In this document: in pieces, positions 1-52,137 of the stretch
How the letters are laid out: the number at the start of each line of letters is the position of its first letter
Position numbering within the stretch: the first letter of the stretch is position 1
IMG/VR virus record: IMGVR_UViG_2778261534_000002
Source of the DNA: a virus
Lineage: Duplodnaviria > Heunggongvirae > Uroviricota > Caudoviricetes
Length of the DNA: 52,137 nucleotides
Reading direction: 5' to 3' (one strand)
Made by a program: the position numbers and the translations under genes
The notes under the pieces: generated by a model
Seen by the model: only the letters and a program-made list of their open reading frames with translations
Databases searched by the model: none
Told to the model about the DNA's origin: nothing

Positions 1-35
1 CTCAACAGGGGGATCTTTTCACCGCTGGTACCGAG

Positions 36-61
36 TTCTCTTAAACCAAGGTTTAGGATTG
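36..61. other. cix/hix-type invertase crossover site
   Basis: TTCTCTTAAACCAAGGTTTAGGATTG follows the 26-bp Hin/Gin/Cin crossover pattern (core AAACCAAGGTTT); overlaps the invertase stop codon (53-55); partner site must lie left of the window. Confidence 0.55.
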
Positions 62-613
62 AAATGATGACGCCGGAAACTTCTTATAAAGAGTGGAAAC
101 AGCCACATCATAGATGATTGCAACCTGCTTACGGGGGATGCCCTTCTCCAGCAATCGCCGCATTTGCTGCCATGTTTCTTCCTGGTATTTAGGCCGACGC
201 CCACCTATTCGACCTTCTGCGCGAGCTGCATCAAGTCCAGCGCGTGTACGTTCAACAATAAGTTCACGTTCCATTTCTGCCAGCGCCCCCATTACGTGAA
301 AGAAAAAGCGCCCCATTGGTGTACTGGTATCGATGGAGTCAGTGAGACTCCGGAAGTTAATGCCTCTGTCACGCAGCTCTTCCACCAGCACAACTAGGTG
401 ACGCATGCTGCGCCCAAGACGATCTAACTTCCATACGACCAGGGTGTCGCCTCTGGAAAGCATACGGAGAACCTTTTTTAACCCTGGGCGTTCAGCCTTT
501 TTGCCGCTCGCCTTATCCTCAAAAATTAGCTCACATCCTGCGCTTTCAAGGGCGTTTCGTTGTAAAGCGGTGTTTTGGTCATTAGTTGATACGCGAATGT
601 ATCCAATAAGCAT
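53..613 (-). CDS. cin: serine DNA invertase (Cin/Gin/Hin family)
   Basis: 186 aa; N-terminal resolvase catalytic motif GYIRVSTNDQ, C-terminal HTH; size typical of Hin/Gin/Cin. Confidence 0.9.
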   Translation of the reverse strand: MLIGYIRVSTNDQNTALQRNALESAGCELIFEDKASGKKAERPGLKKVLRMLSRGDTLVVWKLDRLGRSMRHLVVLVEELRDRGINFRSLTDSIDTSTPMGRFFFHVMGALAEMERELIVERTRAGLDAARAEGRIGGRRPKYQEETWQQMRRLLEKGIPRKQVAIIYDVAVSTLYKKFPASSFQS

Positions 614-617
614 ATGT

Positions 618-640
618 CCCCCCTTGTATGTTAAGGGGGG
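618..640 (-). promoter_or_regulatory. stem-loop just upstream of the invertase start codon
   Basis: CCCCCCTT-N7-AAGGGGGG, perfect 8-bp stem ending 4 nt from the cin ATG; on the mRNA it would sequester the G-rich SD-like tract. Confidence 0.3.
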
Positions 641-718
641 AGATTTTAGAAGATGTCCTGTAAGGAAATAACAAACTGACTAAGTTAGTGGCGCATTAGA
701 TGTTATTTCTGGAGGGGT

Positions 719-1045
719 ATGTTTGCAGATTATGAAAATCTGGCTGTAGTAGTCATAACATCCCTACTAAGTGGAACCGGCGTATTCCTTCTCGGAGTTA
801 GAGACGGGCGCATTTCTGCGTCCCTGCTCAATCTTGCGAGTGAATTGTTTACTGCGGTAACAGCCGGGCTTGCGGGGTATGGGGTGGCGGTTAGCCAAGA
901 ATGGCCTGAAGGTATCATTTTCTGCGTTGTTCTGATTGCCAGTAACAACGGTAGTGAAATTTTACAGGGCTTGAAGTCCAGAGCTAGTAACGTCTTGAAT
1001 CTCTTAAGCGTAATAGCGAATGGGGGAAAAGGTGGAGAGAAATAA
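719..1045 (+). CDS. holin-like small membrane protein (LydA-like)
   Basis: 108 aa, three hydrophobic segments, SD GGAGGGG before ATG; first gene of the operon that continues into dar-like genes, as lydA does in P1. Confidence 0.45.
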   Translation: MFADYENLAVVVITSLLSGTGVFLLGVRDGRISASLLNLASELFTAVTAGLAGYGVAVSQEWPEGIIFCVVLIASNNGSEILQGLKSRASNVLNLLSVIANGGKGGEK

Positions 1046-1491
1046 TGGGTAACTTTGGAAATTATTTCATTTTTATCATGGCATTTGTTGCCATCATTGA
1101 CCGTTTCATTTTTCGTCGCAAGAGTGTTGAGATTTTGAGTATTGGTGACGCTGTAGTGAAAGAATCCGCTATAGCATTTCCTGTTTCGCTACGTGTTAAG
1201 CGAAGCTGGGTCAGCAATGCTCAAATCGAATATTGGTTGCAAGACCTGAAAAATCCATCTGTGGTTATTTCAGGGAAAACGCGACCAGTTGACGCCTCAA
1301 AACGCGGTGAGAGAGAAGAGTATTTGCTCATCGATACGAAATATCTTGAGCCAACGAAGTGGGATCTGAAAGTCACATTGACTAACGGTAACTGCCGACT
1401 GAATCCGCTTTATCGCATTTTCCCTATCAATGACTGCATAGAGCGCCAGTTTACGATCGAAAAGCGTGAAGGAGACTGGGATGTCAAATAA
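1045..1491 (+). CDS. LydB-like (antiholin-like) protein
   Basis: 148 aa, N-terminal hydrophobic segment, start overlaps preceding stop; assigned by position and size only. Confidence 0.35.
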   Translation: MGNFGNYFIFIMAFVAIIDRFIFRRKSVEILSIGDAVVKESAIAFPVSLRVKRSWVSNAQIEYWLQDLKNPSVVISGKTRPVDASKRGEREEYLLIDTKYLEPTKWDLKVTLTNGNCRLNPLYRIFPINDCIERQFTIEKREGDWDVK

Positions 1492-2101
1492 GAATAATTA
1501 TGTTCTTCTTAATTATGATGAGTTAAACGAAAAGGGGCTGGCAAAACTCGTCAAAGAAATCAGCAAAGGTGGTTACAAGATAGCGAGGGTGATCCCTGCA
1601 AGTAATGGCAGGAAGAAAGATGGGATCATGACGCGCACGTTTACTCTTATTGGTATTGATGAACAGACAATGGAAGTTCAGGTTAACGATACCGGTGATA
1701 TATCTGGGATCAAACTGAATGGTAAAACAGTACCGTTCAAGCCAGTAAAAACAATGTCGGCTTTGGGGCAATCTCTTGCGGCTTTATTTAATCGCGGAGC
1801 AACTTCTTTCCAGAAGTCATTAGCTCGAAAACTTGCTCGTGCAGCAAAAAATATTGATGATGGAAATAAGAAGCGGCAGGGAGTTAAATCTAACGCTCAG
1901 AAATTAGCTGAAGCGAAAGAATCACGTGATGCACTCCGTGAAGATATCGCTAATGCTAACGACAAACTGTCTAAACTCCAGAGCAAGTCAGACAAAGTAA
2001 TGCAAGATACGGGTAACGTTAAAGCTGCCTTGTCTCAGGAAGTAGCTAAGACACGTGCTCTTAAAGAAGAAATCGCGCGCCTGGAGGATGAGCATGATTA
2101 A
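1481..2101 (+). CDS. Hdf-like protein (homolog of DarA fragment)
   Basis: 206 aa from ATG 1481 (SD GAAGGAG); weak resemblance to an internal region of the downstream DarA-like protein; ORF-track start GTG 1466 overlaps the upstream gene. Confidence 0.4.
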   Translation: MSNKNNYVLLNYDELNEKGLAKLVKEISKGGYKIARVIPASNGRKKDGIMTRTFTLIGIDEQTMEVQVNDTGDISGIKLNGKTVPFKPVKTMSALGQSLAALFNRGATSFQKSLARKLARAAKNIDDGNKKRQGVKSNAQKLAEAKESRDALREDIANANDKLSKLQSKSDKVMQDTGNVKAALSQEVAKTRALKEEIARLEDEHD

Positions 2102-4031
2102 CAATCCTTTACGAATTAATATTCAGTCTACTTTTGCTGATACGATCCCCGGCTATATGCCAAGTCGCTGGTCTTCAGAAGAATTAAGCGAAGATGACCT
2201 GATTTTTGAGGCGGCGACCTTAGAAGATATTGAGCTTGCCTATATGGGCAATGAAATTCTGGTTGTGTCTGACGAAGCTATGTTTGAGTCCATAACTACA
2301 ACCAGAATTCGGTTAGCTCAAACAATGCGAGCTTTCGTCCGTGCGCTGAATCGTGGCCTGAATGGTACGAATATTATGGCAGGGACTGATGAAGCTGGGA
2401 CCGATGAAAATGGACGTAATTGTATTGGTGGTGCGATTATCGGTCGTGTACGTCGGGTAGCTAATATCCCTGTTTTGACCGCGCAGATACCGCTTACTGA
2501 CGGGCAGAGTACAAGCATAATTTTCCACTCTCCAACAGCTGACGGGGCAAAAATAAAGAGTAACGACGAGCTTGTTGCATTTCAGTTTTTACTTAATAAG
2601 CGTAACGTAACTCACGTTGTCGCCCCGATTGGTGGGAGAGATGTTTCTTTAAGCCAGGTATGCCAGGCGCTATCTAATTTGATTGAGCGTAACAGCGAAA
2701 AATTTAAGAAAGCAAAAGAGCGCCAGGACAAAATGAAGGCAGATATTGAGAGTTATCTCAATGAAGCAGATAAACTGGCAGAAGAACGGTCAATAATGAT
2801 TGATCAGGTGGAAGTTGCGCAACGTGGGCTGACTGAAAAGCGTGCTGCTCTTACGGAGATGCAAAAAAAACTTGATGCCCAGAAAGCTATCAATGAGGAG
2901 TTACAAGCAAAACGCGATAAATTGTTGTCTTCTAAAGGAGAAAAAACGAAAGAACGAGCGTTTAGTGACCAGCTGCGACATGTAAAACATAATCTTGCCA
3001 TTGACGGAAAAACAGTGCTGGATAATGGCGCTGAAGTTAATTATGTCACGTCCGGCAGTGACAATTTCGTTACGATAGTAGCACCTGAAGGTAAATTCAG
3101 TATTGATGCCAGTGCTGTCAAAGGAGGCAGTTTGGCAGATGCTGCAACCAAATTACTTAAAGCCTACCGAGAGCATAACGCAGAAAAATATAAAGTTGAT
3201 TTGTTACCAGGCCAGCTGGAAGACTCCGAACCACCACAGACGGACCCCGAAACAAACCCAGTATCACAACCAGAGAGCCAAGATGTAGGTAAATACCACT
3301 ATGCACTTCAATCTCGCCCGGCTGGTGTTGGTGCTGTTCCGGATGGAAATAAAGCCGTGCTTGATCGTCCTGACCAGGCTGATCAGTATTACGAATATGC
3401 TCGTCACGGTATCATTACGTATGACCGTAAACTGACAGATGAAGAAGTCAGCCAGTACGAGTTGCTTTATCTTCCTGATGAAGATGAGCTGAAAGATTTT
3501 GCAGGCCAATTGGTTGCGTCCAGCATGTCGAAACATATTGATGGCTATGTGGACCTGTTTGGCAGTGACCTGAAAACATTCAAGGCGCAAGTGAAAATTC
3601 TTTTCCGCAAAGCGTTTCCAAACGTGGCGTATCCACTTAGTGATGGGGAGAACCTTTTCATTATGGACGTGTATAACGCCCTTCAAAATCATTCAAGCGA
3701 AGTAAAAACAGAGCATGTGGTTGAGCCAGAATCACAACCACAACCACAACCACAACCAGCACCAGAACAGGAGTCGGAGCCAGAAGAAGCGGGTGAATCA
3801 GCAAGTGAAGCTGATCAGGAAGCAGATAAAGCGCTGGAGTACCTGAAATCCGTGCCGGAGCAGTTTACATCCCGCGATCTGACGGTCATCAGTGCTGAAC
3901 TTGATCATGTGCAGGAAGCAGCAAACGCTCTAATCAGTGCAGGTCGATACGACGAGAACGAAGCCACTGTGGGTGCAGCAGTTGACTACCTGATCAATAT
4001 TCTGGCTGAAATTCAGCAGGGAGGTGTTTAA
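2094..4031 (+). CDS. DarA-like capsid-internal antirestriction protein
   Basis: 645 aa from ATG 2094 (GGAGG SD; ATGATTAA overlap with upstream stop); size and operon position match P1 DarA; coiled-coil region and PQ-repeat linker. Confidence 0.45.
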   Translation: MINNPLRINIQSTFADTIPGYMPSRWSSEELSEDDLIFEAATLEDIELAYMGNEILVVSDEAMFESITTTRIRLAQTMRAFVRALNRGLNGTNIMAGTDEAGTDENGRNCIGGAIIGRVRRVANIPVLTAQIPLTDGQSTSIIFHSPTADGAKIKSNDELVAFQFLLNKRNVTHVVAPIGGRDVSLSQVCQALSNLIERNSEKFKKAKERQDKMKADIESYLNEADKLAEERSIMIDQVEVAQRGLTEKRAALTEMQKKLDAQKAINEELQAKRDKLLSSKGEKTKERAFSDQLRHVKHNLAIDGKTVLDNGAEVNYVTSGSDNFVTIVAPEGKFSIDASAVKGGSLADAATKLLKAYREHNAEKYKVDLLPGQLEDSEPPQTDPETNPVSQPESQDVGKYHYALQSRPAGVGAVPDGNKAVLDRPDQADQYYEYARHGIITYDRKLTDEEVSQYELLYLPDEDELKDFAGQLVASSMSKHIDGYVDLFGSDLKTFKAQVKILFRKAFPNVAYPLSDGENLFIMDVYNALQNHSSEVKTEHVVEPESQPQPQPQPAPEQESEPEEAGESASEADQEADKALEYLKSVPEQFTSRDLTVISAELDHVQEAANALISAGRYDENEATVGAAVDYLINILAEIQQGGV

Positions 4032-4399
4032 TGACCATCTCTGTTTTAGACCGCCTGAAATTAGGTAAAGAGCTATCAGATCTAATGCAGGCGCAGAAAA
4101 CTGCGCCAGTATTGCAACGCGTCACCATTGGTAAGCAGATTGTTGATGTGATGCTGAAATTGGGCCTGGGGACTGCCGCGCAACCGGCAGCGGAACCGCA
4201 ACAACAGACTGATCCTATTGTAGATGAAGTCCCTAAGATAGTGACTGACTTCCTGGGCGGTGTGTTCACAAAGTCCACACAAATGGAATTTATTGATGCG
4301 CTGCGTGGGATCTCAAACTATGTTGGCGAGTTCCTTACGTTGGAGCAGGCTAAAGAGCAGACCATAAGCTGGGTGAAAGCTAACGGTTATGCCGGGTAA
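4031..4399 (+). CDS. DdrA-like small virion protein
   Basis: 122 aa, start overlaps darA-like stop, followed by intrinsic terminator; assigned by synteny. Confidence 0.35.
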   Translation: MTISVLDRLKLGKELSDLMQAQKTAPVLQRVTIGKQIVDVMLKLGLGTAAQPAAEPQQQTDPIVDEVPKIVTDFLGGVFTKSTQMEFIDALRGISNYVGEFLTLEQAKEQTISWVKANGYAG

Positions 4400-4402
4400 T
4401 CA

Positions 4403-4428
4403 AAAGGGGCTGAAATGCCCCTTTCACT
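4403..4428 (+). terminator. rho-independent terminator
   Basis: GGGGC-tgaaat-GCCCC stem followed by TTTCACTT. Confidence 0.5.
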
Positions 4429-4481
4429 TATCTGTTCTCACATAAATCACACACTTTTTACACTCACAGCTTTCTCTATAG

Positions 4482-5879
4482 TTGGAGTGTATTTTGAACA
4501 AATCAGTTACTTCTGCGCTTTCCGAGGCCGCAGATATTAACAGCGTCATTGCTCTGGTTTCTTCATTAGAGAGGAAAGAAACACGCCTGGGGCGAAGTAG
4601 CTACGTAGTCACCAGCAAAGGTGCAGAGGTAAAGACGGCTTTTAAGGTCGTTGACGCCAGCAGTCTGATCATTTCGAACAACCTTGACGGTGCGATTAAC
4701 CCGGCCTTCCCGGAAGAACTCCAACCACGAGATCGTACCCGGCTATCCAGCAAACTCCAGGTTAACCGTATTGCCTCCAATTTACGCCCGGCACAATTAA
4801 CGGATTCCGGTATGAGCAGCCACGGAGCGCCTATAGTTGGTCCGGACAACGTTGTTGAATCCGGCAACGGAAGGAGTATGGGTATCTGGCGTGCCTATGA
4901 GCAAGGACAGGCGGATGAGTATCGCCAGTACCTGATCGACCATGCGAAAGAGTTTGGTCTGAATCCTGACGAAATTTCGCAAATGTCTATGCCCGTACTG
5001 GTGCGAGAAAGACTCACAGATGTAGACCGCGCTCAATTTGCCCGCGATTCAAACATTAGTGATCTGCAAGAGATGGCAGCAAGTGAAAAAGCGTATGCGG
5101 ATGCGCAATTTCTCACTGAGAGCGTCATGGCGCTATTTAATCCTTCAGATGATGGAAATCTGCTGGCGCGGTCCAATGATGCGTTTATTCGTGCGTTTTT
5201 GCGCGAAATTGGCGATACAGCGATGGCAGGCTTGCTTACTGCCGATGGGCGTCCCACGAAACAGCTTATCGATCGCATCCAGAATGCAATTTTTGCCAAA
5301 GCGTACAAGGATGAAAGGCTTGTTCGGCTGGTGTCGGAAGAGCCAGATCCGGAAATGCGTAATATCCTGACCGCATTAAATACGGCAGCCAGCGATTTTG
5401 CGCAAATGCAGTCGCTGTCTGGCGACGCTCACCATGACGCAGTAACAGGCTTAGTGGACGGTATAGAGCAGGTTAATGGCCTGGATACACAGGCGATAGC
5501 AGCACTCCAGGAAGCAATTAATCTTGTTCGTGAAGCCAAAGACAACGGTCAGGCCGTTGAAGAAGTGATCGCCCAAAGGGGGTTATTCGGCGACAGTACA
5601 CCGGAAGCTGAGGCATTGGCGCTATTCATCGTAGCAAATAATCGCAGTGCGAAGCGTATGGGGGCAGCATTCAAAAAAATGGCGCAAAAAATCAACGACG
5701 AGCTGACTCATAAACAACAGGCATTGGGCGATATGTTCGGCGGTGGCGATGTTGATCTGCGTCGTATTTTGTCTGCTGTATCTGATGAAATTGAGGGTGA
5801 ATTTGGCGAAGGGAAAGGTCTGAACTTTGCTATGTTTGAAAATTCTACAGATCTAAATAATTGCCGTACGGAAAACTAA
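4482..5879 (+). CDS. virion-associated protein (DdrB-like?)
   Basis: 465-aa ORF (track start is TTG; true start uncertain), acidic C-terminus, between dar-like genes and portal-like gene. Confidence 0.35.
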   Translation: MECILNKSVTSALSEAADINSVIALVSSLERKETRLGRSSYVVTSKGAEVKTAFKVVDASSLIISNNLDGAINPAFPEELQPRDRTRLSSKLQVNRIASNLRPAQLTDSGMSSHGAPIVGPDNVVESGNGRSMGIWRAYEQGQADEYRQYLIDHAKEFGLNPDEISQMSMPVLVRERLTDVDRAQFARDSNISDLQEMAASEKAYADAQFLTESVMALFNPSDDGNLLARSNDAFIRAFLREIGDTAMAGLLTADGRPTKQLIDRIQNAIFAKAYKDERLVRLVSEEPDPEMRNILTALNTAASDFAQMQSLSGDAHHDAVTGLVDGIEQVNGLDTQAIAALQEAINLVREAKDNGQAVEEVIAQRGLFGDSTPEAEALALFIVANNRSAKRMGAAFKKMAQKINDELTHKQQALGDMFGGGDVDLRRILSAVSDEIEGEFGEGKGLNFAMFENSTDLNNCRTEN

Positions 5880-5943
5880 ACCAACCGCTGAAATCACATA
5901 CTGATTATGCTGCCGCAAAACTGGAAACAATTTGCGGTGATTC

Positions 5944-7626
5944 ATGGCAACGAAAGACAAAAACAAAGGCTTTCTGTCAGCATTGAAGAAAGCCTTCAAC
6001 GGTGGTGATGTTACGCCCGCCGATCCGGTCGTTTTTACGAGCGGGCATAGTGTCGTTGCTCGTTCCGGCCTGTCTGCTTTACGCCCAGGTATACTGGGGA
6101 GCAACAGCGATGGCATGACGAGTGCAGCAGATTCAATTTCTTTATCCTCTGAACTGCCCGGCGAGCGCCTGCAAAAGTACAACATCCTGGAAACGATGGC
6201 TAAAAGCCCGACTATCTCGACGGCTTTAAATATTCACATTGCACATGCGCTTGCGCCTTCAAAAAAAACCGGACAAGCATTCATCCTTTCGCCAAAGGAT
6301 GGTTCCGATGCTGAGGCAGTAAGTAGATGTGAAGAGTTAACTGCTGATTTGGGGGCGATGATTAATGACGGACTTCCTTCATGGGCCATGATTATGGCGA
6401 TCTTTGGGGTGTCTTATGTCCGCCCTTATGCTGAACAGGGCAGGGGGATAACAGGCATTGAGTCCAGTTATTACACTCTGCCACACTTCGTCCAGGAGTT
6501 TTATCGTGGTAGCCAGCTGGTAGGTTTCAGTGGTGATTACATCCTGGATACGCATAGTTTGCGCAGAGTAATAACCGAACCGTGGAATCTGGTTTCCATG
6601 AAAAATCCCTATTGGACGCCGCAGCATAAAGTTATTCCGGTCAGCTACGGCACAAAAGGGTACTCACTGTTAAGTGAGCAGGCTGATAAGCCGTTAATGG
6701 AGACGCAGAATTACGGAACTTCATTCCTTGAATACAGCTATGAACCTTACCTGAATTTATGTGCTGCGCTCGCCGCGCTGAAATCAACGCGAAATAATGC
6801 AGCCAAAATTGACCGCCTGATTGCTCTTACGACGAACACACTGGACCCGGTTAATGCGGCGAACTATACGCGTGGCGTCAGCCAGGCATTGAAGCGACAT
6901 AGTGACCTGGTGGCGCAAAGGTCGATTAATGCCAACGCTATTCCGACGGTGCTTAACCACCTGATACCTGTTATGGGAGACGGGAAGAACGGTATCACTA
7001 TTGATACGCAATCCATACCCGCAGATATCAGTGGTATCGAAGACGTTATGTTTCACCTCCGGCAGCTTGCTGCAAGCCTAGGCATTGACGCAACAATGCT
7101 TGGCTGGGCTGATCAGATGAGTGGTGGACTTGGGGAAGGCGGTTGGCAGCAAACAGCTATCCAGGCCGCATTACGTGCGAACTGGATCAGACAGGCCGCG
7201 CAGCGAACTATTTATCGGCTTCATGATATTCACCTCGCTTATAAATACGGGAAGGTTTACACCGAAAAAAACCGTCCTTATGACGTGCAATTCAACTCAA
7301 TGAACACTGCTATCCAGGAAGAGGAAAACCGGGAACTGGATGCACGCGCCAACTTTGTTGCTGTCATCTCCCAAATTATGGACCAGATCCAGAACAACCC
7401 GAAACTGGCTGGTAGTGACGCGTTTATGCGTTATCTGTTCACCGAGCAGTTGCACATCGACGATGACACTCTCAACACCATGATCAAAGAGTTTAAGGCG
7501 AATGAATCAGAGCAAAACAACGAGCATGGTATGTACGAATCCGCGCCGTTGTCGTCCGGTGACGATCCGGAAAACTGGACGCCAGAACAGTTAATAAACT
7601 TTGCAAAATTTGTGATGAGCAATTAA
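5944..7626 (+). CDS. portal-like head protein (Prt-like)
   Basis: 560 aa; size and position immediately upstream of a head-processing-like gene; call by synteny, not motif. Confidence 0.4.
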   Translation: MATKDKNKGFLSALKKAFNGGDVTPADPVVFTSGHSVVARSGLSALRPGILGSNSDGMTSAADSISLSSELPGERLQKYNILETMAKSPTISTALNIHIAHALAPSKKTGQAFILSPKDGSDAEAVSRCEELTADLGAMINDGLPSWAMIMAIFGVSYVRPYAEQGRGITGIESSYYTLPHFVQEFYRGSQLVGFSGDYILDTHSLRRVITEPWNLVSMKNPYWTPQHKVIPVSYGTKGYSLLSEQADKPLMETQNYGTSFLEYSYEPYLNLCAALAALKSTRNNAAKIDRLIALTTNTLDPVNAANYTRGVSQALKRHSDLVAQRSINANAIPTVLNHLIPVMGDGKNGITIDTQSIPADISGIEDVMFHLRQLAASLGIDATMLGWADQMSGGLGEGGWQQTAIQAALRANWIRQAAQRTIYRLHDIHLAYKYGKVYTEKNRPYDVQFNSMNTAIQEEENRELDARANFVAVISQIMDQIQNNPKLAGSDAFMRYLFTEQLHIDDDTLNTMIKEFKANESEQNNEHGMYESAPLSSGDDPENWTPEQLINFAKFVMSN

Positions 7627-7639
7627 CCGGAGGGAAATA

Positions 7640-8638
7640 ATGCAATCACTGAATACTGTTACGGATCGCTTCTCCCTGGTAGAGAAAATCCGCAAACACA
7701 CACCGCAGAACAACCGAAATTATGTCATTCAGTCGGTACGAGACACATTCAACTCGCCAGAAACAAAAGAGCGTATCGCGCTGGGTGAGATGTATGGTTA
7801 TTACGGTCATGGTCGCCGGGCGATGCACTATAACAAAACGAAAAGCCTGAACTTGCCGGAAGTCTCTGTTGTGATGGTAGATGGGAAGCCTGTTGTATTG
7901 GAGAACGTGCCGTCAAACAGGACTATCGACATTTCGATTGACGACAACGGCATTGTTACGCATACGCAGGAAATACTGGATACAGACACCGGGCGTATTG
8001 TTCAGGGCATGATTAATTCTGGTGCTGGTGGTTGGTCGTGGGCTACATCTGGTCCAGATTCATCGGTATCCCTGGTAAAGTCTTTCCACGGCTTTGATTA
8101 CGTAACTGTGCCTAACTATATCAGCCTCGACAAGAAAAGCCTGATGCTTGAATCAGCAGAAGAGCGCGATGCGGCTATTCATGCAGCACTTATCGAACAA
8201 GGTTTTACCGATAACGCTGCTACGGATCTGGTTCACCACTTTTCAGCAATGAAAAATCAGCAAGCCATGCTCGAATCTGCACATCGTGAAGCCCTGGAAT
8301 CAGAATTGATGCTCCTTGAAGTGGAAAACATACAGCTTCGAGATAAGCTGCGCGCTCAAACAGCGATGATGGAAAGCCAGGGGGAAAATGCAAAGCAATG
8401 CCGCCGGATTTTGCGTGACGCTATCCAGGAAATGCCTGTTTTTATCAGCGCAGAACAGCGCCGGGCGCTCTGCCGTATGCAGTCTGAAGATGATGCCCGC
8501 ATAGTGGCTGCGATGCTTGAATCTCTTGGGGCAAATGCTACTTATGGCTTACCGGTATCAGGCAAGAAAGAACCAGAGTTATCACCGAAGGAGAACAAAA
8601 ACACCACCCCGTTACTCTTCGTTTCTAGAAGGGGGTAA
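7640..8638 (+). CDS. head morphogenesis/processing protein (Pro-like)
   Basis: 332 aa, tightly follows portal-like gene; C-terminal coiled coil. Confidence 0.35.
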   Translation: MQSLNTVTDRFSLVEKIRKHTPQNNRNYVIQSVRDTFNSPETKERIALGEMYGYYGHGRRAMHYNKTKSLNLPEVSVVMVDGKPVVLENVPSNRTIDISIDDNGIVTHTQEILDTDTGRIVQGMINSGAGGWSWATSGPDSSVSLVKSFHGFDYVTVPNYISLDKKSLMLESAEERDAAIHAALIEQGFTDNAATDLVHHFSAMKNQQAMLESAHREALESELMLLEVENIQLRDKLRAQTAMMESQGENAKQCRRILRDAIQEMPVFISAEQRRALCRMQSEDDARIVAAMLESLGANATYGLPVSGKKEPELSPKENKNTTPLLFVSRRG

Positions 8639-8651
8639 CCGCCTTGTTAAG

Positions 8652-8666
8652 TTAAATTTCTAACAT
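8652..8666. promoter_or_regulatory. operator-like 15-bp motif
   Basis: TTAAATTTCTAACAT, member of recurrent family ATGTTAGAAAACTAA / TTAGTTTTCTAACAT. Confidence 0.4.
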
Positions 8667-8753
8667 AGTGTATTTATATACACTGTTGATCCTGGTGGAT
8701 GGGATCGAGTAGGATCGCGGTCACTGCTCCGGTAGCGACTGCCAAAAAAGCAA

Positions 8754-8777
8754 AAGCCGCTGAGAAGCGGCTTTTTG
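8754..8777 (+). terminator. rho-independent terminator
   Basis: AAGCCGC-tgagaa-GCGGCTT stem followed by TTTTT. Confidence 0.6.
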
Positions 8778-8838
8778 GGTGTATAAATCCACTGCCATAG
8801 ATTTATACGGTAGATAGATTTTTTCACGGAACTATCTG

Positions 8839-9801
8839 GTGAGTATTTTAAATTCAGTTTCAGTAACTTTCAACACTTCTGAGTATAAAAACAACACTGA
8901 ATACCACAAAAAAATCAAAGGTCATCAGTTGAGTTTTTTTGCTCGTCATAGCGGTCTTCTTTCCCCTTCACATAGCGCCATTATTGCCGAGTTCGCCAAC
9001 CTGGCAGGGTCTACCGATGAATACATGATCCGTCGCTCATATGCTGATATGTCCGAGATTACAGGACGCAGCATTTCTACTGTGCGCCGGGCATTTGCTG
9101 AAGCGACGAAGTGCGGAATGCTTGTTAAGCAACATCAGGTAGCGAATAACAATGCCCAGGTGTGTAACGTATATCGGTTTACGACACAATTTCTCCACTT
9201 CATTCATGTAGCAATGGAGATAGGGGGTAAGCAGGGCATCAAATTTGCCAACGCCACAAAGCTGGTTAAGCAGTTGATTTCAAAGGTTCGTTATTTTTTT
9301 GAAACTGGGAACCCCCTGTTCAAATTGAACAAGTCCCCCCATGTTCAAAATGAACAGCCAATAGAAAATAAGAGTCACTCTATAGCCAAAAGAAGAGAAA
9401 GATCATGCGCGGTTCAGCCAAAGGCTTCACCAGCAGATAGTACTCAAGCGGATAATGGGGGACTGGATAAAAAAACAGTAATCAGGGAAGAACATACCAA
9501 CCACTGCCTGGCGGCGGCAAAAGCGAGAGCTGCAAAGCGTCGTTCAGACGAGGGGCACGCAAAACGGCAGGCTCTGTATCGTACCGCTGAAAAGCTGGCA
9601 AAAAAATTTGCATGGATACGTAGTGCCGCTACCGCAGTGAATAAGCCTAAACAATCCAGTGCCCTGGATTTCTCAATGGATTATTCTGGCTCCCAGGGGT
9701 GTGTAACCATTGGTGAAGCCTTTGACCTGATGAAACAGCGTGGCTATCGGTCTGAATTTGACCGTGAGGATTGGTCAATCCCGGCGGGCTTTAGGGGATG
9801 A
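8839..9801 (+). CDS. RepL-like replication initiator (tentative)
   Basis: 320 aa (track start GTG); HTH-like N-terminal region, K/R-rich C-terminus; preceded by operator-like motif and palindromes; identification tentative. Confidence 0.35.
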   Translation: MSILNSVSVTFNTSEYKNNTEYHKKIKGHQLSFFARHSGLLSPSHSAIIAEFANLAGSTDEYMIRRSYADMSEITGRSISTVRRAFAEATKCGMLVKQHQVANNNAQVCNVYRFTTQFLHFIHVAMEIGGKQGIKFANATKLVKQLISKVRYFFETGNPLFKLNKSPHVQNEQPIENKSHSIAKRRERSCAVQPKASPADSTQADNGGLDKKTVIREEHTNHCLAAAKARAAKRRSDEGHAKRQALYRTAEKLAKKFAWIRSAATAVNKPKQSSALDFSMDYSGSQGCVTIGEAFDLMKQRGYRSEFDREDWSIPAGFRG

Positions 9802-9854
9802 CCTGTGTGTCTACAAAACATCCCAATGATCGGAAAATGCTCGCTCGATGATTT

Positions 9855-9898
9855 GTGTTAGAAAATTAATTTGCTGTTTCTAAATCGGAATGTATGAT
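9855..9898 (+). promoter_or_regulatory. operator-like motif overlapping sigma70-like promoter of immunity module 1
   Basis: GTGTTAGAAAATTAA (9855-9869) followed by -35 TTGCTG (9871-9876), 16-nt spacer, -10 TATGAT (9893-9898). Confidence 0.45.
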
Positions 9899-10084
9899 CT
9901 GCATCATCGACTGAAGTCATCCATTGCTGAAATTTTTAGTTGATCTTCCATGTTTTCAGGCTTATATTCATGCCGTCGTAGCAAATTCTGCGACCGGGTT
10001 TGACAGCCTGAATACTTACGCGGACAACCGCACATTTCCGATATTGCGGTATTTTTGTGTCCGTAAAACCACGTTACGCCCGAA

Positions 10085-10180
10085 TTATGGTGGGGCGTGA
10101 TGGGGAGGCTTCGGCCTGCTGGTTTCGTAAGTGCCAGTCTGTCAACCCTGTCACGTCCTGCCACCTGTTTGACAGCGGGT
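10085..10180 (+). ncRNA. c4-like antisense RNA candidate
   Basis: structured leader upstream of icd-like gene; TCGTAAGT (10125-10132) is complementary to ACTTACGA at the icd RBS (10197-10204); GGC-ttcg-GCC tetraloop hairpin; boundaries approximate. Confidence 0.3.
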
Positions 10181-10214
10181 CGCAGGTTGTTTATCAACTT
10201 ACGAGGCCGTAACT

Positions 10215-10439
10215 ATGGTTAATGCCAATCCTTGCTCACGCCCAGAATTCATCTGGCGTTTCCACTCCCTGCAAAAACACTGCGATCACTTCGCAATTGC
10301 CGCAACCGAAAAAGAAGCCCGTTCTCTGATCCCTGATCAGTATGGTGTTCTTACTGGTCGTTTCTCTACTTCCCCACAACCAAACACTAATCCCTGGTAT
10401 CGCAATATTACCAATCCCGGAATTGCGGAGGCACACTGA
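10215..10439 (+). CDS. Icd-like small protein of immunity module 1
   Basis: 74 aa; paralog of 49339..49554 (shared EFIWRF and AATE-EARS motifs); stop overlaps ant start (TGATG). Confidence 0.5.
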   Translation: MVNANPCSRPEFIWRFHSLQKHCDHFAIAATEKEARSLIPDQYGVLTGRFSTSPQPNTNPWYRNITNPGIAEAH

Positions 10440-11146
10440 TGGAAATCTGCATTCTTGAAAAGCCATCAATGACCAGCATTGAGATCGCGGAGCTGGTGGG
10501 AAGTCGCCCGGATAACGTTAAACGCACTATTGAACGCTTGAGTAAATCAGGTGTTATTCCACTTCCTCCAATGGAGGTTTCCGAAAATATCAATAACTTA
10601 GGATTTAAAGTTAAAAATTCACACTACGTCTTCGAAGGCGAGCAAGGCAAGCGTGACAGTATCATTGTCGTTGCGCAGCTTTCTCCCGAATTTACCGCCC
10701 GGCTGGTGGACCGCTGGCGCGAACTGGAAGAACAAGTACGCCAGCCGTTGACCGAAATAGAGATGATCGCCGCAATGGCTGCAAATGCAGTTCAGCAGCA
10801 AAAGCGGCTTCATGTTGTTGAGTCAAAGGTTAGCCAGGTGGTAGAAACCGTCGAGCAAATCAAGAAGGGCAACATGCCAGATGGTTACATTGGCTACCGC
10901 CAGCTGGCTGCGAAATGTGGCCTGACCGAAGCCAAATGCCGCAACCTTGTCAACGCTTACCGGATTCCCACCGATACACATGAGTTTTTAACTCCAGAGG
11001 GGGTATTGTCGCGTCGTTCCATCGTGGCCTTATCTCCCTTCATGAATGCTTTTAACCGGATGATGTCGGAGGCTGAACACCGAGGAAAACGCTGGTATCA
11101 CCCCAAAATGGGGCAATTCCAGGTGATCGGTTGGGGAGGTGAGTGA
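10439..11146 (+). CDS. ant: antirepressor (Ant-like)
   Basis: 235 aa; N-terminal SIEIAELVG...PDNVKRTIE region typical of Rha/Ant-type phage regulators; paralog of 49554..50480; translationally coupled to icd-like gene. Confidence 0.55.
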   Translation: MEICILEKPSMTSIEIAELVGSRPDNVKRTIERLSKSGVIPLPPMEVSENINNLGFKVKNSHYVFEGEQGKRDSIIVVAQLSPEFTARLVDRWRELEEQVRQPLTEIEMIAAMAANAVQQQKRLHVVESKVSQVVETVEQIKKGNMPDGYIGYRQLAAKCGLTEAKCRNLVNAYRIPTDTHEFLTPEGVLSRRSIVALSPFMNAFNRMMSEAEHRGKRWYHPKMGQFQVIGWGGE

Positions 11147-11343
11147 TGGACATCATGCAGGCGGTAAAAAAAATCAGGGAAGGACAGGCTGAAGTGTGCC
11201 GCCGTAAAGCATGGAGTGTTGGTGTATGGGCCTGGCCTGATAATTACTCTACTACCGGATGGTTTTGTATTAATGGACTCCAGGTCCGGGAAGTTGATTT
11301 ATCGACGGCTGATATAGTCGGTAATGATTGGATCGTGACTTGA
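11143..11343 (+). CDS. small DUF2829-like protein
   Basis: 66 aa; CRRKAW...GNDWIVT signature shared with four other domains in the window; start overlaps ant stop. Confidence 0.45.
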   Translation: MMDIMQAVKKIREGQAEVCRRKAWSVGVWAWPDNYSTTGWFCINGLQVREVDLSTADIVGNDWIVT

Positions 11344-11351
11344 AGCGTGAT

Positions 11352-11376
11352 GCCCCGGCCTGGCCGGGGCTTTTTT
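11352..11376. terminator. bidirectional intrinsic terminator
   Basis: GCCCCGGCC-tgg-CCGGGGC then TTTTTT, between convergent genes. Confidence 0.65.
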
Positions 11377-11861
11377 CATGCCTCATTAGTTGAGGTTGCT
11401 GCGTCTCCGACTGGTAACAGAGCGGTATTGCGTGGTTCGCCAGCAGGCCAGCGATAGCCAGACACTCTTGATGTTGGGAATGCGCGAATATTAACCGCAT
11501 CCCCCTGGTTCCCACCCAGGACAAGCAGATCGCCATTGGCGCGGCGTCCGACAACGAAGCCTACGTGCCCACCGCCTACGCGGGTAAATACAACGATACA
11601 TCCGTATGCCGGTGTATCTAATTTCTCGCCCCAATCCAGATAGGATTTTGCCGACTCAAATCTTGTTGAGCGGATGCCTACACGTTCCAGCATTGCACCG
11701 ACAAATGCTGCGCACCACGGCGTTTCATCGTCTTTAATTCCGCCGCGCTTGATGTCGCGCCAGAACTGAACGATTTCAGGGTTGTGTTTAGCGCCTTTTA
11801 TTTCAGTCAGGCCAATGTGCTTACGGGCTTCAATTAGCCAGCGAGGTTCAATGTTTGCCAT
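11376..11861 (-). CDS. CHAP/NlpC-P60-like putative cell-wall hydrolase (TIGR02594-type)
   Basis: 161 aa; conserved Cys motif PWCAAFV and His motif GGHVGFV. Confidence 0.45.
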   Translation of the reverse strand: MANIEPRWLIEARKHIGLTEIKGAKHNPEIVQFWRDIKRGGIKDDETPWCAAFVGAMLERVGIRSTRFESAKSYLDWGEKLDTPAYGCIVVFTRVGGGHVGFVVGRRANGDLLVLGGNQGDAVNIRAFPTSRVSGYRWPAGEPRNTALLPVGDAATSTNEA

Positions 11862-12012
11862 ATTTTTCTCCCGGTCATGGGTTAATAAGTAGGCAAACTA
11901 TGGGGAGTATGTGATTTTGACGGTAGTATCGTCCCCCTGAAAATAACATTCTCCATACCCTCTCAACCGTACCGCATAGCGGAATTTTTTACGGTTTAGA
12001 GGGGGAAATCCT

Positions 12013-15000
12013 TTGGACAAACTACTTCATTCAATCAGTGAAGCCTCCAGCTTAGGCGAACTGATTGAAATTGTTAGTCGGTTGCATAAATTACGTGCTG
12101 TTGCGACCTTTGGCGTCAGGAAAGCCGATGGCGTCAGTATTCAGAAAACACGCCGGGCAGCAAACAATGCCGCAGTAAATCTTCTTAATTCCCTTCCGCC
12201 CGGCTTCGATGGGGCGAAATTAACTGACGAACAACGTCAGATTCTTGCTGGGTATACCGGTGAAGGCGGCCTGACAGATGGTGAGGGCAGCCAATACGAA
12301 TACTACACGCCACAGTTTATGGCTGAAGGTATATGGGATCTGTTTGCTGACTACGGTATTGATGGCGGGCACGTACTGGAACCATCAGCGGGCACAGGTA
12401 TTTTCCAGGAGACAAAACGGCAGGGCATGATAATGACCAGCGCGGAACTGTCTCCGATTTCTGGTCGAATAAACCAGCTTTTGCACCCGGAAGACGATGT
12501 GAATATCGGGGCGTTTGAGGCGCTGGCGGCGAAAGATGCAATGTATGACCACGCTGTTGGTAACGTACCGTTTGGTGAAGGGCGTTCCGGCGTTGCCGGG
12601 CTTGATCCGGCATATGCAAACGAGAAGAACGTTGGCAATTACTTTGTGCTGCGCACGATCGACAAGGTTAAGCCTGGTGGGCTTATCGTATTGGTGGTGC
12701 CAAATGGCATGACCGATGGTACGAAATATAAAAAATTGCGCGATAAAGTCAGCCGTAAAGCGGAATTTTTGGGCGCACATCGTATGCCTTCCGGTACGTT
12801 CAGCGAATCCGGTACAGATACCGTGGTGGACGTATGGGTATTGCGTAAACACCCGGAAACCTTCCTGGAGATGATCCCCGACACGGATGATTCAACACTC
12901 AAATCGGCAAACGTCCTTTGGGATACCTTCCTCAAAGGAAAATGGTTTACAACCGAAGGGAAGCGATTTGTTTACGGCGACATGGAACGTACCAGCTTCC
13001 GCAATACCTTGGTGGTGAAAAAAGACGGTCGTGTATCCAATGAGTCGATGAAAACCGCGCTATCTCGTCGCTTTGATAGTCGCATCAATTGGGATTTGCT
13101 CGGCGTAACTACTCAGGCATGGCAGGGCGCGAAAGTGGGCGATAAACGCCTTGTAGGCGGTATCTGGCATGAGTTTGATGGTCTGAAATGGGTTAAGGAC
13201 ACGACAACTAAATCCTCCGCGCTTGATGTAAGTCGATATGGTGTTTCGACGTTTGGCGATCTGCAGATCGCGTTCCAGTCAACAAACGGGATTCTGTCTT
13301 TGTCATGGGACCAGATATCGGCGATCGCGTCCGACTATCCATCGGTTGTCAGTGATGACGTGGCAGCAATGATTCGCTTTGCTGGCAAGCAGCGAGAAAA
13401 AGACAGGGAGCGCGTTATGCGCGGTGCGCTGATAGGTCAGTTGATCAACAAGGCACTTGATTTGCGTAACCTGGGTGTGAACGTTGATGACAAACTGGCA
13501 GATGCATCCCGCCTGGCGGCAGCAGAAGTTGCGAAGTATGGACCACCGCACGCCATTAAGCTGAATGGGCTTGCTGAAGCTGGCGCTAAAAACTGGATGA
13601 CGTTCACTGGCAATGTGAAACAGGATGGTTCCACTTCTGACCTTCTGGCAGGGCGACTTGATGTAACGGATGGTGCTGCCGGTATTGACTTTACACGTCC
13701 TGAACAAGTGATAGCACATCTTTTCAGTGATGTAGCCCTTAATCCTATAACGCTGGGAGACTTTCGTGAGGCGTTTGCTGGTGAACTGCCAGAGGACGAC
13801 GACGCGGCCCTTGAATACCTGGCGAAATTTGATGATATCGCTATTGATGGGTATGGCTGCCTGCTGCCGATGGACCGCGCCACCAGCGGCGATATTGCAA
13901 CCAAAACAGCATTGCTGATGGGCTGGCGTGATGCGTCAACAGGTGAGCAGAAAGCGAACTTTGAGCGTCAGTTGGCGAAAATCGAAGAGAAACGTATTTT
14001 CACGCCACTAAATAAAGTCACCGTTAATCTGAATGCCCGCTGGCTGGATCGCCGCTTGATAAAAGAGTTCCTGGCAGAGCAGGGCTATGACGAGTTTAAG
14101 TACACTGAACCTGATCTGAAGGTCGTCGATGGCATTCTGGTATCTCCGGACGATTACGAAGGTAAGGACGGGGTATTTACCGGCTATCAGCTACGAACCG
14201 TAAACGGCAAAAACGGGAATGAGTTCAAGAAGGCCAACAATAAAGACGGCTTCCTGAACCAGTTAGAAAACTACCTGAACGGTGTTAAACCGCGTGGGCA
14301 GAACGCTAACGAGTACCTGGATAAAATTGCTCAACTGGAAGTTAGTTTTAACGACTGGTTACGCACTCACCCGCAGGCTGATCAGATAGCCCGCGAGTAT
14401 AACGACGCATTCAATGGTTTCATTCCGTTCACGCATTCTGACGCACCGCTTGGCCTGGAAGGGCTTAGTGGAAAGCGCATTCCTCTTACTTATCAGAATG
14501 AAGAAGTTCGGCGCTTGTCAGAAGATGGGCGCGGCATCATGGGATTTGGTACCGGGCTGGGTAAAACCACGACCGCGCTTGCGCTTGAGGCGTATAACTT
14601 CGAAACAGGTCGCACTAAACGCACGTGTATTGTTGTTCCGAAGGCGGTTTATCAGAACTGGTATCACGAGGCACAGAGTTTCTACAGTGCTGATGCCTTT
14701 GCCAATATGATGTTTATCGGTTTGGATGAAGTTCGTGATGACAGCGGAAATATTCTGACCGCGCCGGTGCTTGATGAAAATGGCGAACCACGCCTCGACA
14801 GTAACGGGCAGCCTCTTACCAGAAATGTTGTGAAAGAGTCCGCCAGCGCCGTTATCGTTCAGCGCATGAACATGATCCCGTCGTCAAATTGGCGAACGGT
14901 CATCATGACAAAAGAACAATTCGCGTCTATCCCGCTACGAGAAAAAACCATCGAGGAGAACTCACAGCAAGCTGTCTTTAATGCTGTGGAAATGGGGCGT

Positions 15001-18000
15001 CTTGACCTGGCGTCCGGTAAACACCGTGATGCGCAGAAGAAGAACAAGATTAAGGATCAGGCCGCGAATACCGGTACAACGAAGAAGCAGAATATCCCGT
15101 ACTTTGAGGATATGAACTTCGATAGCGTGATTGCCGACGAGGGGCATAACTACCGCAACTCCTTTAATGCCGGGCGTGAAGCGGGACAACTGGCATATTT
15201 GCCTAACCCGGCAGTATCCAAGATGGCCCGCGACATGGCTGTAAAAGCTGCGTACATGATGAAACGCAACAACGGGCGTGGTGTAGTCATGCTGACGGCA
15301 ACTCCGCTGGTGAACAGTCCGATTGATGCCTTCAACATGCTGTCTACTGTCATTCCGCAGGAAGAGTGGATGCGCATGGGCATCATTACGCCTGATGATT
15401 TCGTTCGTGTGTTTGGCAAAACAGCCACAGTTCAGGTCCAGAAAATTTCCGGGGAAGTGGAAGAGAAGCAGGGGCTGGTGGGCTTCCAGAACCTTGACGG
15501 CCTGCGTGGTATTTTCCATCGTTGGACCACTCTGAAGACTGCTGCAGATGTCGGAGCAACGGTTAAAATTCCCGACATCATTGAGAACACCTTGCAGATC
15601 CCGATGACAGGGGAGCAGGAGACTGCTTATGAAGAGCTTCGTAAGCGTGCTCAGGAGTTAAGTCGCAATGATGAGCTGACAGTCGATGAAAACGGGCATA
15701 TCACTAACGACAAACCGGATGATTTCATCTTCTCCATCATCCGTGACATGGACAAGGTTGCTATAGACCCGGATCTGTATGCCAGTGCGATTACATTCCA
15801 GTTCCCCGTTGAGCTTGCAGACCAGGTAAAAGCTATTGCTGATGCCTTGCCAAAAGTAGCTGGCGGTAAAGTGGCAGATGATGTTGATGAGGCCGAGGAA
15901 GACGGCGCTGGCGGGCTGGTCAGTACGCGTACCAGCAAGGTAGTGAAGACCGCTTTTAGTGAACATCCGACGCATGTTGAAATACGTGCCAGCATTGAAC
16001 TGGAAGCTGAAATACTTAAGGCCATTGCGGCTGCCGGTATTGATATGCAGCAGGTATCGCACCCCATCCCGCCGAAGTATGCCGCGCTGATCGAAAATCT
16101 TCGTGAAGGTCTGAAGAACGGTAAGCAGATCGTCTTTATTGATGAAAAAGCCCAGCACCAGAAGCTGCGCCGTATTATCGCCAGTGCACTGCAAATGCCG
16201 GAGCAGGAGATTGGCATTATCAATGCGACGACAGTTAGCCAGGCTGGCGGCATCAAGCTGAAGAAGGTGAATAAGCCGACCGAACCTACTCCAAACAAAA
16301 ACGGTGAATACAAAGAAGGGGCATGGGAAACCTACTACAGCAAACTTGCCCAATATGAGGATTATCTCTCAGCCAAAAATGATGCTGGCCTTGAGGGCAT
16401 GGAAGGTATTGCCGCCGACTATAACGAAGGTCGCACGCGCATCATAATCTGTAACAAGAAGGCTGAAGTAGGTATTAACCTGCACATCGGGACAACCGAT
16501 ATCCACCACCTGACACTACCCTGGACACCAGCCAGTATCGACCAACGAAATGGGCGCGGTGCGCGCGTAGGTTCACCGCAAGAGAAGGTCAATGTTCACT
16601 ACTATTGTGGCAAAGGCACATTCGACGACTTCCGTCTGGATACGCTGAAACGTAAGAAAGACTGGATCAAGATGGTGATGACCTCCGACATGTCAGAGAT
16701 CGCCAATGGTGATGCGGATGATGCTGATGAACGCGCCATTATGCTGGCGGCAAACCCGGAAGAACGCCGCGCAATCATGGCTCGCCAGGCGCAAGAGCGT
16801 GAAGAACGTCTGAAACTGAAAGCACAGCGCGAGGCCAACAATGCTCTCGATATCTACCTGAAAGCGGCAAACGCCGCCGGAAAAGATATCGGCATGATGG
16901 AGACAGAACTGAAAAGCGCGATGGAACAGATAGAGTATTACCAGCGCAATCTTGACGACCTGATAAAAGCGGGTACGAACAGGAATGGGCAAAAATACGC
17001 GCTTGAGCAGTTGAGTAGCTACAGAAAACGTGCGCGGGTGCTGAAGTTTGCGATCACCAGGGCAAAAGACGCGGATACCATAATGAAACGCTCTCGTGGT
17101 GATGTGGAGCGCGCTATTAAGTCTGGTGTGCTGGATATCAGTATCGATGTTATTCAGAACCCACAGGAATATATGCGCACTGACAAGAATATCCTGTTGC
17201 ATAAAGGTAGTTATTACCGTGCAGTCATTGATGATCGCGAAACAACAGCGATTGTCCGGGTGGAAAAAATTGACGGTGAAAAAGCACAATACATCTGCCG
17301 TATCGCCTGGCTGGATAGAGCAAGTCGTTACGCTCGATCACCGGGGTCAATCGTTACATTGCCGTTTGACTCTGTGATTGAAGCGGTAACTTTTGAAGAG
17401 GGGGTAGCTGAATCGCGCGCAACGGCTGCGCGTGGTGTTCAGTGCCACCAGCTATCAACGTCACTTACTCGCGATCAGTTCTATGATGCTATTCGTAACG
17501 GAGTAATGAAGGTCACTACAGGCCAGCCTGGTAGAGCATGGGGCGGTGAACCAGGTATTAAATACTGGGCCTATCGCACCGATGATGGTCAGATCGCGCT
17601 GTCATCGACCTATGATGGCATGATAGGACAGAAAATCGGGCGTACATCGGATATTGCACCAGAGCAGTGGATTTACCCTGATATCAACAATGAGGCGCTG
17701 AAGCGTGAAGTGGCAAAAATACAAGCCAGTGATAATCCGCTGAATATCGTGGACGGAGAGGGATTCCTCCAGGCATTGTATGGGTATGATTACATCCAGG
17801 GAATGCAGGCATGGGGCGCACAAGCAACGATGGATGATGTTGCCCAGGAGTTCGAAAACTGGATGGCTGGGCGTGGTCTGTCAGGTCGCTCGCTTAATAA
17901 AGTCACTTCTGAAGATATTCTTAGCTTGTTCCGCAAACCGTCCGGAGAAGGTCTGGAATCATTCTGGAGGACCGTGCTGGCATACCGTTTATTCCAGGGC

Positions 18001-18849
18001 AGGATGAAAGCCTTTAGCAATATCGATGATATTGAACGGATGTTTAATCAGGTCAAGATAGCGAAAATTAAGACGAAGATCGAAAAAACACGTTCTGCGC
18101 TGGTGGCCTGGCGCGATGCATTGTTTGAGCAATATAAATCACTCAGTGATGCAGATGGATGGGCGGCATTGGAACAGCTGGCGAATAATGGGGTAGATGG
18201 AGCGAAACTCGCCATTGTTCAGGCTGATAACCCCCTGGAATCACCGGCAGCACAGTGGATTAAGGTGGGGGCTGTCATCAATGCATTTGATGAAAAATAC
18301 ATTAGTAAGGACGATTTTGCTGATGCTGTTTCTGTTAATCGCCTGGTAGAAATGGCTACCCGCCGCGCCCGTGAGTTGAAAGACGGCGACTATGTGAATG
18401 AGTTGCCGGATACGCTCAAATCGGCAACGTGGCAGGACTATGTATCGCTGAAAAACGGCGGGGCCACTGAATCAGAGATCGCGGAAAGGCTTGAGCAGGC
18501 TGAAAGCAAAAGAGAAGAGCAGGCGGCAGTGGCTGAAGCCAGAGCTGATGAAGCGGCGAATGATGACTATATCATTGTGGTTAATGATAAGCCGATTCGC
18601 GCTAAGGCGCGTGTTCGCGGGCGCTGGTGGAGCGTCAGCGAGGACGTTGGCGCGGTTTATCTCATTGCCGACCAACCAGGTTCCTCGACAATACGGAACG
18701 CCAAAGACGCGATTAAGAAGATTGGCGGGCGTTTCTGGAATTTTGAAGCAAACCCGGTTGCTGATGTGAACTTTGACCGTCCTGCATGGATGGTATCTAC
18801 GCGTTACTCGGTAGATGAACTGCGTAAAATAATCGCCGATGCGGCCTAA
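12013..18849 (+). CDS. darB: DarB-like giant antirestriction protein (N6-adenine methyltransferase + helicase)
   Basis: 2278 aa from TTG 12013 (SD GGGGG); methyltransferase motif I EPSAGTGIF and motif IV NVPFGE; helicase Walker A GFGTGLGKTT and DEGHNY box. Confidence 0.85.
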   Translation: MDKLLHSISEASSLGELIEIVSRLHKLRAVATFGVRKADGVSIQKTRRAANNAAVNLLNSLPPGFDGAKLTDEQRQILAGYTGEGGLTDGEGSQYEYYTPQFMAEGIWDLFADYGIDGGHVLEPSAGTGIFQETKRQGMIMTSAELSPISGRINQLLHPEDDVNIGAFEALAAKDAMYDHAVGNVPFGEGRSGVAGLDPAYANEKNVGNYFVLRTIDKVKPGGLIVLVVPNGMTDGTKYKKLRDKVSRKAEFLGAHRMPSGTFSESGTDTVVDVWVLRKHPETFLEMIPDTDDSTLKSANVLWDTFLKGKWFTTEGKRFVYGDMERTSFRNTLVVKKDGRVSNESMKTALSRRFDSRINWDLLGVTTQAWQGAKVGDKRLVGGIWHEFDGLKWVKDTTTKSSALDVSRYGVSTFGDLQIAFQSTNGILSLSWDQISAIASDYPSVVSDDVAAMIRFAGKQREKDRERVMRGALIGQLINKALDLRNLGVNVDDKLADASRLAAAEVAKYGPPHAIKLNGLAEAGAKNWMTFTGNVKQDGSTSDLLAGRLDVTDGAAGIDFTRPEQVIAHLFSDVALNPITLGDFREAFAGELPEDDDAALEYLAKFDDIAIDGYGCLLPMDRATSGDIATKTALLMGWRDASTGEQKANFERQLAKIEEKRIFTPLNKVTVNLNARWLDRRLIKEFLAEQGYDEFKYTEPDLKVVDGILVSPDDYEGKDGVFTGYQLRTVNGKNGNEFKKANNKDGFLNQLENYLNGVKPRGQNANEYLDKIAQLEVSFNDWLRTHPQADQIAREYNDAFNGFIPFTHSDAPLGLEGLSGKRIPLTYQNEEVRRLSEDGRGIMGFGTGLGKTTTALALEAYNFETGRTKRTCIVVPKAVYQNWYHEAQSFYSADAFANMMFIGLDEVRDDSGNILTAPVLDENGEPRLDSNGQPLTRNVVKESASAVIVQRMNMIPSSNWRTVIMTKEQFASIPLREKTIEENSQQAVFNAVEMGRLDLASGKHRDAQKKNKIKDQAANTGTTKKQNIPYFEDMNFDSVIADEGHNYRNSFNAGREAGQLAYLPNPAVSKMARDMAVKAAYMMKRNNGRGVVMLTATPLVNSPIDAFNMLSTVIPQEEWMRMGIITPDDFVRVFGKTATVQVQKISGEVEEKQGLVGFQNLDGLRGIFHRWTTLKTAADVGATVKIPDIIENTLQIPMTGEQETAYEELRKRAQELSRNDELTVDENGHITNDKPDDFIFSIIRDMDKVAIDPDLYASAITFQFPVELADQVKAIADALPKVAGGKVADDVDEAEEDGAGGLVSTRTSKVVKTAFSEHPTHVEIRASIELEAEILKAIAAAGIDMQQVSHPIPPKYAALIENLREGLKNGKQIVFIDEKAQHQKLRRIIASALQMPEQEIGIINATTVSQAGGIKLKKVNKPTEPTPNKNGEYKEGAWETYYSKLAQYEDYLSAKNDAGLEGMEGIAADYNEGRTRIIICNKKAEVGINLHIGTTDIHHLTLPWTPASIDQRNGRGARVGSPQEKVNVHYYCGKGTFDDFRLDTLKRKKDWIKMVMTSDMSEIANGDADDADERAIMLAANPEERRAIMARQAQEREERLKLKAQREANNALDIYLKAANAAGKDIGMMETELKSAMEQIEYYQRNLDDLIKAGTNRNGQKYALEQLSSYRKRARVLKFAITRAKDADTIMKRSRGDVERAIKSGVLDISIDVIQNPQEYMRTDKNILLHKGSYYRAVIDDRETTAIVRVEKIDGEKAQYICRIAWLDRASRYARSPGSIVTLPFDSVIEAVTFEEGVAESRATAARGVQCHQLSTSLTRDQFYDAIRNGVMKVTTGQPGRAWGGEPGIKYWAYRTDDGQIALSSTYDGMIGQKIGRTSDIAPEQWIYPDINNEALKREVAKIQASDNPLNIVDGEGFLQALYGYDYIQGMQAWGAQATMDDVAQEFENWMAGRGLSGRSLNKVTSEDILSLFRKPSGEGLESFWRTVLAYRLFQGRMKAFSNIDDIERMFNQVKIAKIKTKIEKTRSALVAWRDALFEQYKSLSDADGWAALEQLANNGVDGAKLAIVQADNPLESPAAQWIKVGAVINAFDEKYISKDDFADAVSVNRLVEMATRRARELKDGDYVNELPDTLKSATWQDYVSLKNGGATESEIAERLEQAESKREEQAAVAEARADEAANDDYIIVVNDKPIRAKARVRGRWWSVSEDVGAVYLIADQPGSSTIRNAKDAIKKIGGRFWNFEANPVADVNFDRPAWMVSTRYSVDELRKIIADAA

Positions 18850-18885
18850 CAGATAAGGAGCGGCCCCAACCGGGGCCGAATTTGA

Positions 18886-19320
18886 ATGACGACATTAATT
18901 GACACTGTAAAACCGACGGAATCCTACCTTGAGGACATTTTGCCGCAGGCGCTCAATGGCAGGAGTGAAGAAGAATACCTGACAGTTTATCTTGATGGCA
19001 TGGTAGAAAGACTGAAGAAAAATCCACAGCTTTATCACCTTTATGGGCCGTGGTGGCCTGCGCTTAAAACGTTATTGCTGGAGCGCGGCGACATATCATT
19101 TGGACAAGTTGTAGATAGTGATGTGGCAGAGATCTACAAAATGAGTCGCCCGGCGCTTACGGTTTTGGCTGGGCATCTGTATTCGAGCGATCGCCTGGGA
19201 AATGACGCGGTATACAATCCCGTTCATGCTCTGGAAGTCGCACCTTATGCTGATGATACAGAGCCATACGTGTACATAAGTTACGACGAGTCTATAGAGA
19301 AATATCGAATCATGGGGTAG
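18886..19320 (+). CDS. hypothetical protein
   Basis: 144-aa ORF immediately downstream of darB after a short GC hairpin; no recognizable motif. Confidence 0.45.
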   Translation: MTTLIDTVKPTESYLEDILPQALNGRSEEEYLTVYLDGMVERLKKNPQLYHLYGPWWPALKTLLLERGDISFGQVVDSDVAEIYKMSRPALTVLAGHLYSSDRLGNDAVYNPVHALEVAPYADDTEPYVYISYDESIEKYRIMG

Positions 19321-19322
19321 CC

Positions 19323-19583
19323 ATGCGAAAGAATCGTAGGTTTACGGTCGAAGACCTAAAGGAATATTCCATATCGAAGGGGTATATCCTTGAGTTCCAC
19401 CGATACAAGAAGGTTTTTACGCTGCGAAAAGCAGAAAACCCTGCGAACTGGAGCTGGATATACTTTCCTCACACCGATGATAAGTTGGTAGAACTTGTTG
19501 ATGATTTAACCTATGAAGGTTGGTTGATCGCAATCGACAAGACAATCAAAGAATTATCCGAACAGGATAAAATAACCCTTTAA
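19323..19583 (+). CDS. hypothetical protein
   Basis: 86-aa ORF, 2 nt after preceding stop; followed by hairpin. Confidence 0.4.
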   Translation: MRKNRRFTVEDLKEYSISKGYILEFHRYKKVFTLRKAENPANWSWIYFPHTDDKLVELVDDLTYEGWLIAIDKTIKELSEQDKITL

Positions 19584-19595
19584 AAATAACAGGTT

Positions 19596-19625
19596 GGGTA
19601 AATGCCATGCGATTTACCCTCCTTG
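19596..19625 (+). terminator. terminator-like hairpin
   Basis: GGGTAAAT-gccatgcg-ATTTACCC then TCCTTGTTG. Confidence 0.4.
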
Positions 19626-19756
19626 TTGATTAAGGTCACTCTTTACTCTAAAAGCAAATCCGACCTGTTGCATATAGACCATCCTTGAGTAGTATCTCTC
19701 TTGTTTTACAAATCTAACGTTGTTGTTATTATTTCGCATATTTACTATCAATGGGT

Positions 19757-19771
19757 GTGTTAGAAAATAGC
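19757..19771. promoter_or_regulatory. operator-like 15-bp motif
   Basis: GTGTTAGAAAATAGC. Confidence 0.35.
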
Positions 19772-19904
19772 GCGAAAGAGAAGGCGTCGCAGTGAATATT
19801 CTGAAACATCCCCACATGCCGCAGCTCTTAGAGAACTGGAGAAAAACCCAGATCTAATCAAAAGGAACCATGAGCATTACGAGCAGGTTCGCGTCCTGGA
19901 CTGG

Positions 19905-20213
19905 TTGTATCGCAATATGCGTTATGTGTATGAGCATACTCACGCCACTCCAAACGGTGGCCTGCGAGGCATAAGGACGGCAATAAAAATGGTGGCAGAG
20001 GGCCAAAAGAAGGGATATCCCGATCTTTCTATAGACCTTGCTTGTGGGGGATACCACGGAATGCGCATTGAGATGAAACATGGGAGAAATCGCCTGACTC
20101 CCGAACAACTCGTCTGGATGACCCGCCTCACTGAAGCCGGTTACTACTGCTTTGAGGCGCGCAGTGCCGCTGAAGCCATAAAAGCTATCACGGAGTATGT
20201 TTGTCTTGATTAA
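19905..20213 (+). CDS. VRR-NUC domain nuclease
   Basis: 102 aa; GYPDLSIDL...EMK arrangement typical of VRR-NUC (PD-(D/E)xK) proteins. Confidence 0.6.
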   Translation: MYRNMRYVYEHTHATPNGGLRGIRTAIKMVAEGQKKGYPDLSIDLACGGYHGMRIEMKHGRNRLTPEQLVWMTRLTEAGYYCFEARSAAEAIKAITEYVCLD

Positions 20214-20227
20214 ACGGAGAAATCGTT

Positions 20228-20428
20228 TTGCGTTTACTTAACGTGGCAGAACTTATCCCTGCAGGAACTAATGCTATCGCTCGTCGTCGCTCATGGCAGC
20301 AGGCTCTATGTATTGAGATCTCGAAACGTATCAATGGAAGTTTTGAAGCTCGCAATATTGTTACTGGCGATAAGGTTCACATAACCCCGGAAAGTGCAAG
20401 CGCTGATGATTGGGAGTTTGTACATTGA
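20228..20428 (+). CDS. small DUF2829-like protein
   Basis: 66 aa; ARRRSW ... ADDWEFV signature as in the other DUF2829-like domains. Confidence 0.4.
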   Translation: MRLLNVAELIPAGTNAIARRRSWQQALCIEISKRINGSFEARNIVTGDKVHITPESASADDWEFVH

Positions 20429-20724
20429 GCAAAAAATATTATGTGAGTCTGGCGTTCGCTGACGATGCGGGGAGGACGCGGAGTATCACGTTGAGCACAC
20501 CGGTTAAGGCTGTGACAGCGCCGTTAATCCGTGAAGCTCTCAGAGAGCTGGAATTGGGTGAAAACTCGGCACTGTTGTCGGTTAGTTGGTTAGGGAAAAT
20601 GTCAGAGAAACAATACGTGGATGGAGTTACCCCAATAACAGTAATGAGGCTACTTTCATTGCTGCAATGGGCCATCGTACCTGTATTTATCGCGTATCTT
20701 ATTTATCAGGCTGCAACACAGTAA
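20410..20724 (+). CDS. hypothetical protein with C-terminal transmembrane helix
   Basis: 104 aa; hydrophobic C-terminus LLSLLQWAIVPVFIAYLIY; followed by strong terminator. Confidence 0.4.
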   Translation: MGVCTLSKKYYVSLAFADDAGRTRSITLSTPVKAVTAPLIREALRELELGENSALLSVSWLGKMSEKQYVDGVTPITVMRLLSLLQWAIVPVFIAYLIYQAATQ

Positions 20725-20730
20725 TTGCAT

Positions 20731-20758
20731 AAAAACCCGCCAATTAGCGGGTTTTTTG
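20731..20758. terminator. rho-independent terminator
   Basis: ACCCGC-caatta-GCGGGT followed by TTTTTTG; A-run upstream allows bidirectional use. Confidence 0.8.
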
Positions 20759-20798
20759 TTTATTGCATCTTCCGGTACCGCCATCAAACTAATAAAAT

Positions 20799-20813
20799 AT
20801 GTTAGAAAACTAA
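20799..20813. promoter_or_regulatory. operator-like 15-bp motif (consensus copy)
   Basis: ATGTTAGAAAACTAA, identical 15-mer also at 42923 and as reverse complement at 31428 and 48523. Confidence 0.45.
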
Positions 20814-20822
20814 TTTAACAAA

Positions 20823-22046
20823 GTGACGGGAACAGCAATGAGTCAACACACTGATACTTCTAATCTGGAAATTATCTCGACAGCAATTGAAACGCTGCGC
20901 ACACAAATCGCTCTTATACAGAAACGGAATCCGGGTGATGACCTGTCAAAGCGACTGCACGAGAGTGTCATTGCCACTACAGATAACCTGGTGGCGGAAA
21001 TCAACAAGCTGCTTGATGATGGGGCAGTTGATTACAATAAGCTGGTGGATCAGTTTGAGGAATACCAACAAGCCGTTAATGATGGCTTGATCCGTTTTTC
21101 ACAAGTCACAGGCGTATCAGCGACAGTTGAAAGCCTGGGTGATGCAGTTAATCAATTTGCCGCGAATATGCGTAATGAGATCGGCAATCTGGAAGCGCGT
21201 CTTGAACAGGCAAATACACTGCGTAAATCTGCCGAAGCCGATTTGAACCGTTACAAAAAAGACTATCCGCCCAGCCTGACAAAGCGGCTGGATGTTGCGG
21301 AGAAGGATAACCGCGCGCTGAAAAGAGAGCGCCGGGAACTAAAAGAGCGTTTAACCAAGCTCAATCAGCAATGCATTGATTATCAAGGCGAAGGCGTCAC
21401 ACTGCGTAAAAAGTTGGCTACAGCGCAGAGCATTATCGAAACATTAAAGCGAGAGTGCTCACAGCTTGGTCACGATCTGAACCGTGCTTGTGGCATGGGA
21501 CAAAGACCAGAGACATTTCCACTCATGTATGATGGAAGGGATGCCATTGCCTACATCCATGAGTATCCGCACGGCCTGGTTGCGGAAACAGGGCAGCGTG
21601 GCGAAGCACTGTTGACGGCTAATTACCATCAACAAATCAGAACCAATCGCCTGTTAACGATGGATGTGATCCCATCGGTATGGGGAACGCCGCTTTACTA
21701 TCGCCTGCCGGGCTTCGAAAAGGACTGGAATACCGACATAGACGAATGTCTCGCAGATAAAATTATGGCGTACCTGGAGACGGATTTTCCGCGCTTATAT
21801 CGCCGGATTATGGACTCTAAGGATGCGCCAATCGATGAATTAAAAATGCGTCCGGAGACGCTGGAGGCAATCAAGCAGACGGAGTTTGATACTGTATTCA
21901 GTGTGGCCTGCATTCCAAGCTGTTTCCATGAAAGCATCCCGTTCATGCAAGGAGATCGTCGTCAGGAAATCATTGACGCTTGCCGGGTATGGGCGAACGA
22001 ATGGGATAAGAAGAATGGGGGTGTAGAAGATCTTTATGGGAAATAA
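20823..22046 (+). CDS. hypothetical protein, N-terminal coiled coil
   Basis: 407-aa ORF (probable start ATG 20838); coiled-coil N-half, Cys/His-containing C-half; no recognizable catalytic motif. Confidence 0.5.
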   Translation: MTGTAMSQHTDTSNLEIISTAIETLRTQIALIQKRNPGDDLSKRLHESVIATTDNLVAEINKLLDDGAVDYNKLVDQFEEYQQAVNDGLIRFSQVTGVSATVESLGDAVNQFAANMRNEIGNLEARLEQANTLRKSAEADLNRYKKDYPPSLTKRLDVAEKDNRALKRERRELKERLTKLNQQCIDYQGEGVTLRKKLATAQSIIETLKRECSQLGHDLNRACGMGQRPETFPLMYDGRDAIAYIHEYPHGLVAETGQRGEALLTANYHQQIRTNRLLTMDVIPSVWGTPLYYRLPGFEKDWNTDIDECLADKIMAYLETDFPRLYRRIMDSKDAPIDELKMRPETLEAIKQTEFDTVFSVACIPSCFHESIPFMQGDRRQEIIDACRVWANEWDKKNGGVEDLYGK

Positions 22047-22047
22047 T

Positions 22048-22062
22048 GTGTTAGAAATCTAA
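22048..22062. promoter_or_regulatory. operator-like 15-bp motif
   Basis: GTGTTAGAAATCTAA. Confidence 0.35.
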
Positions 22063-22203
22063 AATCACAATTCGAATGTATTGATTGTGGAGATAACTTA
22101 ACATAGAATTTTCCTTGCTGGTGGGCAGTACCCACGTTTCGCTTGCTGGGCTTGATAGTCACTTATTGGTTATTGTTCGCCCACCAGCATTTAACAAATT
22201 AAA

Positions 22204-22218
22204 GTGTTAGAAAAGGAT
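22204..22218. promoter_or_regulatory. operator-like 15-bp motif
   Basis: GTGTTAGAAAAGGAT. Confidence 0.35.
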
Positions 22219-22699
22219 GGTAATGCAAGAGCACGCTTTGGCACCGTGCAGGCCAAAGTTCAGCAGGTTTAGTGCGGAAAGTGGTTTCAGAGAGAGCACT
22301 TTGCGGAGTAAACGACAATACATGTTGAGCCACGGAAGGTCTTTTTAAGGTGTTCATTGATGATGGTCCGGCAGAGAGTAACGGTACATGCTGCATCTAA
22401 TCATCAATGCACATCTTCAACATTAAGGAGGCATAGGGATTTTTGTGGCGGTTACCTTTTGCCCTGAGTCTCCTTAATGTTGCGGTAATGCACCTATGCG
22501 GATGTGGCCTTGCATTGTGTCTTGAAAGAATGGGGTAAGGCCGGGGATATCCCCAGGGGGAGGCACCCCCGCTGCAACGAACAGCCACAGACGGCAGTCG
22601 AGTGATGGAAACGTGTAAAGACTTTAAACCTCGTTACGGCTGGCGTGGCAAACGCGACAACCGAGACAGAGCGGTGACGGGCGGAGAGAGTGCCGCATC

Positions 22700-22820
22700 A
22701 AGAAAGAAGCCGACTTGTGATCCCTTTCTGCGGGCATTTGAAAGTGAATCCAGCTCAGGCAGTCGGCTTCTTTCTTGTGTGAGATGTAGCGTATTTGCCC
22801 ATCTTCGGGTGGGCTTTTTT
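22700..22820 (+). ncRNA. candidate structured small RNA
   Basis: perfect 16-bp inverted repeat AAGAAAGAAGCCGACT (22700-22715) / AGTCGGCTTCTTTCTT (22761-22776) around a 45-nt loop, then hairpin GCCCA-N8-TGGGC plus TTTTTT (22797-22820). Confidence 0.3.
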
Positions 22821-23280
22821 AGGGTTTTCGTCATGGTTAGCGACTTTGCGGCGGTTTAGAAACCGACCATTAAAGTAAATGCAAACGATGATCTGATGAT
22901 GGTAGCGGCCTAAGAAGCCAGACGCCACGGGGTATGAGTCGTCCCCCGTCAAAAAATCGACCGCAGAGTGTCCCCGTCTGTGTATTAGGGAACGGGGAGG
23001 CATAACAGGCAAGGGCGCTGGTGTGATTAACCAGATGAATGAGAAGGGTCAGGTCTTTCTGGTCAGCGCCCTTACCTGTTACGTCCCTCCCGCGTAACAG
23101 CCATTGATTAATGGCTTTCTGGGATAACATCCTACTACGGGTATATCCCGTCATGCTGAAGGCGCTAATCACGCTGGAAGCCAGGGTTGTGCATCCCCTG
23201 TTACCGAATTGCAGCCAGGGCGCGGTGCGCCGAAAAGCATACGGAGGTGGAAGCCCTCGCCGGAGACGTACCCGGCAAGT

Positions 23281-23357
23281 GATGGTGTAGCTCAGTAGGA
23301 TAGAGCAGCAGCCTTCTAAGCTGTCGGTCGGTGGTTCGAATCCACCCACCATCGCCA
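23281..23357 (+). tRNA. tRNA-Arg (anticodon UCU)
   Basis: 77 nt; 7-bp acceptor stem GATGGTG/CACCATC, anticodon loop CTTCTAA, T-loop GGTTCGAATCC, 3' CCA. Confidence 0.9.
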
Positions 23358-23362
23358 ATTTA

Positions 23363-23449
23363 GGGGAGTTAGTCCGTAGGGGTAGCGGGGTAGACTGTAA
23401 ATCTACTGTCATTGCGACTCGGGTGGTTCGACTCCATCACTCCCCACCA
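23363..23449 (+). tRNA. tRNA-Tyr (anticodon GUA), long variable arm
   Basis: 87 nt; acceptor GGGGAGT/ACTCCCC, anticodon arm GTAGA-CTGTAAA-TCTAC, variable-arm stem GTC/GAC, 3' CCA; D-arm atypical. Confidence 0.7.
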
Positions 23450-23453
23450 AATT

Positions 23454-23529
23454 GCCGGTTTAGCTCAGTTGGTAGAGCGCCTGCCTTGTAAGCAGGATGT
23501 CAGCGGTTCGAGTCCGTTAACCGGCACCA
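23454..23529 (+). tRNA. tRNA-Thr (anticodon UGU)
   Basis: 76 nt; TAGCTCAGTTGGTAGAGC D-arm, anticodon loop CTTGTAA, T-loop GGTTCGAGTCC, 3' CCA. Confidence 0.9.
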
Positions 23530-23580
23530 ACACAACAGGTAAGGGCATTCTCCCTTATGGGGCTTGGCTTAAATGCATCG

Positions 23581-23609
23581 AGTGCTCTTACCGTTGTGAT
23601 GAAGTGCAG
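23581..23609. repeat. 30-nt spacer repeat, copy 1
   Basis: AGTGCTCTTACCGTTGTGATGAAGTGCAG; related copies at 23811 and 24112. Confidence 0.5.
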
Positions 23610-23724
23610 CTCTTTGAAGCAACCAGAAGATAAGCATCTGGCTTCACAACATAAACCGCAGGAACGACCAATAAACGGTAGTCCGTATGGAGAACACCCC
23701 GTTGAGGAAGAGGCCTGGCCGGAA

Positions 23725-23741
23725 CCGTAACCGGCACCACA
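23725..23741. repeat. duplicated tRNA-Thr 3' end fragment
   Basis: CCGTAACCGGCACCAC repeats the 3' end of tRNA-Thr (CCGTTAACCGGCACCA, 23514-23529) about 210 nt downstream. Confidence 0.45.
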
Positions 23742-23810
23742 ACGTTGAGAACACTGGCGTAACGGGGTCATATCCCAATCTATGAATAAATGTTGCGTTG
23801 CAGCGTGACA

Positions 23811-23844
23811 ACCAGTGTTCTCAACATTGTGGTGAATGCACAGG
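23811..23844. repeat. 30-nt spacer repeat, copy 2
   Basis: CCAGTGTTCTCAACATTGTGGTGAATGCACAGG; its first 16 nt are also the reverse complement of AACGTTGAGAACACTGG at 23741-23757 (large stem-loop). Confidence 0.45.
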
Positions 23845-23931
23845 CTGATGTGCCGCAACTACAGTAGTGCGCGCTTTGCGGGGCTTGCTACAACCCTGTG
23901 TCGGAGTTCAGCACCGACCATCACAATCACT

Positions 23932-24018
23932 GGAGAGTAGGGAGCATGGTGCTCAAGCGGTCTTGAAAACCGTCCCATTGCGCAAGCGATGATGGTTCGA
24001 TTCCATTACTCTCCGCCA
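23932..24018 (+). tRNA. tRNA-Ser (anticodon UGA), long variable arm
   Basis: 87 nt; acceptor GGAGAGT/ACTCTCC, anticodon loop CTTGAAA, T-loop GGTTCGATTCC, 3' CCA. Confidence 0.85.
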
Positions 24019-24111
24019 GTGCAACGTTAAGAGTATTTGGCTAATTAAGCGAATGCCGGAAGCAGAACCGGATCACCAAATGCGTACAGGCGTCATCGCC
24101 GCCCAGCCAGC

Positions 24112-24142
24112 CAAGTGCTCTTACCATTGCGGTGAATGCGGC
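24112..24142. repeat. 30-nt spacer repeat, copy 3
   Basis: CAAGTGCTCTTACCATTGCGGTGAATGCGGC. Confidence 0.5.
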
Positions 24143-24281
24143 TAAGCGCACGCGGAACAGTTAAAACAATCCTCCTTAGTGGTTAAGTCAAACATCCCGG
24201 CGTTAATTGTTAACTGGTTAACGTCACCTGGAGGCACCAGGCACCGCAGCTTTTTTATTCGGTAAATAATGGAGTGAGAGG

Positions 24282-24518
24282 ATGCAGAACAATCCGAACA
24301 AATGTCGAACGCTATGGGTGCGGTTATATATTTATGTCGTCCTCTGTTTGATTGTGTCACTGGTTCTGTATGTTTGGCTTTTGCCAAATATGATCTCATC
24401 TGACAGCACAATACTTGTATTGTTGGGAGTCCTTCTCGCGCTCATTTACCCGGCTTTTGCAGTAGTCTTTTTTCGTGAAAAAACCAGGAAATTGATTAAT
24501 GAAAAAAACGTTGATTAG
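24282..24518 (+). CDS. small integral membrane protein
   Basis: 78 aa, two hydrophobic helices, SD GGAGTGAGAGG before ATG; overlaps start of the SPFH lipoprotein gene. Confidence 0.45.
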   Translation: MQNNPNKCRTLWVRLYIYVVLCLIVSLVLYVWLLPNMISSDSTILVLLGVLLALIYPAFAVVFFREKTRKLINEKNVD

Positions 24519-25326
24519 TGCAGCGATTATTTTTGGTTCTTTATGTCTGACCGGATGCGATCGGGTAGAGCCAGGTAACGTAGGGATCAAAGTAAATAAG
24601 CTGGGGGATGATAAAGGTATCGGTGAAGTAGTTGGCGTTGGTCGCTACTGGACAGGCTTGAATACTGAAGTTTATATCTTCCCGACCTTTAAGCAAATGA
24701 AGACATACGATGAGCCGTTCAGCTTCCAGATGAGCGACGGAACAACCATTGGTTACCACATCGGCGTAGCCTACAAGGTTGATCCAGCAAAAGTCACAAC
24801 GGTATTTCAGACCTATCGCAAAGGTGTAGATGATATTACTGATACCGATCTACGCCAGAAGGTTGCAGATGCTCTGAACCGGTTAGCCAGCAAAATGACC
24901 ACCGACAAATTTATCGACGGTGGCAAATCTGAATTGCTTGATGCAGCCCTTAAAGACATTCAGGAAGAAATGACGCCCATCGGTATTCAGGTAATGAGCC
25001 TCTCATATGTGGGCAAGCCGGAGTACCCGCCAACCGTTATCGACAGCATTAATGCCAAAGTCACGGCGAACCAGAAAACTCTGCAACGCGAGCAGGAAGT
25101 CAAGCAACGCGAAGCAGAAGCCAACATGCTGCGCGCAGAAGCTGCTGGACAGGCCGATGCCATTCGCACAAAAGCCCAGGCTGAAGCTGATGCCATTCGT
25201 TTACGCGGTGAGGCTCTGCGCCAGAACCCCGGCGTTATGGAGTTGGAAGCGATCAACAAATGGAACGGAACGCTACCGCAGTATATGACCAGTAATACCG
25301 CTGTTCCGTTTGTTCCGGTGAAATAA
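24499..25326 (+). CDS. SPFH/band-7 (prohibitin-like) lipoprotein
   Basis: 275 aa; signal peptide with lipobox LTGC; SPFH-like core followed by Ala/Glu-rich coiled-coil tail. Confidence 0.65.
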   Translation: MKKTLISAAIIFGSLCLTGCDRVEPGNVGIKVNKLGDDKGIGEVVGVGRYWTGLNTEVYIFPTFKQMKTYDEPFSFQMSDGTTIGYHIGVAYKVDPAKVTTVFQTYRKGVDDITDTDLRQKVADALNRLASKMTTDKFIDGGKSELLDAALKDIQEEMTPIGIQVMSLSYVGKPEYPPTVIDSINAKVTANQKTLQREQEVKQREAEANMLRAEAAGQADAIRTKAQAEADAIRLRGEALRQNPGVMELEAINKWNGTLPQYMTSNTAVPFVPVK

Positions 25327-25339
25327 CCAAATAGATAAC

Positions 25340-25471
25340 ATGATGGAATTTTGGACGTTTGCCGACAAGAACCCTTGGTGGACATTTTTATTTCTGCTGG
25401 TGGTTGCATATGGGGTCGAGCAAGCAGCAAAAGCCTTACGCGGTCCTGGCAAAAAGCGTAAGCGGAATTAA
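25340..25471 (+). CDS. small membrane protein (43 aa)
   Basis: MMEFWTFADKNPWWTFLFLLVVAYGV...KKRKRN; single TM helix with basic tail; below the ORF-track length cutoff; found by eye. Confidence 0.3.
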   Translation: MMEFWTFADKNPWWTFLFLLVVAYGVEQAAKALRGPGKKRKRN

Positions 25472-25480
25472 CAGTAATCT

Positions 25481-25556
25481 GGCCCTTTAGCTCAGTGGTT
25501 AGAGCTGGCGACTCATAATCGCACGGTCACCGGTTCAAGTCCGGTAGGGGCCACCA
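25481..25556 (+). tRNA. tRNA-Ile2 (anticodon CAU, lysidine type) or tRNA-Met
   Basis: 76 nt; very close to E. coli ileX-type sequence as recalled (GGCCC.TTAGCTCAGTGGTTAGAGC...CTCATAA...GGTTCAAGTCC...GGGGCCACCA). Confidence 0.85.
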
Positions 25557-26010
25557 TATTTGGTTGTAACACGGCGTCTGGCACATGCGTCGTTAGCGGT
25601 CTGGTGACGTTAAAGGGGTATCTTTGACTCTTGCTCAGGCAAACGGACCAGGTAGCCGGAATGTGCAAGCCCCGATAACAGTGGCGGACCGAGGACTCAC
25701 CATCCTGGCGATTCGGTGTGACAGCCGGAAGAGCACGGCGCACAACAGGAAAAGGCGTTTAATTAGCGTGAGCGCCGTTTCCGTTGTGGTAATTGCGGCT
25801 ATGCGCTCGTGACGAAGCCATTTTTATTCACTACGTTCTGATAAGTGACGTCGCCAGGAGTGGCTAACCTGGCAGGTGGAGGCACCACCGCCACAACTCC
25901 TTTCAATTCATCATATAGCCGCTCAGGCTGTACCCCTTAATTAATACGAATTTACGACATCACTACCGGCACTTCCGGGGGATAGTCGCGCGTGTAAAAA
26001 AGGAGACGTT

Positions 26011-26586
26011 ATGTTAATGGCGAACGATAACGCATATGCAGAAGAAGATCTCATTTTGAGTGACTTCATAGGGAAGCGGGAACGCTGGACCCAAAAGCGA
26101 GAGGAACTTTACGCCTCATTAGTTCGCAAAGGCGTCAATATCGAAACCGCACAGAGCGGCGATATGACAGTGGTAAGCGTTGGATTGCACGGTGTAAGCG
26201 TGTCAGCAATCAATCATGAGCCATACGTTGCGTTATCCGAGTCAATGGTAAGGTTAGTTAAGTTCCTGAAGTACACAGAAGCGAATAATGTAATCATTGG
26301 CAAAAAGAATATCCCTTTTTCCTCGGCTTTTTACTGGATGATGAAAGGGCTTGATGCCCGGCGGACATCATGGCCTAAAGGGAGCTATATATCGATGTTC
26401 CGTGGCAGCATTGGCAGCAAAGAAAAGCTCTTCGAATTCTTGCCGGAAGAGGCATTCGATATTGTGGAAGGGTGCGATGTGATGGTGATGCCTCGCCTGG
26501 TAATGATGAATGGGGATTTACAGGCGCAGACAGACTGGTTTGCAACTGGTGTGGATATTATCGCGACTGACTGGGAGGCTTTCTGA
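26011..26586 (+). CDS. hypothetical protein with C-terminal DUF2829-like domain
   Basis: 191 aa; C-terminal ~90 aa carry KGLDARRTSW ... IIATDWEAF signature. Confidence 0.45.
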   Translation: MLMANDNAYAEEDLILSDFIGKRERWTQKREELYASLVRKGVNIETAQSGDMTVVSVGLHGVSVSAINHEPYVALSESMVRLVKFLKYTEANNVIIGKKNIPFSSAFYWMMKGLDARRTSWPKGSYISMFRGSIGSKEKLFEFLPEEAFDIVEGCDVMVMPRLVMMNGDLQAQTDWFATGVDIIATDWEAF

Positions 26587-26978
26587 TGTACGGGACTACC
26601 AAATTAAGCACTCAACAGGCCACCAATATGGAGTGGTCTATCGCTAACTGTAAGATCGTGTCATGCAATGCCACGCGTACTGATGTGGGCCATAAAAGCA
26701 CTATAACAGGCTATCTAGTAATGACCACCAGGGGGATGAGGGTTAGATTTCGCTGGAAAGCAGAGCAAGTAACGCCATTCAGAGAGCCATCAATGCCGCT
26801 GCAGGTTGAGCAGGATTATCTATGTTTACCAGAAATAGATGGAGGAATGCTGGTGGAGTCTGATGGTAGTAAGGCTGATTTTGAAGCCAATTTGAAGCTG
26901 GCACAGGCCGTAATCAATAGTTATCGCGGAAAGTGGATCGCAAAAGTGAAACATGTTGTTCGTTTGTCTCGCTGGTAG
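26586..26978 (+). CDS. hypothetical protein
   Basis: 130-aa ORF whose start overlaps the preceding stop; no recognizable motif. Confidence 0.4.
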   Translation: MYGTTKLSTQQATNMEWSIANCKIVSCNATRTDVGHKSTITGYLVMTTRGMRVRFRWKAEQVTPFREPSMPLQVEQDYLCLPEIDGGMLVESDGSKADFEANLKLAQAVINSYRGKWIAKVKHVVRLSRW

Positions 26979-27086
26979 TATTAGGTGTTTAATATTAATT
27001 TTCTAATACAATCATCTTTTTACCAGTCTATACAGTTTTAACATTCTCATTATCATCCCCTCGGTCATTTCCTGCCCGGGGGATTA

Positions 27087-27479
27087 ATGGAACAAATCAG
27101 CAGCGCAGAAATTGCGGATATCATGATCAGGGCTGACTGCTATCTGACAGTCACTGAAATTACCACTCTCGCCAAAGAAAAATACCCTCATCTCCATGTT
27201 TCACGAGTAAGTGTAACTAACATCATTCGTCATTTTGTTCGTTCAAGCAGGGCAATCTGTGAGCTGGATGATCGTGTGTATCCACGAAAATACTGGCTAC
27301 ATGGTCTGAACGGATATCAGTTCAAGGTGCGCGGGCGCACGCCTGAATACGGTAGCTTACTGGTTAAAAACTGTAGCAGGAAATCAGTCGAACAGGCGCG
27401 AAAAGAGCAACGAGAGCTGGTGGACATGGCGAATAAGCTGTGGAATGCCGCCGTTAAAAAGCGTGGTGTTGCTTTATGA
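27087..27479 (+). CDS. Lpa-like late promoter activator (tentative)
   Basis: 130 aa immediately upstream of pacA and overlapping its start, the position of lpa (gene 10) in P1; no motif-level support. Confidence 0.3.
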   Translation: MEQISSAEIADIMIRADCYLTVTEITTLAKEKYPHLHVSRVSVTNIIRHFVRSSRAICELDDRVYPRKYWLHGLNGYQFKVRGRTPEYGSLLVKNCSRKSVEQARKEQRELVDMANKLWNAAVKKRGVAL

Positions 27480-28840
27480 GTCTGGTTAATTGGGAGGAGC
27501 ACCGCGCCCGCTTTATAGCGTTGCGTGAAGAAAAAGGGATCACTGTAAAGGAATACTGTGAGGAGCATGGCCTTAGCTTCAATACAGCCAGAAAGCATCT
27601 CAATATGAAAAAAAATGAGGTGCGGTCGCAGGTAAAGACAACAAAAAAAAGCACCAAATCACCTGAAAAAAAACGGGCGGGAAGAGCAACAAAAAAGCTG
27701 GAAGAGGGTGCAGAAAAAACAAAATTTACAGAAATTGACAATTCGCAGGGCGCAGGTTCTTTCCGAAGTATGCCGAGAAAGAAAACTTCGGATCATGAAA
27801 ATAATGCAAATAATAACAATGAGATAAAAGAATCTGTCAGGAGATCATTGCGCGAAAAAATGGCGAAAATGATCCCCGAAGAAGATAAAAGCGCCCCAAA
27901 AATTGAGGGATCTTCTGCAATGATCCCTGACGGTGCTGTGCAGCGTGCCACATTGCCCACTACGAATGTGGCTCGCGATATGATGAAGAACGGCGCAGAA
28001 GAACACCTGCGGTTAGCAATTCAAATGGCGCAAGAGCGCGCACTTCAGTATCAAAGCATTGTTGATCAGGAGGCCGAACGTCTACAGGCGGAAATAGACG
28101 CCTTGGGCGATAAAGAGCCAGAAGGAATGCACCCTGGGCAGCGCCTTCTCGGTCTAATCAGTGACGCGGCCTACTACATGAATGATTTTATCAGTAGGTT
28201 GGCAGCTATATATCAGTCCGAACAAAAGCTGCGACAGGGGGATGAAAAGCTTCGTCAGAGCGCTCGCCAGCAAGCATTCAAAGAGGCTGAGGCCAGAGAA
28301 AAACTCGAATTAGCACGCCTACAGGCCGAACAGCGTGGCAAAGAGATTGAATATCGCATTGGCGCTGACGCACGCGCAGCCAGAGTTATCGCCGCCGCTA
28401 TACGTATGCGTGAGCGCGAGGAACTGGATGATATCGGTGTTGCTGAATACATCGAGCGCCAGGGGGTCAGCGTCCCGGCTATCCTCGCGGCGCGCGCGGC
28501 GAAAGCTATCACTCTTCTCGAACCACCTGTTTCTGACGTCAATGATGTTGATGATGAACAGCTGGACAAAGAGGCAAGGGAGTTTGCAACGCTTCAGGCT
28601 AACCATCCGCAATGGCTGGCAGAGCGCCGGGCGGATGTGGCAACCATTGTTGAAGAATTGGGGTGCGGAGATTACGACCGCAATGGCGAGCGTAAAGCTG
28701 GAGAATTCGAGGCCAACGACGAAGAGCTGGATATTGACCCTTCGGCAACGGCTGAAATTTACGGTGATTATGATGTATCTGATGCAGGGTATGACGCCGG
28801 AGATGATGATATCGCGATAGAACCGCCGGAGGATGATTAA
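27476..28840 (+). CDS. pacA: terminase small subunit PacA
   Basis: 454 aa; N-terminal HTH-like region, Lys-rich linker, acidic C-terminus; directly precedes and overlaps large terminase gene; contains GATC-rich candidate pac site. Confidence 0.7.
   Translation: MSLVNWEEHRARFIALREEKGITVKEYCEEHGLSFNTARKHLNMKKNEVRSQVKTTKKSTKSPEKKRAGRATKKLEEGAEKTKFTEIDNSQGAGSFRSMPRKKTSDHENNANNNNEIKESVRRSLREKMAKMIPEEDKSAPKIEGSSAMIPDGAVQRATLPTTNVARDMMKNGAEEHLRLAIQMAQERALQYQSIVDQEAERLQAEIDALGDKEPEGMHPGQRLLGLISDAAYYMNDFISRLAAIYQSEQKLRQGDEKLRQSARQQAFKEAEAREKLELARLQAEQRGKEIEYRIGADARAARVIAAAIRMREREELDDIGVAEYIERQGVSVPAILAARAAKAITLLEPPVSDVNDVDDEQLDKEAREFATLQANHPQWLAERRADVATIVEELGCGDYDRNGERKAGEFEANDEELDIDPSATAEIYGDYDVSDAGYDAGDDDIAIEPPEDD
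27790..27926. other. candidate pac site (cluster of Dam GATC hexamers)
   Basis: five GATC-containing hexamers (GGATCA, AGATCA, TGATCC, GGATCT, TGATCC) within about 135 bp in the 5' part of pacA; P1 pac is a cluster of TGATC(A/G) hexamers inside pacA. Confidence 0.4.
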
Positions 28841-30348
28841 TGGCTGGCGGGCGCAAGATTAAATGCGTCACCAGCGATCCACGCTGGCGCGATATGGTAA
28901 TCAAATACCGCTACAACTTTACCCAGGCTGTTGTCGATATTTTTGGGATGTTCCCCTCCCACCAGCAGCAGCAGATCATTCAGTCAGTGCAGGAAACGGG
29001 GAGTAGGACTACCGTCACGTCCGGACACGGAACGGGGAAGTCGTCCCTTACCGCGATGTTGCTGTTGATTTTTATGATCCTGTTCCCCGATGCCCGTGTC
29101 ATCATTGTTGCTAACAAGATAGGCCAGGTAAAAACAGGCGTATTCAAATACGTTAAACAGTATTGGGCGAATGCAGTTAAGCGTCATGGGTGGTTGCAGA
29201 CCTATTTTGTCCTCTCTGACACCATGTTTTATGAGCGCTCCCGTAAGGGGATTTGGGAAGTTCTCTGCAAAGGTTATCGACTCGGCAACGAAGAAGCGCT
29301 GGCGGGGGAACACGCGGCACATTTGCTTCTAATTCTGGATGAAGCATCTGGTATATCTGATAAGGCGATCGGCGTAATGACCGGTGCTCTTACTGAAGAA
29401 GATAACCGGATGTTGATGCTATCCCAGCCAACAAGGCCAAGTGGTTATTTCTACGATTCGCACCATTCTCAAGCAAAAACCCCAGACAACCCGAAAGGGA
29501 TCTGGACAGCAATTGTTCTTAACTCGGAAGAATCACCGTTCGTCACACCACAATTCATCAAGCAGAAGCTTCTGGAATATGGTGGGCGCGATTCTATTGA
29601 GTATATGGTCAAGGTGCTTGGTCAGTTCCCACGAGAAATTAACGGCTATTTGCTTGGTCGTGATGAATGCGATCGCGCTGCTCGCCGCAAGGTGTTGTTG
29701 GAGAAAAACTGGGGATGGGTGGCAACGGCTGACGTTGGTAATGGGCGAGATAAGTCGGTCCTCAACATCTGCAAGGTATCTGGTCACAGGGATAAGCGGC
29801 GCGTTGTTAACTTTAAGGTAATGGAGATGCCTGGCACTATGGACCCATTGGCCTTTGCTGACTTTATATATAACGAATGTACGCCGGAAAAATACCCGAA
29901 TATAACAATCGCGGTTGATGCCGATGGTTTTGGTTCTGATACGTGTGCGCAGTTGGTGCGTCGTGGTGCGAACCCGGTACGTATTCGGTGGGGAAAACCC
30001 ATGTTTGCGAACAAAGACAGGGAGCGATTTGTTAATCAGCGTGCCTACGCAAATATTATGGCGCGTGATGCCATAAAGTCAGGGCGTATGCGGATAGACA
30101 GTGACCCTAAAACGGCAGAGCAAGCGTCAAAAATCCCCTTTTTACTGAATGAGGAAGGGAAAATGGCGATGATGCGCAAAGAGCACATGCGGCAAAAGCT
30201 AAACATCAAATCGCCTGACCGATGGGATACCTACTGCTTCACTATGCTGGTGGACTATGTGCCTGCTAATGAAGATATTGGTGCCGAAATGGCAACTTTC
30301 CGAGATCAGGTTCTGGCGGATATCGAAATGCCAGATCTGGATATATAA
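28840..30348 (+). CDS. pacB: terminase large subunit PacB
   Basis: 502 aa; Walker A SGHGTGKSS, Walker B-like LLLILDEASG; C-terminal nuclease-like region. Confidence 0.85.
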   Translation: MAGGRKIKCVTSDPRWRDMVIKYRYNFTQAVVDIFGMFPSHQQQQIIQSVQETGSRTTVTSGHGTGKSSLTAMLLLIFMILFPDARVIIVANKIGQVKTGVFKYVKQYWANAVKRHGWLQTYFVLSDTMFYERSRKGIWEVLCKGYRLGNEEALAGEHAAHLLLILDEASGISDKAIGVMTGALTEEDNRMLMLSQPTRPSGYFYDSHHSQAKTPDNPKGIWTAIVLNSEESPFVTPQFIKQKLLEYGGRDSIEYMVKVLGQFPREINGYLLGRDECDRAARRKVLLEKNWGWVATADVGNGRDKSVLNICKVSGHRDKRRVVNFKVMEMPGTMDPLAFADFIYNECTPEKYPNITIAVDADGFGSDTCAQLVRRGANPVRIRWGKPMFANKDRERFVNQRAYANIMARDAIKSGRMRIDSDPKTAEQASKIPFLLNEEGKMAMMRKEHMRQKLNIKSPDRWDTYCFTMLVDYVPANEDIGAEMATFRDQVLADIEMPDLDI

Positions 30349-30368
30349 AGCCCCGCGATGCGGGGCCG
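30349..30368. terminator. bidirectional intrinsic terminator
   Basis: GCCCCG-cgatg-CGGGGC flanked by A/T-rich sequence, between convergent pacB and c1-locus gene. Confidence 0.6.
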
Positions 30369-30375
30369 GTTGTGA

Positions 30376-31413
30376 TTACCAGAGCTTCGCGGCGTACTGC
30401 GTTTGGGGGAATGTGTATCCGTAACGTTCTTCGATTGCTTTGCCGTATTTTTTACGAGCTTCATTCAGTTTAATGCCGGTCAGGTCGTCTCCAGAGGCCA
30501 TCATTACGTCTAACAATTCCAGATCCATTTTATCCAGCCTTGCCATTGCTTCACGTGATGTACGTATCTTACGCTCAATGATATGGCGAATAGCCGGATC
30601 GGCATCCTCCAGCATCTTAGCGGATTTCTGCTTAAGGCTTTCATTGCGAATATCGATGTTCCTTAAGATGTACGACTTCGCAACGTAGCTTGGCTGGTGT
30701 TTTTCCAGGTCACGAACACGATATAAGTTAAAATCGCCGAGAAGGCTGCAAGGTACCGATTCGACGCCAGAATAAATTGTAATGCTCCGGCGTTCACCAA
30801 CATTATTGACAACGGGGATCGTTGTCTTCGGTAGTCTTGCGAAAACCAATGCGCCATGTGCGCCAACTCTAAAGCGAGAAAGGGCATTGCTGCCTTCGAT
30901 GTTTGTTGTCAGCACAACATCTGTATATGCCTCTTTACGCGCCCGGTAGATCTCGCCTTCAGGCTCAGCTTCAAAGAAGCGCTGTTCTTCTTCAAGAGCA
31001 CCTACAATTTGAGAAAAAACCCTATTTTTCAGGCTTTTCTTTATGATTTTGTCGTATTTTTTGAGCAATTGTTCACGTGTAAATGTACGTGTTGTTGTAG
31101 CGCTTTGCACAACAACATGCGTGCTTTGATTGGTGTCCTCAATGATGAATGGGATCGGAGAATATACAGACTCAACAATGTTCGACGCTTTGCCGTCGGC
31201 ATCGCGGCACATGTCAACGAAGGCTTTCCATTCAGCAAGACATTTTTCAGCTTCTTCTAATATGTTTTGGTCATGCGTTAATGCAACATGGCGGAATTCC
31301 TCGCCAGCATAACTGGTATCATGGAAAACAGAGTTTGCGACCACCAGCTCTTTCCACCGTTCAGCGGTTTGCAGGAACCGTTTGTACTCTTTCTCGATCG
31401 ACTTCTTACTCAT
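30376..31413 (-). CDS. c1-locus protein, candidate immunity regulator of unknown family
   Basis: 345 aa at the position of c1/coi in P1 (between pacB and the lox-equivalent site); no similarity to P1 C1 as I recall it; operator-like motif 15-29 nt upstream of its start. Confidence 0.5.
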   Translation of the reverse strand: MSKKSIEKEYKRFLQTAERWKELVVANSVFHDTSYAGEEFRHVALTHDQNILEEAEKCLAEWKAFVDMCRDADGKASNIVESVYSPIPFIIEDTNQSTHVVVQSATTTRTFTREQLLKKYDKIIKKSLKNRVFSQIVGALEEEQRFFEAEPEGEIYRARKEAYTDVVLTTNIEGSNALSRFRVGAHGALVFARLPKTTIPVVNNVGERRSITIYSGVESVPCSLLGDFNLYRVRDLEKHQPSYVAKSYILRNIDIRNESLKQKSAKMLEDADPAIRHIIERKIRTSREAMARLDKMDLELLDVMMASGDDLTGIKLNEARKKYGKAIEERYGYTFPQTQYAAKLW

Positions 31414-31427
31414 TATTCCTACTCGAT

Positions 31428-31442
31428 TTAGTTTTCTAACAT
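31428..31442. promoter_or_regulatory. operator-like 15-bp motif (consensus copy)
   Basis: TTAGTTTTCTAACAT, reverse complement of ATGTTAGAAAACTAA; just upstream of the c1-locus gene. Confidence 0.45.
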
Positions 31443-31513
31443 AAAATTACTATGACAAATTTATGTCGAATAACAGAGTGAGTAAAGGATCGAACTGTGA
31501 TTTTTTGTCATCA

Positions 31514-31528
31514 ATTTTAGAAAACCAA
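31514..31528. promoter_or_regulatory. operator-like motif (near match)
   Basis: ATTTTAGAAAACCAA, 12 of 14 positions match the consensus. Confidence 0.3.
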
Positions 31529-31623
31529 CTGTATAAACCACACTTCGCAAATTAAAGACCATGAAGGCAACGTGTTACTGGTCAAAATCAATCTATGATG
31601 GATTAAAAAAAATCGCCATTTTG

Positions 31624-31655
31624 TAACTTTAAATAATTGGCATTATTTAAAGTTA
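31624..31655. other. rox: rox-type recombinase target site
   Basis: TAACTTTAAATAAT-TGGC-ATTATTTAAAGTTA: perfect 14-bp inverted arms; reverse complement equals the published rox sequence as I recall it; 150 bp upstream of the recombinase gene. Confidence 0.85.
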
Positions 31656-31807
31656 AGCTATAATCATGGGTGGATGATCAGTGTTGACATCACTGAAAAT
31701 ACGTGCCTCGAATCAAAGGTTTGAATCTTGAAAATTAACTTATAGCTACCCTGTCATTTTTATATTTTTCGCGTAGCGTCATCTGTATATAGAGGTTAAA
31801 TAGTTTC

Positions 31808-32836
31808 ATGAGTGAATTAATTATCTCTGGCAGCTCCAGTGGTTTTCTGCGCAACATTGGCAAAGAGTACCAGGAGGCCGCAGAAAACTTTATGCGGTTC
31901 ATGAATGACCAGGGGGCTTACGCGCCTAATACTTTGCGCGATCTCCGGTTAGTGTTTCACTCCTGGGCGAGATGGTGTCACGCTCGCCAGCTCGCCTGGT
32001 TCCCGATCTCTCCAGAGATGGCCCGCGAGTATTTTCTTCAGCTGCATGATGCTGATCTGGCTTCGACCACCATTGATAAGCACTACGCCATGCTGAACAT
32101 GCTGCTTTCGCATTGTGGCCTTCCGCCACTTTCGGATGATAAAAGTGTTTCTCTGGCTATGCGGCGCATCCGGCGTGAAGCGGCAACGGAAAAAGGCGAA
32201 CGAACAGGCCAGGCTATACCGCTGCGGTGGGACGATCTGAAACTGCTCGACGTCCTGTTGTCCAGGTCAGAACGGCTGGTGGACCTGCGCAACCGGGCTT
32301 TTCTCTTTGTTGCATACAATACGCTGATGCGCATGTCTGAAATCTCGCGTATTCGTGTAGGAGATCTGGACCAAACAGGTGACACTGTCACGCTACATAT
32401 TTCACACACGAAGACAATAACGACCGCCGCCGGGCTTGATAAGGTGCTTTCCCGTCGCACTACTGCTGTGCTGAATGACTGGCTGGATGTTTCCGGGCTT
32501 CGTGAACATCCTGACGCGGTGCTGTTCCCGCCGATACACCGTAGCAATAAGGCCAGGATTACGACAACGCCCCTTACTGCACCTGCAATGGAGAAAATAT
32601 TTAGTGACGCCTGGGTGTTGCTGAATAAAAGAGATGCCACTCCAAACAAGGGGAGATACCGGACGTGGACCGGGCATAGTGCTCGTGTCGGGGCTGCTAT
32701 CGATATGGCAGAAAAGCAGGTGTCTATGGTGGAGATCATGCAGGAAGGAACCTGGAAGAAACCGGAAACACTTATGCGGTATCTGCGCCGTGGCGGCGTG
32801 TCTGTGGGGGCTAATAGCCGCCTGATGGATTCATAA
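31808..32836 (+). CDS. dre: Cre-family tyrosine recombinase (Dre-type)
   Basis: 342 aa; Cre-like blocks WFPISPEMAREYFL, VSLAMRRIRRE, RNRAFLFVAYNTLMRMSEISRIRVGDL, WTGHSARVGAAIDMA; adjacent rox site. Confidence 0.9.
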   Translation: MSELIISGSSSGFLRNIGKEYQEAAENFMRFMNDQGAYAPNTLRDLRLVFHSWARWCHARQLAWFPISPEMAREYFLQLHDADLASTTIDKHYAMLNMLLSHCGLPPLSDDKSVSLAMRRIRREAATEKGERTGQAIPLRWDDLKLLDVLLSRSERLVDLRNRAFLFVAYNTLMRMSEISRIRVGDLDQTGDTVTLHISHTKTITTAAGLDKVLSRRTTAVLNDWLDVSGLREHPDAVLFPPIHRSNKARITTTPLTAPAMEKIFSDAWVLLNKRDATPNKGRYRTWTGHSARVGAAIDMAEKQVSMVEIMQEGTWKKPETLMRYLRRGGVSVGANSRLMDS

Positions 32837-32851
32837 ATTAAATTTCTAACA
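32837..32851. promoter_or_regulatory. operator-like 15-bp motif
   Basis: TTAAATTTCTAACAC directly after the dre stop codon. Confidence 0.35.
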
Positions 32852-32909
32852 CATCTTTTTAGATTGTTATCTTTGCTGTAAAGTACCCTCGCCTATTTCG
32901 GAGGGTGCT

Positions 32910-33254
32910 TTGCAGAGTCAAATCACGGAATCAAGACGCTTTAAGGTGGATGGTTACACCGTAACCTTCGCCGCTGGTGTTAAGAACAGTCATGCTGTCG
33001 TTGTGTTCGGCATCATGACCGGGCTTGAGGCCGTCCCTGTGTTTACCCTCGAAAAAAACTGGCGAAATCTGGAGGAAGCAGAAAGCTACGTCCGGAAAGT
33101 AACCATCATTGCCGCCGAAAAACTCCTGGCCCACTATCAGGAAAATTATCGCACTATGGTCGAGAAGATTAATCTCGCTTTCACTCGCCCCACTACCGGC
33201 TTTATTGCACCGGATACTAATGCAGGTCGCTATCCTGCAAGGGGGCGTCGGTGA
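32910..33254 (+). CDS. hypothetical protein
   Basis: 114-aa ORF with TTG track start after a hairpin; start uncertain. Confidence 0.3.
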   Translation: MQSQITESRRFKVDGYTVTFAAGVKNSHAVVVFGIMTGLEAVPVFTLEKNWRNLEEAESYVRKVTIIAAEKLLAHYQENYRTMVEKINLAFTRPTTGFIAPDTNAGRYPARGRR

Positions 33255-33727
33255 AAACTTATTACACATCTCTGAATTGTTACCCGTCTTCCTATCCAGA
33301 ATTATCCGGGAAGCTGTTAGCTCTATTAGCTAAAGCACCTACGGAATGGTTTAAGCCAGTCGTTATCAATCCACACTTCCTGGATTACGGATCTGTTCGT
33401 ACTCGTAACGAACTCAAAAACCTACTGGCGCATGGATTCATTCGACACCGTGCCGGGAAAGGCTATCAGTTAGCGATTGCGCCAGAAGAGGCCGTGCGGC
33501 TATTCGCATATCGTGACAGCCAGACAAAAGCTCGGGTAATAGCTCAAATACTTCATAACGGCAGCACCTATGCCCGCCAGTTTGGCGGCGACACGTCGCA
33601 GTTCTTGCGGGCGGTGCGATCGCTGGAGGAGCAAGGAGTTATTGAAAGTTCCTGTCTTCCTGTTCCTACCGTTCCACATATCAAACGTCGGGTTTACACC
33701 TTCACGCAGAGAGCTAAAAAACAATGA
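33251..33727 (+). CDS. hypothetical protein
   Basis: 158 aa from GTG with SD AGGGGG; overlaps neighbours by 4 nt on both sides. Confidence 0.4.
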   Translation: MKTYYTSLNCYPSSYPELSGKLLALLAKAPTEWFKPVVINPHFLDYGSVRTRNELKNLLAHGFIRHRAGKGYQLAIAPEEAVRLFAYRDSQTKARVIAQILHNGSTYARQFGGDTSQFLRAVRSLEEQGVIESSCLPVPTVPHIKRRVYTFTQRAKKQ

Positions 33728-34218
33728 TTTACGTAAAAGTGAAACGCCTACATCCGGCAGCAAAACTTCCAGCTTATGCCACCTCCGGATCGGCGGCGAT
33801 GGATTTTGAGGCTGTTGAAATAAAACCATGCGTCGATAGCAATGGTGCAATTTCCTCAAGCTGGTGGGTGTATACCGGACTGGCTATGGAGATCCCGCCC
33901 GGCTGGTGTCTGAAACTCTATCCGCGATCCGGATTGGGCTGCAAAAAACATACTCGCCTGGCTAACTGCGTAGGAATTATCGACTCCGATTATCGCGGCG
34001 AAATCATGGCAAAACTGATTACTGATCCCGGCGGGGAAGGCGTTTGTCTCAAGCCTGGAATGGCTGTCATGCAAGGAATTTTTGAACGAGTTGAACAAGT
34101 CTCACTAGTCGAGGTTGAGGAACTCAACGAAACGGAACGTGGTGCTGGTGGCTTTGGTAGCACATCGGAAGGCCACTTTGAAATTAAGCGTTCACCGCTT
34201 CAGTACGAAAAGTTATAA
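33724..34218 (+). CDS. dut: dUTPase
   Basis: 164 aa; dUTPase motifs PAYATSGSAAMD, YPRSGLG, GIIDSDYRGE, GGFGSTSEG. Confidence 0.8.
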   Translation: MIYVKVKRLHPAAKLPAYATSGSAAMDFEAVEIKPCVDSNGAISSSWWVYTGLAMEIPPGWCLKLYPRSGLGCKKHTRLANCVGIIDSDYRGEIMAKLITDPGGEGVCLKPGMAVMQGIFERVEQVSLVEVEELNETERGAGGFGSTSEGHFEIKRSPLQYEKL

Positions 34219-34232
34219 GCAGAGAAAAGACT

Positions 34233-34910
34233 ATGAATAACATGGCAACGAAAGAGCTTTTTAAGTTCCTTCCCAAATACAAAGCTCACAAAAACGTTAG
34301 TGCATCGAAAATCAAAAATGTTGTTATTTTCGGAGTAACTGATGCCCCACTTTGGGGCTGCATCGAACTCGTTGAACCAAAAGGGGCAACAGTTTGTGTT
34401 GACGCAATGTTTTTACAAAAACACCGACCAAAAACTGGCGGGTATCTGATCGTTTATGAAAACGGTTATCTGTTCTATGCCCCGGAGAAACCATTTGAGG
34501 AACGCTATGGCCTGGTTAACGACGCCTCCAAAAATGGAACCACGGTCATCATTACGGATGACAACGGCGTGATGATTAATCTTACCGGGAGCGTAACTAT
34601 TTCTGCTGGTGGCATCACCACCCAGCAAGAAGAAATCGACCTTGAAGCAGCCGACTTTTCTGACGCGCTGATGTGGCTGAAGGATGGCAAGAAAGTTGCT
34701 CGACGCGGGTGGAACGGCGAAAACCAATTCTGCTGGCTGGTTCCTGAAGGACAGTACCCGGCACGAATGGAAGCCATTAAGGGATATTTCCCCGGCGACC
34801 TCGTTCCGTATGGTGCTTATTTCGCCTTAAAAAATGCACAAGGTGTAGTTGTTCCGTGGGTTCCTTCTGTAGGCGACTTACTGGCATGTGACTGGTTTGT
34901 AGTGGAGTGA
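34233..34910 (+). CDS. protein with C-terminal DUF2829-like domain
   Basis: 225 aa; C-terminus ALMWLKDGKKVARRGWNGENQFCWL ... PWVPSVGDLLACDWFVVE is the clearest DUF2829-like domain in the window. Confidence 0.5.
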   Translation: MNNMATKELFKFLPKYKAHKNVSASKIKNVVIFGVTDAPLWGCIELVEPKGATVCVDAMFLQKHRPKTGGYLIVYENGYLFYAPEKPFEERYGLVNDASKNGTTVIITDDNGVMINLTGSVTISAGGITTQQEEIDLEAADFSDALMWLKDGKKVARRGWNGENQFCWLVPEGQYPARMEAIKGYFPGDLVPYGAYFALKNAQGVVVPWVPSVGDLLACDWFVVE

Positions 34911-34916
34911 TTTAAC

Positions 34917-35693
34917 GTGGAAAATACTAAAGCAATTCAATACCGCTTGCGTAATGGCCTGCTGGTGGCTGTTAACGCCGACATGTCACTGCCGTTTGAC
35001 ACGATTGAACGTACTATCATGACGTATCTCGGCTTTAATGAAGAGCTGAATGAAGAGCATGGCGTAGCTATATGGAGCGATGCAGAAAGCGGCGTTCATC
35101 GTTACATCACCGCCAGGGGCAAAGACTACTCTCTGGAAGAACTGTTTACCCTTGCACAGTCTTTCGAATGTGTAGCATTAGACATGTTTAATGATCCTGC
35201 TATAGCGCAACGACTTATACGCGAGCTTGGGCTATCCGTTACACCAATTATCTTTAAGAATGGCAGCCTGACTGGCACATGGCGCGTAGAACGCATCTCA
35301 AACTACCTTCCATATAACCGACAGTTAAATGGAGTAATCTCCGGCGTTAATCAGCCCGTAGCGTGTGAAAATGTAAACCTGGTTGTCGCTGTTTTGGCAA
35401 CCGCATGTCGTGTTATCGGTTTGGCTAAACAGGCATTTATTCATTTCCCAAATGGTGCAGAAGGTAGCGCAGAGATTATCGCGTGTGATTTCGAATTTAC
35501 TTGGATGCTACGCGAATATCTGGACCAAACAGTATTCCGTGCCGAAGAACTGGATATGTATATCACGTCAACGATTCCAGACGATGTGCGAGCAGAAGCA
35601 ATCGCTACAGCCAGGGCGAAATGCCGTGCGGCGATTGCAGAACGGGCCAAAGAAGAACAGTCCAATGATACAGCGGCAGAAGAGGTGAAATAA
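34917..35693 (+). CDS. hypothetical protein
   Basis: 258-aa ORF followed by strong terminator; no recognizable motif. Confidence 0.45.
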   Translation: MENTKAIQYRLRNGLLVAVNADMSLPFDTIERTIMTYLGFNEELNEEHGVAIWSDAESGVHRYITARGKDYSLEELFTLAQSFECVALDMFNDPAIAQRLIRELGLSVTPIIFKNGSLTGTWRVERISNYLPYNRQLNGVISGVNQPVACENVNLVVAVLATACRVIGLAKQAFIHFPNGAEGSAEIIACDFEFTWMLREYLDQTVFRAEELDMYITSTIPDDVRAEAIATARAKCRAAIAERAKEEQSNDTAAEEVK

Positions 35694-35696
35694 CAA

Positions 35697-35728
35697 AAAG
35701 CCCGCTTGGTATGGCGGGCTTCTTTTCA
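35697..35728. terminator. bidirectional intrinsic terminator
   Basis: AGCCCGC-ttggtatg-GCGGGCT flanked by A-run and TCTTTTC, between convergent genes. Confidence 0.75.
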
Positions 35729-35944
35729 AATACTGGAAGCACTTTGTCTGCTACCAAGCATTCTCTGTTTAAGCACAACCATTTCCTGACGGCATAACAC
35801 AGCAATAGCGGTCCTGGCACCAATTTGCTTACCAACCAGGTATTGCTTTACCTCGCGGCGACTCACGCCATCAAGAAGCATCTTTAACGCTTCACGGGAC
35901 AACTTGTTGTATTTACGTGCCATTAATCTACTCCGCAGAACCAT
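35726..35944 (-). CDS. hypothetical small protein downstream of doc
   Basis: 72-aa ORF overlapping doc 3' end; basic, HTH-like. Confidence 0.3.
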
Positions 35945-36308
35945 ACAATCTACGTAACGTGTCGGCGACAGAAGATACAGATATCTCGCCAGTCGCAGCG
36001 CCTACAGTAAGGTCTGCCAGTTCAGGTGAATCAAATACCTGCACCCCGTTACGGCGTAGAAATAGCAGCGCACTGTTTAGCGCGGTACGCTTATTGGCAT
36101 CATTGAATATATGCCCTCTCGCTGTAGCCACCAGGTAGGTGGCGGAGACTTCGAAAAGGTCGCTGATCTCTTCGTAGGCAACTCTGGCCTGAACTCTCCC
36201 GATAATGGCCTCTGCCCTACCCGGATCTGACATTCCCGGCAGGCCACCGTAGCGGCTTATATTCGCATCATGAAGCGCAATAAGTTCTTCCGGTGATATA
36301 TGCCTCAT
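35928..36308 (-). CDS. doc: Doc toxin (Fic-fold kinase) of phd-doc addiction module
   Basis: 126 aa; matches P1 Doc as recalled, including HIFNDANKR Fic-like motif; overlaps phd stop. Confidence 0.9.
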
Positions 36309-36529
36309 TATCGGTTAACCAGTTCCTTGTTGGTGGAGTCCAGGGTGTCAAACAGGGATGCAAATTCGGCATCCAGCGCCGCTTTTTTGTAGGCTTCAAA
36401 AGTAGCCTTGCTAACAATTACTGCTGGCTCACGGCCTCTGCGGGTGATTTCAACCTCTTCCCCGGCTTCAACATTGTTGAGCACTTCAGAAAGGTTGCCG
36501 CGCGCGGTACGGAAGTTAATGGATTGCAT
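36308..36529 (-). CDS. phd: Phd antitoxin
   Basis: 73 aa from [13 protein letters not shown] (track ORF starts 2 codons earlier); matches P1 Phd as recalled; GTGTACAC-type palindromes upstream. Confidence 0.9.
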
Positions 36530-36637
36530 AAACACCTCGTGTGCTCGTTATGTGTACGCAATTATAGGTTTTAATGATGCTGAATACCACTTCTTGGTGC
36601 CTTAAATCCTCGAGATGCAGTCTTGCAATTGCTGGGA

Positions 36638-37060
36638 TTAAGCAGAATAAGTGGTTGGAATTCTGAGCAGTAATCCAATCTTGGCTATGTGCTCATATGG
36701 CAGCTCTCCGGTTTTACCGTCATGTATCGAGGCTATCAGATTCAATTCTTGCGCCGCTTTACGAATTTCAGTTTCTGATGGAACAAGGCGAAAACCGATG
36801 TGTAACATTTTGATATAGAAAGGTAATAGTTCGTACTTCACCCGTAACTGTGCTGCCGCATCTTTCAAATCATGGATGATTTCTTGTTTTAAGTCAGAGC
36901 GGGGATTCGATAGCTTTGCTTGGTTAGACAATAACAGATGCGATATTTCCCCCAACTGTTCCTTGAATGAAATGTAAGACTCAACCCCCTTGATGATGAG
37001 TCGACCTAGGACAAAAACGCTTACTCCAGTGACAACAGTGACAAAAGCAGACGAACTCAT
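36638..37060 (-). CDS. membrane-anchored hypothetical protein
   Basis: 140 aa; N-terminal hydrophobic helix FVTVVTGVSVFVLGRLII; between humD and phd. Confidence 0.45.
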   Translation of the reverse strand: MSSSAFVTVVTGVSVFVLGRLIIKGVESYISFKEQLGEISHLLLSNQAKLSNPRSDLKQEIIHDLKDAAAQLRVKYELLPFYIKMLHIGFRLVPSETEIRKAAQELNLIASIHDGKTGELPYEHIAKIGLLLRIPTTYSA

Positions 37061-37194
37061 TCGCGTACCTAAAAAGAGAATTATAACCTCATCTTATCTT
37101 CAAGTGAGTAACCGCGTCTAATGGGAGGAATCATTTAAATGGCCAGGGCGATATAGATCCAGTCATGCCTCTCTATGGTTTCTCTGAAAACAAA

Positions 37195-37584
37195 TCATAT
37201 AGCAGGACTATCATCAAATTCACCGCCCCTGGCGTCATTGATAATGTGGGTGATCACACCAAAAACAGCATTACTGCCCGTGTATCCATCGTCATCTACT
37301 GGTAACGCCTCTTTCTTCCCGGTGCTTAAATCCTCCAGGTGCTGGCGCGGATACTTCCTGTATCTCTTTATGCGATATTCACCCTCCATAGCGCACACAA
37401 GCAGCGAACCATCAACTGGAGTAAGCGAAGAATCAACCACCAGCAAAGCACCCTGCAATATTCCCTCACGGTGATGGCTATCAGCTGCCCGCATGAAGTA
37501 GGTTGCTGATGGATGCCTGATTAGTTGTTGATCAAGAGAAATTCGGCTTTCAACATAATCCGCCGCAGGAGAAGGGAAGCCCAT
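37195..37584 (-). CDS. humD: HumD (UmuD-like S24 peptidase)
   Basis: 129 aa; LexA/UmuD-type fold with Ser-Lys dyad context; LexA box 19 nt upstream. Confidence 0.8.
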   Translation of the reverse strand: MGFPSPAADYVESRISLDQQLIRHPSATYFMRAADSHHREGILQGALLVVDSSLTPVDGSLLVCAMEGEYRIKRYRKYPRQHLEDLSTGKKEALPVDDDGYTGSNAVFGVITHIINDARGGEFDDSPAI

Positions 37585-37602
37585 AGCGTTTTACCTCAAT
37601 GA

Positions 37603-37622
37603 TACTGTTTATTCATACAGTA
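37603..37622. promoter_or_regulatory. LexA (SOS) box
   Basis: TACTGTTTATTCATACAGTA matches CTGT-N8-ACAG consensus. Confidence 0.65.
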
Positions 37623-37774
37623 TACATTGAAAAGGCATAGTTTGTGAAAGCGGGGTTTGTAAGCAACACCGCTGGCGGCAAGGTCTACGTTCACCTTGTC
37701 TCGCTCTTCCTGGCTTTTAGCTGCTATATTTCGATCTGACACAAGAAACCTCCAGGAGTTAGTGGATCGGGCAC

Positions 37775-38125
37775 ATGCACAACAACGTTCTCAATGTTAG
37801 CCGTTCAATTCAGACAATCAGAGACTGCACCAGTGTGGTGGCATCAATCCCATTGCGAAACAGCATAGACGAACTGCAAATTCGTGTATTGAATCTGAAT
37901 CAGGCTAATAAGCAATTGCGCTTTATTTTGACGCTGAAAAGTGAAACAGAGGGGATAAAGCACAGCGTAAAAGTGTTTTCTGAGGCCATTCTGCTTAATG
38001 GGAAGCTCCGGCATCTGGTAAGGCCAGAACGTCAATATCCTGACGTCCTGGCGCGTGAAAAAGACCTTCTTTCTGAAGTTCAGGATAGGGTGATCGATTT
38101 CGTCAAATGCTATCCCCTGCATTGA
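37775..38125 (+). CDS. hypothetical protein
   Basis: 116-aa ORF; competes with an antisense ORF (37844..38122); coding status uncertain. Confidence 0.3.
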   Translation: MHNNVLNVSRSIQTIRDCTSVVASIPLRNSIDELQIRVLNLNQANKQLRFILTLKSETEGIKHSVKVFSEAILLNGKLRHLVRPERQYPDVLAREKDLLSEVQDRVIDFVKCYPLH

Positions 38126-38394
38126 GGGCAGGTGTTCCCTTCCGCAAAGTAGGGAAAACTGCTATCAAGTTCATCACACCATCTGCGATGGTGGTAGCAC
38201 CAAAACGCCTCCCACGGTGCACGGAAATACTTCATCCACCAGGACACTCGATCAGGTATATCTGCTGGTGGCAGTTCTTCTGGCAATAATTTGCCTGATA
38301 ATTCCCTTTCCGCCCGCGACAGCATTTTTTTGAGGCTCGCGTTCTCTTTTTCAAGCTCATCTACGCGCACCTGTAATTCAGCTTTCGTTGGCAT
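38110..38394 (-). CDS. small coiled-coil protein with Cys/His-rich C-terminus
   Basis: 94 aa from ATG 38394 (SD GAGGTGG); CYHHRRWC ... CPQC zinc-binding-like tail; last gene of leftward operon. Confidence 0.4.
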   Translation of the reverse strand: MPTKAELQVRVDELEKENASLKKMLSRAERELSGKLLPEELPPADIPDRVSWWMKYFRAPWEAFWCYHHRRWCDELDSSFPYFAEGNTCPQCRG

Positions 38395-39544
38395 GGTCCA
38401 CCTCATGCTTTTCAGCCACCAGCGGCAATAAAGCCCTGGCCATCTTATGAACCAATAGTGCATCAATAATGCCAAGTGTATGCCCCGGCTTAATGTTTAA
38501 TGCCGCCTCAAGGTGACACCTTTCCAAGCCACTTTTCTCGGCTTGTTTATGATGATCTGGCGTAATAACGTCGCCTAAAACACGGCTAATTCTTTCTCGT
38601 AATTGCTGGGTGCCAGCACACTTGATCGCTGTATCGTGGAGACGGTTAACCAGTTCGCGATAAACATGCGGCTTAATTCGGATACGTTCACCGGTGACGC
38701 CCTTTCCTGGCGCTGGCACCGAACTATCCGGAATATCCGGATAGTTGCCAGCCAGTCTACGCAAAACGGCCTTAACAGCCTCAATACGGTCATCATCGCA
38801 ATTTTCCAGAGTATCTATGCGATCGAGCATGATGATGGCGTTATCAATATCAGGATTGCCGGTCCACTCATTACCGCGATTGGATTCGGCAGCCTGGTTG
38901 CCGCGTACTGGTTGATTATCGGCTTTACCCAGTCTATCGTTGCTGCATGAATGCCCTTCCAGCCAGGCCAATGCTTGTCGCATGAAATACGCAATATGTT
39001 TGCCGTGGTAATCGTCTTCATTGATGTGAAAAGCGATACTGCGGATGTATTCAATTGCGTTTTCAATAGCCTCCGGCGTTATCGGCGCTGACATATTTTG
39101 ATTTTGGAGTGCCAAGACGCGGCTGGCATCCTCAACACCTTTAACGGCATCTGCGCAGTAGTTATAGCGATTGCATTCCACTAACTTCTGCTTGAGGTTT
39201 TCAATTGCTTGCGCGACATCAGCCTGCATTACCGGAACTGGCGGAGTGGTATATAGTTTTCGGCATTTGTTTATCCAACCGGCATGGTCAGGCGTGTCTG
39301 TAAAGCGCAAATCGTTTTCGTAGCCCTCACGACTACGTTCTTTCCATTCCGTCCACGGAACACCGCTATTCCAAGTGGGGCGAGTGCAGGACTGATACAG
39401 AACAGGTTCAGCTTCCAGCGCTGCCAGAGCAATCCGTGCCAGTTCTTCCGCTTCTTCTGCTGGCAGTACAACGTTGCTACCAGGTCCGTATGTTTCGCGC
39501 CACTGCTTGATTGCCAGCAGTCGCTCTTTGGTAATAGTGGTCAT
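38378..39544 (-). CDS. hypothetical protein
   Basis: 388-aa ORF in leftward operon; no recognizable motif. Confidence 0.5.
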   Translation of the reverse strand: MTTITKERLLAIKQWRETYGPGSNVVLPAEEAEELARIALAALEAEPVLYQSCTRPTWNSGVPWTEWKERSREGYENDLRFTDTPDHAGWINKCRKLYTTPPVPVMQADVAQAIENLKQKLVECNRYNYCADAVKGVEDASRVLALQNQNMSAPITPEAIENAIEYIRSIAFHINEDDYHGKHIAYFMRQALAWLEGHSCSNDRLGKADNQPVRGNQAAESNRGNEWTGNPDIDNAIIMLDRIDTLENCDDDRIEAVKAVLRRLAGNYPDIPDSSVPAPGKGVTGERIRIKPHVYRELVNRLHDTAIKCAGTQQLRERISRVLGDVITPDHHKQAEKSGLERCHLEAALNIKPGHTLGIIDALLVHKMARALLPLVAEKHEVDHANES

Positions 39545-39750
39545 TTGTTAATCCTCAAAACTTTATGCCCGGGCGCAAAAGCACGCGTTTTGTCTTTGCT
39601 TATGCGCCAGCCATCCTTGCGCGCCTCTTTTGCACAACCAGACCATGACGTACCGATATACTCACCGAAGTCTGGCACTGGATATACACCTTCCGTACAC
39701 TGGCGGCAGTCACAATAGAGATGCATGGTGTAACTTGCGGCAATAGCCAT
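39541..39750 (-). CDS. small Cys-rich protein
   Basis: 69 aa from ATG 39750; CDCRQC...C motif; RBS region AAAGGAGAGTGATATGG duplicated at the next gene. Confidence 0.4.
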   Translation of the reverse strand: MAIAASYTMHLYCDCRQCTEGVYPVPDFGEYIGTSWSGCAKEARKDGWRISKDKTRAFAPGHKVLRINK

Positions 39751-39751
39751 A

Positions 39752-39946
39752 TCACTCTCCTTTAGTGCGCAAATGGTTTTTCCAGCGGTTTTGCGCCGCG
39801 CTGGGCTTTTTGCAAAAACCACAATCCATCATCCCGTAATATTTCATCAACCCCATCCGTCGGTTGCTGAGTCTCACCCACTGCCAGACGCCAGGAGCGT
39901 TTCTACGAACTAACAGAATCTTTGCTTTACGGTTGTTGGTTGCCAT
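39752..39946 (-). CDS. small basic protein
   Basis: 64 aa from ATG 39946; same duplicated RBS; MDCGFC motif. Confidence 0.35.
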   Translation of the reverse strand: MATNNRKAKILLVRRNAPGVWQWVRLSNRRMGLMKYYGMMDCGFCKKPSAAQNRWKNHLRTKGE

Positions 39947-39947
39947 A

Positions 39948-40709
39948 TCACTCTCCTTTGATGCGAATGCCAGCGGCGCGTGGCACATTAACTTCCACGA
40001 TGCGCACAGTTGGTTTGTACATCTCAATCGCTGTCAGCCAGTCAGCGCCGGTCATATGCTTTTCTGCATCGCCATTAGTCCATTGAACCGGCACACCAAT
40101 AGCTTTCATCGCAATTTCTATTTCCCCGGCAATGGCGCTTTTCCCGCAACCAGTAAAACCAGAGACAACGACAAGAACTTCGCCTTTGGCTGGTTTTATT
40201 TCCCGTGCTTCCAGTTCTGCAATGCGCTTCTCTGCGGCTTCCAGCTTCTCGCGCATATCGTCAACGTACTCGACCAGAGATCCGCCAGCAGGAATTTCGC
40301 ATTCCTCGACCAGTTGGAAGTAGATATCAGCTGCGGCCCGTGTGTTGCTATGCCTAGCGTCGCCCATCTCACCTTCACGAAGAGCATCGCGTTCGGCGGT
40401 AAGATTGGCTATTTTGCTGTCTTTGCCTTCCAGCTCAACGCGCAGCCTCCCAACCGTAAGCGCAATATCCTCGTTCTCCTGGTCGCGGCGTTTGATGTAT
40501 TGCTGGTTTCTTTCCCGTTCATCCAACAATGCCAGCGCGATATCTGGCGAAAAGTGCTTCATAAAATCGTTAAGCGCATTAATTCGCTGATCGAAAGGCA
40601 TTACAGGTGCTTCACCGGCAATTTTTGTTTTTTCAGCGATTTCACGAAGCTTTTGATAATCAATCTGGCTCACTGGTTGCCTCCTTTGCGGAGTTGCGCT
40701 TCGATGCAC
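39948..40709 (-). CDS. coiled-coil protein with C-terminal Walker A-like motif
   Basis: 253-aa ORF (start uncertain); central coiled coil; GFTGCGKS P-loop-like motif near C-terminus. Confidence 0.45.
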   Translation of the reverse strand: MHRSATPQRRQPVSQIDYQKLREIAEKTKIAGEAPVMPFDQRINALNDFMKHFSPDIALALLDERERNQQYIKRRDQENEDIALTVGRLRVELEGKDSKIANLTAERDALREGEMGDARHSNTRAAADIYFQLVEECEIPAGGSLVEYVDDMREKLEAAEKRIAELEAREIKPAKGEVLVVVSGFTGCGKSAIAGEIEIAMKAIGVPVQWTNGDAEKHMTGADWLTAIEMYKPTVRIVEVNVPRAAGIRIKGE

Positions 40710-40909
40710 GAAAAAAAAGACTCCCGAGTATGACTGTTAAGAGCTGGTGCGAACGCCGCGTTAAGAACGGCAGCATCACAGCCGTCATCAATATAGAGCG
40801 CAATTTTTTTCTCCAGGCGCGCTTTGGCTTCCTGCAACTGCATACCCCGGCACGCACGCGGGATATAATCAGCAATTTGAGCGATAGCTTTTTCGTTCTG
40901 TTTAAACAT
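40670..40909 (-). CDS. hypothetical protein
   Basis: 79-aa ORF, overlapping neighbours in operon. Confidence 0.35.
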   Translation of the reverse strand: MFKQNEKAIAQIADYIPRACRGMQLQEAKARLEKKIALYIDDGCDAAVLNAAFAPALNSHTRESFFSCIEAQLRKGGNQ

Positions 40910-41105
40910 GCTTCACCTCGATAGGCTTGATGGTGTCTAACAGCAGTCGACGGCGCGTATTTTCTGCAAAGTGGCGGCGTCCGGTATCTTTGTGGTAAAA
41001 CTCATTTTTGCCGACGACCCACATCCGCTCTGTTTGGTGCAGTTTTTTTACCTGCGGACCGTCTTTGGTGATCACGGTGCCGGTATGGGTTTTTACGATT
41101 GTCAT
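40902..41105 (-). CDS. hypothetical protein
   Basis: 67-aa ORF in operon. Confidence 0.35.
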   Translation of the reverse strand: MTIVKTHTGTVITKDGPQVKKLHQTERMWVVGKNEFYHKDTGRRHFAENTRRRLLLDTIKPIEVKHV

Positions 41106-41188
41106 GCCACTACCTCTTCGAACAGATGAACGAGACAGGCCGATGCTCGTCCACCTGAAAAACTGACGATTTGATGCATACTCACGGT

Positions 41189-41881
41189 TTATTCCTGAAT
41201 GCGCTTAAACTCGATTACCCATACCCACGGGTTAGATAGCCAGTTATCCTGCCCGTAAATACTGCGCCAGATATCACCAAAACCAACGCGATAAACAGCT
41301 TCCGGCGGCGTAATTTTGTACATCGCCGGAGATGCGCCTTCTGCTTTAGCATCTGCCTCGCTCATATCACGCAGCCGTTCCACACGCACGTCGGTAATTT
41401 CCAGCAAAATGCGCGATGCCCAGCGCGGCATGTGAATTGATGGACGCCACCCGCCATCAAATTTTTCATTCACAGTGTGAGGTTTCCAGTCGGCATCATC
41501 GGGTATCGACCACAAGCCGTAATCACCCGGCTTTTGCTCACAACTGGCCCGATAAATCCTTGCTGCGTTCTTCTCATCGCCACGACAAAGGTTGTCGTTC
41601 CAGTCCACACTGCAACCATCCTCATTGCCTAATATCGCCCACGCCTCACGGACCCATATGCGATCACCAACGTTACCGAACGGGCATAAACCATGTTCAG
41701 GTGCATCCATAACGTGGGTATAGACACCATTGCGTTTCTTTGTCGGTTTACGGATAACCAGGCAGTTATCGGCCCTGACATTTTTTACAGGTCGGCGAGT
41801 CTGCGTCTTCCTTCCTTCGAGGATGGCCCTGACCATCTCATCGTTAAAAATCATCCCGCGTTCTTTCATTTTTTGATCCAC
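41189..41881 (-). CDS. ASCH-domain protein
   Basis: 230 aa; MIFNDEMVRAILEGRKTQTRR block typical of ASCH/PUA-like domains; start may be an internal Met. Confidence 0.5.
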   Translation of the reverse strand: MDQKMKERGMIFNDEMVRAILEGRKTQTRRPVKNVRADNCLVIRKPTKKRNGVYTHVMDAPEHGLCPFGNVGDRIWVREAWAILGNEDGCSVDWNDNLCRGDEKNAARIYRASCEQKPGDYGLWSIPDDADWKPHTVNEKFDGGWRPSIHMPRWASRILLEITDVRVERLRDMSEADAKAEGASPAMYKITPPEAVYRVGFGDIWRSIYGQDNWLSNPWVWVIEFKRIQE

Positions 41882-41885
41882 CTCA

Positions 41886-42881
41886 TCAGTTATTGAAAGT
41901 GATCACTCCGCGCTCGATGGCGAAGTCAAAAAGCTGGTTAGCGGCTACGTAAAGGCGTATGCCATGTGCTTTTTCCCATGCCCGGACATCGTTTTCTGCG
42001 CTTCTGGCGCAGTCATCGCAAAGAGGAACAGCCCAGCGGTCGTGTTCGTTTAACGAGCGGGCGCGGTACATGAACGGGTGGTTAACTTTGCCACCGCATC
42101 CGATGCACGGACGAGAAACCACAAACCGGAGATAAGCCGGGCTTTTACCGAGGACCGCTTTTGGTCGGCGCATATAAAGCAGGCCGGAATCCTCATCTAC
42201 AGACAGGTTGACGATCTGCTCTGCGGTTATGTCCACCAGCTCGCGGGTACTGTGCTCCCAGGTGATATCTGATTCTTTCAGCGTACCGGTAGGGATTTCA
42301 GTTTTTGGCTGACAAAATGCAATGCGACCGGCTTCATCTGGTAGCTCATCTTTCAGATTCCGGCGAATGGCCCAAAAAGTGAGTTCAACCATGCTCAGAT
42401 CGCGTTCTGGCGGTAGTTTTAACTCGCTCGCAGCCCAGTTCATAACCCAGTTGGCACGATTCAGGGATAACTGGTCGTCCAACTTGCTGTACCCCTTCAT
42501 CATGTATTCCGCATCATGCTTCCAGCACAGGCGAACGGCAGAGCCGTTATAGAAATGAGTGGTTAGCTGGTGGCTGCAATCGCGCTTATCGTGCGCCTGG
42601 CAATCGTGGATATTGGAACTTACCCAATGAACAAGCGAATCTTCACCGCCCAACGCGTTAAATACGCGCTCGCTTTGAAAAAACGGTTTCAGAGACTGGT
42701 TGGCAACCAGCGAATAATTCAGATCCACTACGCCATCTGGCGTGTTTTCAGCCTGTTCACGCGGAAGTGGGGAGATAATGAAACGGCGACCTGCGCCAAT
42801 GTAGTTACTGGTGGGCTTGTCTACCGGAAAGACAGCCACACCAGCTCCGTTTACGAAATGAGGTGTGATTATTGCACTCAT
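41886..42881 (-). CDS. hypothetical protein with C-terminal zinc-ribbon-like motif
   Basis: 331 aa; CIGCGG ... CDDC cysteine pairs near C-terminus; operator-like motif 40-75 nt upstream. Confidence 0.5.
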   Translation of the reverse strand: MSAIITPHFVNGAGVAVFPVDKPTSNYIGAGRRFIISPLPREQAENTPDGVVDLNYSLVANQSLKPFFQSERVFNALGGEDSLVHWVSSNIHDCQAHDKRDCSHQLTTHFYNGSAVRLCWKHDAEYMMKGYSKLDDQLSLNRANWVMNWAASELKLPPERDLSMVELTFWAIRRNLKDELPDEAGRIAFCQPKTEIPTGTLKESDITWEHSTRELVDITAEQIVNLSVDEDSGLLYMRRPKAVLGKSPAYLRFVVSRPCIGCGGKVNHPFMYRARSLNEHDRWAVPLCDDCARSAENDVRAWEKAHGIRLYVAANQLFDFAIERGVITFNN

Positions 42882-42922
42882 AATGTATACCGACTCTGTT
42901 TTGTTCCGAGCGGTAAAATAAT

Positions 42923-42953
42923 ATGTTAGAAAACTAAAATCAATGTTCTAACA
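42923..42953. promoter_or_regulatory. operator-like motif pair
   Basis: ATGTTAGAAAACTAA (42923-42937) plus partial inverted copy TGTTCTAACA (42944-42953). Confidence 0.45.
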
Positions 42954-42978
42954 AATTTTGAGTGCGTAAATGATTTGA

Positions 42979-43701
42979 TCAGACTTTAAGCTGCCCTCCC
43001 TTCACCTGCATTAGCGTCAGATTTCCGCAAAAAACCGCGCCCGTGTCTATGTAGTGCTGATTCCAGTATGCTTTTGGTCTTCGTACCGGTGTGTGCCCAA
43101 AGATAAAGCGATCTGCGCCTGTGATTTCTCCACCAATGCCATCTATCGAATCACCGACGCGACTGCGCGACCAGACAACATCAAAAAGCGACACATCCTT
43201 ACCGAACTGGTACTCTCCACCTGGATAGTCGGCATGGGCTATAACGATAGTTTCATGCCCGGTGTTCAACTCAATGATATATGGCAGACGCTTTACCAGC
43301 TCCACCAGCGCCTTGGCTAATATTTCCTGATCAGTGTCCAGCATGAAGAACCATTGTCCGCCATTCATTAGCCAGTTATTCACGTTGCCATCAGGACTTA
43401 ACGCATCAAGCATCAACCGCTCATGGTTCCCCATTACTGCCCTGAACCAGGGCATCTGCAATAGTTCCAGACATTCGACATTTTCAGTACCGCGATCGAT
43501 AAGGTCGCCAACCGATATCAGTAAATCCTGCGCCGGGTCAAAATCCACACGATGGAGTTCGGACATCAGTCTGGTGTAGCAACCATGCAGATCACCAACA
43601 ACCCATATGTTTCTGTAGCCAGAACCATCAATACGGCTATATAAATTCACTTCATGCATAGCCTGGATCATGCGGCAACCTTCTCCCGCAGCCAGATACA
43701 A
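42979..43701 (-). CDS. Ser/Thr protein phosphatase (calcineurin-like metallophosphoesterase)
   Basis: 240-aa ORF; GDLHG, GDLIDRG and GNHE metal-binding motifs in the order seen in lambda-type phosphatases. Confidence 0.8.
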
Positions 43702-43979
43702 ACTGGACCATCTTCAGTGTCATGAATAGAGCCAACAAACCAGCCTTCACCCTCTGGTCGCTCCGGTTCCCAGGCGGCAATATCGGGACCAGCTGCGTCC
43801 AGATCAAAATCATCTTCATCCATACTGCGAATAGTCCACTGAAGATTATTTTCCTTCATCCAGGCGTCAAATTCCTCAGTGGAAATATATTCACGGCCTG
43901 CGCAAAACTTTTCATACTCCGGATGTGTCCAGCAGCCATATTCATCACGTTCTACCGGCATTTCTTTAATTGTGCTCAC
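43668..43979 (-). CDS. hypothetical acidic protein
   Basis: 103-aa ORF in operon. Confidence 0.4.
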
Positions 43980-44200
43980 TCTTCATCCTCCAAGTCGGCA
44001 ACGGCATCCATCACATCAGAACCGCGAATAAACTCAAAAGCACGGCAAGCCATTTCAAACACCTGTTGTTCTTGCGGATGCGGTGACTCCCAATACTTAA
44101 AACCAGGTCGATGCTCGTAACCCATCATGGAATAAAAATCGCCAGCAAGTTCAATCGCGGCATCAACAAGTTCGCGATTTGTCATCGTCTGTTCTGTCAT
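43976..44200 (-). CDS. hypothetical acidic protein
   Basis: 74-aa ORF; 4-nt overlaps with neighbours. Confidence 0.4.
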   Translation of the reverse strand: MTEQTMTNRELVDAAIELAGDFYSMMGYEHRPGFKYWESPHPQEQQVFEMACRAFEFIRGSDVMDAVADLEDEE

Positions 44201-44505
44201 TTTGTTTTCTCCTGTCTGAACATCACTATCATCAGGTCGCCTTTTGTCGCTATCCTCGCTGTTGTGCCTGGTTCAATGCTGCCAAGTTCAAATGCGTCAT
44301 AGAACGCTTCTAATGCCTTCTGGCGTAGTTCCTGTTTGCGCCGTTTTTTCCACTGTTTCAGGAAAATGGAACCCAGCCATCGCCATGTACGGGACATGAT
44401 GTAAAGCCAACCGAGAAGTGCCAGACCGGTATTTAGGGCCGTATCGAGCGTTATCGTGGTGTCGATATTCACTGGCTGCTTCCTTTGCGAATCTGTTCCG
44501 CCCAT
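44197..44505 (-). CDS. hypothetical membrane protein
   Basis: 102 aa; hydrophobic helix LALLGWLYIMS followed by basic stretch. Confidence 0.4.
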   Translation of the reverse strand: MGGTDSQRKQPVNIDTTITLDTALNTGLALLGWLYIMSRTWRWLGSIFLKQWKKRRKQELRQKALEAFYDAFELGSIEPGTTARIATKGDLMIVMFRQEKTK

Positions 44506-45254
44506 TCTTCAAGGGATTTCTCCGCATATTCACCGGACAGGCCATCAAGCGGATGCGGTTCATTAGCCAACTCTTCTTTCGCTGACAAAATCATGCGTGT
44601 AACGTCGAAAACTTCACGCAAAGACTTATTGATAAATCCGTGATTGAACGCAGCAGCAAGACGGCTTGCGGTGTAGTTAATCCCCTCGTTGCGTGCCTCC
44701 GCACGTACTTCAGCCAGGAAAGCGTCGGTGGCCGGAGTTTCAGGAATCCGTCTCCTCATCAGTTCTATTGCATGATTGAACCCGAAATCTTCCGCGAGAG
44801 ATACGTCATCCATATTGTCATTGTCATCCTCAATATCCCGTGATTCTGGAATTGCAGACTTTATTCCCGCATTCTCCGCCGCCAGCGCCGCGCAATTACC
44901 CTCCAGCTCTGCAATGCGCTGTTTTGCGGCATCAAGTTCAATCGATAATTTTTCCAACTGCTCTTTATGCTTCTTGTATTCCTGATATGCGTGCCAGGAC
45001 TGACCTTTGCGCACACTATCAGTAATATCAGTAATCTGTTCTGGTGTTAGCGTGGTCAGTGGCTGTGCTGGAAAAATCATCACTTGCCCGGCATCCCAAT
45101 CAAAACCCACCTGAATTGACTGAACCTCAACTGATGGTGTTGAACCGATGCGACCAGGCGAATGAACAACGATCGTTACATCCATATCGCGACGATGGCT
45201 GTGGTTGTTGGACAAAATACGATTCACCAACTCAGAAAATTTGGAAAATTTCAT
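44469..45254 (-). CDS. coiled-coil paralog A (Ea22-like family)
   Basis: 261 aa from ATG 45254 (ATGA overlap with upstream gene); shares coiled coil ([15 protein letters not shown]) and C-terminal block ([19 protein letters not shown] ... EQIRKG) with 45574..46242 and 46239..46748. Confidence 0.5.
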
Positions 45255-45577
45255 GCTGATTCCCTTTGCTCTTCCTGGATAATGTTGTTGCAATCTTTCA
45301 CGCACTCGTTGCAGATGAAAACGTTGTCCCCGGCAATTAACTTTTTAACGGTGTGCTGGGATTTGTTACAGAAGCTGCAATAAAGCGTTGGACTGGCTGA
45401 TACGGATGGTGCGCCAGATGTCAGCCGCGCGATGTCGTTCTTGCGACGCAATATCACACGGCTGCACTCGACCAGCATCTCCGGGGATATCTTCTCCTCC
45501 GTAGCGAGCGTTTCTAATCGTTCGAGTATGTGGAAGGCTTTTTCCTGGGTAATTGCAGAATGCGATGTGGTCATCAT
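45251..45577 (-). CDS. protein with ClpX-type zinc-finger domain
   Basis: 108 aa; C-terminal [35 protein letters not shown] closely matches the ClpX N-terminal C4 zinc-binding domain pattern. Confidence 0.6.
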
Positions 45578-46242
45578 CTTTTCCCTTCAAAGTTCGGGCG
45601 CAGGCAGGATTGTCCTTTACGAAGCAGGGCTGCGAACCTGTCAGCCGCATCCGCGCAAGCAGAAGCAACGGAATCAAAAAATGGATCATCTCCGGTATCG
45701 CGCATCGTCAAAGCGAATGCCTCCAATCCCTGAGCCTGTATTTCAACAAGGTAAGCTTCAGATGTAGTGCTTTTCACCTCGCCTAATTTGTTATGAGCTA
45801 TGTTCGCTACACATGCGATGTCTATATCTGGATGATTAATTGGGAGATGGCTAAGAATTTCCTCAAGTGCTGCTTTTTTGTTTTGGCATTCCGCCACCAG
45901 CGCCCCGCAATTGCTTTCCAGCTCTGCAATACACTTTTTAGCGGCTTCCAGCTCAACACGCAGATTCTCAAGCGTTAGAGCCATCTCCACGTTCTCGTCC
46001 AGCAGTTCAATCACATCAGGATCGCTATCATCAACTACTGTTATGCGCGATTTTTTGTAATGCTCGTCAGCATAAGTTCGTCCAGTTTTGAAGCATCCGT
46101 CTTCCTCCATGCCAGAACAGGCATAAACAACATGTGATCCAGATATGCGCTGCATTGACATTTCCTCGCCACAAACAGAGCATTTAGGCGCTGGTTTCGG
46201 TGAAAAACGTTCACGTAACGTCTGATAATAAAGCTCGCTCAC
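45574..46242 (-). CDS. coiled-coil paralog B (Ea22-like family)
   Basis: 222 aa; N-terminal Cys cluster, coiled coil [29 protein letters not shown]. Confidence 0.5.
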
Positions 46243-46748
46243 TGGATGACTCCTTTACGAAGCTGTTCGGCGATATCTTCGAGAACGCCATCAGAGAATG
46301 AGCGGTCAAAATCGCCTTCCGGCGCATTAGCCATAAACTCAGTAGAGGTAAGAATCATCCGGGCAATATCCGCGGCGTTCTTCGCAGTATCATCAATAAA
46401 ACCAGCTACCCAGGCAGCCAGCATTCTGTTCGCCACAAAGTAAGCGCCCTCCTTGCGTGCTTCAGTCTTCACTTCATCCAGGAAAGTGTCGGTCGCAGGA
46501 GTAGTTTTTTGTGGTGATAGGGCGATACGAATTGTTTCAAGAGCTGGATCTATTTCCACTGTTGGCACCTTGATAAAACCAAGCTGCACGCCATTCATAA
46601 TGAACGTGCGGCGATCCTCACATATCGCCTTCAGTCTCGCATTCTCCGCAGCCAGCGCCGCGCGCTCTTTCTCAAGTCGGGAAATTTCCGTTACATACTC
46701 AGCGTTACGCTCTGCCAGTTGTGCGGGCGTTAAACCTTCAGACTTCAT
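46239..46748 (-). CDS. coiled-coil paralog C (Ea22-like family)
   Basis: 169 aa; coiled coil and C-terminal block TPATDTFLDEVKTEARKEG ... EQLRKG. Confidence 0.5.
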   Translation of the reverse strand: MKSEGLTPAQLAERNAEYVTEISRLEKERAALAAENARLKAICEDRRTFIMNGVQLGFIKVPTVEIDPALETIRIALSPQKTTPATDTFLDEVKTEARKEGAYFVANRMLAAWVAGFIDDTAKNAADIARMILTSTEFMANAPEGDFDRSFSDGVLEDIAEQLRKGVIQ

Positions 46749-47055
46749 ACACTCTCCTTTCGAAATAAACGTACTGATTAATCATGCCCAGGGGCATTTC
46801 GAGTTTTTCCGCGATCTCACGGCGGGGAACACCACACTGATGAAGCTGCCGTGCCAGTTCTATATCGCTCTGCCGGTATTTGGCTGACGGATGAAAGTCT
46901 CCTTTCAGAATCATGCTGATCCCCAACTCCCGCGCTTTAGTCCTGACGGCATCACCGGTACGACCGATCAGCTTCCCAATACTCTCGACCGTCATAGTTC
47001 CGGCGCACTGGCGGAGTATCATGATTTCTGCCCTTCCCCATCCCCGCCAGCTCAC
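46738..47055 (-). CDS. HTH DNA-binding protein
   Basis: 105 aa; two helix-turn-helix-like segments (TVESIGKLIGRTGDAVRTKAREL; VPRREIAEKLEMPLG). Confidence 0.45.
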   Translation of the reverse strand: MSWRGWGRAEIMILRQCAGTMTVESIGKLIGRTGDAVRTKARELGISMILKGDFHPSAKYRQSDIELARQLHQCGVPRREIAEKLEMPLGMINQYVYFERRVYEV

Positions 47056-47678
47056 GCCGACATCCTCTGAGACATAAACTCCACAAAACGAACTGCATCT
47101 TCAGAAACAACGCCGCATGACTTCAGATAATTCATTGCGTCATTAGGTAGCGGATTAGTTGGTTCGGCATTTGCCAGGGATTGAGATAAACGCGTGATTA
47201 ATTTGACCATTCTCCGCTGCCGGAGGTTGTATCCTTCAGCTAAAGACAGGTAACTGGAAAGGGTATTGCTTAAGCGGGCGCGAAGCTGATCCGTGCCGTG
47301 ACATTCAATAGCAACATCACGTAATGCATCGACCAGTTCACGGTAAAGATGCGCTGCCATTCTGCAATCTGTGTCAGATGGTGCTTCATAAATTACCGTC
47401 AACCCCAGTTTTTCAGCCAGAGCGTGTTCTGCACGTGCTCCTGCGGACACATCCCATCCCTTAAGCAGATAGATCGCATCAGCAGAACGCACCATTGCCA
47501 GACAAATATCCATGTATTCGCTCTGGCAGAGGCCAGCAGGTAACAGCGCCGGATTCAGAACAATATGCCCTTCCTCCATCAGCTCTTTTGCTTTCGAAAA
47601 AAACGCTGTGCGGTTGTAGTCGGGATAACCAGTCATCGGCCCCGCGATGTAAATTTTCAAAACACATCTCACCATCAA
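47052..47678 (-). CDS. DUF4406-like (nucleoside 2-deoxyribosyltransferase-like) protein
   Basis: 208 aa; N-terminal IYIAGPMTGYPDYN ... LLKGWDVSAGARAEHALAEKLG resembles the nucleoside 2-deoxyribosyltransferase-like fold; extra C-terminal domain; first gene of leftward operon. Confidence 0.45.
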   Translation of the reverse strand: MMVRCVLKIYIAGPMTGYPDYNRTAFFSKAKELMEEGHIVLNPALLPAGLCQSEYMDICLAMVRSADAIYLLKGWDVSAGARAEHALAEKLGLTVIYEAPSDTDCRMAAHLYRELVDALRDVAIECHGTDQLRARLSNTLSSYLSLAEGYNLRQRRMVKLITRLSQSLANAEPTNPLPNDAMNYLKSCGVVSEDAVRFVEFMSQRMSA

Positions 47679-47868
47679 AATTTCCCCAGCATCGTGACGA
47701 AAAACATCAGCACGGCAAAAAGCTCAATACCTAATTCAAGTAGCGCCAACGCCCCGAAAAAAAACACATAGAACAGGCCAATCTCATTCACAGATGGCTG
47801 GTGGATCGCACTTAAAGCTATAAGCATCATGTCCTCCAAACATTTATCAGTGATGATATTAATGTTTT

Positions 47869-47883
47869 GTGTTAGAAAATCAA
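47869..47883. promoter_or_regulatory. operator-like 15-bp motif in divergent promoter region
   Basis: GTGTTAGAAAATCAA with partial inverted partner TATCTAACC 10 nt downstream. Confidence 0.4.
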
Positions 47884-47947
47884 TTTTGAATATCTAACCA
47901 TTTTGATCAATCATAGAAAAATCGTTGAAAAGTAAGAGACTGCCATC

Positions 47948-48526
47948 ATGCAGAAACAGAGTTATTGGGAGAAACAGAGACAAAAAGCCATGCAAAAATT
48001 GGCTGACCCGGCCTGGCGAGAGGAACAAAGGGCAAAGCGCCTTCAACAAGCTCAACGCCAGCAGCAGCGAGCGAGAGAAAAAGCCGCATCGCCTGAATAT
48101 CGGCAAAAGAAAATTGAAAAAGCAAAACAATATGAACAGCGGAGAAAAGATAAATCTGTATCCGCTCCGCCCAAAAAAACACGCACGTCACGCGGCCTGA
48201 AGGGCAGATCACTCACAGCCGATGAACGCCGGATACAGACCGCTATCGGTACTCTCCCCTGCATTGCCTGCCATATTCACGGGCAACATAGCCCAGTGGT
48301 ATCCCTGCACCATATCTTCGGGAGAACGGCAGAGAACGCGCATAAATATGTCCTCCCTTTGTGTAAATGGCACCACCAGTACGCAGCGCCAGCCGAGGTC
48401 CGAGACCAATATCCCTGGCTGGTCCCTGTTCATGCTGATGGAAAAATAGGCGGAAAAGCAGATTTCATGCGGCACAATGCCGATGAAATGACGTTGTATC
48501 TGATGGCGATTGAATTGATAAATTAG
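47948..48526 (+). CDS. Ref-like HNH endonuclease
   Basis: 192 aa; K/R/Q-rich low-complexity N-terminal 80 aa followed by Cys/His motifs CIACHIHG ... LHHIFG ... CKWHHQ, the architecture described for P1 Ref. Confidence 0.5.
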   Translation: MQKQSYWEKQRQKAMQKLADPAWREEQRAKRLQQAQRQQQRAREKAASPEYRQKKIEKAKQYEQRRKDKSVSAPPKKTRTSRGLKGRSLTADERRIQTAIGTLPCIACHIHGQHSPVVSLHHIFGRTAENAHKYVLPLCKWHHQYAAPAEVRDQYPWLVPVHADGKIGGKADFMRHNADEMTLYLMAIELIN

Positions 48527-48537
48527 TTTTCTAACAT
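48523..48537. promoter_or_regulatory. operator-like 15-bp motif (consensus copy)
   Basis: TTAGTTTTCTAACAT overlapping the ref-like stop; followed by -35 TTGAAT / -10 TACATT-like promoter. Confidence 0.4.
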
Positions 48538-48857
48538 TTTAAGTTGAATTGAAAAACACTCCGATGTACATTCACTACCGATTGGCACACCGGTCAACTT
48601 TTTGAGACAAACTATTTAGTTTTTCGTATTATTGCCGCCGCCATACCTATGGCGGTGCAATATAGGTGGCTGAAAAGCCCCCGTTGACTCACGGTGTTCC
48701 AGCCTTTATTGCGCCGCCACCAGACCGTGGAACAGTCGATGGCGGCTCCGAAAGCAAGGAGTCACTACACTATGAACAACTACAGTCTTTCCCCATCACT
48801 CGTCGTCCACCACTCACGCGATAATCTGCATTCTTTACTCGCGCTGGGGGTGTCAAA

Positions 48858-49025
48858 ATGACCGTTCGCTACCTCAACTTTCAAATCCAGAACATCACTG
48901 GCGGTTGCTATGACTGGTTTGTCACTCTCGGAAAAGAAGTGATCACCGGGAAGCTGGATGAAGTGAAGGCTAAAGCAATGGCCTACGCCTGCAAGCAAGC
49001 CAGGAAGAAATCCACCAAAGCATAA
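48858..49025 (+). CDS. small ORF (55 aa)
   Basis: found by eye; coupled by ATGA overlap to a 29-aa ORF (48772..48861) that has SD AAGGAG; followed by terminator; an antisense 126-aa track ORF competes. Confidence 0.25.
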   Translation: MTVRYLNFQIQNITGGCYDWFVTLGKEVITGKLDEVKAKAMAYACKQARKKSTKA

Positions 49026-49131
49026 AAATACAGACTGTTGCGCCCTGGCATTATCGTGGGGTATATTTCTACGGCACCTTAGAAAAACGGGTGCCGGGAT
49101 TGGAACCCCGGATAATGTCAAAGGCGACACA

Positions 49132-49153
49132 GACGCCGAAAGCGTCTTTTTTT
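49132..49153 (+). terminator. rho-independent terminator
   Basis: GACGC-cgaaa-GCGTC followed by TTTTTTT. Confidence 0.65.
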
Positions 49154-49169
49154 GTGTCATGCCATCGCA

Positions 49170-49300
49170 CAGCCATACGTAGCGTTTAGCTCAGAGATCA
49201 ATGGTAGTGCTGGCTGGGCTGCCGAAAGGCAGGCCGGTTCCCTTTGACGCCGGTAGTTCCAACCCAGTCAGTGCTACCGCCATTGAGATTGGAACCTCAC
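49170..49300 (+). ncRNA. c4-like antisense RNA candidate (module 2)
   Basis: structured leader upstream of second icd-like gene; CCTTTGAC (49232-49239) is complementary to GTCAAAGG at the icd RBS (49311-49318); CTGCC-gaaa-GGCAG hairpin; boundaries approximate. Confidence 0.3.
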
Positions 49301-49338
49301 GCGGTAGCTCCTTAACTTAGTCAAAGGAGGCTGCCAAT

Positions 49339-49554
49339 ATGGCTACTATCCCCACCCCAACTCATTCTGAATTTATCTGGCGTTTCTATTCCTGCCAAAA
49401 ACACCTCTATATCTGCGTCATGGCTGCAACCGAAGCAGAAGCGCGCTCATACCTTCCCGAAGAACCCTGCATTTTTGCTGCTCGCTTCACTCTTGATGCG
49501 ATGGAGATCCTCAATTACTGGAATCTGCCGATGAACTGCGTGGAGGTGCACTGA
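49339..49554 (+). CDS. Icd-like small protein of immunity module 2
   Basis: 71 aa; paralog of 10215..10439; SD AAGGAGG; stop overlaps ant start. Confidence 0.5.
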   Translation: MATIPTPTHSEFIWRFYSCQKHLYICVMAATEAEARSYLPEEPCIFAARFTLDAMEILNYWNLPMNCVEVH

Positions 49555-50480
49555 TGAATCTGTCCATCTCTCAAAAAGCGACAATGACCAGCATTGAGAT
49601 CGCGGAACTGGTAGGTAAGCGCCCTGATAACGTTAAACGCACCATTGAACACCTGGCGGAACGGGGGGTAATATCTTTTCCTCAAATTGAGGAAAAGCCC
49701 ACCGCAGGCCGCCCGGCGAGCTATTACGTCTTCGAAGGCGAGCAAGGCAAGCGCGATAGTATTGTCGTCGTCGCACAGCTCTCTCCCGAATTTACCGCCC
49801 GGCTGGTGGACCGCTGGCGCGAACTGGAGAATGCCCGGGTACAGTTAAAATCAAAAGCCGAAATCCTGGCTGAAATGGCGCAAATGCATCTTGAGCATGA
49901 ACGCCGGATCAACGCCGTTAATGCCCAGGTAGCCGAAGTATCGGCACAAGTGTCCAAAGTCGCTGAAACCGTCGAGCAAATCAAGAAAGGCAATATGCCG
50001 GAAGGCTACATTGGCTACCGCCAGCTGGCGGCGAAATGTGGCCTGACTGAAGCCAAATGCCGCAACCTTGTCAACGCTTACCGGATTCCCACCGATACGC
50101 ATGAGTTTTTAACTCCAGATGGTTTGCTTGCGAGACGCTCCATTGTGGCCCTGGCCCCCTTCCGGAAAGCCTTTAAGCAGGTGATGTCGGAGGCAGAACC
50201 ACGCAATAAACGCTGGTATCATCCAAAGATGGGGATGTTTCAGGCAATCCACCATCCTGTGCCTGAAAGTCCAAAGGCAAACCTGTCGTTGCATACCGCC
50301 AGAGAGAGGATTAAAACAGGGTATGCAATCGTATGCCGTCGAGCATCTTGGCCTGAAGGTGTATGGGTATGGCCCGAAGGTGGATCACGAAAGCACTGGC
50401 GCACTATCCGGGATGGGAAAATCCATGCGATTGATTTAGCTCCAGAGGATGTTGTTGCTACGGACTGGATTGTTAGTTAA
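49554..50480 (+). CDS. antirepressor (Ant-like) fused to C-terminal DUF2829-like domain
   Basis: 308 aa; first ~235 aa paralogous to 10439..11146; last ~60 aa (CRRASWPEGVW ... VATDWIVS) paralogous to the separate 66-aa ORF 11143..11343. Confidence 0.55.
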   Translation: MNLSISQKATMTSIEIAELVGKRPDNVKRTIEHLAERGVISFPQIEEKPTAGRPASYYVFEGEQGKRDSIVVVAQLSPEFTARLVDRWRELENARVQLKSKAEILAEMAQMHLEHERRINAVNAQVAEVSAQVSKVAETVEQIKKGNMPEGYIGYRQLAAKCGLTEAKCRNLVNAYRIPTDTHEFLTPDGLLARRSIVALAPFRKAFKQVMSEAEPRNKRWYHPKMGMFQAIHHPVPESPKANLSLHTARERIKTGYAIVCRRASWPEGVWVWPEGGSRKHWRTIRDGKIHAIDLAPEDVVATDWIVS

Positions 50481-50488
50481 TTACTGTT

Positions 50489-50510
50489 GCCCCGGCCTGT
50501 CCGGGGCTTT
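50489..50510 (+). terminator. terminator-like hairpin
   Basis: GCCCCGGCC-tgt-CCGGGGC, near-identical to the hairpin at 11352; only a short T-run follows. Confidence 0.45.
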
Positions 50511-50539
50511 AACTACTAAATAACCGGATTCTCCGCACG

Positions 50540-50824
50540 ATGAAGAAAATAGATTTCACTTACTCTGCTGCCACAATCCAGCGACGTTTCCGTCTCATAA
50601 GGGAAGTGGAACTATCAAAAAACTGGTATCAAATTCTACTGGATGAAGAGTTTTCACTGATGGTTATAGCAGAAAAATTGGCTATGCCGAATGACCGGCA
50701 CAAGGTCATAGCCAGCCTGGATCTGGTGACAAACAGATACTGGGAATCCGAGGAACTACTTGAAGTTGGCTTGATACGCGAGATGATAGAACAGGCTGTT
50801 CCCCTCCACTTACAGCAACCATAA
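50540..50824 (+). CDS. hypothetical protein
   Basis: 94-aa ORF downstream of immunity module 2. Confidence 0.4.
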   Translation: MKKIDFTYSAATIQRRFRLIREVELSKNWYQILLDEEFSLMVIAEKLAMPNDRHKVIASLDLVTNRYWESEELLEVGLIREMIEQAVPLHLQQP

Positions 50825-50960
50825 TTGAAAGGTCTTAACGATAGTCTGCCACGAATAGTTACTTTCACTGCCTAAAGTTATTTAATTGCATTACAAAGTG
50901 TAAATTAGTAACATTAGAATCTCACACAGCACTATAACTATATGTTTTTTATGTAAAAGG

Positions 50961-51320
50961 ATGATAATTGTGGCTACTAAAATTAAACTTGAAAACCCTC
51001 AAACTGGCGAATCAATCACCGGTTTTTATGGTTTTTCCTGGACTACATTCTTGTTTGGTGCTTTTCCAGCTTTGTTCAGGAAAGACTTTATAACTTTTAT
51101 TGGGGTATTCGTAGTGATGCTGATACTGGCATTCCTCACAGCCGGAATTGGCCCGTGGATTGCCTCATTTATCTGGGCGTTCATGTATAATAAATATTTC
51201 ACCGTAAATAAGATAAAACAAGGCTTCATTTTTGCTGGTTCTCACACAGAAAATGAGTTGGCTGCTAGCAAGCTAGGATTGTCATTAAATCAAAACAACT
51301 GCAAAACTATTACCGAGTAA
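50961..51320 (+). CDS. integral membrane protein
   Basis: 119 aa; two or three hydrophobic helices. Confidence 0.45.
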   Translation: MIIVATKIKLENPQTGESITGFYGFSWTTFLFGAFPALFRKDFITFIGVFVVMLILAFLTAGIGPWIASFIWAFMYNKYFTVNKIKQGFIFAGSHTENELAASKLGLSLNQNNCKTITE

Positions 51321-51359
51321 AGCCAAAAAGCAGGCTTAATAGTAAGCCTGCTATATCAA

Positions 51360-52049
51360 TCACGAATCTCTCTGACAATTCAGAAACATAAACGCCCGCT
51401 TGTCTGTTAAATCCGTAACATAATACTCTCTCATGCCTGTAGGTTTTATTCTACGAGCATATACAAACTTATGAACTGGTTGTTTTTCCCCATAACTTAC
51501 ATCAGTCCTAAATTCATCAACCACGCTACCATCTTTTTCGACTTCCTTTCTCACCAGCTTATTTTCTAATGCTGGCTTTGATTCGTCCATGCCACTAAAA
51601 GCATCCTGGCCTGTACTATTGCCTCGATTTCCGCGCGGCAAATCCCATGAGAAATAAGTGCCATAGTCAGTAATCACACGATCCCAGACTCCAGTATCCC
51701 CCATATAGTTAGAGCGCTTTCCATTGTAGGTTACAGCCACTTTACAGGAGTACGTTTCTTCATTCCCTCCAGCCTTACTCGCTGTGGTTGCAGGGATATT
51801 TTGGATAGATGCGCTTACGTCATCTTGCGTTAACTCCTCAACTGGAGCAAATTCATATATGGGGGTGCCGAGGCTATTTAAATATAACTTATATCTAACC
51901 CTAAGCGCACTTCCATCTGAGAATTCATACGTTCCCAGGCATTGGAGCTTATTTTTTTCTCTTATCTCATTGATCTGATTATAAGCATCGATTACAGAAA
52001 TTGCTTCCTGATCGTCCTTCAGCAGTTCATTATAATCATCGATTAACAT
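51360..52049 (-). CDS. hypothetical protein
   Basis: 229-aa ORF at window edge; coordinates from ORF track (displayed sequence near 52020 appears 1 nt out of register with the track translation). Confidence 0.4.
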   Translation of the reverse strand: MLIDDYNELLKDDQEAISVIDAYNQINEIREKNKLQCLGTYEFSDGSALRVRYKLYLNSLGTPIYEFAPVEELTQDDVSASIQNIPATTASKAGGNEETYSCKVAVTYNGKRSNYMGDTGVWDRVITDYGTYFSWDLPRGNRGNSTGQDAFSGMDESKPALENKLVRKEVEKDGSVVDEFRTDVSYGEKQPVHKFVYARRIKPTGMREYYVTDLTDKRAFMFLNCQRDS

Positions 52050-52137
52050 CTGCCTAGTTTTAGGGGAATTGCAGTCAATTTTGCTAAAATCATAAGCAAA
52101 GGTGAGTGTGGGGACAAAAAGAGCAACAACAGTAGCT

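Follow-up and report, generated by a model that had tools for sequence, protein, structure and literature searches.

A dispersed 19-bp motif in a D6-like plasmid prophage as a putative C1-type operator set

Introduction

Does a short motif that recurs in front of early-type genes in a relative of phage P1 mark the regulon of a repressor, and, if so, which protein would bind it? The element considered here is a viral stretch of 52,137 nucleotides (IMGVR_UViG_2778261534_000002; hereafter the window, meaning the whole stretch that was analysed). It is a D6-like P1 relative with 99.9% identity to E. coli and Salmonella plasmids of about 92 kb. In P1, RepL and Lpa are under the control of the C1 repressor, which binds 22 asymmetric operators of 17 bp at dispersed positions (PMC8546580). 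A preliminary description of the window had proposed a C1-like repressor regulon of different specificity, and enrichment, placement, conservation and co-variation of the motif support this reading, with binding by C1 itself being what we infer from them. Very probably, the motif serves as operator for the C1-family master repressor that the element itself encodes, an assignment made by analogy with P1 and from co-variation; repression upon binding is presumed on the same grounds. The gene concerned is:

30376..31413, minus strand: c1, for a 345-aa C1 repressor of the D6 type that presumably binds the motif

Results

The motif and its enrichment

The exact 15-mer ATGTTAGAAAACTAA is present in four copies in the window (20799 and 42923 on the plus strand, 31428 and 48523 on the minus strand), as had been described, and in none of 100 dinucleotide shuffles. 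With up to three mismatches, there were 12 matches in the window against 1.6 expected (maximum 6), and 11 against 0.41 expected (maximum 4) when only non-coding DNA was considered. The control for the latter consisted of 300 per-segment dinucleotide shuffles of the 6.7 kb of non-coding DNA (43% GC); the motif is thus far more frequent than AT-rich intergenic DNA would yield by itself. The core TGTTAGAAA was found 11 times in non-coding DNA against 0.08 expected, and all 11 copies in the window are non-coding, although such DNA makes up 11.5% of it, which bears out the intergenic placement reported earlier. In full, the motif reads T[AG]TGTTAGAAA[AT][CT]TAA(T)TT, an asymmetric sequence of 19 bp that is represented by a 19-bp matrix. 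It has 11 strong and 4-5 weak copies, all of them non-coding, and the enrichment holds in the comparison with randomised sequence that the preliminary description had suggested. Some sites have a weak inverted partner, always offset by 15 bp (42937-42955, 47883-47901 and 26977-26995). One further three-mismatch match, at 14260 inside darB, is probably due to chance.

Most of the near-matches listed earlier stand, namely those at 8652(-), 9855(+), 22048(+), 31514(+) and 47869(+), while those given as 32837 and 26996 are shifted by 1 bp, to 32838(-) and 26995(-). The ones at 19757 and 22204 are present, but they retain only the 5' core GTGTTAGAAAA.

The c1 gene and its upstream region

The c1 product shares 21% identity with P1 C1 over 240 aa (E 2e-8) and carries the precomputed Pfam assignment PF27008 (Phage_P7_repressor_C1); neither an HTH match nor a Pfam family besides PF27008 was found in it. 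The gene, annotated as "phage repressor protein" in CP057832.1, is placed between pacB and rox/dre, that is, beside a lox/cre-type recombination module and the pac genes. The circuit differs from that of P1, since counterparts of Coi and Lxc were not found: the longest ORF between c1 and rox has at most 33 aa, and the ORF after ulx, in the position of lxc, has no similarity to Lxc. An independent report likewise found lxc to be absent from a D6-like plasmid (PMC6799933). Four features lie around the upstream region of c1 and dre:

31458..31486, minus strand: predicted c1 promoter, -35 TTTACT (31486-31481), 17-bp spacer, -10 TAAATT (31463-31458), score 12.0
31425..31443, minus strand: putative autoregulatory operator, exact 15-mer, 27.2 bits, counterpart of P1 Oc1ab
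31513..31531, plus strand: second putative operator, in the c1-rox-dre intergenic region, 19.8 bits, counterpart of P1 Oc1c-e
32835..32853, minus strand: putative operator over the dre stop codon, upstream of the orf117-dut operon, 29.1 bits

The first operator falls between the predicted start of c1 transcription and the c1 RBS and ends 11 nt before the ATG. When the c1 upstream region was compared among relatives, the conserved islands were the -35, the -10 and both operators; the two hexamers are conserved across relatives with C1 proteins 44-100% identical, and the core of the second operator, TTTTCTAA/TTAGAAAA, is kept in all clades while its flanks have diverged. A site at c1 -30 is shared by all 32 relatives from IMG/VR and by L006, a distant relative, and the site over the dre stop codon is kept at c1 -1430 in all relatives.

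Sites at replication, antirepressor and ref loci

Further sites at early loci were assigned as follows, together with the RNAs downstream of them:

8649..8667, minus strand: putative operator between pro and repL, in the position of P1 OrepL, 27.9 bits, fully non-coding
9854..9872, plus strand: putative operator upstream of c4-icd-ant module 1, 30.4 bits
9962-10014: c4-a1b1, downstream of the preceding site
10083-10168: C4 RNA of module 1, also downstream of that site
42922..42955: putative divalent operator between ppp and pdcB, two convergent 19-mers offset by 15 bp, 28.7 and 15.1 bits
47868..47901: putative operator with weak inverted partner in the divergent orf88/ref promoter region, in the position of P1 Oref, 28.5 and 7.5 bits
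48520..48538, minus strand: putative operator over the ref stop codon, upstream of the isrK-C4-icd-ant module 2, exact 15-mer, 28.9 bits
49074-49152: isrK of module 2
49197-49284: C4 of module 2

D6 also carries the site between pro and repL, at 22465. The site before module 1 had been said to overlap a good sigma70 promoter; it does overlap the -35 of TTTGCT-17-TATGAT, by 3 bp, but this predicted promoter is a moderate one. Position and 3-bp overlap are the same at Oc4/P2c4 of P1, and P1 Omat overlaps the ref stop codon just as the site before module 2 does. The latter also overlaps the -10 (TAACAT) of a predicted promoter with a score of 11.0. Between ppp and pdcB, the divalent site covers the -35 and spacer of a predicted leftward promoter (TTGATT-17-TATTTT, score 12.3), and predicted promoters on both strands overlap the orf88/ref site.

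Sites at pmgM/pmgS, the tRNA cluster and lpa

The remaining sites and the features beside them are these:

19702..19720, plus strand: weak operator-like site upstream of pmgM, 14.6 bits
19756..19774, plus strand: degenerate site upstream of pmgM, with only the 5' core TGTGTTAGAAAA kept
20798..20816, plus strand: putative operator directly upstream of pmgS, exact 15-mer, 31.0 bits (compare P1 OpmgRa/b)
22047..22065, plus strand: putative operator just past the pmgS stop, 27.2 bits (compare P1 Oban)
22081-22109: strong predicted promoter TTGATT-17-TAGAAT downstream of the preceding site, score 13.8
22203..22221, plus strand: degenerate core-only site AGTGTTAGAAAAGGA
23281-23526: tRNA cluster, downstream of the site at 22047..22065
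26977..27010: putative lpa operator, counterpart of P1 Olpa, with a strong half at 26992-27010(-), 26.1 bits, and a weak inverted partner at 26977-26995(+), 6.4 bits
27087-27479: lpa

The weak site before pmgM overlaps a predicted promoter (TTTACA-16-TATTAT). Both degenerate sites have better-preserved syntenic counterparts: that of 19756..19774 is a full operator where C1 is about 80% identical (e.g., TGTGTTAGAAATTTAATGC), and that of 22203..22221 reaches 18-19 bits in relatives. The weak partner at lpa similarly rises to 16-22 bits in the clade with about 80% identical C1. The preliminary description had called the lpa match weak; it is the putative lpa operator and so a key node of the cascade. 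The site directly upstream of pmgS is kept in relatives. The sites had also been described as preceding early-type rather than structural genes. They do lie before early, immunity and late-activator genes, but the exclusion of structural genes needs qualifying, given the strong site in front of the putative scaffold gene pmgS; in P1, too, C1 operators precede pmgR/pmgS. Of the 11 strong sites, 8 overlap core elements of a predicted promoter facing the downstream gene, with the proviso that such predictions are noisy in AT-rich spacers.

Specificity and co-variation with C1

Placement and specificity were assessed against P1. The sites match annotated, experimentally derived P1 C1 operators site by site at nine or more loci, and the mirrored distribution noted earlier extends over the positions of Oc1ab, Oc1e, OrepL, Oc4, Oref, Omat, OpmgR, Oban and Olpa. 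In D6, a divalent site outside the window precedes hrdC-dmt, in the position of P1 Odmt. The difference in specificity proposed earlier also proved correct, as the motif is absent from P1 (no match at >=12 bits when the P1 genome was scanned with the D6-type matrix) and the window has no P1-type operator set. The P1 consensus ATTGCTCTAATAAATTT gave one three-mismatch match in the window (0.18 expected), itself a D6-type half-site. Judged by these scans, the window operators are a specificity class different from P1/P7.

In relatives with 70-100% identical C1, the motif and its syntenic positions are both retained. Where C1 is 44-51% identical, the 5' core TGTTAGAAAA is kept and the 3' part is changed, and in a genome with C1 about 33% identical (L044), the syntenic positions carry another motif, GATNCAAAATCTAA. 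The motif, being kept with close C1 proteins and changed with distant ones, therefore co-varies with C1. Among close relatives, footprinting has little force, as the flanks of the sites are themselves 86-92% conserved.

Discussion

It is improbable that the motif is bound by a regulator other than C1, either a phage protein (small HTH-like, Rha/antirepressor) or a host nucleoid or DNA-binding protein. In favour of such a regulator, the tie of C1 to the sites is one of analogy and co-variation, and the window encodes other putative DNA-binding proteins, such as a small HTH-like protein at 46738-47022. However, nine or more loci agree with the map of P1 C1 operators, every relative has the site at c1 -30, and even a short distant contig containing c1, lpa and pac (L008) still has sites. 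Moreover, the motif shifts as C1 diverges, when a host factor would stay constant.

We consider it very unlikely that the motif is a shared promoter element acting without a repressor (a UP-element-like AT tract or a TAACAT -10) or a chance AT-rich repeat. The sites are AT-rich, and the reverse complement of the motif includes TAACAT, the predicted -10 at 48532-48537. Yet the location relative to predicted promoters varies (-35, spacer, -10 or past the start) and both orientations occur, which points to an operator and not to a fixed promoter element. Enrichment that survives dinucleotide shuffling of intergenic DNA, and 19 bp of specific sequence kept across relatives while flanks diverge, also speak against it.

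There is scant reason to see in the motif a part of Lpa-dependent late promoters, active only late, even though one site precedes the putative scaffold gene pmgS and a late-box-like sequence follows the site at 22047. In such promoters, which precede lysis or morphogenesis operons, a -10 without a -35 is combined with a conserved box some 22 bp ahead of the start. The motif bears no relation to the P1 late box, AAGTGACTT-N4-(-10), and a search for AAGTGACTT in the window found none. A candidate D6-type late box, AAATCACAWACTG, does occur there before lydA, ddrB, prt and a lysis-type hydrolase gene, and in D6 also before R, mat, pmgB, gene 7 and the major capsid gene. This candidate box is found in the upstream regions of late operons, and its positions lack the TGTTAGAAAA motif, except upstream of the D6 capsid gene (motif site 54201). 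The motif, which instead precedes lpa and c1 themselves, is distinct from both boxes, contrary to what late, Lpa-dependent activity would predict; it does not belong to this promoter class. The late-box-like sequence following the site at 22047..22065 reads AAATCACAATTCG.

Hardly credible, finally, is the idea that the sites are Ter-like sites for host Tus, forming replication fork barriers on the plasmid: the operator and TerB have TATGTT...AACTAA in common and the C1 model resembles Tus, but 17% of shuffles score equally against TerB (p about 0.17, not significant), the Ter core GTTGTAAC is interrupted in the operators, no Ter-like site was found in the window at <=3 mismatches, and promoter-proximal placement and co-variation with C1 would be unexpected for host Tus. 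The likeness of the proteins is a matter of its own. An AF2 model of C1, built on a 9-sequence alignment (pLDDT 78.8, pTM 0.46), matched only Tus in the PDB, with TM-scores of just 0.32-0.41, and had no match in BFVD; on this model, a fold like that of the replication terminator protein is tentatively predicted. By sequence, C1 does not qualify as a Pfam Ter member: the best E-value for PF05472 was 0.012, in 2 of 66 C1-family members and below the cut-off, HMM comparison with Tus gave only weak collinear matches, and hhalign probabilities of 8-9.5% were not significant.

A regulon of the P1 C1 type is most likely what the motif represents, and is the kind expected for a D6-like plasmid prophage. 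In the plasmid-prophage state, C1 would occupy some 11 strong sites and 4-5 weak ones, all of them at or next to promoters of the sigma-70 type. Its binding would keep off lytic replication (repL), both c4-icd-antirepressor modules, ref, the divergent orf88-to-ppp operon, pdcB, the operon after dre, pmgM/pmgS and the tRNA operon. It would also hold lpa off, blocking the late gene cascade at the lpa operator, so that late genes would be silent for lack of their activator. The c1 gene would be negatively autoregulated through the site between transcription start and RBS and a second one about 90 bp upstream. Most operators appear to be monovalent, and three or four would be divalent (34 bp), with a weaker convergent partner at a 15-bp offset, a mix that parallels that of P1, with its 28-bp divalent operators.

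Among known systems, Tus-Ter of E. coli (23-bp sites) is alike in having an asymmetric site of about 20 bp and in that Tus acts as a monomer. P1 C1 also acts on its operator as a monomer. The distance from the end of TerB to the tus ATG is 11 nt, as it is from the end of the c1 operator to the c1 start codon, and Tus is autoregulated through TerB (PMC8707476). Unlike Tus, C1 is a presumed transcription repressor with many promoter-proximal sites and is not known to arrest replication forks. Lambdoid CI/Cro immunity likewise keeps lysogeny by repressing early promoters and involves autoregulation, but its repressors are dimeric HTH proteins with palindromic operators at one locus, whereas the sites here are asymmetric and dispersed genome-wide.

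The closest counterpart is ImmC of P1/P7 (Op2, Op51, Op53, Op72, Op86, Op94, Op99 and others), whose repressor is homologous (PF27008). The two share an asymmetric 17-19 bp operator in about 15-22 copies across a plasmid prophage of about 92 kb, the coexistence of monovalent and convergent divalent operators, and the targets (c1 autoregulation, repL, c4-icd-ant, ref, pmgR/S, the tRNA operon, lpa and dmt). They differ in the operator itself, ATTGCTCTAATAAATTT in P1/P7 and TRTGTTAGAAAWYTAATTT here, with a common core of at most TCTAA(Y)A in reverse orientation, and in the offset within divalent sites (11 bp in P1, 15 bp here). Unlike P1, the element has no coi, imcA/B or recognisable lxc; it has two c4-icd-ant modules where P1 has one, and its C1 carries a C-terminal extension of about 100 residues relative to P1 C1.

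Probable operators of a C1-type repressor

The motif that recurs ahead of the early-type genes very probably represents the operators of the element's own C1, a P1-C1-type master repressor which, we infer, would bind and repress there. The preliminary description had proposed a repressor regulon, and this interpretation is supported by a P1-like placement of the sites, by co-variation of the motif with C1, and by its distinctness from late boxes. By similarity, the element belongs among the D6-like plasmid prophages of the P1 family. A 16-kb query matched Escherichia phage D6 with 98% identity over 77% of its length; identity to plasmids of about 92 kb from E. coli and Salmonella (e.g., CP057832.1) was 99.9%, and 50 plasmid records each covered at least 80% of a 24-kb query. 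Neither D6 GenBank record carries operator or promoter annotation. The genes and RNAs (the latter from Rfam) are as follows.

7640-8638, pro
8839-9801, repL
9962-10014, c4-a1b1 element, upstream of the first C4
10083-10168, first C4 antisense RNA
10215-11146, icd/ant module 1
12013-18849, darB
end at 20724, pmgR
20838-22046, pmgS
27087-27479, lpa (late-gene activator)
27476-30348, pacA and pacB
30376-31413 (-), c1
31808-32836, dre
41886-42881 (-), pdcB
42979-43671 (-), ppp
47948-48526, ref
49074-49152, isrK-like RNA, upstream of the second C4
49197-49284, second C4 antisense RNA
49339-50480, icd/ant module 2

Several other features were recorded. Where the window departs from D6, there are tRNA genes (a cluster of three at 23281-23526 and one at 25481-25553). 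An SPFH-domain gene lies at 24499-25326. A Tad2-like (Thoeris anti-defence 2) domain (E 1e-9), also recorded in relatives, was detected in the ORF at 26011-26586(+) (D6 orf6), two genes before lpa. The Chi octamer GCTGGTGG has 32 sites in the window (e.g., 8024, 10492, 18099, and 34605) against 1.6 expected, and it is among the commonest 9-mers of L006 and L007, two distant relatives.

Frequency and extent of the motif

Four exact copies of the recurrent 15-mer ATGTTAGAAAACTAA were confirmed, at 20799(+), 42923(+), 31428(-), and 48523(-), compared with none in 100 dinucleotide shuffles, and every near-match that had been listed was found. With up to three mismatches, the whole window gave 12 matches against 1.6 expected (shuffle maximum 6). 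At 19757 and 22204, the 5' core alone is kept, and a match within darB, at 14260, is probably due to chance. Alignment of 11 sites extended the conserved block to 19 bp, T[AG]TGTTAGAAA[AT][CT]TAA(T)TT, which is asymmetric. The weight matrix built from these sites gave 13 matches of at least 14 bits against 0.29 expected, a figure that is partly circular because 11 of the 13 are training sites.

A sharper control is the one confined to non-coding DNA (6.7 kb, 43% GC), shuffled segment by segment in 300 rounds: 11 matches with up to three mismatches were present against 0.41 expected, and no round exceeded 4. Under segment-wise shuffling of non-coding DNA, the core TGTTAGAAA was expected 0.08 times and occurs 11 times; all 11 window copies are non-coding, although such DNA makes up 11.5% of the window. 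Because the enrichment holds in the non-coding-only shuffle, the suggestion that the motif is no more frequent than AT-rich intergenic DNA would give fails.

Placement of the sites

The P1 operators and their targets were taken from the annotated P1 record. That the layout mirrors the C1 operators of P1, as had been proposed, is borne out site by site.

31425-31443, between the predicted c1 start and the c1 ribosome-binding site; P1 counterpart Oc1ab
31513-31531, rox/dre side; P1 counterpart Oc1c-e
8649-8667, upstream of repL; P1 counterpart OrepL
9854-9872, upstream of c4 module 1; P1 counterpart Oc4
48520-48538, upstream of c4 module 2, over the ref stop codon; P1 counterparts Oc4 and Omat (also over the ref stop)
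47868-47886, ref and divergent operon; P1 counterpart Oref
20798-20816, with weak sites at 19702 and 19756, pmgS and pmgM; P1 counterpart OpmgRa/b
22047-22065, ahead of a strong predicted promoter and the tRNA cluster; P1 counterpart Oban (heads the tRNA-tciA-ban operon)
26992-27010, upstream of lpa; P1 counterpart Olpa

Elsewhere in D6, beyond the window, hrdC-dmt is preceded by a divalent site, in the position of P1 Odmt, and another separates the major capsid gene from orf52. The sites occur in both orientations relative to predicted promoters. By promoter predictions that are noisy, eight of the 11 strong sites appear to overlap part of a promoter facing the downstream gene, be it the -35, the spacer, the -10, or the start region. 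For example, the 9854 operator overlaps by 3 bp the -35 of a predicted promoter (TTTGCT-17-TATGAT), with a stronger promoter 70 bp downstream, a layout matching Oc4/P2c4/P1c4 of P1.

A second, weaker copy in convergent orientation accompanies three or four of the sites, always offset by 15 bp; such partners lie at 42937 (15.1 bits), 47883 (7.5 bits), and 26977 (6.4 bits), against a background 99.9th percentile of -1.4 bits. Both the lpa site and the one after pmgS are plainly divalent in relatives whose C1 is about 80% identical. P1 also has monovalent and divalent operators, but its divalent operators are 28 bp long with an 11-bp offset.

The annotated start of pmgM varies, the one in the D6 record lying about 200 bp before that assigned by PGAP in CP057832.1 (19917). 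With the longer pmgM (19720-19917 region), a predicted promoter and the weak sites at 19702 and 19756 would fall within the coding sequence or at its edge; the short start fits the regulatory reading better.

Separation from late promoters

A motif in front of promoters could instead mark late promoters that depend on an Lpa-like activator, a possibility named in the preliminary description. In the annotated record, P1 late promoters consist of a box, AAGTGACTT, followed by 4 nt and the -10; this box is unrelated to the motif, and the window lacks the pattern AAGTGACTT-N4-(-10). A de novo search of D6 late-operon upstream regions returned a separate box, AAATCACA[A/T]ACTG, followed by a -10-like hexamer, which in D6 precedes R, mat, prt, lydA, pmgB, gene 7, and the capsid gene. 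Distinct from the P1 late box and placed in front of lysis and head genes, this candidate box is presumably where Lpa acts in D6-like phages. The window holds four copies.

666-678 (+), lydA
4444-4456 (+), ddrB
5891-5903 (+), prt
11905-11917 (-), hydrolase gene

None of the four coincides with the TGTTAGAAAA motif. Because the late-type boxes are separate from the motif, its reading as a late promoter was rejected. A late-box-like sequence directly follows the window site at 22047, and likewise D6 site 54201 (capsid-gene upstream region); these two could be under dual control, as annotated for P1 mat. Another candidate late element, ACTAAGTTAGT upstream of lydA, was rejected as not recurrent.

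Co-variation of the motif with C1

The window C1 (345 aa) has a precomputed assignment to Pfam PF27008, Phage_P7_repressor_C1, and aligns with P1 C1 (283 aa) at 21% identity over 240 residues (E 2e-8), the D6 type having about 100 additional C-terminal residues. PF27008 is a small family, with 83 representatives at 50% identity in a set of 1.84 billion proteins, and a scan of GTDB representative genomes for D6-type C1 found no relative. Across the relatives, the motif changes with C1.

Operator motifs by identity of C1 to that of the window
C1 70-100% identical (32 IMG/VR loci): motif unchanged; c1 -30, c1 -118, after dre, before lpa, after and before pmgS
C1 44-51% identical (L006-L008): 5' core TGTTAGAAAA kept, 3' part altered
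C1 about 33% identical (L044, an IMG/VR contig): D6 motif absent; (AGATTGTN)GATNCAAAATCTAA after the recombinase gene, before c1 and lpa, after and before pmgS
P1 C1, 21% identical: operator ATTGCTCTAATAAATTT; no match to the D6 matrix

The motif is assigned to C1 since a host factor would not change with C1 and Lpa presumably has a separate box. In L044, the third operator type lies at 7602, 8502, 9832, 14629, 16493, 16649, and 17948, in D6-syntenic places. Its 3' half (AAAATCTAA) is like that of the D6 motif and its 5' half is different, while L006 shows the opposite, a 5' core shared with the D6 type and a different 3' part; the two patterns hint at two recognition modules. The P1 consensus at three mismatches has one match in the window, itself a D6-type half-site. 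The proposed difference in specificity from P1 thus stands, with no P1 match to the D6 matrix and no P1-type set in the window, and the one half-site match suggests that P1 and D6 share at most a short core, TCTAA(Y)A.

When c1 upstream regions from all clades were aligned, the conserved islands were the -35 TTTACT, the -10 TAAATT, and both operators. Footprinting among close relatives told little, their flanks being conserved almost to the same degree as the sites.

Predicted resemblance of C1 to Tus

An AlphaFold2 model of the window C1 (9-sequence alignment, mean pLDDT 78.8, pTM 0.46) gave four Foldseek matches in the PDB at E <= 1e-3, all of them E. coli Tus (E 6.7e-7 to 2.2e-5, probability 1.00, 273-306 aligned columns, TM only 0.32-0.41); a fold search of BFVD gave no match. 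At the sequence level, hhalign of a 66-member C1 profile against Tus gave Prob 8-9.5% and E 0.003-0.004, pairing C1 86-186 with Tus 146-258. Among 24,736 Pfam families at lax thresholds, Ter (PF05472) was the one matched by the largest number of C1 members, 2 of 66 (best E 0.012), and unfiltered HMM searches gave tiny collinear Tus matches in about 15 diverse C1 members. A PDB sequence search with the C1 profile returned nothing relevant. The Tus homologues found were all at least 81% identical, too close for a deep Tus profile. Profile comparisons stayed weak. This sequence-level support for kinship is weak, and it points in the same direction as the fold match.

Tus binds its asymmetric 23-bp Ter site as a monomer. 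It autoregulates via TerB in its own promoter (PMC8707476), and tus has been described as a recent domestication of a plasmid gene (PMC6549158). K-12 TerB (AATAAGTATGTTGTAACTAAAGT) ends 11 nt before the tus ATG, and the c1 operator likewise ends 11 nt ahead of the ATG of its own gene. The resemblance of operator and TerB (TATGTT...AACTAA) is not significant, being equalled by 17% of shuffles, so a Ter-like operator is unsupported; the window has no Ter-like sites at up to three mismatches. No paper linking Tus with C1 was found in the literature search.

Going by the modelled fold, the P1/D6-type C1 proteins (PF27008) may be remote structural homologues of Tus, and C1-operator the phage-plasmid counterpart of Tus-Ter, a tentative reading to which we give slightly less than even weight. 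If true, it would account for a C1 without a recognisable DNA-binding motif and for asymmetric operators, point to a mobile-element source for Tus, bearing on the open question of its origin, and prompt the question of whether a C1-operator complex blocks replication or helicases in a polar manner. Such a fold, if it holds, would tie together two classic systems.

Comparison with the P1 circuit

The circuit differs from that of P1 in several respects. Neither coi nor imc genes can be placed between c1 and rox, where every ORF is at most 33 aa long. No similarity to Lxc was detected in the ORF following ulx, the position of lxc in P1, and an earlier report likewise detected no lxc in a D6-like plasmid (PMC6799933). 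This ORF, 19323-19583(+), adjoins ulx, encodes 86 aa where P1 lxc has 82 aa, and has no Pfam match; it could be a positional analogue of lxc. There are two c4-icd-antirepressor modules in the window, each with its own operator.

Among the papers searched, none contained TTAGAAAACTAA or mentioned D6 operators; the D6 genome paper (Gilcrease & Casjens 2018) may already describe the regulon. For the D6-like phage-plasmids widespread among E. coli and Salmonella, the outcome is an operator consensus and a map of the regulon, from which their immunity groups, induction, and superinfection exclusion become predictable. This set of sites is the D6-type equivalent of the familiar C1 regulon of P1, and the P1, D6, L006, and L044 types, which differ in motif but share the positions of their sites, form a natural series for specificity change of a monomer-type repressor.

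Follow-up and report, generated by a model that had tools for sequence, protein, structure and literature searches.

In bacteriophage P1, the c4 RNA is processed by RNase P and acts with Rho-dependent polarity, the translational block leading secondarily to premature termination. The immI operon of P1 and its control by c4 are described in several studies (PMC8546580, PMC8201110, PMC12197685) and in the GenBank annotation of P1; P7 owes its different specificity to changes in the c4 loops that are compensated in their targets (PMC6906374, PMC12197685). Related RNAs are known from two other systems: the CI RNA of satellite phage P4 ends transcription of the replication operon prematurely (PMC4825925), and in Gifsy-1 a short RNA from the leader acts in trans to switch on downstream translation (PMC4825925). 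In D6-like plasmids, c4, icd and an antirepressor make up a region related to ImmI, and a second c4/icd region is present as well (PMC6799933).

Identity and layout of the locus

We consider it highly probable that positions 9854-11376 of the 52,137-nucleotide stretch of viral DNA analysed here (the window) form a P1 immI-type operon for secondary immunity (control of anti-immunity) in a D6-like plasmid prophage, most likely P1-like in its action. This reading is supported by homology, structure and covariation; computed here were the homology and the fold, the assignment to RNA families, the complementary sequences at all four sites, the covariation of the RNA with its targets across related loci, and an operator motif that recurs and keeps its position. 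The operon is essentially already known and is ordinary among phages of the D6 group. The window is 99.1% identical to phage D6 across 9700-11500, and several indels separate the two outside the 9854-11376 locus. Identity to P1 reaches 88.9% over 9955-10326, a segment that spans P51b, a1/b1, c4, a2/b2 and the 5' half of icd; this homology breaks off sharply at ~9938 and ~10326, as in a mosaic segment. An earlier sequence-only reading had proposed a P1 immI architecture for this region, and every element that it listed was located at the position proposed. The a'/a2 pair, the upstream a1/b1 copies, the third open reading frame and the P51b homologue at 9940-9968 come in addition to that reading. 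The elements are as follows.

9854..9872, plus strand: candidate operator of the C1-like repressor, TGTGTTAGAAAATTAATTT, a repeated 19-bp motif at a place equivalent to Op51/Oc4 of P1
9871..9898, plus strand: candidate repressor-controlled promoter, analogue of P51a/P2c4 (-35 TTGCTG at 9871-9876, 16-nt spacer, -10 TATGAT at 9893-9898)
9904..10197, minus strand: mechanically called ORF of 97 aa that covers the c4 leader region
9940..9968, plus strand: homologue of the P51b/P1c4 promoter (TTGATC, 17 nt, TATATT)
9975..10056, plus strand: 5' leader of IsrK/SeqA-like architecture, from Rfam models, fold and P1 projection; in order, hairpin 1, hairpin 2 (a1 in its loop), single-stranded b1, and a terminator-like hairpin with a U-run
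10000-10006, plus strand: a1, TTGACAG, projected from the P1 features
10014-10021, plus strand: b1, ACTTACGC, projected from the P1 features
~10028-10056, plus strand: the terminator-like hairpin with its U-run, which separates b1 from c4
10089..10165, plus strand: c4 antisense RNA, its length of 77 nt taken from the homologous processed RNA of P1
~10106-10117, plus strand: UUCG hairpin, stem-loop 1 of c4
10125-10132, plus strand: b' loop of c4, UCGUAAGU (in DNA letters TCGTAAGT)
10139-10145, plus strand: a' of c4, single-stranded CUGUCAA
10169..10175, plus strand: a2, TTGACAG, the target of a' by complementarity, placed from the misc_binding feature of P1
10197-10204, plus strand: b2 target ACTTACGA, projected from the P1 b2 feature (entered as 10197..10206 with GAGG)
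10203-10206, plus strand: icd Shine-Dalgarno sequence GAGG, overlapped by b2
10215..10439, plus strand: icd, Icd-like cell-division inhibitor, 74 aa, annotated in D6
10439..11146, plus strand: 'ant', putative anti-repressor, 235 aa, with an N-terminal Rha/Roi-type winged-helix domain
11146..11343, plus strand: third ORF, 65 aa (phrog_7385, E = 5e-49; orf17 in D6)
11352..11376, plus strand: intrinsic terminator closing the operon, an 8-pair all-G-C stem followed by TTTTTT
~30376-31413, minus strand: C1 homologue, 21% identical to P1 C1

The c4 RNA, its targets and its alleles

The Rfam C4 family (RF01695) matches positions 10083-10168 over its full model (1-87) with 69.6 bits, for a gathering score of 45. 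Folding, which the sequence-only reading had suggested as a check, gives a stable 77-nt RNA (minimum free energy -42.8 kcal/mol, z = -5.2) and reproduces the family structure, namely an outer stem, two hairpins and a single-stranded segment. The UUCG-tetraloop hairpin pointed out in that reading is indeed the first stem-loop of c4. Its 'structured leader' does have the c4-type structure, but by homology to P1 it would be a discrete processed gene, beyond a mere leader. RNAduplex, applied to c4 and the leader, unfolded c4 fully and was uninformative.

The RNA is identical to P1 c4 save for five of the six nucleotides of the b' hexamer, which reads GUAAGU here versus ACUAAC in P1 and ACAAUC in P7; since it is unlike both, targets of the P1 or P7 type should escape repression by this c4. 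The complementary hexamer ACTTAC is present in both b1 and b2, while a', a1 and a2 are conserved. Across the 52-kb window there are just three occurrences of the 7-mer ACTTACG, its complement included, all within 190 nt, in b1 (10014-10020), b' (10126-10132) and b2 (10197-10203). When the P1 features are projected through the alignment, the pair of complementary 8-mers at 10125-10132 and 10197-10204, already singled out from the sequence alone, coincides exactly with the annotated b'/b2 of P1. The pairing extends over 8 bp for b'/b2 and 7 bp for a'/a2. Both ends of c4 and their flanks are identical to P1, and the processing determinants are therefore retained.

The correspondence between RNA and targets was followed in 186 related loci, collected by a pattern that fixes the c4 scaffold, so that the loops and targets are tested and the stems are not; many of these loci are close relatives of one another. 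Among them b' has 7 alleles and a' has 2, and 12 combinations of the two occur. The target is the reverse complement of the RNA in 170 of 172 loci for b1, 151 of 152 for b2, 169 of 172 for a1 and 151 of 152 for a2, and this concordance is strong covariation support for pairing. Compared with P1, five of six bases have changed in a coordinated manner at three sites; together with the concordance across the 7 alleles, this argues for RNA pairing and not for drift or a protein. It is thus highly improbable that c4 and its targets survive as a non-functional relic of recombination with a P1-like phage, or that the minus-strand ORF 9904..10197 is a real gene: the abrupt ends of the P1 homology do indicate a mosaic, and a stop-free minus-strand stretch covers c4 in most loci (median 88 codons, a feature that does not discriminate ORF status), but promoter, operator and icd are intact, the plus strand of the region is covered by two Rfam RNA families, and this ORF, which the sequence-only reading had called spurious, exists as a mechanical call and is absent from the D6 annotation.

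In contigs with two copies of the module, the b' alleles differ in all five cases. We are evenly divided on a broader interpretation of these data, in which the b' hexamer and the 2-nt a' variant of the P1-scaffold c4 would form a combinatorial immI address code, co-varying with both target copies and reassorting freely among P1- and D6-type backbones, operators and outputs. The window, with GUAAGU and a P1-type a', would then be heteroimmune to P1 and P7, and two orthogonal c4-icd-ant modules would be a selected design that allows separate responses to different superinfecting relatives. No description of the allele series was found in the literature searched, which did not include the account of the D6 genome by Gilcrease and Casjens (2018). 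In the window itself, a second, orthogonal c4-icd-ant module is located at 49.0-50.5 kb.

Transcription, gene products and proposed control

The sequence-only reading had placed an operator over a promoter. The motif at 9854-9872 is real and repeated, but its sequence is D6-type and not that of the P1 operator. In the window it has 11 copies with up to 3 mismatches, versus 0.07 expected, including copies just upstream of the c1 homologue (31425-31443), repL (8649-8667) and ref (47868-47886). It stands at a fixed offset of -252 in 37 D6-type loci; the P1 operator is found at -222 in 129 loci, and the two are mutually exclusive. Operator type follows the phage backbone, not the c4 allele. The P1 C1 operator consensus ATTGCTCTAATAAATTT was not found in the c4 upstream region. 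A P1-type operator was rejected here, its lone 3-mismatch consensus match (42942) coinciding with the D6-type motif, which was found de novo instead. The D6-type 19-bp motif fits the divergent C1 homologue of the phage as a candidate operator.

Two promoters may serve the operon. That at 9940..9968 was called by the promoter scan, aligns to the annotated -35 and -10 boxes of P1c4 and is invariant in D6-type loci. The upstream one, at 9871..9898, matches the consensus poorly and scored under the cut-off of the promoter scan, and it is therefore a candidate promoter. Its -35 box overlaps the operator by 2 nt, paralleling Op51 over the P2c4 -35 in P1, and its spacer contains an invariant TTTCTAA (9878-9884) that is an inverted copy of the operator core. 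Across three divergent upstream lineages, the -35 TTG, the -10 TAnnAT and TTTCTAA are conserved and the flanks vary.

The first gene had been proposed as icd-like, and its product shares 61% identity with P1 Icd (E = 8e-27 in sequence comparison) and matches NF033153 (40 bits, cut-off 25) and phrog_1426. As also proposed, its stop overlaps the ant start in a TGATG (10437-10441), which suggests that icd and ant are translationally coupled. A second TGATG (11144-11148) joins ant and the third ORF. The latter shares 38% identity with residues 244-308 of the paralogue of 308 aa encoded at 49554-50480, and corresponds to the C-terminal domain of this fused Ant of module 2; both c4-icd modules of the phage precede paralogues of the 235-aa 'ant' product.

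The gene that the sequence-only reading named ant is equivalent to P1 ant in position only, and its product is no homologue of P1 Ant1/2: BLASTP gave no significant similarity to P1 Ant1 (E = 0.37), and PF03374 (ANT/KilAC), present in P1 Ant1, was not found in the window protein. Pfam matches are to HTH_24 and, at 26.4 bits and under the 29.9 cut-off, to Phage_pRha, and a sequence search of the PDB returned no significant match. The best PHROG is phrog_63, 'anti-repressor Ant' (E = 1.4e-47), and the label of putative anti-repressor rests on this database name. An anti-repressor role of the Rha/Roi-like protein towards the phage's C1 is the least certain step of our scheme, and one to which we give an even chance.

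An alternative that we regard as possible, if on balance doubtful, leaves the RNA control as it is and takes the output for a Roi/Rha-type DNA-binding regulator that lytic growth requires, the module then gating a lytic regulator and Icd rather than inactivating C1. The Rha/Roi winged-helix N-terminus, the remark 'similar to HK97 Roi' in the D6 record and the lack both of an ANT/KilAC domain and of similarity to P1 Ant1 are consistent with it. So is the 71.5%-identical homologue in the Stx1 phage Stx1_14744, which lies right after a cro-like gene in an early-right operon, with no c4-icd pair immediately upstream, and is annotated as 'DNA-binding protein'. The presence of Ant paralogues behind both c4-icd modules and the name of the best PHROG argue against it, as does Gifsy-1, in which an IsrK/C4-type leader governs an experimentally anti-repressor-like protein (PMC4825925), although there the likeness is one of leader type.

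Keeping the anti-repressor reading, we propose that a single transcript is made from the constitutive P51b-type promoter (9940-9968), and that the same operon may also be transcribed from the upstream promoter overlapped by the C1-like repressor operator (9854-9872). This transcript would carry, in order, the a1/b1 leader, the 77-nt c4, a2/b2, icd, the Rha/Roi-like 'ant' and the small ORF. Once excised from it, c4 would pair through a' and the b' loop UCGUAAGU with a2/b2 and occlude the icd ribosome-binding site. Translation of icd would be the gate for the downstream genes: because ant is coupled to icd and the third ORF to ant by the TGATG overlaps, a block at icd would keep the downstream proteins off in the lysogen. 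The GUAAGU loop would confer an immI specificity distinct from that of P1 and P7. The processed state of c4, its cleavage by RNase P, the polarity of the translational block on ant and the role of C1 are assigned by analogy with P1 and are presumed to be conserved here.

The leader upstream of c4 bears on how the RNA acts. Rfam c4-a1b1 (RF03163) matches 9962-10014 at 55.9 bits (gathering score 46.7), and the module-1 leader (9975-10056) scores 46.5 bits against isrK (RF01394), under its gathering score of 50, a threshold that the module-2 leader (49074-49152) passes with 62.7 bits. By analogy with IsrK of Gifsy-1, the a1/b1 leader may be a short RNA that counteracts c4. The leader could also indicate that c4 is mainly a transcription-termination factor like the P4 CI RNA, its pairing enforcing termination at the leader hairpin (~10028-10056) or inside icd. 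A hairpin with a U-run that resembles a terminator and separates b1 from c4 would agree with this, as would the resemblance to isrK, the alignment of the module-2 leader to the P4 cI region (72.9% identity) and the description of IsrK as a structural homologue of P4 SeqA by the Gifsy-1 authors (PMC4825925). We nevertheless find termination as the main mode of action unlikely, as b2 lies over the icd Shine-Dalgarno sequence exactly as in P1, whose record states 'repression of icd ant translation', and the leader hairpin, with its 12-nt loop, was below the pass mark of the terminator scan. Termination and a translational block are compatible and not mutually exclusive.

Significance and comparison with known systems

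The locus matters chiefly to annotators: the D6 reference record marks neither the c4 RNA and its four targets nor the operator and two promoters, and a 97-codon minus-strand ORF can be miscalled over these elements. It leaves the current understanding of the c4 mechanism unchanged, the allele diversity being a modest extra. It is also a clean natural case in which an RNA-RNA specificity (six loop bases and two target copies) has been swapped as a unit while its surroundings change, with both the operator type and the output protein unlike those of P1. Many P1- and D6-like phage-plasmids bear resistance genes, and typing of the c4 loops could predict which phage-plasmids of these kinds are mutually immune.

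Among described systems, P4 immunity (CI RNA, seqA/seqB/seqC) is similar in its Rfam C4 family RNA and in having complementary sites both upstream and downstream in its own transcript, and differs by the absence of an icd/ant output. The isrK-orf45-anrP region of Gifsy-1 (Salmonella) resembles our locus by a leader with the same two hairpins and terminator (the isrK model), a processed stable RNA downstream, and a small ORF translationally coupled to an anti-repressor-like gene. However, the module-1 leader is just under the isrK gathering threshold, and the isrK-anrP interval was read by the authors as orf45, not as a c4-type RNA followed by icd (PMC4825925). The same locus is found in Escherichia phage D6 (NC_050154; orf19-orf18-orf17) and in the D6-like plasmid pYU39_89, at 99.1% identity; in the D6 record icd and the 'anti-repressor Ant' are the parts that are annotated. 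The immI of P7, the classical heteroimmune partner of P1, shares the scaffold; it has a' CUGCUAA and its own b' hexamer, whereas in the window a third b' allele is joined to an a' of the P1 type.

In the immI operon of P1, the same order of elements is found (Op51/P51a, P51b, a1/b1, c4, a2/b2, icd, ant1/ant2). The two have in common the 77-nt c4 outside the b' hexamer, identical a', a1 and a2 sequences, b2 placed over the icd Shine-Dalgarno sequence, a homologous P51b, the related Icd, an icd stop that overlaps the next start, and an operator, a candidate one in the window, that overlaps the upstream -35 box. They differ in the b' loop; in the operator, which in the window is another 19-bp sequence located 30 bp further upstream; in the replacement of Ant1/Ant2 by an unrelated Rha/Roi-like protein and a small ORF; and in genomic context, the operon lying after repL in the window and before kilA-repL in P1. 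On this comparison, the locus would be immI-like in its working but with a different output protein.

An immI-type operon and its overlapping genes

In icd and in all of its RNA features, the operon at ~9854-11376 (module 1) belongs to the P1 immI type. Searching the whole window with Rfam at gathering thresholds returned a C4 antisense RNA at 10083-10168 (69.6 bits; threshold 45) and the family 'a1, b1 targets of C4' at 9962-10014 (55.9 bits; threshold 46.7). Site positions were obtained by projecting P1 GenBank features through the window-P1 alignment; a' and b' denote the pairing segments of c4, a1/b1 its upstream targets and a2/b2 its downstream targets.

Module 1 features projected from P1 (plus strand)
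-35 9940-9945, -10 9963-9968: P51b-type promoter, also called by the promoter scan
10000-10006: a1
10014-10021: b1
10089-10165: c4
10169-10175: a2
10197-10204: b2
10215: icd start
10439: ATG of the gene after icd

The complementary 8-mers singled out by the sequence-only reading, 10125-10132 and 10197-10204, coincide exactly with the projected b' loop and b2 site, and its UUCG hairpin is stem-loop 1 of the 77-nt RNA in the C4 family fold. The best-supported account is the P1-type mechanism: the operon's own transcript would yield c4, which would pair with a2/b2 and block icd translation, and the downstream genes, because they are coupled to icd, would be kept silent in the lysogen; a C1-like repressor would in addition shut the upstream promoter.

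The reported TGATG overlap of icd with the following gene ('ant', 235 aa) was confirmed; another TGATG ties 'ant' to a 65-aa ORF, downstream of which lies a strong terminator (11352-11370). Judged by its sequence, Icd is clearly a homologue of P1 Icd (61% identity; NF033153 score over cut-off). The same cannot be said of the gene that the sequence-only reading named ant: there is no homology to P1 Ant1/2 (BLASTP E = 0.37), and the ANT/KilAC domain of P1 Ant1 is missing from the 235-aa protein, whose one recognised domain is an N-terminal winged helix of the Rha/Roi type. The protein's best PHROG match carries the label 'anti-repressor Ant', its relatives are variously annotated as Roi, DNA-binding protein or antirepressor, a Stx1 phage copy (71.5% identity) is located in the early-right operon, and a PDB sequence search matched no solved structure. 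Anti-repressor activity is plausible but unproven; that the output is a Roi-like regulator instead is quite possible, if short of probable.

A second module encodes a 308-aa paralogue, whose first 232 residues are 66% identical to the 235-aa protein and whose C-terminal 65 residues are 38% identical to the 65-aa ORF. Module 1 (10439-11343) therefore carries a split version of the protein fused in module 2 (49554-50480), the small C-terminal domain being phrog_7385. Across loci, the c4 allele, the type of operator and the type of output protein vary independently of one another, and the locus is a mosaic built of interchangeable parts. In the Stx1a-converting phage Stx1_14744, an isrK/c4-like leader (record 8783-9033) falls within a CDS (record 8556-9578) labelled 'phage antirepressor Ant', directly downstream of a D6-type Ant homologue; the start of this CDS is probably mis-annotated across the RNA elements.

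Leader structure and covariation of c4 with its targets

With the threshold relaxed, the isrK model matched 9975-10056 (46.5 bits, under its threshold of 50). This leader comprises two hairpins, the second with a1 in its loop, a single-stranded b1, and a terminator-like hairpin with a U-run, followed by c4. In Gifsy-1, the equivalent short RNA, IsrK, is made by termination, read-through giving an inactive mRNA, and in trans it activates translation of a small ORF to which an anti-repressor-like gene is coupled; a processed stable RNA is found downstream of isrK, and structural kinship with P4 SeqA/CI was pointed out by the authors (PMC4825925). By analogy, the a1/b1 leader of module 1 may have two roles, one in attenuating transcription and one in titrating c4. 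It seems unlikely that c4 acts primarily through termination and not by blocking translation; the two are not exclusive. The isrK (RF01394) and c4-a1b1 (RF03163) models match the same element at 9975-10056 and 49074-49152; such overlap suggests one RNA class, c4-a1b1 being listed in clan CL00128 (C4) and isrK without clan.

The 77-nt c4 folds at -42.8 kcal/mol (z = -5.2; 0 of 200 shuffles fold as well), with b' in a 9-nt loop. All 77 nt are identical to P1 c4 save the b' hexamer, which is GTAAGT in the window, ACTAAC in P1 and ACAATC in P7, and the hexamer in b1 and b2 is correspondingly ACTTAC, GTTAGT and GATTGT. Thus, three separate sites have changed in concert, at five of six positions; in the 52 kb, ACTTACG or its complement is found at just three places, all within one 190-nt stretch (b1, b', b2). 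That the locus is a relic, or that a minus-strand ORF is the real feature here, is highly improbable given these coordinated changes. With its distinct b' allele, module 1 should be blind to the P1 and P7 c4 RNAs, and vice versa.

A c4 scaffold pattern with six b' positions and two a' positions left free was scanned against IMG/VR, GTDB genomes and metagenomes. Together with reference loci and the window, 186 c4 copies were collected, representing seven b' and two a' alleles in 12 combinations; the window's pair (GTAAGT and a P1-type a') accounts for 11 copies. Among cases captured by regular expressions, the target is the reverse complement of the RNA at b1 in 170/172, a1 in 169/172, b2 in 151/152 and a2 in 151/152, and in missed cases inspected by eye the b2 sites match, save in one recombinant. 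The pattern fixed the scaffold, and with many loci being close relatives the number of independent events behind these counts is limited: at least seven, one for each allele. The agreement is strong evidence that c4-target pairing is under selection, as antisense control predicts. At five loci (L142, L044, L139, L158, L160), b' or a' is mismatched to one or both targets; they may represent natural recombination that left immunity derepressed or cross-wired, or chimeras from metagenome assembly. Where a P1-like contig holds two P1-scaffold copies, their b' alleles differ in 5 of 5 pairs (L015/L077, L018/L053, L056/L064, L156/L169, L179/L181), as they do in four more pairs whose members lie on separate contigs with a common IMG genome id (L012/L056, L008/L033, L034/L070, L044/L075), consistent with a requirement for orthogonality. 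The allele series and the rule that co-resident copies differ may be unpublished.

The window itself holds a second, orthogonal c4-icd-ant module at 49040-50480. Its leader is similar to the ones in RCS47, JL22, phiP27 and Stx phages and also to the P4 cI region.

Features of module 2
49074-49152: isrK match (62.7 bits), carrying a1, b1 and terminator
49100-49106: a1, TTGGAAC
49117-49124: b1, GTCAAAGG
49197-49284: c4-2 (77.1 bits), b' CCUUUGAC, a' GUUCCAA
49289-49295: a2
49320-49327: b2, over the icd2 Shine-Dalgarno
49339-49554: icd2, 45% identity to icd1
49554-50480: Ant paralogue, 308 aa, TGATG-coupled

A candidate C1 operator and promoter

The P1 C1 operator consensus was not found upstream of c4. 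A repeat search with the upstream sequence showed that 9854-9872 (TGTGTTAGAAAATTAATTT) recurs across the window, the pattern TRTGTTAGAAAAYTAATTT giving 11 matches at up to three mismatches against 0.07 expected.

Further copies of the 19-bp motif
31425-31443: 12 nt upstream of the C1 homologue
8649-8667: upstream of repL
47868-47886: upstream of a ref homologue (PF16786)
42922-42955: overlapping inverted pair
20798-20816, 22047-22065, 26992-27010, 32835-32853, 48520-48538: other copies

The C1 homologue (~30376-31413, minus strand) is 21% identical to P1 C1 (tblastn, E = 2e-6). As C1 operators in P1 are carried by the c1, repL and c4 operons, the motif is the best candidate for a D6-type C1 operator, and its ten further copies, none of them marked in those stretches of the D6 record that were examined, would trace a putative C1 regulon. 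Upstream sequence was long enough at 168 loci; of these, 129 have the P1 operator and 37 the D6-type motif, each at a fixed offset, and none has both; operator type is independent of c4 allele. Three divergent upstream lineages conserve the operator, TTTCTAA (an invariant inverted copy of the operator core), TTG at -35 and a TAnnAT -10 (TATGAT, 9893-9898, in the window). From these islands, and because the promoter scan made no call there, we infer rather than report a repressor-controlled promoter at 9871-9898, with the operator over its -35.

Relation to D6 and P1

The locus is already known: at 99.1% identity, 9700-11500 corresponds to 19632-21432 (reverse strand) of the published Escherichia phage D6 genome (NC_050154), and c4, icd, an antirepressor and a second c4/icd region have been stated in print for D6-like plasmids (PMC6799933). 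In the D6 record, repL is followed in turn by an Icd-like protein, 'anti-repressor Ant (similar to HK97 Roi)', the hypothetical orf17 and, convergently oriented, a hydrolase with a CHAP domain; no RNA, operator or promoter feature is annotated. Several indels outside the locus mark the window as a D6-like plasmid prophage, not D6 itself. Replaced or rearranged segments lie at ~23.4-25.3 kb, 39.3-41.9 kb and 44.5-46.6 kb, and four tRNA genes within 23281-23526 and 25481-25553.

The c4-icd region of P1, P7, SJ46, RCS47 and other P1-like phages is 86-92% identical to 9955-10326, and P1 homology upstream of c4 starts only at ~9938. Of the features defining the P1 immI kind, the output protein is the only one that clearly differs; in place of the P1 operator consensus a different 19-bp motif occupies the equivalent position, and the candidate operator and promoter at 9854-9898 would have the same operator-over-promoter geometry as Op51/P51a of P1.

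Follow-up and report, generated by a model that had tools for sequence, protein, structure and literature searches.

It is very probable that positions 11376-19583 of the window, by which we mean the whole 52,137-nucleotide stretch of viral DNA analysed here (IMG/VR virus record IMGVR_UViG_2778261534_000002), comprise two back-to-back late transcription units with P1-type Dar, endolysin and Lxc-like roles. The rightward unit would run from a late promoter at 11941-11961 through darB and ulx into an Lxc-like gene, collinear with darB-ulx-lxc of P1. The leftward unit would run from a late promoter at 11897-11917 into a single gene for a predicted cytoplasmic TIGR02594/CHAP cysteine peptidase or amidase. 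The first-pass annotation had placed four open reading frames here (12013-18849, 11376-11861 and two small ones within 18886-19583), all of which exist, and we assign them as follows.

11376-11861, minus strand: CHAP gene (D6 orf16), 161 aa, peptidoglycan hydrolase of the TIGR02594/CHAP type (NlpC-P60 superfamily), probable endolysin
12013-18849, plus strand: darB homolog, 2278 aa, TTG start
18886-19320, plus strand: ulx homolog, 144 aa (D6 orf14, annotated 'similar to P1 gene ulx')
19323-19583, plus strand: Lxc-like gene (D6 orf13, PHROG 6844), 86 aa, probably a diverged member of the Lxc/Bof family

By sequence, the window belongs to the D6-type, P1-like phage-plasmids. Its positions 11000-20000 share 98.5% nucleotide identity with Escherichia phage D6, and the same locus recurs on over 100 nearly identical plasmids of E. 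coli and Salmonella; at least 80% of positions 9800-21000 is covered by each of 103 plasmids, with 98.6-99.4% identity among the 30 matches listed. Compared with the D6 reference records (MF356679 / NC_050154) at orf13-orf16 and orf25-orf30, the window has the same gene order and orientation. It differs from D6 in the absence of orf23 and orf24, which occupy about 1.1 kb between ddrB and prt, and in small indels elsewhere. The Dar layout of D6-like phage-plasmids is already known, being both present in public annotation and collinear with that of P1: the GenBank record of D6 names darB-like, ulx-like, hdf-, darA-, ddrA- and ddrB-like genes and a putative peptidoglycan hydrolase. The D6 equivalent of the 86-aa gene, orf13, is annotated only as hypothetical.

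The 2278-aa protein is, judged by its domains and motifs, a true DarB homolog, as the first-pass annotation had proposed in calling it a DarB-like methyltransferase-helicase. An N6-adenine methyltransferase is followed by an SF2/SNF2-type helicase and then by a diverged C-terminal third; Pfam recognizes N6_Mtase, SNF2/ResIII and Helicase_C, and there are PHROG matches too. The alignment to P1 DarB has 43% identity across 2001 columns (residues 1-1935). In a global alignment the P1 motifs PSAGTG, NVPF, GTGLGKT, DEGH and TATP are all kept, so that methyltransferase motifs I and IV and the helicase Walker A, DEGH and TATP motifs lie at matching positions in both proteins. [quoted passage not shown] Past residue 1600, identity in the global alignment falls to 20-30%. 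The capsid-targeting signal of P1 DarB, a signal without known consensus, resides in its first 30 residues (PMC9024508); these are poorly conserved in the window, with about 9 of 30 identical by a hand count from the alignment. PADLOC returned only generic helicase and methyltransferase domains for DarB and no match for the small proteins, and the locus is thus not one of the known defence systems.

Directly downstream of darB, the 144-aa reading frame shares 49% identity with P1 Ulx (E=8e-46) and falls in PHROG 1629, 'Ulx-like anti-restriction' (E=1.5e-58). It is separated from darB by 36 nt, as compared with 33 nt in P1. We regard the orthology of darB and ulx with their P1 counterparts, and their collinearity, as almost certain. 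The remaining Dar genes form a second locus, where the first-pass annotation had recognized an hdf/darA/ddrA-like operon at about 1481-5879. This operon is real, as judged by DarA_N, DarA_C and ddrB-ParB domains and by tblastn identities to P1 of 40, 38, 32 and 64%, and it lies downstream of lydA-lydB (719-1491).

1481-2101, plus strand: hdf homolog (D6 orf28), 40% identity to P1 Hdf by tblastn, DarA_N E=8e-18
2094-4031, plus strand: darA homolog (D6 orf27), 38% identity over 625 aa, DarA_N and DarA_C domains
4031-4399, plus strand: ddrA homolog, 32% identity to P1 DdrA, E=1.5e-15
4482-5879, plus strand: ddrB homolog, 465 aa, half-length compared with 995 aa in P1

All six components of the P1 Dar system (hdf, darA, ddrA, ddrB, ulx and darB) are accordingly found in the window, with identities to their P1 counterparts of merely 32-64%. 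The similarity of DdrB is confined to residues 2-442 of P1 DdrB (64% identity; ddrB-ParB domain, E=2.7e-42). It thus corresponds to the N-terminal 45% of the P1 protein, and the assembly pathway may for this reason differ from that of P1.

The first-pass annotation interpreted this arrangement as a rearranged Dar system, split by the distance between darB and the darA-type operon, in which the CHAP gene takes the place of ulx beside darB and two small reading frames after darB may be new Dar accessories. The small genes are indeed tightly coupled to darB, with gaps of 36 nt and 2 nt, and the family of the 86-aa protein is tied to darB-ulx in every lineage examined, which fits a Dar-related role for that gene. 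However, as far as ulx and the split are concerned this reading is refuted, because the layout of P1 is the same and the 144-aa product is Ulx itself. On the coding strand of P1 the order is darB (10469-17236), ulx (9995-10435) and lxc (9750-9998), so that a same-strand ulx was wrongly expected upstream of darB. In P1 as in the window, darB-ulx and lydAB-hdf-darA-ddrA-ddrB constitute two loci several kb apart; P1 itself separates darB from ddrB by 7.3 kb, and the 6.1 kb found here is in keeping with that norm rather than a departure from it. Nor does the CHAP gene stand in for ulx, which is present immediately after darB as in P1; it belongs to an endolysin-type family and has its own predicted promoter on the opposite strand. 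As for the supposed accessories, the alignment to P1 Ulx picks out the first, which is therefore not a new component, while the second sits in the position of lxc, aligns with Lxc by hhalign and is most readily understood as a divergent gene of the Lxc family. Taken as a whole, we consider a rearranged system highly improbable.

The first-pass annotation was correct that other genes intervene between the two Dar loci, and these are prt, pro, repL and an immI-like module (C4 RNA, icd and ant). Here the window does differ from P1: prt and pro point the same way as darB, with repL and the immI-like module between, whereas prt and pro of P1 diverge directly from darB. Moreover, the EcoP1 res and mod genes that come after lxc in P1 are absent from that place in the window.

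A further difference from P1 lies in the upstream box of the late promoters. Based on sites in the window we built a D6-type late-promoter motif, AAATMACANNCT-N3-YANNNT, which was then validated on five other late operons of D6. It has five exact matches in the window as compared with 0.28 expected by chance, and 10 in D6 as compared with 0.5 in shuffled sequence. All 10 of the D6 matches are correctly oriented and lie 30-137 nt upstream of a late gene (lydA, ddrB, prt, orf16, darB, R, pmgB, gene 23, gene 7 and mat). The sites relevant here, the homolog of the late promoter activator Lpa, which is the presumed reader of the motif, and two terminator-like hairpins are as follows.

666-686, plus strand: late-promoter motif match, lydA-lydB-hdf-darA-ddrA operon
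4444-4464, plus strand: late-promoter motif match, ddrB
11897-11917, minus strand: predicted late-promoter motif of the CHAP gene, AAATCACATACTCCCCATAGT, 36 nt upstream of the start
11941-11961, plus strand: predicted late-promoter motif of darB, AAATAACATTCTCCATACCCT, 52 nt upstream of the start
27087-27479, plus strand: lpa homolog (late promoter activator), Pfam BPP1_LPA E=5e-57
11352-11370, no strand assigned (reads as a plus-strand terminator): GC-rich terminator-like hairpin, 8-bp all-GC stem followed by TTTTTT
19596-19619, plus strand: weak terminator-like hairpin after the darB operon, 8-bp stem with a T-poor tail

The two motifs that lie in the gap between the CHAP gene and darB are retained in a divergent lineage (L010-L012), where the darB site has one mismatch and keeps the same distance from darB. 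The orf17 and CHAP genes are convergent, with the first of the hairpins lying between them. The P1 late-promoter consensus, AAGTGACTT-N4-TANNNT, taken from four annotated P1 sites, has no meaningful matches in the window, and D6 therefore does not use the P1 box. Another candidate box, the palindrome ACTAAGTTAGT upstream of lydA, is no commoner than chance. The D6-type box, which can be written AAATCACAnnCT-N3-TAnnnT and is distinct from that of P1, would mark darB and the CHAP gene as late genes in their own right.

The divergent CHAP-like gene at 11376-11861 was also recognized in the first-pass annotation, and its family is clear: the 161-aa product matches TIGR02594 (E=5e-42; 143.3 bits, cutoff 70.55) and Pfam CHAP (E=2.7e-7; 31.4 bits, cutoff 26), and the Cys, His and Asn/Gln motifs DDETPWC (Cys50), GGGHVGF (His99) and LGGNQ do not vary among five homologs that are 43-96% identical. 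No relative was found among PDB sequences. Among PHROGs the best match is 1259, labelled 'baseplate hub subunit and tail lysozyme', with the domain corresponding to the C-terminal part of a profile of 1179 positions; the same label is carried by many phage records. We think it likely that this gene is transcribed on its own as a late gene, encoding the endolysin and not a Dar component. That it is a lysis gene is suggested because it has its own late-promoter motif, back to back with that of darB. Free-standing homologs are encoded in holin-X-spanin cassettes of Pseudomonas phages Ab26, PaMx11 and ZC01 and of Aeromonas phage phiA051. These TIGR02594 endolysins (Ab26 ORF02, PaMx11 gp35, ZC01_075 and phiA051 ORF05) are of the same family and similar size and share the Cys and His motifs, the Ab26 and PaMx11 proteins being 42-47% identical to the window protein. 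Unlike them, the window gene is not in a lysis cassette; it is isolated, lies about 10 kb away from lydA/lydB and is read from the other strand. Its ortholog pYU39_89 has been suggested to act in lysis (PMC6799933).

The same protein could instead be a virion-associated lysin that penetrates the wall at infection, with the true endolysin encoded elsewhere, and both its widely used tail-lysozyme label and its late promoter, which is expected of structural genes too and suits a virion protein just as well, would be compatible with such a role. However, the product is a free-standing protein of 161 aa, its free-standing homologs are flanked by holin and spanin genes, and D6 already has a Sit homolog, which is annotated as the tail injection transglycosylase. 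Furthermore, the annotation of D6 includes no soluble muralytic enzyme other than the CHAP gene, and tblastn found no homologs of P1 Lyz, LydD or LydE in either the window or the 91-kb D6 genome. We consequently judge a virion lysin to be quite unlikely and favor the endolysin. The role proposed for it is that of P1 Lyz (gp17), and in both elements the gene lies apart from lydAB and has a late promoter (LPlyz in P1, 11897-11917 here). Lyz is nonetheless a lysozyme, unrelated in sequence to the NlpC/P60-CHAP cysteine hydrolase of the window, which on inspection has no hydrophobic N-terminal segment.

The last gene of the rightward unit is probably a homolog of lxc, at a level of similarity that is marginal. 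Like P1 lxc it directly follows ulx, it is of comparable length (86 vs 82 aa), and a C1 homolog is present as its presumed partner.

30376-31413, minus strand: C1-type prophage repressor, presumed partner of the Lxc-like protein; the annotation of D6 orf1 agrees

The window C1 shares 21% identity with P1 C1 over 240 aa (E=2e-8). The 86-aa gene starts 2 nt past the ulx stop, as compared with a 4-nt overlap in P1 and in a Hafnia locus, and in every related locus examined a member of its family comes after darB and a small gene, with start and stop abutting or overlapping. The position is shared by the P1, D6-like, Plesiomonas, Hafnia, Citrobacter, Xenorhabdus and Enterobacter loci; in L013-L016 the small gene is confirmed as Ulx-like, and in L018 and L019 the gene call is shorter and uncharacterised. 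Distant members of the family were gathered by exhaustive HMM search into a profile of 21 sequences, which hhalign aligns with P1 Lxc over 64 columns (Lxc residues 12-75) at about 17% identity, with a probability of 70.5% and P=3.9e-5. This probability climbs with the depth of the profile, from 0.27% with six sequences through 27% to 70.5%. In control comparisons the score of the real sequence was 29.8 as compared with a maximum of 19.3 among 200 shuffles, and the Lxc reading frame was the top match among 428 decoy frames (E=0.003). By eye, the two proteins share end motifs (KKRYYTV/KRKYYYL, VRDRAFEEWEQIIIDN/IRDATIEEWSHIMRSN and LLNAD/RLNAD), and their predicted secondary-structure elements come in a similar order.

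An alternative is that the 86-aa gene has no relationship to Lxc and is a lineage-specific small gene that happens to end the darB-ulx operon. BLASTP gives no alignment between the 86-aa protein and P1 Lxc, the shallow profile is negative, Pfam and NCBIfam contain no family that matches, and HMMER assigns the family and Lxc to separate PHROGs. Foldseek likewise found no link, with nothing below E=0.01 for the orf13 model (BFVD and PDB) or the Lxc model (BFVD), these models being of low to moderate confidence (pLDDT 70 and 57 between them). For D6-like plasmids, published work also reports that no Lxc was detected (PMC6799933). A useful Lxc profile could not be built, the Lxc homologs in the big protein collection being nearly all near-identical or frameshifted. 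Three promoters are annotated inside P1 ulx, whereas the window ulx contains no sigma-70-like promoters at the scan threshold. Against an unrelated gene stand the nearly full-length match of the deeper profile, its clear separation from shuffles and decoys, and the length, position, coupling to ulx and end motifs shared with P1. We find such a gene unlikely and prefer the assignment to the Lxc family. The linkage to darB-ulx might itself be functional, with the Lxc/orf13 family representing a seventh, overlooked Dar partner rather than a mere C1 co-repressor. We regard this as very doubtful; if true, the protein could, for example, share the packaging and injection of DarB and Ulx, or couple anti-restriction to immunity.

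By analogy with P1, we propose that Hdf, DarA, DdrA and DdrB from the separate lydAB-hdf-darA-ddrA-ddrB operon would enter the procapsid first, that Ulx and the 250-kDa DarB methyltransferase-helicase would be added last, and that the Dar proteins would be injected alongside the DNA and shield it in cis from type I restriction. The gene after ulx would most likely encode an Lxc (Bof)-family partner of an equally diverged C1 and not a Dar component. The CHAP enzyme, most likely the endolysin, would be released through the LydA holin as a non-orthologous replacement of the absent P1 Lyz.

D6-like phage-plasmids are common in E. coli and Salmonella, and the by-products of this analysis could be useful to those who study them: the Lxc-like assignment and the D6-type late-promoter motif add modestly to what is known of these elements. 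The lysozyme of P1 has apparently been replaced as endolysin by a TIGR02594 hydrolase, and D6-like elements, which have been reported to lack Lxc, probably encode a diverged, syntenic gene of the Lxc family, which bears on their immunity.

The Dar region of the window is the ordinary D6-type counterpart of the darB-ulx-lxc and darA operons of phage P1, and it had been annotated before now. Positions 11000-20000 match Escherichia phage D6 (MF356679 / NC_050154), a P1-like plasmid prophage, at 98.5% identity over their full length, and the window aligns almost throughout as the reverse complement of the D6 record. In addition, 103 PLSDB plasmids from E. coli and Salmonella cover at least 80% of 9800-21000, with 98.6-99.4% identity in all 30 of those listed among the 103. 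Given the D6 match and these near-identical plasmids, the locus is common and has already been sequenced many times.

The ORFs called in the first-pass annotation were all found where it had placed them. Its DarB-like giant gene encodes a 2278-aa protein with N6_Mtase, SNF2/ResIII and Helicase_C domains that is a homolog of P1 DarB, and the darA-type operon upstream encodes homologs of P1 Hdf, DarA, DdrA and DdrB with the domains DarA_N, DarA_C and ddrB-ParB. The alignments to P1 DarB, Ulx and DdrB that it had proposed gave matches at 43%, 49% and 64% identity, respectively. For DarB the match runs from residue 1 to 1935, and aligning the two proteins globally puts the motifs of the methyltransferase (PSAGTG, NVPF) and of the helicase (GTGLGKT, DEGH, TATP) at matching positions, whereas the last third, past residue 1600, has only 20-30% identity and the first 30 residues are poorly conserved, a difference that may matter. 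The same may be true of the half-length DdrB homolog (4482-5879; 465 aa vs 995 aa in P1), which matches only residues 2-442 of P1 DdrB but retains ddrB-ParB; nothing in D6 or the window corresponds to the C-terminal half of the P1 protein.

It had also been claimed that the Dar system is unusually split and that a same-strand ulx is missing upstream of darB. Neither claim agrees with the P1 reference annotation, as the following features illustrate.

P1 10469-17236, minus strand, darB
P1 9995-10435, minus strand, ulx
P1 9750-9998, minus strand, lxc
P1 24542-30436, hdf-darA-ddrA-ddrB operon, separated from darB by 7.3 kb that hold prt, pro, lysis genes and others
Window, between the darA-type operon and darB: prt, pro, repL and an immI-like module
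Window 10083-10168, C4 antisense RNA, with a1/b1 targets at 9962-10014, followed by icd and ant

In P1, then, a split Dar system is normal, and the 6.1 kb that separate the two operons here represent no notable rearrangement. Because the three P1 genes all lie on the minus strand, their coding-strand order is darB, ulx, lxc; ulx therefore sits downstream of darB, and nothing is absent upstream in the window. The 144-aa ORF directly after darB, previously suggested to be a new Dar accessory component, encodes Ulx itself (E=8e-46 to P1 Ulx; PHROG 'Ulx-like anti-restriction', E=1.5e-58), and the gene is labeled 'similar to P1 gene ulx' in the GenBank record of D6 and olxA by PGAP in the plasmids. 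The earlier observation is partly confirmed and its interpretation partly supported. A second C4 antisense RNA gene lies at 49197-49284 and adjoins an isrK match (49074-49152), so that the element carries two immI-like modules (9962-10168; 49074-49284).

Our analysis establishes homology, gene order and promoter motifs, and the mechanism is carried over from P1, in which the capsid takes up six Dar proteins step by step, the last of them DarB by way of an N-terminal signal, for delivery together with the DNA (PMC9024508). By analogy, the Dar proteins of this element would be packaged in steps, with DarB entering last through its N-terminal signal, and would be delivered with the DNA and then protect it from type I enzymes.

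The CHAP gene (11376-11861, minus strand; D6 orf16) does carry the CHAP domain attributed to it, and its product clearly belongs to the TIGR02594 family (E=5e-42). Judged from homology and context, it is most likely a lysis gene and no part of Dar. No match to P1 Lyz, LydD or LydE was obtained by tblastn in the whole 91-kb D6 genome or the window (best E=0.26), and beyond the CHAP protein the D6 annotation has the tail protein Sit but no soluble muralytic enzyme. There are 543 phage records with a free-standing TIGR02594 protein, and genes with a clear context lie in lysis cassettes: after a holin and ahead of two spanins in Pseudomonas phage Ab26, flanked by membrane proteins and annotated as a putative endolysin in PaMx11, adjoining a holin in phage ZC01 (PMC5418858), and in the order holin, TIGR02594 protein, unnamed phage protein, Rz1-like protein in Aeromonas phiA051 (PMC11292799). 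Homologs of 43-96% identity all share DDETPWC, GGGHVGF and LGGNQ as invariant motifs, in keeping with a Cys-His hydrolase. No hydrophobic segment is seen at the N terminus on inspection, and release of the protein would therefore need a holin. We retain as a rival that the protein is a virion-associated lysin, since large tail proteins (PHROG 1259) have the TIGR02594 domain as their C-terminal portion, and type VI secretion effectors (PMC13055248) contain it as well; the lysis role is nevertheless the one we favor.

The P1 late-promoter box is absent from the window. Reading the upstream regions, we found the 12-mer AAATCACATACT ahead of prt and, on the opposite strand, ahead of the CHAP gene, and a two-mismatch search placed the same box also ahead of lydA, ddrB and darB. 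The pattern AAATMACANNCT-N3-YANNNT, built from the window sites and then tested on the rest of D6, has five exact matches in the window (0.28 expected) and ten in the D6 record (shuffles: mean 0.5, maximum 2).

666-686, plus strand, D6-type late-promoter motif
4444-4464, plus strand, D6-type late-promoter motif
5891-5911, plus strand, D6-type late-promoter motif
11941-11961, plus strand, D6-type late-promoter motif
11897-11917, minus strand, D6-type late-promoter motif
D6 record, 38115, 45491, 54124, 67393 and 72100, D6-type late-promoter motifs

The five extra D6 sites are correctly oriented and lie 39-137 nt upstream of R, pmgB, gene 23 (major capsid), tail gene 7 and mat, and the pattern stands ahead of every late operon checked; in P1, late promoters are annotated at least for prt, lyz, lydA and mat. 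The D6-type box is unlike the one found at late promoters in P1 (AAGTGACTT), and the element encodes an Lpa homolog. Both sites beside the CHAP-darB gap are kept at unchanged distances from the genes in L010-L012, a divergent lineage of D6-like elements. This motif evidence defines two divergent late units with predicted back-to-back promoters, the CHAP unit from 11897-11917 (minus strand) and the darB-ulx-lxc-like unit from 11941-11961 (plus strand). A late promoter of its own for the CHAP gene mirrors P1, whose lyz has one as well. In P1 (L003 in our set) the D6-type box recurs once with a single mismatch (AAATCACAAAGTACATACCGT; 31571-31591, minus strand), 39 nt upstream of lydC. Past the darB operon, a good sigma-70-like promoter (19705-19732, TTTACA-16-TATTAT with an upstream TG) precedes the pmgM-like VRR-NUC gene (19720/19905-20213), whose start differs between D6 (495 nt) and PGAP (309 nt).

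Several further features of the element and its relatives were observed. The 66-aa D6 orf17 (11143-11343), between ant and the CHAP gene, has a weak match, below the cutoff, to positions 1-72 of 73 of the Pfam Tad2-like (Thoeris anti-defence 2) profile (E=0.022, 15.7 bits). For the 191-aa product of D6 orf6 (26011-26586) a match to the Tad2-like domain exceeds the Pfam cutoff (E=1.1e-9, 39 bits), and the gene may be a second counter-defence gene of the phage-plasmid. L010 (1082-1579), L011 and L012 carry an inserted 165-aa ORF (PHROG 14789) between the CHAP gene and darB; its N terminus is like that of the exclusion lipoprotein Cor, and there is a weak match to a prealbumin-like fold. Lying between the two divergent late promoters and upstream of that of darB, the ORF looks like a moron and no part of the darB operon. 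The window lacks ~1.1 kb that D6 has between ddrB and the portal gene (orf24, DUF4145, and orf23; site 5840-5890), an interval that looks like a variable accessory slot. ARAGORN places five tRNA genes (Arg-TCT, Tyr-GTA, Thr-TGT, Ser-TGA, Met-CAT) on the plus strand at 23281-25556, a stretch whose identity to D6 is only 89% in part; the D6 GenBank record has three tRNAs (Asn, Thr, Ser) on the opposite strand in the same area.

The 86-aa gene (19323-19583, plus strand; D6 orf13) is probably a diverged Lxc-family gene. It starts 2 nt past the ulx stop, the place of lxc in P1, where lxc encodes 82 aa and overlaps ulx by 4 nt. Pairwise BLASTP of its product against Lxc gave no match, and the first homolog search returned six close clusters only, the six-sequence profile of which was negative against Lxc (hhalign probability 0.27%). 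Distant relatives of 85-94 aa emerged when 1.84 billion representatives were searched exhaustively with an HMM, and a profile search found more; the contigs that carry them, 30-115 kb long, are from Xenorhabdus, Plesiomonas, Hafnia, Citrobacter, Yersinia and Enterobacter. The probability rose to 27% with 13 sequences (P=6.7e-4) and 70.5% with 21 (P=3.9e-5), the alignment spanning 64 columns (Lxc residues 12-75). The maximum score from 200 shuffled Lxc sequences was 19.3 vs 29.8 for the real one, and hmmsearch ranked the ORF of Lxc first (E=0.003; next 1.4) among 428 ORFs taken from all six frames of P1 and of three unrelated phage loci. AlphaFold models of both proteins have a helix, strands and a long helix, with pLDDT of only 70 and 57, and Foldseek gave no match for either model.

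The genomic context of the family is constant, its members lying behind darB and a small gene in the loci examined. L010-L012 keep the order CHAP gene, darB, 144-aa gene, 86-aa gene. In Plesiomonas and Hafnia (darB of 2232-2296 aa; prt and pro divergent from darB, like P1) and in Citrobacter (darB a three-fragment gene call), the small gene encodes a Ulx-like protein of 145-149 aa (PHROG 1629, E = 1e-38 to 1e-46). In Xenorhabdus and Enterobacter, darB (2176, 2304 aa) and a small gene that is called shorter (116 or 89 aa) come first, and in the short contig L013 the gene ahead of the family member is Ulx-like (154 aa; PHROG 1629 'Ulx-like', E=2.3e-48). C1, the repressor that Lxc partners, has itself diverged, with only 21% identity from this element to P1, which makes an equally diverged Lxc plausible. 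As an analysis of a D6-like Salmonella plasmid reported Lxc as undetected (PMC6799933), the Lxc-family assignment would be no discovery of a new kind but a small correction to the published account.

Follow-up and report, generated by a model that had tools for sequence, protein, structure and literature searches.

The pmgS gene of a D6-like plasmid prophage and a candidate C1 operator in front of it

The pmgS locus

The 52,137-nt stretch of DNA analysed here (the window) is a D6-like plasmid prophage that shares 99% DNA identity with Escherichia phage D6 at the pmgS locus. The open reading frame at 20823-22046 on the plus strand, 407 aa when counted from the GTG at 20823, had been described from its letters alone as an operator-controlled coiled-coil protein of unknown function, insulated by terminators. 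The gene is already known and catalogued: it is pmgS, orf9 of D6, a member of PHROG 1660 in a plasmid prophage of the D6/P1 type. The window protein is 99.3% identical to the D6 orf9 protein, and it matches the PHROG 1660 profile across residues 1-401 of 402 (E = 1.4e-146). The features of the locus are collected in Table 1.

The D6 record annotates orf9 from the GTG. The N-termini of the homologues (MSQ or MNQ...), by comparison, coincide with the ATG at 20838, and a Shine-Dalgarno-like GGGA element lies 6 nt 5' of that codon. Both observations back the start that had been proposed as likely, and with it the 402-aa product.

The relationship to PmgS of phage P1 (P1_gp093) is more distant. By BLASTP the two proteins are 21% identical over residues 11-395 (E = 2e-13), and the match is collinear and full-length, with a layout of coiled coil plus C-terminal domain in both. 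P1 PmgS was not recovered by tblastn against phages at E = 1e-5, and it was missed by a word-indexed protein search that returned 11 relatives only. It was recovered through an exhaustive profile search, which yielded 87 representatives of the PmgS family, most of them with equal length and layout. The setting is shared as well: from the D6 annotation mapped onto the window and from the P1 record, pmgS lies 3' of pmgR here as it does in P1 and the relatives.

Table 1. Features at and around pmgS, in coordinates of the window
Feature	Coordinates	Strand	Basis and remarks
pmgR-like gene (D6 orf10), upstream neighbour	20410..20724	+	D6 annotation mapped; ORF list; last gene of preceding unit
Intrinsic terminator between pmgR and pmgS	20731..20756	+	Terminator scan and folding
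Operator region (candidate)	20787..20816	+	Weak left half-site AAACTAATA (20787-20795), TAAAAT (20793-20798), strong right site TGTTAGAAAACTAATTT (20800-20816)
pmgS-like coding sequence	20838..22046	+	402 aa and stop; ATG agrees with homologue N-termini
Coiled-coil-type helical region, residues 7-217	20856..21488	+	AlphaFold2; sub-threshold coiled-coil, SMC, Rad50 and JetC arm matches
Family-specific beta-rich domain with two helices, residues 226-329	21513..21824	+	AlphaFold2; column conservation
Double helix-hairpin-helix domain, RNA polymerase alpha-CTD / RAD51-N type, residues 330-395	21825..22022	+	
Second operator-type site	22049..22065	+	Begins 3 nt past pmgS stop; equivalents just past pmgS in L013 and L014
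Sigma-70-type promoter TTGATT-17-TAGAAT	22081..22109	+	Scan; reads away from pmgS, serves next unit
Weaker operator-like site	22205..22221	+	Exact 9-mer core, degenerate 3' part; score 20.3 against 25-34 for strong sites

The terminator between pmgR and pmgS consists of a stem of 10 bp, 5 of them G-C, with a loop of 6 nt, and a T-run. It folds with -15.5 kcal/mol (z = -3.4), and none of 200 shuffled sequences was as stable. Four relatives (L013, L014, L005 and L008) carry a terminator at the equivalent place. The proposed insulation of the gene by terminators thus holds on the upstream side, where the strong terminator is real, but not on the downstream side: our scan of the window found no canonical terminator directly 3' of the pmgS stop, and the first strong one beyond it lies at 22797-22814. 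These results support pmgS as a transcription unit of its own behind a real terminator. The gene-free stretch 3' of pmgS gave no Rfam match above family thresholds, and the sigma-70-type promoter at 22081-22109 is found at the equivalent place in relatives L012, L013 and L014.

The arrangement differs from that of P1, in which a single promoter serves both genes, pmgR and pmgS, and a hairpin is found between two operators 5' of pmgR. In the D6-like window, a terminator and an operator/promoter region separate the two genes. The -10-like TAAAAT before pmgS lies within this operator region; the -35 is poor in the window, and the promoter scan called none there.

An operator-like motif and its placement

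The sequence-only reading had placed a consensus operator-like site shortly before the ATG and further such sites after the gene, and all of these are found. The 17-bp motif TGTTAGAAAACTAATTT lies 21 nt 5' of the start codon, and a second and a weaker site follow the stop (22049 and 22205). The 9-mer core, TGTTAGAAA, has 11 exact occurrences in the 52 kb, where by our own arithmetic a random 9-mer would be expected about 0.4 times, both strands counted; it is the commonest non-Chi 9-mer in the window. When up to one mismatch is allowed, the core has 24 matches, compared with 12.5 +/- 3.5 in shuffled sequences, and none of 100 shuffles reached 24.

Strong copies of the motif stand directly before the start codon of c1 (31433-) and before lpa (27000-), repL (8657-), the c4/icd/ant region (9856+) and ref (47870+). 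It also occurs in inverted pairs, as at 42924/42945 and in a dyad of relative L012. Among the aligned relatives CTAATAnAAT is invariant in the operator region, and L012 and L013 have near-consensus promoters whose -10 is centred in the same dyad. Relatives at only 45-55% protein identity keep the whole order of terminator, promoter with its -10 centred in the TTTCTAATA..TTAGAAA dyad, and ATG. In L013 and L014, the two relatives whose loci include lpa and c1, the motif is found before those two genes as well.

This placement parallels that of the annotated C1 operators of P1, which are found at c1, lpa, repL, c4/icd/ant (the immunity I region) and ref, and the P1 GenBank record states that the C1 operators Op86a/b control expression of pmgR and pmgS. 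Because the motif occupies the places of the P1 operators, we read it as a candidate D6-type C1 operator that would overlap the pmgS promoter. Like the C1 operators of P1 and P7, the candidate sites are short, A/T-rich, asymmetric sequences of about 17 bp that are scattered in the genome, occur singly or as inverted pairs, and overlap or adjoin sigma-70 promoters of the same early-gene set. They differ from them in sequence: TGTTAGAAAACTAATTT does not match the P1 operator consensus ATTGCTCTAATAAATTT. The mismatch fits a repressor of different specificity, with which published P1 binding data would not be transferable to this site, and D6 encodes its own C1-type repressor. Of the proposed operator control of pmgS, then, the part that concerns placement stands, with a match to the P1 C1 regulon and an analogue of Op86a/b; the regulation itself, annotated in P1, we infer for the D6 type from where the motif lies.

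A 9-bp core also invites comparison with P1 late promoters, which likewise hold a conserved 9-bp element, and TG-T-TAGAAA resembles an extended -10. The motif might on these grounds be a D6-type late promoter element read by Lpa, and pmgS a late gene, in keeping with the first naming of the pmg genes as presumed morphogenetic. We consider this very improbable. The genes directly preceded by the motif, lpa itself among them, are all C1-controlled in P1, while in our site list for the window the late operons prt-pro and darB lack a preceding copy. The inverted pairs are an operator-like habit, and the motif is unlike the -22 boxes of P1. A late-box pattern built from the boxes in the P1 record (A-W-R-T-K-A-C-T-W, followed after 4-9 nt by a -10 hexamer) had 6 occurrences in the window where 5.8 were expected, and pmgS is preceded by none of them.

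Domain architecture of the PmgS family

AlphaFold2, run with 61 sequences, gave a model with a mean pLDDT of 86, which we used in place of an earlier run with 9 close homologues (pLDDT 61), discarded for its unreliable middle domain. The model places helices at residues 7-30, 35-91, 97-142 and 146-217, which may form either an extended coiled coil or a bundle within one chain and are compatible with the N-terminal coiled coil of about 200 aa that had been proposed; Pfam coiled-coil matches in this region are sub-threshold only. The helical region, of about 210 aa, is presumed to drive oligomerisation into dimers or higher forms. Matches of the single protein to ERM_helical, DivIVA, SMC, Rad50, JetC and LmuB models (Pfam, NCBIfam and PADLOC) were far below cut-offs, and we attribute them to coiled-coil composition and not to homology.

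The beta-rich middle domain had no confident match in fold searches. It contains residues that are conserved family-wide (H264, R268, W282, P285, W297, P318 and R323).

The last 70 or so residues form a five-helix fold that can be superposed on the C-terminal domain of the RNA polymerase alpha subunit (alpha-CTD). In comparisons of the family profile with the PDB, the Brr2 helix-hairpin-helix, the RAD51 N-terminal domain and alpha-CTD were matched at 2.3e-7 to 2.5e-6; the likeness to RNA_pol_A_CTD, the RAD51 N-terminus and Hel308/Brr2 has E-values of about 1e-6 to 2e-7. Pfam calls HHH_5 in 12 of 61 family members and RNA_pol_A_CTD in 8 of 61; the window protein alone had no Pfam match to helix-hairpin-helix families. 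The C-terminus had been described as a domain with conserved Cys/His and acidic residues and no recognisable catalytic motif. It does lack a catalytic motif, but it is not featureless, as the double helix-hairpin-helix fold makes plain. The Cys, His and acidic residues are conserved in the close D6-like clade, but conservation of C207, C358, H364, D276, D302 and E303 does not extend to the 61-member family, in which we found no conserved catalytic or metal-binding motif. We therefore rejected a Cys/His metal site and an acidic catalytic site.

The K-G-x-G hairpin of alpha-CTD-type domains is kept in most members of the PmgS family (K-G-[ILM]-G in 33-39 of 61 relatives), whereas the second hairpin of the window protein, P368-F-M-Q371, has no glycines, and the DNA-contact residues of alpha-CTD are not conserved. 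Only 17 of 61 relatives have Arg or Lys at the position of alpha-CTD R265. Because the hairpin glycines are lost here and the R265 equivalent is poorly conserved, we regard DNA binding by the C-terminal domain as uncertain; its ligand may instead be a protein. In PmgS, moreover, the module is joined to a coiled coil and a beta domain, in contrast to alpha-CTD-type domains elsewhere, and there is no polymerase or recombinase core.

The fold raises the question of whether PmgS could be a mimic of alpha-CTD, a coiled-coil dimer that would compete for UP elements or for alpha-CTD-docking activators and so redirect host transcription early. Several relatives keep L-S-x-R-[ST]-A-N-x-L in our alignment, like the alpha-CTD 265 determinant, and small alpha-CTD-domain proteins exist in other phages. 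Against this, the RAD51 N-terminal domain, the Hel308/Brr2 helix-hairpin-helix and the NusA acidic repeats share the fold with equal or better sequence scores, neither the R265 equivalent nor the G-x-G hairpin is conserved family-wide, and the gene neighbourhoods give no pointer to transcription. We think such mimicry quite unlikely.

Gene neighbourhoods, the scaffold label and the role of PmgS

We examined the neighbourhoods of about a dozen loci of relatives, a set that illustrates contexts and is no statistical survey. In phage 15G, PmgS follows RecT and a Mu Gam-like protein, and in Vibrio phage douglas it is followed by MT-A70. Single loci have the orders PmgS, small ORF, Dam; C5 methylase, small ORF, PmgS; and RdgC-like, PmgS. 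In a conjugative element, an AcrVA2-like gene adjoins PmgS and a DarB-like gene lies about 2.8 kb downstream, and in D6-like elements DarB is upstream of PmgS. Across the loci examined, then, PmgS relatives stand beside recombination, DNA methyltransferase and anti-defence genes, and never in head modules.

These contexts bear on the name under which the gene is filed. The sequence-only reading had looked to confident homology with a characterised structural protein as evidence against itself; the sole homology we found is to PmgS, whose names "putative morphogenetic" and "putative prohead scaffolding" are labels of no experimental origin. Taken at face value, the label describes a prohead scaffold that would co-assemble with the major capsid protein and leave the head before DNA packaging. 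The GenBank annotation of D6 orf9 and the PHROG 1660 label "PmgS-like head morphogenesis" favour it, as does the long helical coiled-coil composition typical of scaffolds: P22 gp8, phi29 gp7 and lambda Nu3 are likewise elongated, highly helical, coiled-coil-prone and of similar size. The neighbour pmgR, co-transcribed with pmgS in P1, is essential there for head completion, so C1 control is compatible with a morphogenetic role. The absence of PmgS from the P1 virion proteome list is also what would be expected of a scaffold.

P1 genetics point the other way, although the homologue concerned shares only 21% identity. P1 with an in-frame deletion of pmgS makes infectious virions with normal antirestriction, and under CRISPRi knockdown of pmgS the efficiency of plating was 1.2. 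If PmgS were the only scaffold, the phage could not do without it. According to the authors of the P1 work, P1 has no identified scaffold gene, and Gonzales et al. consider the scaffold to be probably the N-terminal part of gp23. Known scaffolds are essential late proteins encoded beside portal, protease and capsid genes. The pmgS gene, by contrast, is probably repressor-controlled and lies about 12 kb from prt-pro (5944-8638), with repL, c4/icd/ant and darB in between; an operator-type site and not a P1-type late box precedes it. Its homologues occur in a conjugative, non-phage element and in recombination/methylase operons, with distant ones in early or recombination regions, and it carries an alpha-CTD-like domain, for which known scaffolds have no need. 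We believe that a scaffolding role is highly improbable. Because P1 without pmgS is infectious and the family was in no head module at the loci examined, the database label "prohead scaffolding protein" is unsupported; with a C-terminal fold like that of a DNA-binding module of RNA polymerase, it is probably wrong.

The correction is of practical value, as the gene is present in hundreds of E. coli and Salmonella phage-plasmids under the labels "prohead scaffolding protein" or "head morphogenesis", and what the evidence favours is a dispensable protein, expressed early under repressor control, that has a domain of DNA-binding type. We further provide a candidate D6-type C1 operator sequence with an outline of its regulon, assign a domain to the PmgS family, and offer for testing a link to neighbourhoods of recombination, methylation and anti-defence genes. 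Current understanding is not overturned by these findings.

The explanation we prefer, to which we assign a probability of about 0.5, is that pmgS forms a C1-controlled unit encoding an early, non-essential accessory factor that acts on DNA or through a partner, and not a prohead scaffold. Transcription of pmgM-orf11-pmgR would end at the terminator, and pmgS would be read from a weak sigma-70 promoter with its TAAAAT -10 inside or next to the candidate C1 site. The gene would be silent in the lysogen and would come on after infection or induction, along with the C1-controlled early functions lpa, repL, ant and ref. Its coiled-coil helices would assemble dimers or higher oligomers, with the C-terminal module holding DNA or a DNA-bound partner, and the protein would take part in DNA transactions of the early phase, for instance recombination, protection by methylation or establishment of the genome. 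The dispensability and the absence from virions that enter this explanation are carried over from the P1 literature.

A narrower role in anti-defence or establishment is unlikely, in our judgement. PmgS would be made during the first minutes that follow DNA entry and would work together with orphan methyltransferases or with polyvalent proteins of the DarB type, or else act as a coiled-coil decoy against Wadjet/Lamassu SMC-type defences or end-processing nucleases. MT-A70, Dam and C5 methylase genes are repeatedly adjacent, DarB-like proteins are near, and genes for an AcrVA2-like protein and for Mu Gam-like end protection adjoin it. Repressor control would bring expression exactly at the entry of naked DNA, and pmgS is strictly conserved in P1-like phage-plasmids despite its dispensability in laboratory hosts. 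On the other hand, P1 lacking pmgS plates normally on EcoA, EcoB and EcoK hosts, no known anti-defence family matches the protein, the JetC, LmuB and SMC matches reflect composition only, and the neighbourhood signal may be due to mere membership of an early region.

More speculatively, and with rather low confidence, we suggest that PmgS proteins could make up a hitherto unnoticed class of early factors for DNA establishment, encoded by phage-plasmids, temperate phages and conjugative elements. In such a class a coiled-coil oligomer with an alpha-CTD/RAD51-N-like module would bind incoming DNA or a host DNA-surveillance machine (Wadjet, Lamassu or RecBCD-type end processing), alongside the orphan methyltransferases and DarB-type proteins. 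This would explain together the strict conservation, the laboratory dispensability and the repression in the lysogen. If the neighbourhood link is true, PmgS would be an additional player in the establishment of phage-plasmids in new hosts.

Identity of the element and of its pmgS gene

Over 2 kb around the gene the sequence matches Escherichia phage D6 at 99% identity; D6 is a plasmid prophage of the P1 family. Compared over its full length, the window is collinear with D6 (92-99% identity) apart from a few replaced segments. We therefore treat it as a D6-like element rather than as D6 itself. The gene is pmgS, which by the D6 annotation lies downstream of darB-ulx-orf13-pmgM-orf11-pmgR and upstream of a tRNA cluster, lpa, pacA, pacB, and c1. 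The ORF that had been noted in a sequence-only reading is present at 20823-22046. Homologues begin at the position matching ATG 20838, and a GGGA lies 6 nt before this codon; the 402-aa reading from that ATG, which had already been thought the likely start, is thus favored over the GTG start annotated in D6. P1 PmgS can be aligned to the window protein from end to end (21% identity, E = 2e-13). The family is small, with 11 clusters in a word-indexed protein search and 87 representatives among the 1.84 billion covered by an exhaustive profile search. pmgS is an already catalogued gene of unknown function from an established phage family, and the sequence-only reading of it was real and largely correct; the useful additions here are a domain assignment, evidence that speaks against calling the product a scaffold, and a candidate operator and regulon of the D6 type.

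That reading had described the gene as insulated by terminators, which holds only on the upstream side: the stem-loop and T-run before pmgS fold at -15.5 kcal/mol, and 0 of 200 shuffles fold equally well. On the downstream side the scan found no canonical terminator after the stop, the next strong one being at 22797-22814. The promoter just past the downstream operator is kept at the equivalent spot in three relatives and belongs to the next transcription unit.

Features of the pmgS locus, copies of the repeated motif, and regions of the modeled protein
Feature	Position	Strand	Detail	Source
Intrinsic terminator	20731-20756		10-bp stem, 6-nt loop, T-run	terminator scan
Operator-like site TGTTAGAAAACTAATTT	20800-20816		5' of pmgS	motif search
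Motif copies	22049 and 22205		after pmgS	motif search
Sigma-70-type promoter	22081-22109		TTGATT-17-TAGAAT, just past downstream operator	promoter scan
Strong motif copy	8657	-	before repL	position-weight scan
Strong motif copy with an inverted partner	9856	+	before c4 RNA/icd/ant immunity region	position-weight scan
Strong motif copy	27000	-	~80 nt 5' of lpa	position-weight scan
Strong motif copy	31433	-	20 nt 5' of c1 start codon	position-weight scan
Inverted motif pair	42924/42945	+/-	before pdcB-like gene	position-weight scan
Strong motif copy	47870	+	before ref	position-weight scan
Helices	residues 7-30, 35-91, 97-142, 146-217			AlphaFold2
Beta-rich domain	residues 226-290			AlphaFold2
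C-terminal helices	residues 299-393			AlphaFold2

A repeated motif with regulon-like placement

The operator-like site reported before pmgS was found, as were the further sites after the gene, and its core is enriched over chance. The core 9-mer TGTTAGAAA has 11 exact copies in 52 kb where ~0.4 are expected by arithmetic, and 24 matches with at most one mismatch against 12.5 +/- 3.5 in shuffles; Chi-derived words excepted, it is the most frequent 9-mer of the window. We compared the placement of the motif with the richly annotated P1 record, which assigns control of both pmgR and pmgS, transcribed from a sigma-70 promoter, to the operators OpmgRa/b (earlier named Op86a,b). The motif differs in sequence from the P1 C1 operators, which read ATTGCTCTAATAAATTT, and its placement mirrors the C1 regulon of P1. 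From this mirrored placement we infer that the motif is the operator of the D6-type C1 repressor. That the motif is instead a late promoter is very improbable: it is unlike all of the P1 late-promoter -22 boxes (AAATGACTA, AAGTTACTT, and ATGTGACTT), the position-weight scan of the window found no copy upstream of prt-pro or darB, which are late operons, and P1-type late boxes occur in the window at chance level (6 found, 5.8 expected).

Relatives whose homologues have only 45-55% protein identity share a common order: the pmgR stop, an intrinsic terminator, a promoter, a dyad, and, after ~30 nt, the ATG. The relatives' loci L012 and L013 have near-consensus promoters (TTTACA-16-TATAAT, 11/12, and TTTACT-16-TATAAT, 10/12, respectively), with the -10 centred in the dyad TTTCTAATA-N4-(T/C)(A/G)TTAGAAA, and in those genomes the motif also precedes lpa and c1 and directly follows pmgS. 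The equivalent -10 in the window is TAAAAT at 20793-20798; with its degenerate left half-site and poor -35, this region before pmgS was not called as a promoter by the scan. In P1 (10153-10218 of its locus) the inverted pmgR operators Op86a/b flank a terminator-like hairpin, AAAACGTGATG...CATCACGTTTT, so that the theme of a terminator plus an operator upstream of pmgS is common to P1 and the D6-like elements, although the order differs.

Protein architecture, neighbours, and the scaffold label

The AlphaFold2 model is confident (mean pLDDT 86, from a 61-sequence alignment) and has three parts. Fold comparison found no confident structural relative of its beta domain. The profile of the C-terminal half matches helix-hairpin-helix domains (Brr2, 2.3e-7; RAD51, 1.3e-6; alpha-CTD, 2.5e-6), and family members match the Pfam entries HHH_5 (12/61) and RNA_pol_A_CTD (8/61); this evidence, drawn from sequence profiles and pointing to an alpha-CTD-like end, does not depend on the model. 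The canonical K-G-x-G hairpin occurs in 33-39 of the 61 members, with P-F-M-Q in its place in the window protein. The alpha-CTD matches could suggest a mimic of that domain acting on transcription; with the R265-equivalent basic in just 17/61, we regard this as improbable. The conserved Cys, His, and acidic residues that had been pointed out are conserved within the D6-like clade and not across the family, where the conserved positions (G219, H264, R268, W282, P285, W297, P318, R323, and W389) are mostly structural. As had been stated, no catalytic signature was found.

The D6 GenBank record calls the product a "putative prohead scaffolding protein", and PHROGs lists it under "head morphogenesis". 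The P1 neighbour pmgR is C1-controlled yet essential for head completion, and therefore early control by itself would be compatible with a morphogenetic role. What has been found experimentally for P1 PmgS runs against the label. Phage with an in-frame pmgS deletion still form infectious virions, and their antirestriction is normal (PMC9024508, Supplementary Table S3). When pmgS is knocked down by CRISPRi, the efficiency of plating is 1.2 (PMC10695390), and PmgS is absent from the P1 virion proteome list; the authors state that P1 has no identified scaffold gene and that the gp23 N-terminus probably fills the role (Gonzales et al.). By this literature on a distant homologue, pmgS would be dispensable; it is also one of 21 genes strictly conserved across 77 P1-like phage-plasmids (PMC9603915).

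Among about a dozen loci, the PmgS gene never lies in a portal-protease-capsid module. It is downstream of darB in D6-like and other P1-like elements and, in those loci extending far enough, upstream of lpa-pacAB-c1. Among unrelated elements, in phage 15G it follows RecT and a Mu Gam-like protein. In Vibrio phage douglas 12A4 (L011, 1-9081) it precedes an MT-A70 methyltransferase near a 3026-aa polyvalent protein and is divergent from an early operon (ant, methylase, DnaC-type loader, exonuclease). Elsewhere it precedes a small ORF and Dam at one prophage end, follows a C5 methylase, or follows an RdgC-like gene; in a conjugative element (L016, 9944-13185) an AcrVA2-like gene is directly 3' of it and a DarB-like methylase-helicase is ~2.8 kb downstream. 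Across these dozen or so loci the direction is consistent, toward early DNA metabolism and anti-defence. Giant "polyvalent" proteins occur near the distant PmgS-like genes of both L011 and L016, the 3026-aa one having LPD39, inorganic pyrophosphatase, and methyltransferase domains and the one in L016 being the DarB-like methylase-helicase.

A true scaffold is accordingly a most improbable reading of these loci and of the P1 experiments, and we are highly confident of the narrower claim that pmgS is a C1-regulon member and PmgS orthologue and not a scaffold gene. Our composite reading, at a probability of roughly 0.5, is that C1 would bind the motif and keep pmgS silent in lysogens, that the coiled coil would oligomerise, that the C-terminal module may hold DNA or a DNA-bound partner, and that PmgS would assist early DNA transactions or genome establishment. 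A role as an anti-defence or establishment factor, which overlaps this reading in part, is suggested by the neighbours, and, with antirestriction normal in the P1 deletion, seems to us unlikely.

The downstream stretch and departures from D6

Some 1.2 kb past pmgS (22047-23280) are without an annotated gene in D6 or relatives and hold, in order, an operator-type site, a promoter, and a strong terminator, ending at a tRNA cluster. Islands at ~22465-22713 share 76-85% identity with L012 and with L014, another relative's locus, and an Rfam search of the stretch gave nothing above threshold; it may encode a C1-controlled non-coding transcript or a tRNA leader.

The Chi octamer GCTGGTGG, the top-ranking 8-mer, has 32 copies in 52 kb against ~1.6 expected by arithmetic. 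Two copies in opposite orientation (22117-22124, +, and 22181-22188, -) lie between the promoter after pmgS and the operator-like site at 22205; the one at 22117-22124 overlaps the beginning of a hairpin at 22121-22135.

Among several departures from D6, the tciA/tciB-like genes are swapped for a different segment (24250-25470) with a 275-aa ORF (24499-25326) that, by eye, looks SPFH/band-7-like in sequence. Homologues of the pmgM-like gene (19719-20213) in P1, L012, and L014 have a VRR-NUC nuclease domain. Compared with D6, the window's copy of this gene lacks one A of an A-run within an operator-core copy (19758), and the frame annotated in D6 consequently reaches a TAG at codon 15; the explanation is a frameshift, an error in the sequencing, or a misannotated start. 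Two separate c4 antisense-RNA loci (9962-10168 and 49074-49284), one with an a1/b1 target element and the other with an isrK-like RNA, both adjoin icd and antirepressor genes, and the element therefore has two immunity-I-type regions. Five tRNA genes (Arg-tct, Tyr-gta, Thr-tgt, Ser-tga, and Met-cat) were called by ARAGORN and Rfam at 23281-24018 and 25481-25556, on the + strand like pmgS. The D6 record annotates its tRNAs (Asn, Thr, and Ser) in the reverse orientation to these genes; either it gives the wrong strand or the two clusters are not the same.

Follow-up and report, generated by a model that had tools for sequence, protein, structure and literature searches.

Predicted regulatory features between two operator-like sites of a D6-like plasmid prophage: an early promoter and a conserved helix with Chi octamers in its arms

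In the viral DNA analysed here (IMG/VR record IMGVR_UViG_2778261534_000002, Caudoviricetes; the window, by which the whole stretch of 52,137 nucleotides is meant), two copies of a short operator-like motif flank a piece of DNA whose segments can be paired in two mutually exclusive ways. An initial annotation, made from the letters of the sequence, took this arrangement to resemble an attenuator or switch with no coding sequence nearby. Whether the flanked element is an RNA switch, a terminator, a pair of recombination signals or the start of a transcription unit is the question raised by this locus.

Genomic setting of the element

Sequence comparison places the window among the D6-like plasmid prophages (phage-plasmids) of the P1 family. 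Over 21000-23500, the identity is 97.7% with Escherichia phage D6 and 100% with several plasmids of ~92 kb from E. coli and Salmonella, and 110 plasmid records contain this segment. In the list of open reading frames, the gene that precedes the element is a pmgS homologue of 407 aa (20823-22046, plus strand), which the D6 annotation describes as 'PmgS-like head morphogenesis, similar to P1 gene pmgS'. Its product is 20% identical to P1 PmgS, 74-75% identical to the PmgS of the related lineage L063 and 46-47% identical to that of the lineage L078. The stop of this gene, at 22046, lies 2 nt upstream of the motif copy at 22048. The description of the element as having no coding sequence nearby is therefore accurate on the downstream side, where no conserved ORF was found for ~1.2 kb 3' of the pmgS homologue, but not on the upstream side.

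The predicted transcript body (22223-22796, plus strand) is an ORF-free, strongly structured leader, with a fold z-score of -3.85 and no Rfam match. Identity across 22400-22840 amounts to 96-100% in all clades and to 98.2% in L063. Two ORFs in this part were considered as small proteins and rejected, one of 43 aa at 22217, whose ATG is not conserved, and one of 85 aa at 22602, which is broken in relatives by a change from TGT to TGA. The terminator scan found a strong intrinsic terminator, GCCCATCTTCGGGTGGGC followed by T6 (22797-22821, plus strand), which precedes the tRNA cluster and, according to the P1 sequence and annotation, is common to the end of the P1 'dicF-like region'. Similarity to P1 restarts at ~22794, with this terminator and then the tRNAs. 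Five tRNA genes are found on the plus strand (23281-23529, 23932-24018 and 25481-25556), and they are followed by tciA/tciB, two small ORFs and lpa.

In the P1 annotation, the counterparts of these features (the dicF-like terminator and the tRNAs) correspond to the ban operon, with the promoters P1ban and P2ban and the bivalent C1 operator Op72ab. On the basis of this sequence comparison, 22046-22222 is the positional counterpart of the C1-controlled promoter of the P1 ban operon. Both regions have the same plan, in which a sigma-70 promoter under repressor control (predicted, in the case of the window) stands ahead of the dicF-like terminator, the tRNAs and tciA/tciB. The two regions differ in that the unit of the window follows pmgS and not dmt, and its putative operators, at ~-60 and +88, flank the promoter instead of overlapping it. 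Furthermore, the D6 annotation contains no ban gene in this stretch. In the public D6 record, operators, promoters and RNA features are all missing from the region.

A dispersed motif and the predicted promoter between two of its copies

The motif GTGTTAGAAA occurs exactly at 22048-22057 and 22204-22213, where it had initially been placed, and both copies are part of a 17-nt direct repeat (22041-22057 and 22197-22213) that is 88% identical, with its members 156 bp apart. When up to one mismatch is allowed, the window has 14 occurrences of the motif, where 3.35 would be expected, and none of 100 shuffles reached 14. Alignment of the contexts of these copies indicated that GTGTTAGAAA is the core of an asymmetric consensus of ~20 bp, RTGTTAGAAAAYTAATTT. 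The operator matrix was trained on nine other sites, with both of the flanking sites under test left out. It detected 13 sites of more than 10 bits in the 52-kb window, whereas shuffled sequence gave ~1 in 20 kb.

The sites are placed ahead of immunity and early genes. One of them is found 11-31 nt upstream of the start of c1, the gene annotated as the prophage repressor, and another lies 76-96 nt before lpa, with P1 Olpa located 71-87 nt before the same gene. Sites ~90-110 nt before the c4 a1/b1 targets have a position similar to that of P1 Oc4. Further sites precede repL and pmgS, and P1 carries Op86a/b before pmgR-pmgS. The operons preceded by the motif (c1, lpa, repL, c4-icd-ant and pmgS) are those with C1 operators in P1. 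Since the motif is enriched and placed in the manner of the P1 C1 operators, RTGTTAGAAAAYTAATTT is taken here as the putative operator of the D6-type prophage repressor. The term 'operator-like', as first applied to the two flanking copies, is thus upheld at the level of sequence by their membership in this dispersed family.

It has been described that P1 contains 22 dispersed, asymmetric 17-bp C1 operators with the consensus ATTGCTCTAATAAATTT (PMC8546580). The motif of the window shares with them its asymmetry, its length (~17-20 bp) and its dispersal before c1, lpa, c4 and repL. In addition, overlapping inverted sites at 42921/42936 and an inverted pair at the -35 hexamer of clade C resemble the bivalent operators of P1. 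However, RTGTTAGAAAAYTAATTT does not match ATTGCTCTAATAAATTT, from which it follows that the specificity differs and that, strictly speaking, the motif is no P1 C1 operator; only the A+T-rich right ends of the two are similar. The predicted repressor (30376-31413, minus strand; D6 orf1, 345 aa) has no tblastn hit to P1 C1, belongs to no Pfam family and falls into PHROG 1678, a group with no assigned function. Homology of this protein to P1 C1 was consequently rejected, and the name 'C1' derives from the D6 annotation together with the position of the gene and the motif.

A late (Lpa-dependent) promoter was also rejected as an explanation of the motif, because the P1 late promoters have the form AAGTGACTT-N4-TAnnnT, which is unlike it. 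The presence of the motif upstream of lpa and c1 themselves further contradicts that reading. A full-text literature search for the motif returned nothing relevant, although an earlier description is possible in the P1 and D6 genome papers (Lobocka 2004; Gilcrease & Casjens 2018).

Predicted operator site 1 (O1; 22046-22066, plus strand) is a full-strength copy of RTGTTAGAAAAYTAATTT, with 26.6 bits, and is situated 15-35 bp upstream of the -35 hexamer of the promoter described below. Its core is unchanged in all relatives. Predicted operator site 2 (O2; 22202-22222, plus strand), at ~+88 from the predicted transcription start, reaches 6.7 bits in the window, where the left core is intact and the right half is degraded. 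The core of O2 is also kept in all relatives, in which the site scores 14.9 bits (D6), 17.3 bits (clade B), 20.0 bits (clade C), 16.5 bits (L063) and 13.4 bits (L078).

Between the two sites, the promoter scan predicted a sigma-70 promoter, TTGATT-17 nt-TAGAAT (22081-22109, plus strand), with 9/12 hexamer matches, which is the sole sigma-70-like site in the 1.8 kb from 21900 to 23700. The initial account of the DNA between the motifs had passed over this promoter, as well as the Chi identity of the hairpin arms discussed in the next section. For comparison, 19 distinct variants of the module were gathered from plasmids, IMG/VR and metagenomes. The metagenome scan contributed seven genuine loci, most of its matches being chance hits to A+T-rich patterns, and the scan of a genome-contig collection gave chance matches to such A+T-rich patterns. 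None of the 19 variants departs from the -35 hexamer or the 17-nt spacer, and within the -10 hexamer the sole variable base is that of position 3 (TAGAAT, TAAAAT or TACAAT), the least critical one. This conservation reaches L063 (PmgS 74-75%) and the syntenic lineages L078/L079 (PmgS 46-47%), a pattern that, on comparative grounds, argues well for a functional promoter. Judged by where the -10 hexamer lies, transcription would start at 22116/22117, with the first base of the 5' arm of the hairpin.

The arrangement of operators and promoter varies among relatives. In the window, O1 is clear of the promoter hexamers and O2 is weak, which makes the geometry of the proposed repression less evident here. 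In clade C, an extra inverted operator of 25.8 bits abuts the -35 hexamer, and in L063 a possible second promoter, CTAACA-17-TATAAT, has O2 as its spacer. DNA looping between O1 and O2 was considered and found to be unsupported, given that the two are 156 bp apart in clades A and B but 150 bp apart in clade C, so that the helical phasing is not conserved. At the other motif sites, a strict promoter scan detected too few promoters to generalise the geometry.

A conserved helix with Chi octamers in its arms

Downstream of the promoter lies an inverted repeat of 11 nt that is 100% complementary, with 52 nt between its arms. The 3' arm, GCCCACCAGCA, is located at 22179-22189 (plus strand), in agreement with the initial annotation. 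Its perfect partner, TGCTGGTGGGC, exists as claimed, but the 5' arm that it forms occupies 22116-22126 (plus strand) and not 22126-22136, a displacement of 10. The 52-nt interior of the hairpin (22127-22178, plus strand) is variable and comprises the local partner ACCCAC at 22130-22135 and the second copy, TTGCTGGGC, which had been placed at about 22145 and is found at 22143-22151. This copy falls within a 13-nt direct repeat (22109-22121 and 22137-22149).

Folded as RNA, 22114-22200 reaches -31.4 kcal/mol (z = -3.66, with lineage z-scores from -2.4 to -5.1), and the pair probability of the closing helix is ~1.0. The closing helix is present in 19/19 variants, in which it comprises 10-14 bp and begins 5-8 nt after the -10 hexamer; in the D6-like lineages, the distance from this hexamer to the 5' arm is constant. 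In a 15-sequence alignment, a helix of 13 pairs is paired in 92.8% of the cells, compared with 27-65% for slid controls, and its covariation score is higher than that of 499 out of 500 shuffles. Compensatory changes are found in clade C, where C-G is replaced by G-C, and G-C by A-U or G-U. Most of the helix is invariant, and the covariation therefore rests on few independent events.

In L078, a distant relative, the arms differ and form a 14-bp helix (UUGUCGGUGCUGGU / AUUAGCACCGACAA) with z = -5.1 that lacks the 3' Chi and is located, as in the window, between the promoter and O2. The interior of the hairpin has diverged in L063 and is rearranged in L078, and its internal pairings are not conserved. 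Conservation in relatives is found for the promoter and the closing helix (19 variants), but not for the inner elements (L063 and L078).

The cores of both arms are exact Chi octamers (GCTGGTGG), at 22117-22124 on the plus strand and at 22181-22188 on the minus strand. The window contains 32 Chi sites against 1.56 expected, an enrichment of ~20-fold, and a pair of opposed Chi sites no more than 64 bp apart is expected somewhere in the window in 44% of random placements. At this density, the 8-bp core of the repeat is unremarkable by itself. As with the Chi sites of E. coli and P1, exact octamers are present on both strands, and their enrichment agrees with what has been reported for P1, in which Chi is the most frequent octamer, with 50 sites, and growth needs RecA and RecBCD (PMC12315714). 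The pair in the window differs from the Chi sites of E. coli and P1 in being inverted and doubling as an RNA helix, and in that its 3' copy is dispensable in several variants.

The substitutions in the 16 positions of the Chi cores are A>G in L010 and L301, C>T in L028 and L381, and two C>T changes in L078. All six are located in the 3' arm, where each converts a Watson-Crick pair into G·U on the plus-strand RNA, and none is located in the 5' arm, in which any transition would break a pair. If transitions were random over both arms, the probability that all of them fell in the 3' arm would be about (1/2)^6 = 0.016. The natural variants of the 3' arm (CCACCGGC, CCACCAGT, CCGCCAGC and CTACCAGC) have lost Chi and kept G·U pairs. 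In total, the 5' Chi is unchanged in 19/19 variants and the 3' Chi has been lost in five lineages. The 3' Chi is dispensable, while the invariance of the 5' Chi could be explained by RNA pairing or by Chi function. At the ends of the helix, single-sided substitutions produce A·C about as frequently as G·U and give no support to a strand asymmetry, for which the core substitutions alone are informative. Taken together, several lines of sequence variation indicate that the pairing is selected and the helix conserved as a structure, on the plus-strand RNA, although the evidence is limited.

A similar use of Chi octamers is seen in P1. Close pairs in which Chi is followed by anti-Chi number 4 in P1 against 0.35 expected (~10-fold, P ~2×10^-4), and one of them constitutes the intrinsic terminator right after pmgS, aaTGCTGGTGG-agtgcgc-CCACCAGCA-TTTTTTT. 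Among 28 distinct P1-like sequences, all but two have TGCTGGTGG, 7/8 nt, CCACCAGCA and 6-8 T directly after pmgS; in one P1-like sequence of this survey, the 5' octamer carries one substitution. The hairpin of the window has the same position directly after pmgS and the same TGCTGGTGG / CCACCAGCA Chi/anti-Chi arms. Since the arm sequence and the genomic position are the same, a common origin is a reasonable inference, and the hairpin is probably related to the P1 terminator. The differences are also considerable: the loop of 7-8 nt and the run of 6-8 T of P1 correspond here to a loop of 52 nt and a lost U-tract, and the stop codon is separated from the 5' arm by a promoter and an operator, both predicted.

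Alternative explanations and proposed working

In the RNA switch or attenuator initially suggested, the 3' arm would pair in turn with the 5' arm and with the second TTGCTGGGC copy, governed by the flanking sites. This proposal is now extremely improbable, and 22046-22222 is a regulatory region of an ordinary kind and no RNA switch. Four segments with two possible pairings can be drawn in the window, as in trp-type leader attenuators and riboswitches. The alternative pairing is base-pair compatible in 95.8% of the alignment cells, and a local hairpin (22121-22125 with 22131-22135) is predicted, although only as a co-transcriptional intermediate. However, the energies of the two states are not comparable, the best fold being 14.5 kcal/mol worse without the 5' arm than with it (-20.2 vs -34.7 kcal/mol). 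The pairing of the 3' arm with TTGCTGGGC has zero covariation, and it is broken in clade C at column 40/68, which is where the main helix has been compensated. Moreover, the inner elements that a switch would employ are not conserved in L063 and L078. No conserved U-tract follows the 3' arm, the tails being TTTAAC, AAATAA, TCAAAC, CTTCTA and ATTAAA. No leader peptide was found, the ATG at 22217 not being conserved, and Rfam had no hit in 22040-22800 at gathering thresholds and, with E relaxed to 5, no credible one.

Tails that are not U-rich make an attenuator and a surviving pmgS terminator both unlikely. If the hairpin were still the pmgR-pmgS intrinsic terminator, as in P1, it would hence also be a promoter-proximal attenuator. 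The TGCTGGTGG/CCACCAGCA terminators with a T-run after pmgS in nearly all of the 28 P1-like sequences favour this explanation, and these arm sequences are retained in the window, where a residual ATTT follows the 3' arm. We nonetheless consider it very unlikely, as the loop is branched and measures 52-61 nt (52 nt in the window) against the 3-8 nt of the scan criterion, and the terminator scan did not call the element. The tail is UUUAAC here, and a U-run is missing from clades B and C as well as from L063 and L078. Furthermore, termination 75 nt past a conserved promoter would cut off the downstream RNA, which is itself highly conserved. The arms could also act only as DNA, as two opposed Chi sites that modulate RecBCD from either side, with the RNA hairpin being incidental. 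Such an explanation is in keeping with the abundance of Chi in the window and the frequency of opposed pairs expected by chance, and with the excess of close pairs in P1 and the dependence of its growth on RecBCD. It would also suit L063, in which the loop has fully diverged and both octamers are intact, and the constancy of the 5' Chi, which extends even to L078 with its different 3' arm. It is unlikely, since each of the five lineages without the 3' Chi still pairs via G·U, and in every lineage the positions beside the octamers are paired, with differing bases and, in two cases, through compensatory double changes. The 14-bp helix of L078, which contains a single Chi, and the fixed position of the helix beside the predicted transcription start also speak against it.

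The explanation that we favour, and regard as probable, is that 22046-22222 is the regulatory head of an immunity-controlled early ncRNA/tRNA unit in a D6-like plasmid prophage of the P1 family. The motif family, the conservation of the promoter, the conservation of the helix, the Chi identity of the arms and the conserved, ORF-free region downstream with its strong terminator are direct observations, from which the following working is proposed. In the prophage, the repressor (30376-31413) would bind O1 and, more weakly, O2, and the promoter would be held low. In relatives, repression may be reinforced by the second, inverted operator at -35 and possibly by the second promoter (L063). Upon derepression, transcription would start at ~22116/22117 and produce an ORF-free RNA of ~0.7 kb that ends at 22797-22821, with read-through past this terminator into the tRNA and tciAB genes.

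According to the folding model, nucleotides 1-74 of this RNA would form a multibranch hairpin, with the 11-bp helix 22116-22126 / 22179-22189 closing it. In E. coli, 5'-terminal stem-loops protect mRNAs from free-5'-end-dependent decay. By analogy, the 5'-terminal helix may sequester the 5' end and thereby stabilise or insulate the transcript. As in such stem-loops, of which the ompA 5' UTR hairpin is an example, the stable helix of the window would begin 0-2 nt from the 5' end predicted here, and its position and pairing are conserved; in contrast to them, it closes a branched loop of 52 nt and is not a simple hairpin. The DNA of the arms would double as Chi in both orientations, and may thus additionally supply recognition by RecBCD in both directions.

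These results offer a working map for a kind of plasmid prophage, the D6 type, that is common among E. coli and Salmonella. The map covers the operator consensus, the layout of the regulon, one early promoter and the point where a conserved ncRNA would begin. They also indicate that, in Chi-rich genomes, perfect inverted repeats may be Chi sites and should be tested against the Chi background before they are read as switches. The recurrence of Chi/anti-Chi hairpins at P1 operon boundaries is a small, testable observation on Chi placement. A broader idea, tentative and rather unlikely at present, is that P1-family phages build functional RNA helices from Chi/anti-Chi pairs, as a selected dual-use design. 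If this were true, one short sequence would serve both transcription or RNA stability and, as Chi, RecBCD travelling either way, and the examples would be the pmgS terminator of P1 and the 5' helix of a repressor-controlled, highly conserved ncRNA of ~0.7 kb in D6-like elements.

A conserved ORF-free stretch downstream of the promoter

The stretch at 22400-22840, which lacks ORFs and shows strong structure, is 96-100% identical across all clades. In the diverged relative L063, its identity to the window reaches 98.2%, though the PmgS protein of L063 is only 74% identical, and the promoter and hairpin region of the same relative is, in contrast, strongly diverged. The distant relative L078 has only three islands in common with this stretch, namely ATGTTGCGGTAATGC (22477-22491), CAGGGGGAGGCACCCCCGCYGCAAC (22554-22578) and the terminator. 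No Rfam family was matched for 22400-22840, which may represent a conserved non-coding RNA or, alternatively, a module that has been exchanged recently.

The clade C relatives L004 and L005 carry around 110 additional nucleotides at the equivalent of window position ~22780-22797, matching the body of the "dicF-like region" of P1, of which the window and phage D6 have retained the terminator alone. The stretch also contains a hairpin at 22418-22482 (arms 22418-22438 and 22462-22482). In one relative, L028 (IMGVR_UViG_3300015157_000028), the 39 nucleotides flanked by CAACATTAAGGAG and CTCCTTAATGTTG are the exact reverse complement of those in the window, which shows that the top of this hairpin was turned over by a very small inversion between 13-bp inverted repeats.

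Chi pairs in P1 and the tRNA cluster

Closely spaced pairs of a Chi octamer followed by an anti-Chi octamer are enriched in P1 (L003 and L017), with four pairs found against 0.35 expected (P ~2×10^-4), located at 19386/19441, 77742/77756, 83737/83752 and 85871/85928. One of the four is the intrinsic terminator following pmgS; another lies across the end of pmgV.

Rfam found four tRNAs of the cluster on the plus strand of the window (the minus strand of D6), and ARAGORN recovered the same four and, likewise on that strand, one more at 23932-24018, the remaining genes lying at 23281-23529 and 25481-25556. The identities assigned by ARAGORN are Arg(tct), Tyr(gta), Thr(tgt), Ser(tga) and Met/Ile(cat). 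In the D6 record (7145-7850), the tRNA genes are placed on the other strand, under names partly unlike those of ARAGORN, and around window positions 23359-23424 the window departs from D6 in sequence.

Immunity loci, repressor and operators

Two operator motifs, inverted and overlapping, are found at 42921-42956 (28.6 and 18.1 bits), in an arrangement that resembles the bivalent operator of P1; when mapped to D6, this pair is placed between the ppp-like and pdcB-like genes. The window holds two separate immI-like loci, one at 9962-10168 (C4 antisense RNA with a1/b1 targets) and another at 49074-49284 (isrK and C4), with operator motifs nearby, and the D6 annotation lists two icd-ant modules.

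The prophage repressor annotated as "C1-like" (345 aa; 30376-31413, minus strand) gave no tblastn match in P1 and contains no Pfam domain, and it belongs to PHROG 1678, a PHROG without assigned function. The repressor of D6-type immunity is therefore unrelated in sequence to P1 C1.

Finally, the divergent P1-like contigs L233 and L234 both carry a P1-type operator, ATTGCTCTAATAAATATT, shortly 3' of pmgS, and in L234 a non-Chi terminator hairpin (GCTGATGGG/CCCATCGGC) lies downstream of that gene. Judging from these operator sequences, a repressor-controlled promoter 3' of pmgS would not be confined to D6-like elements.
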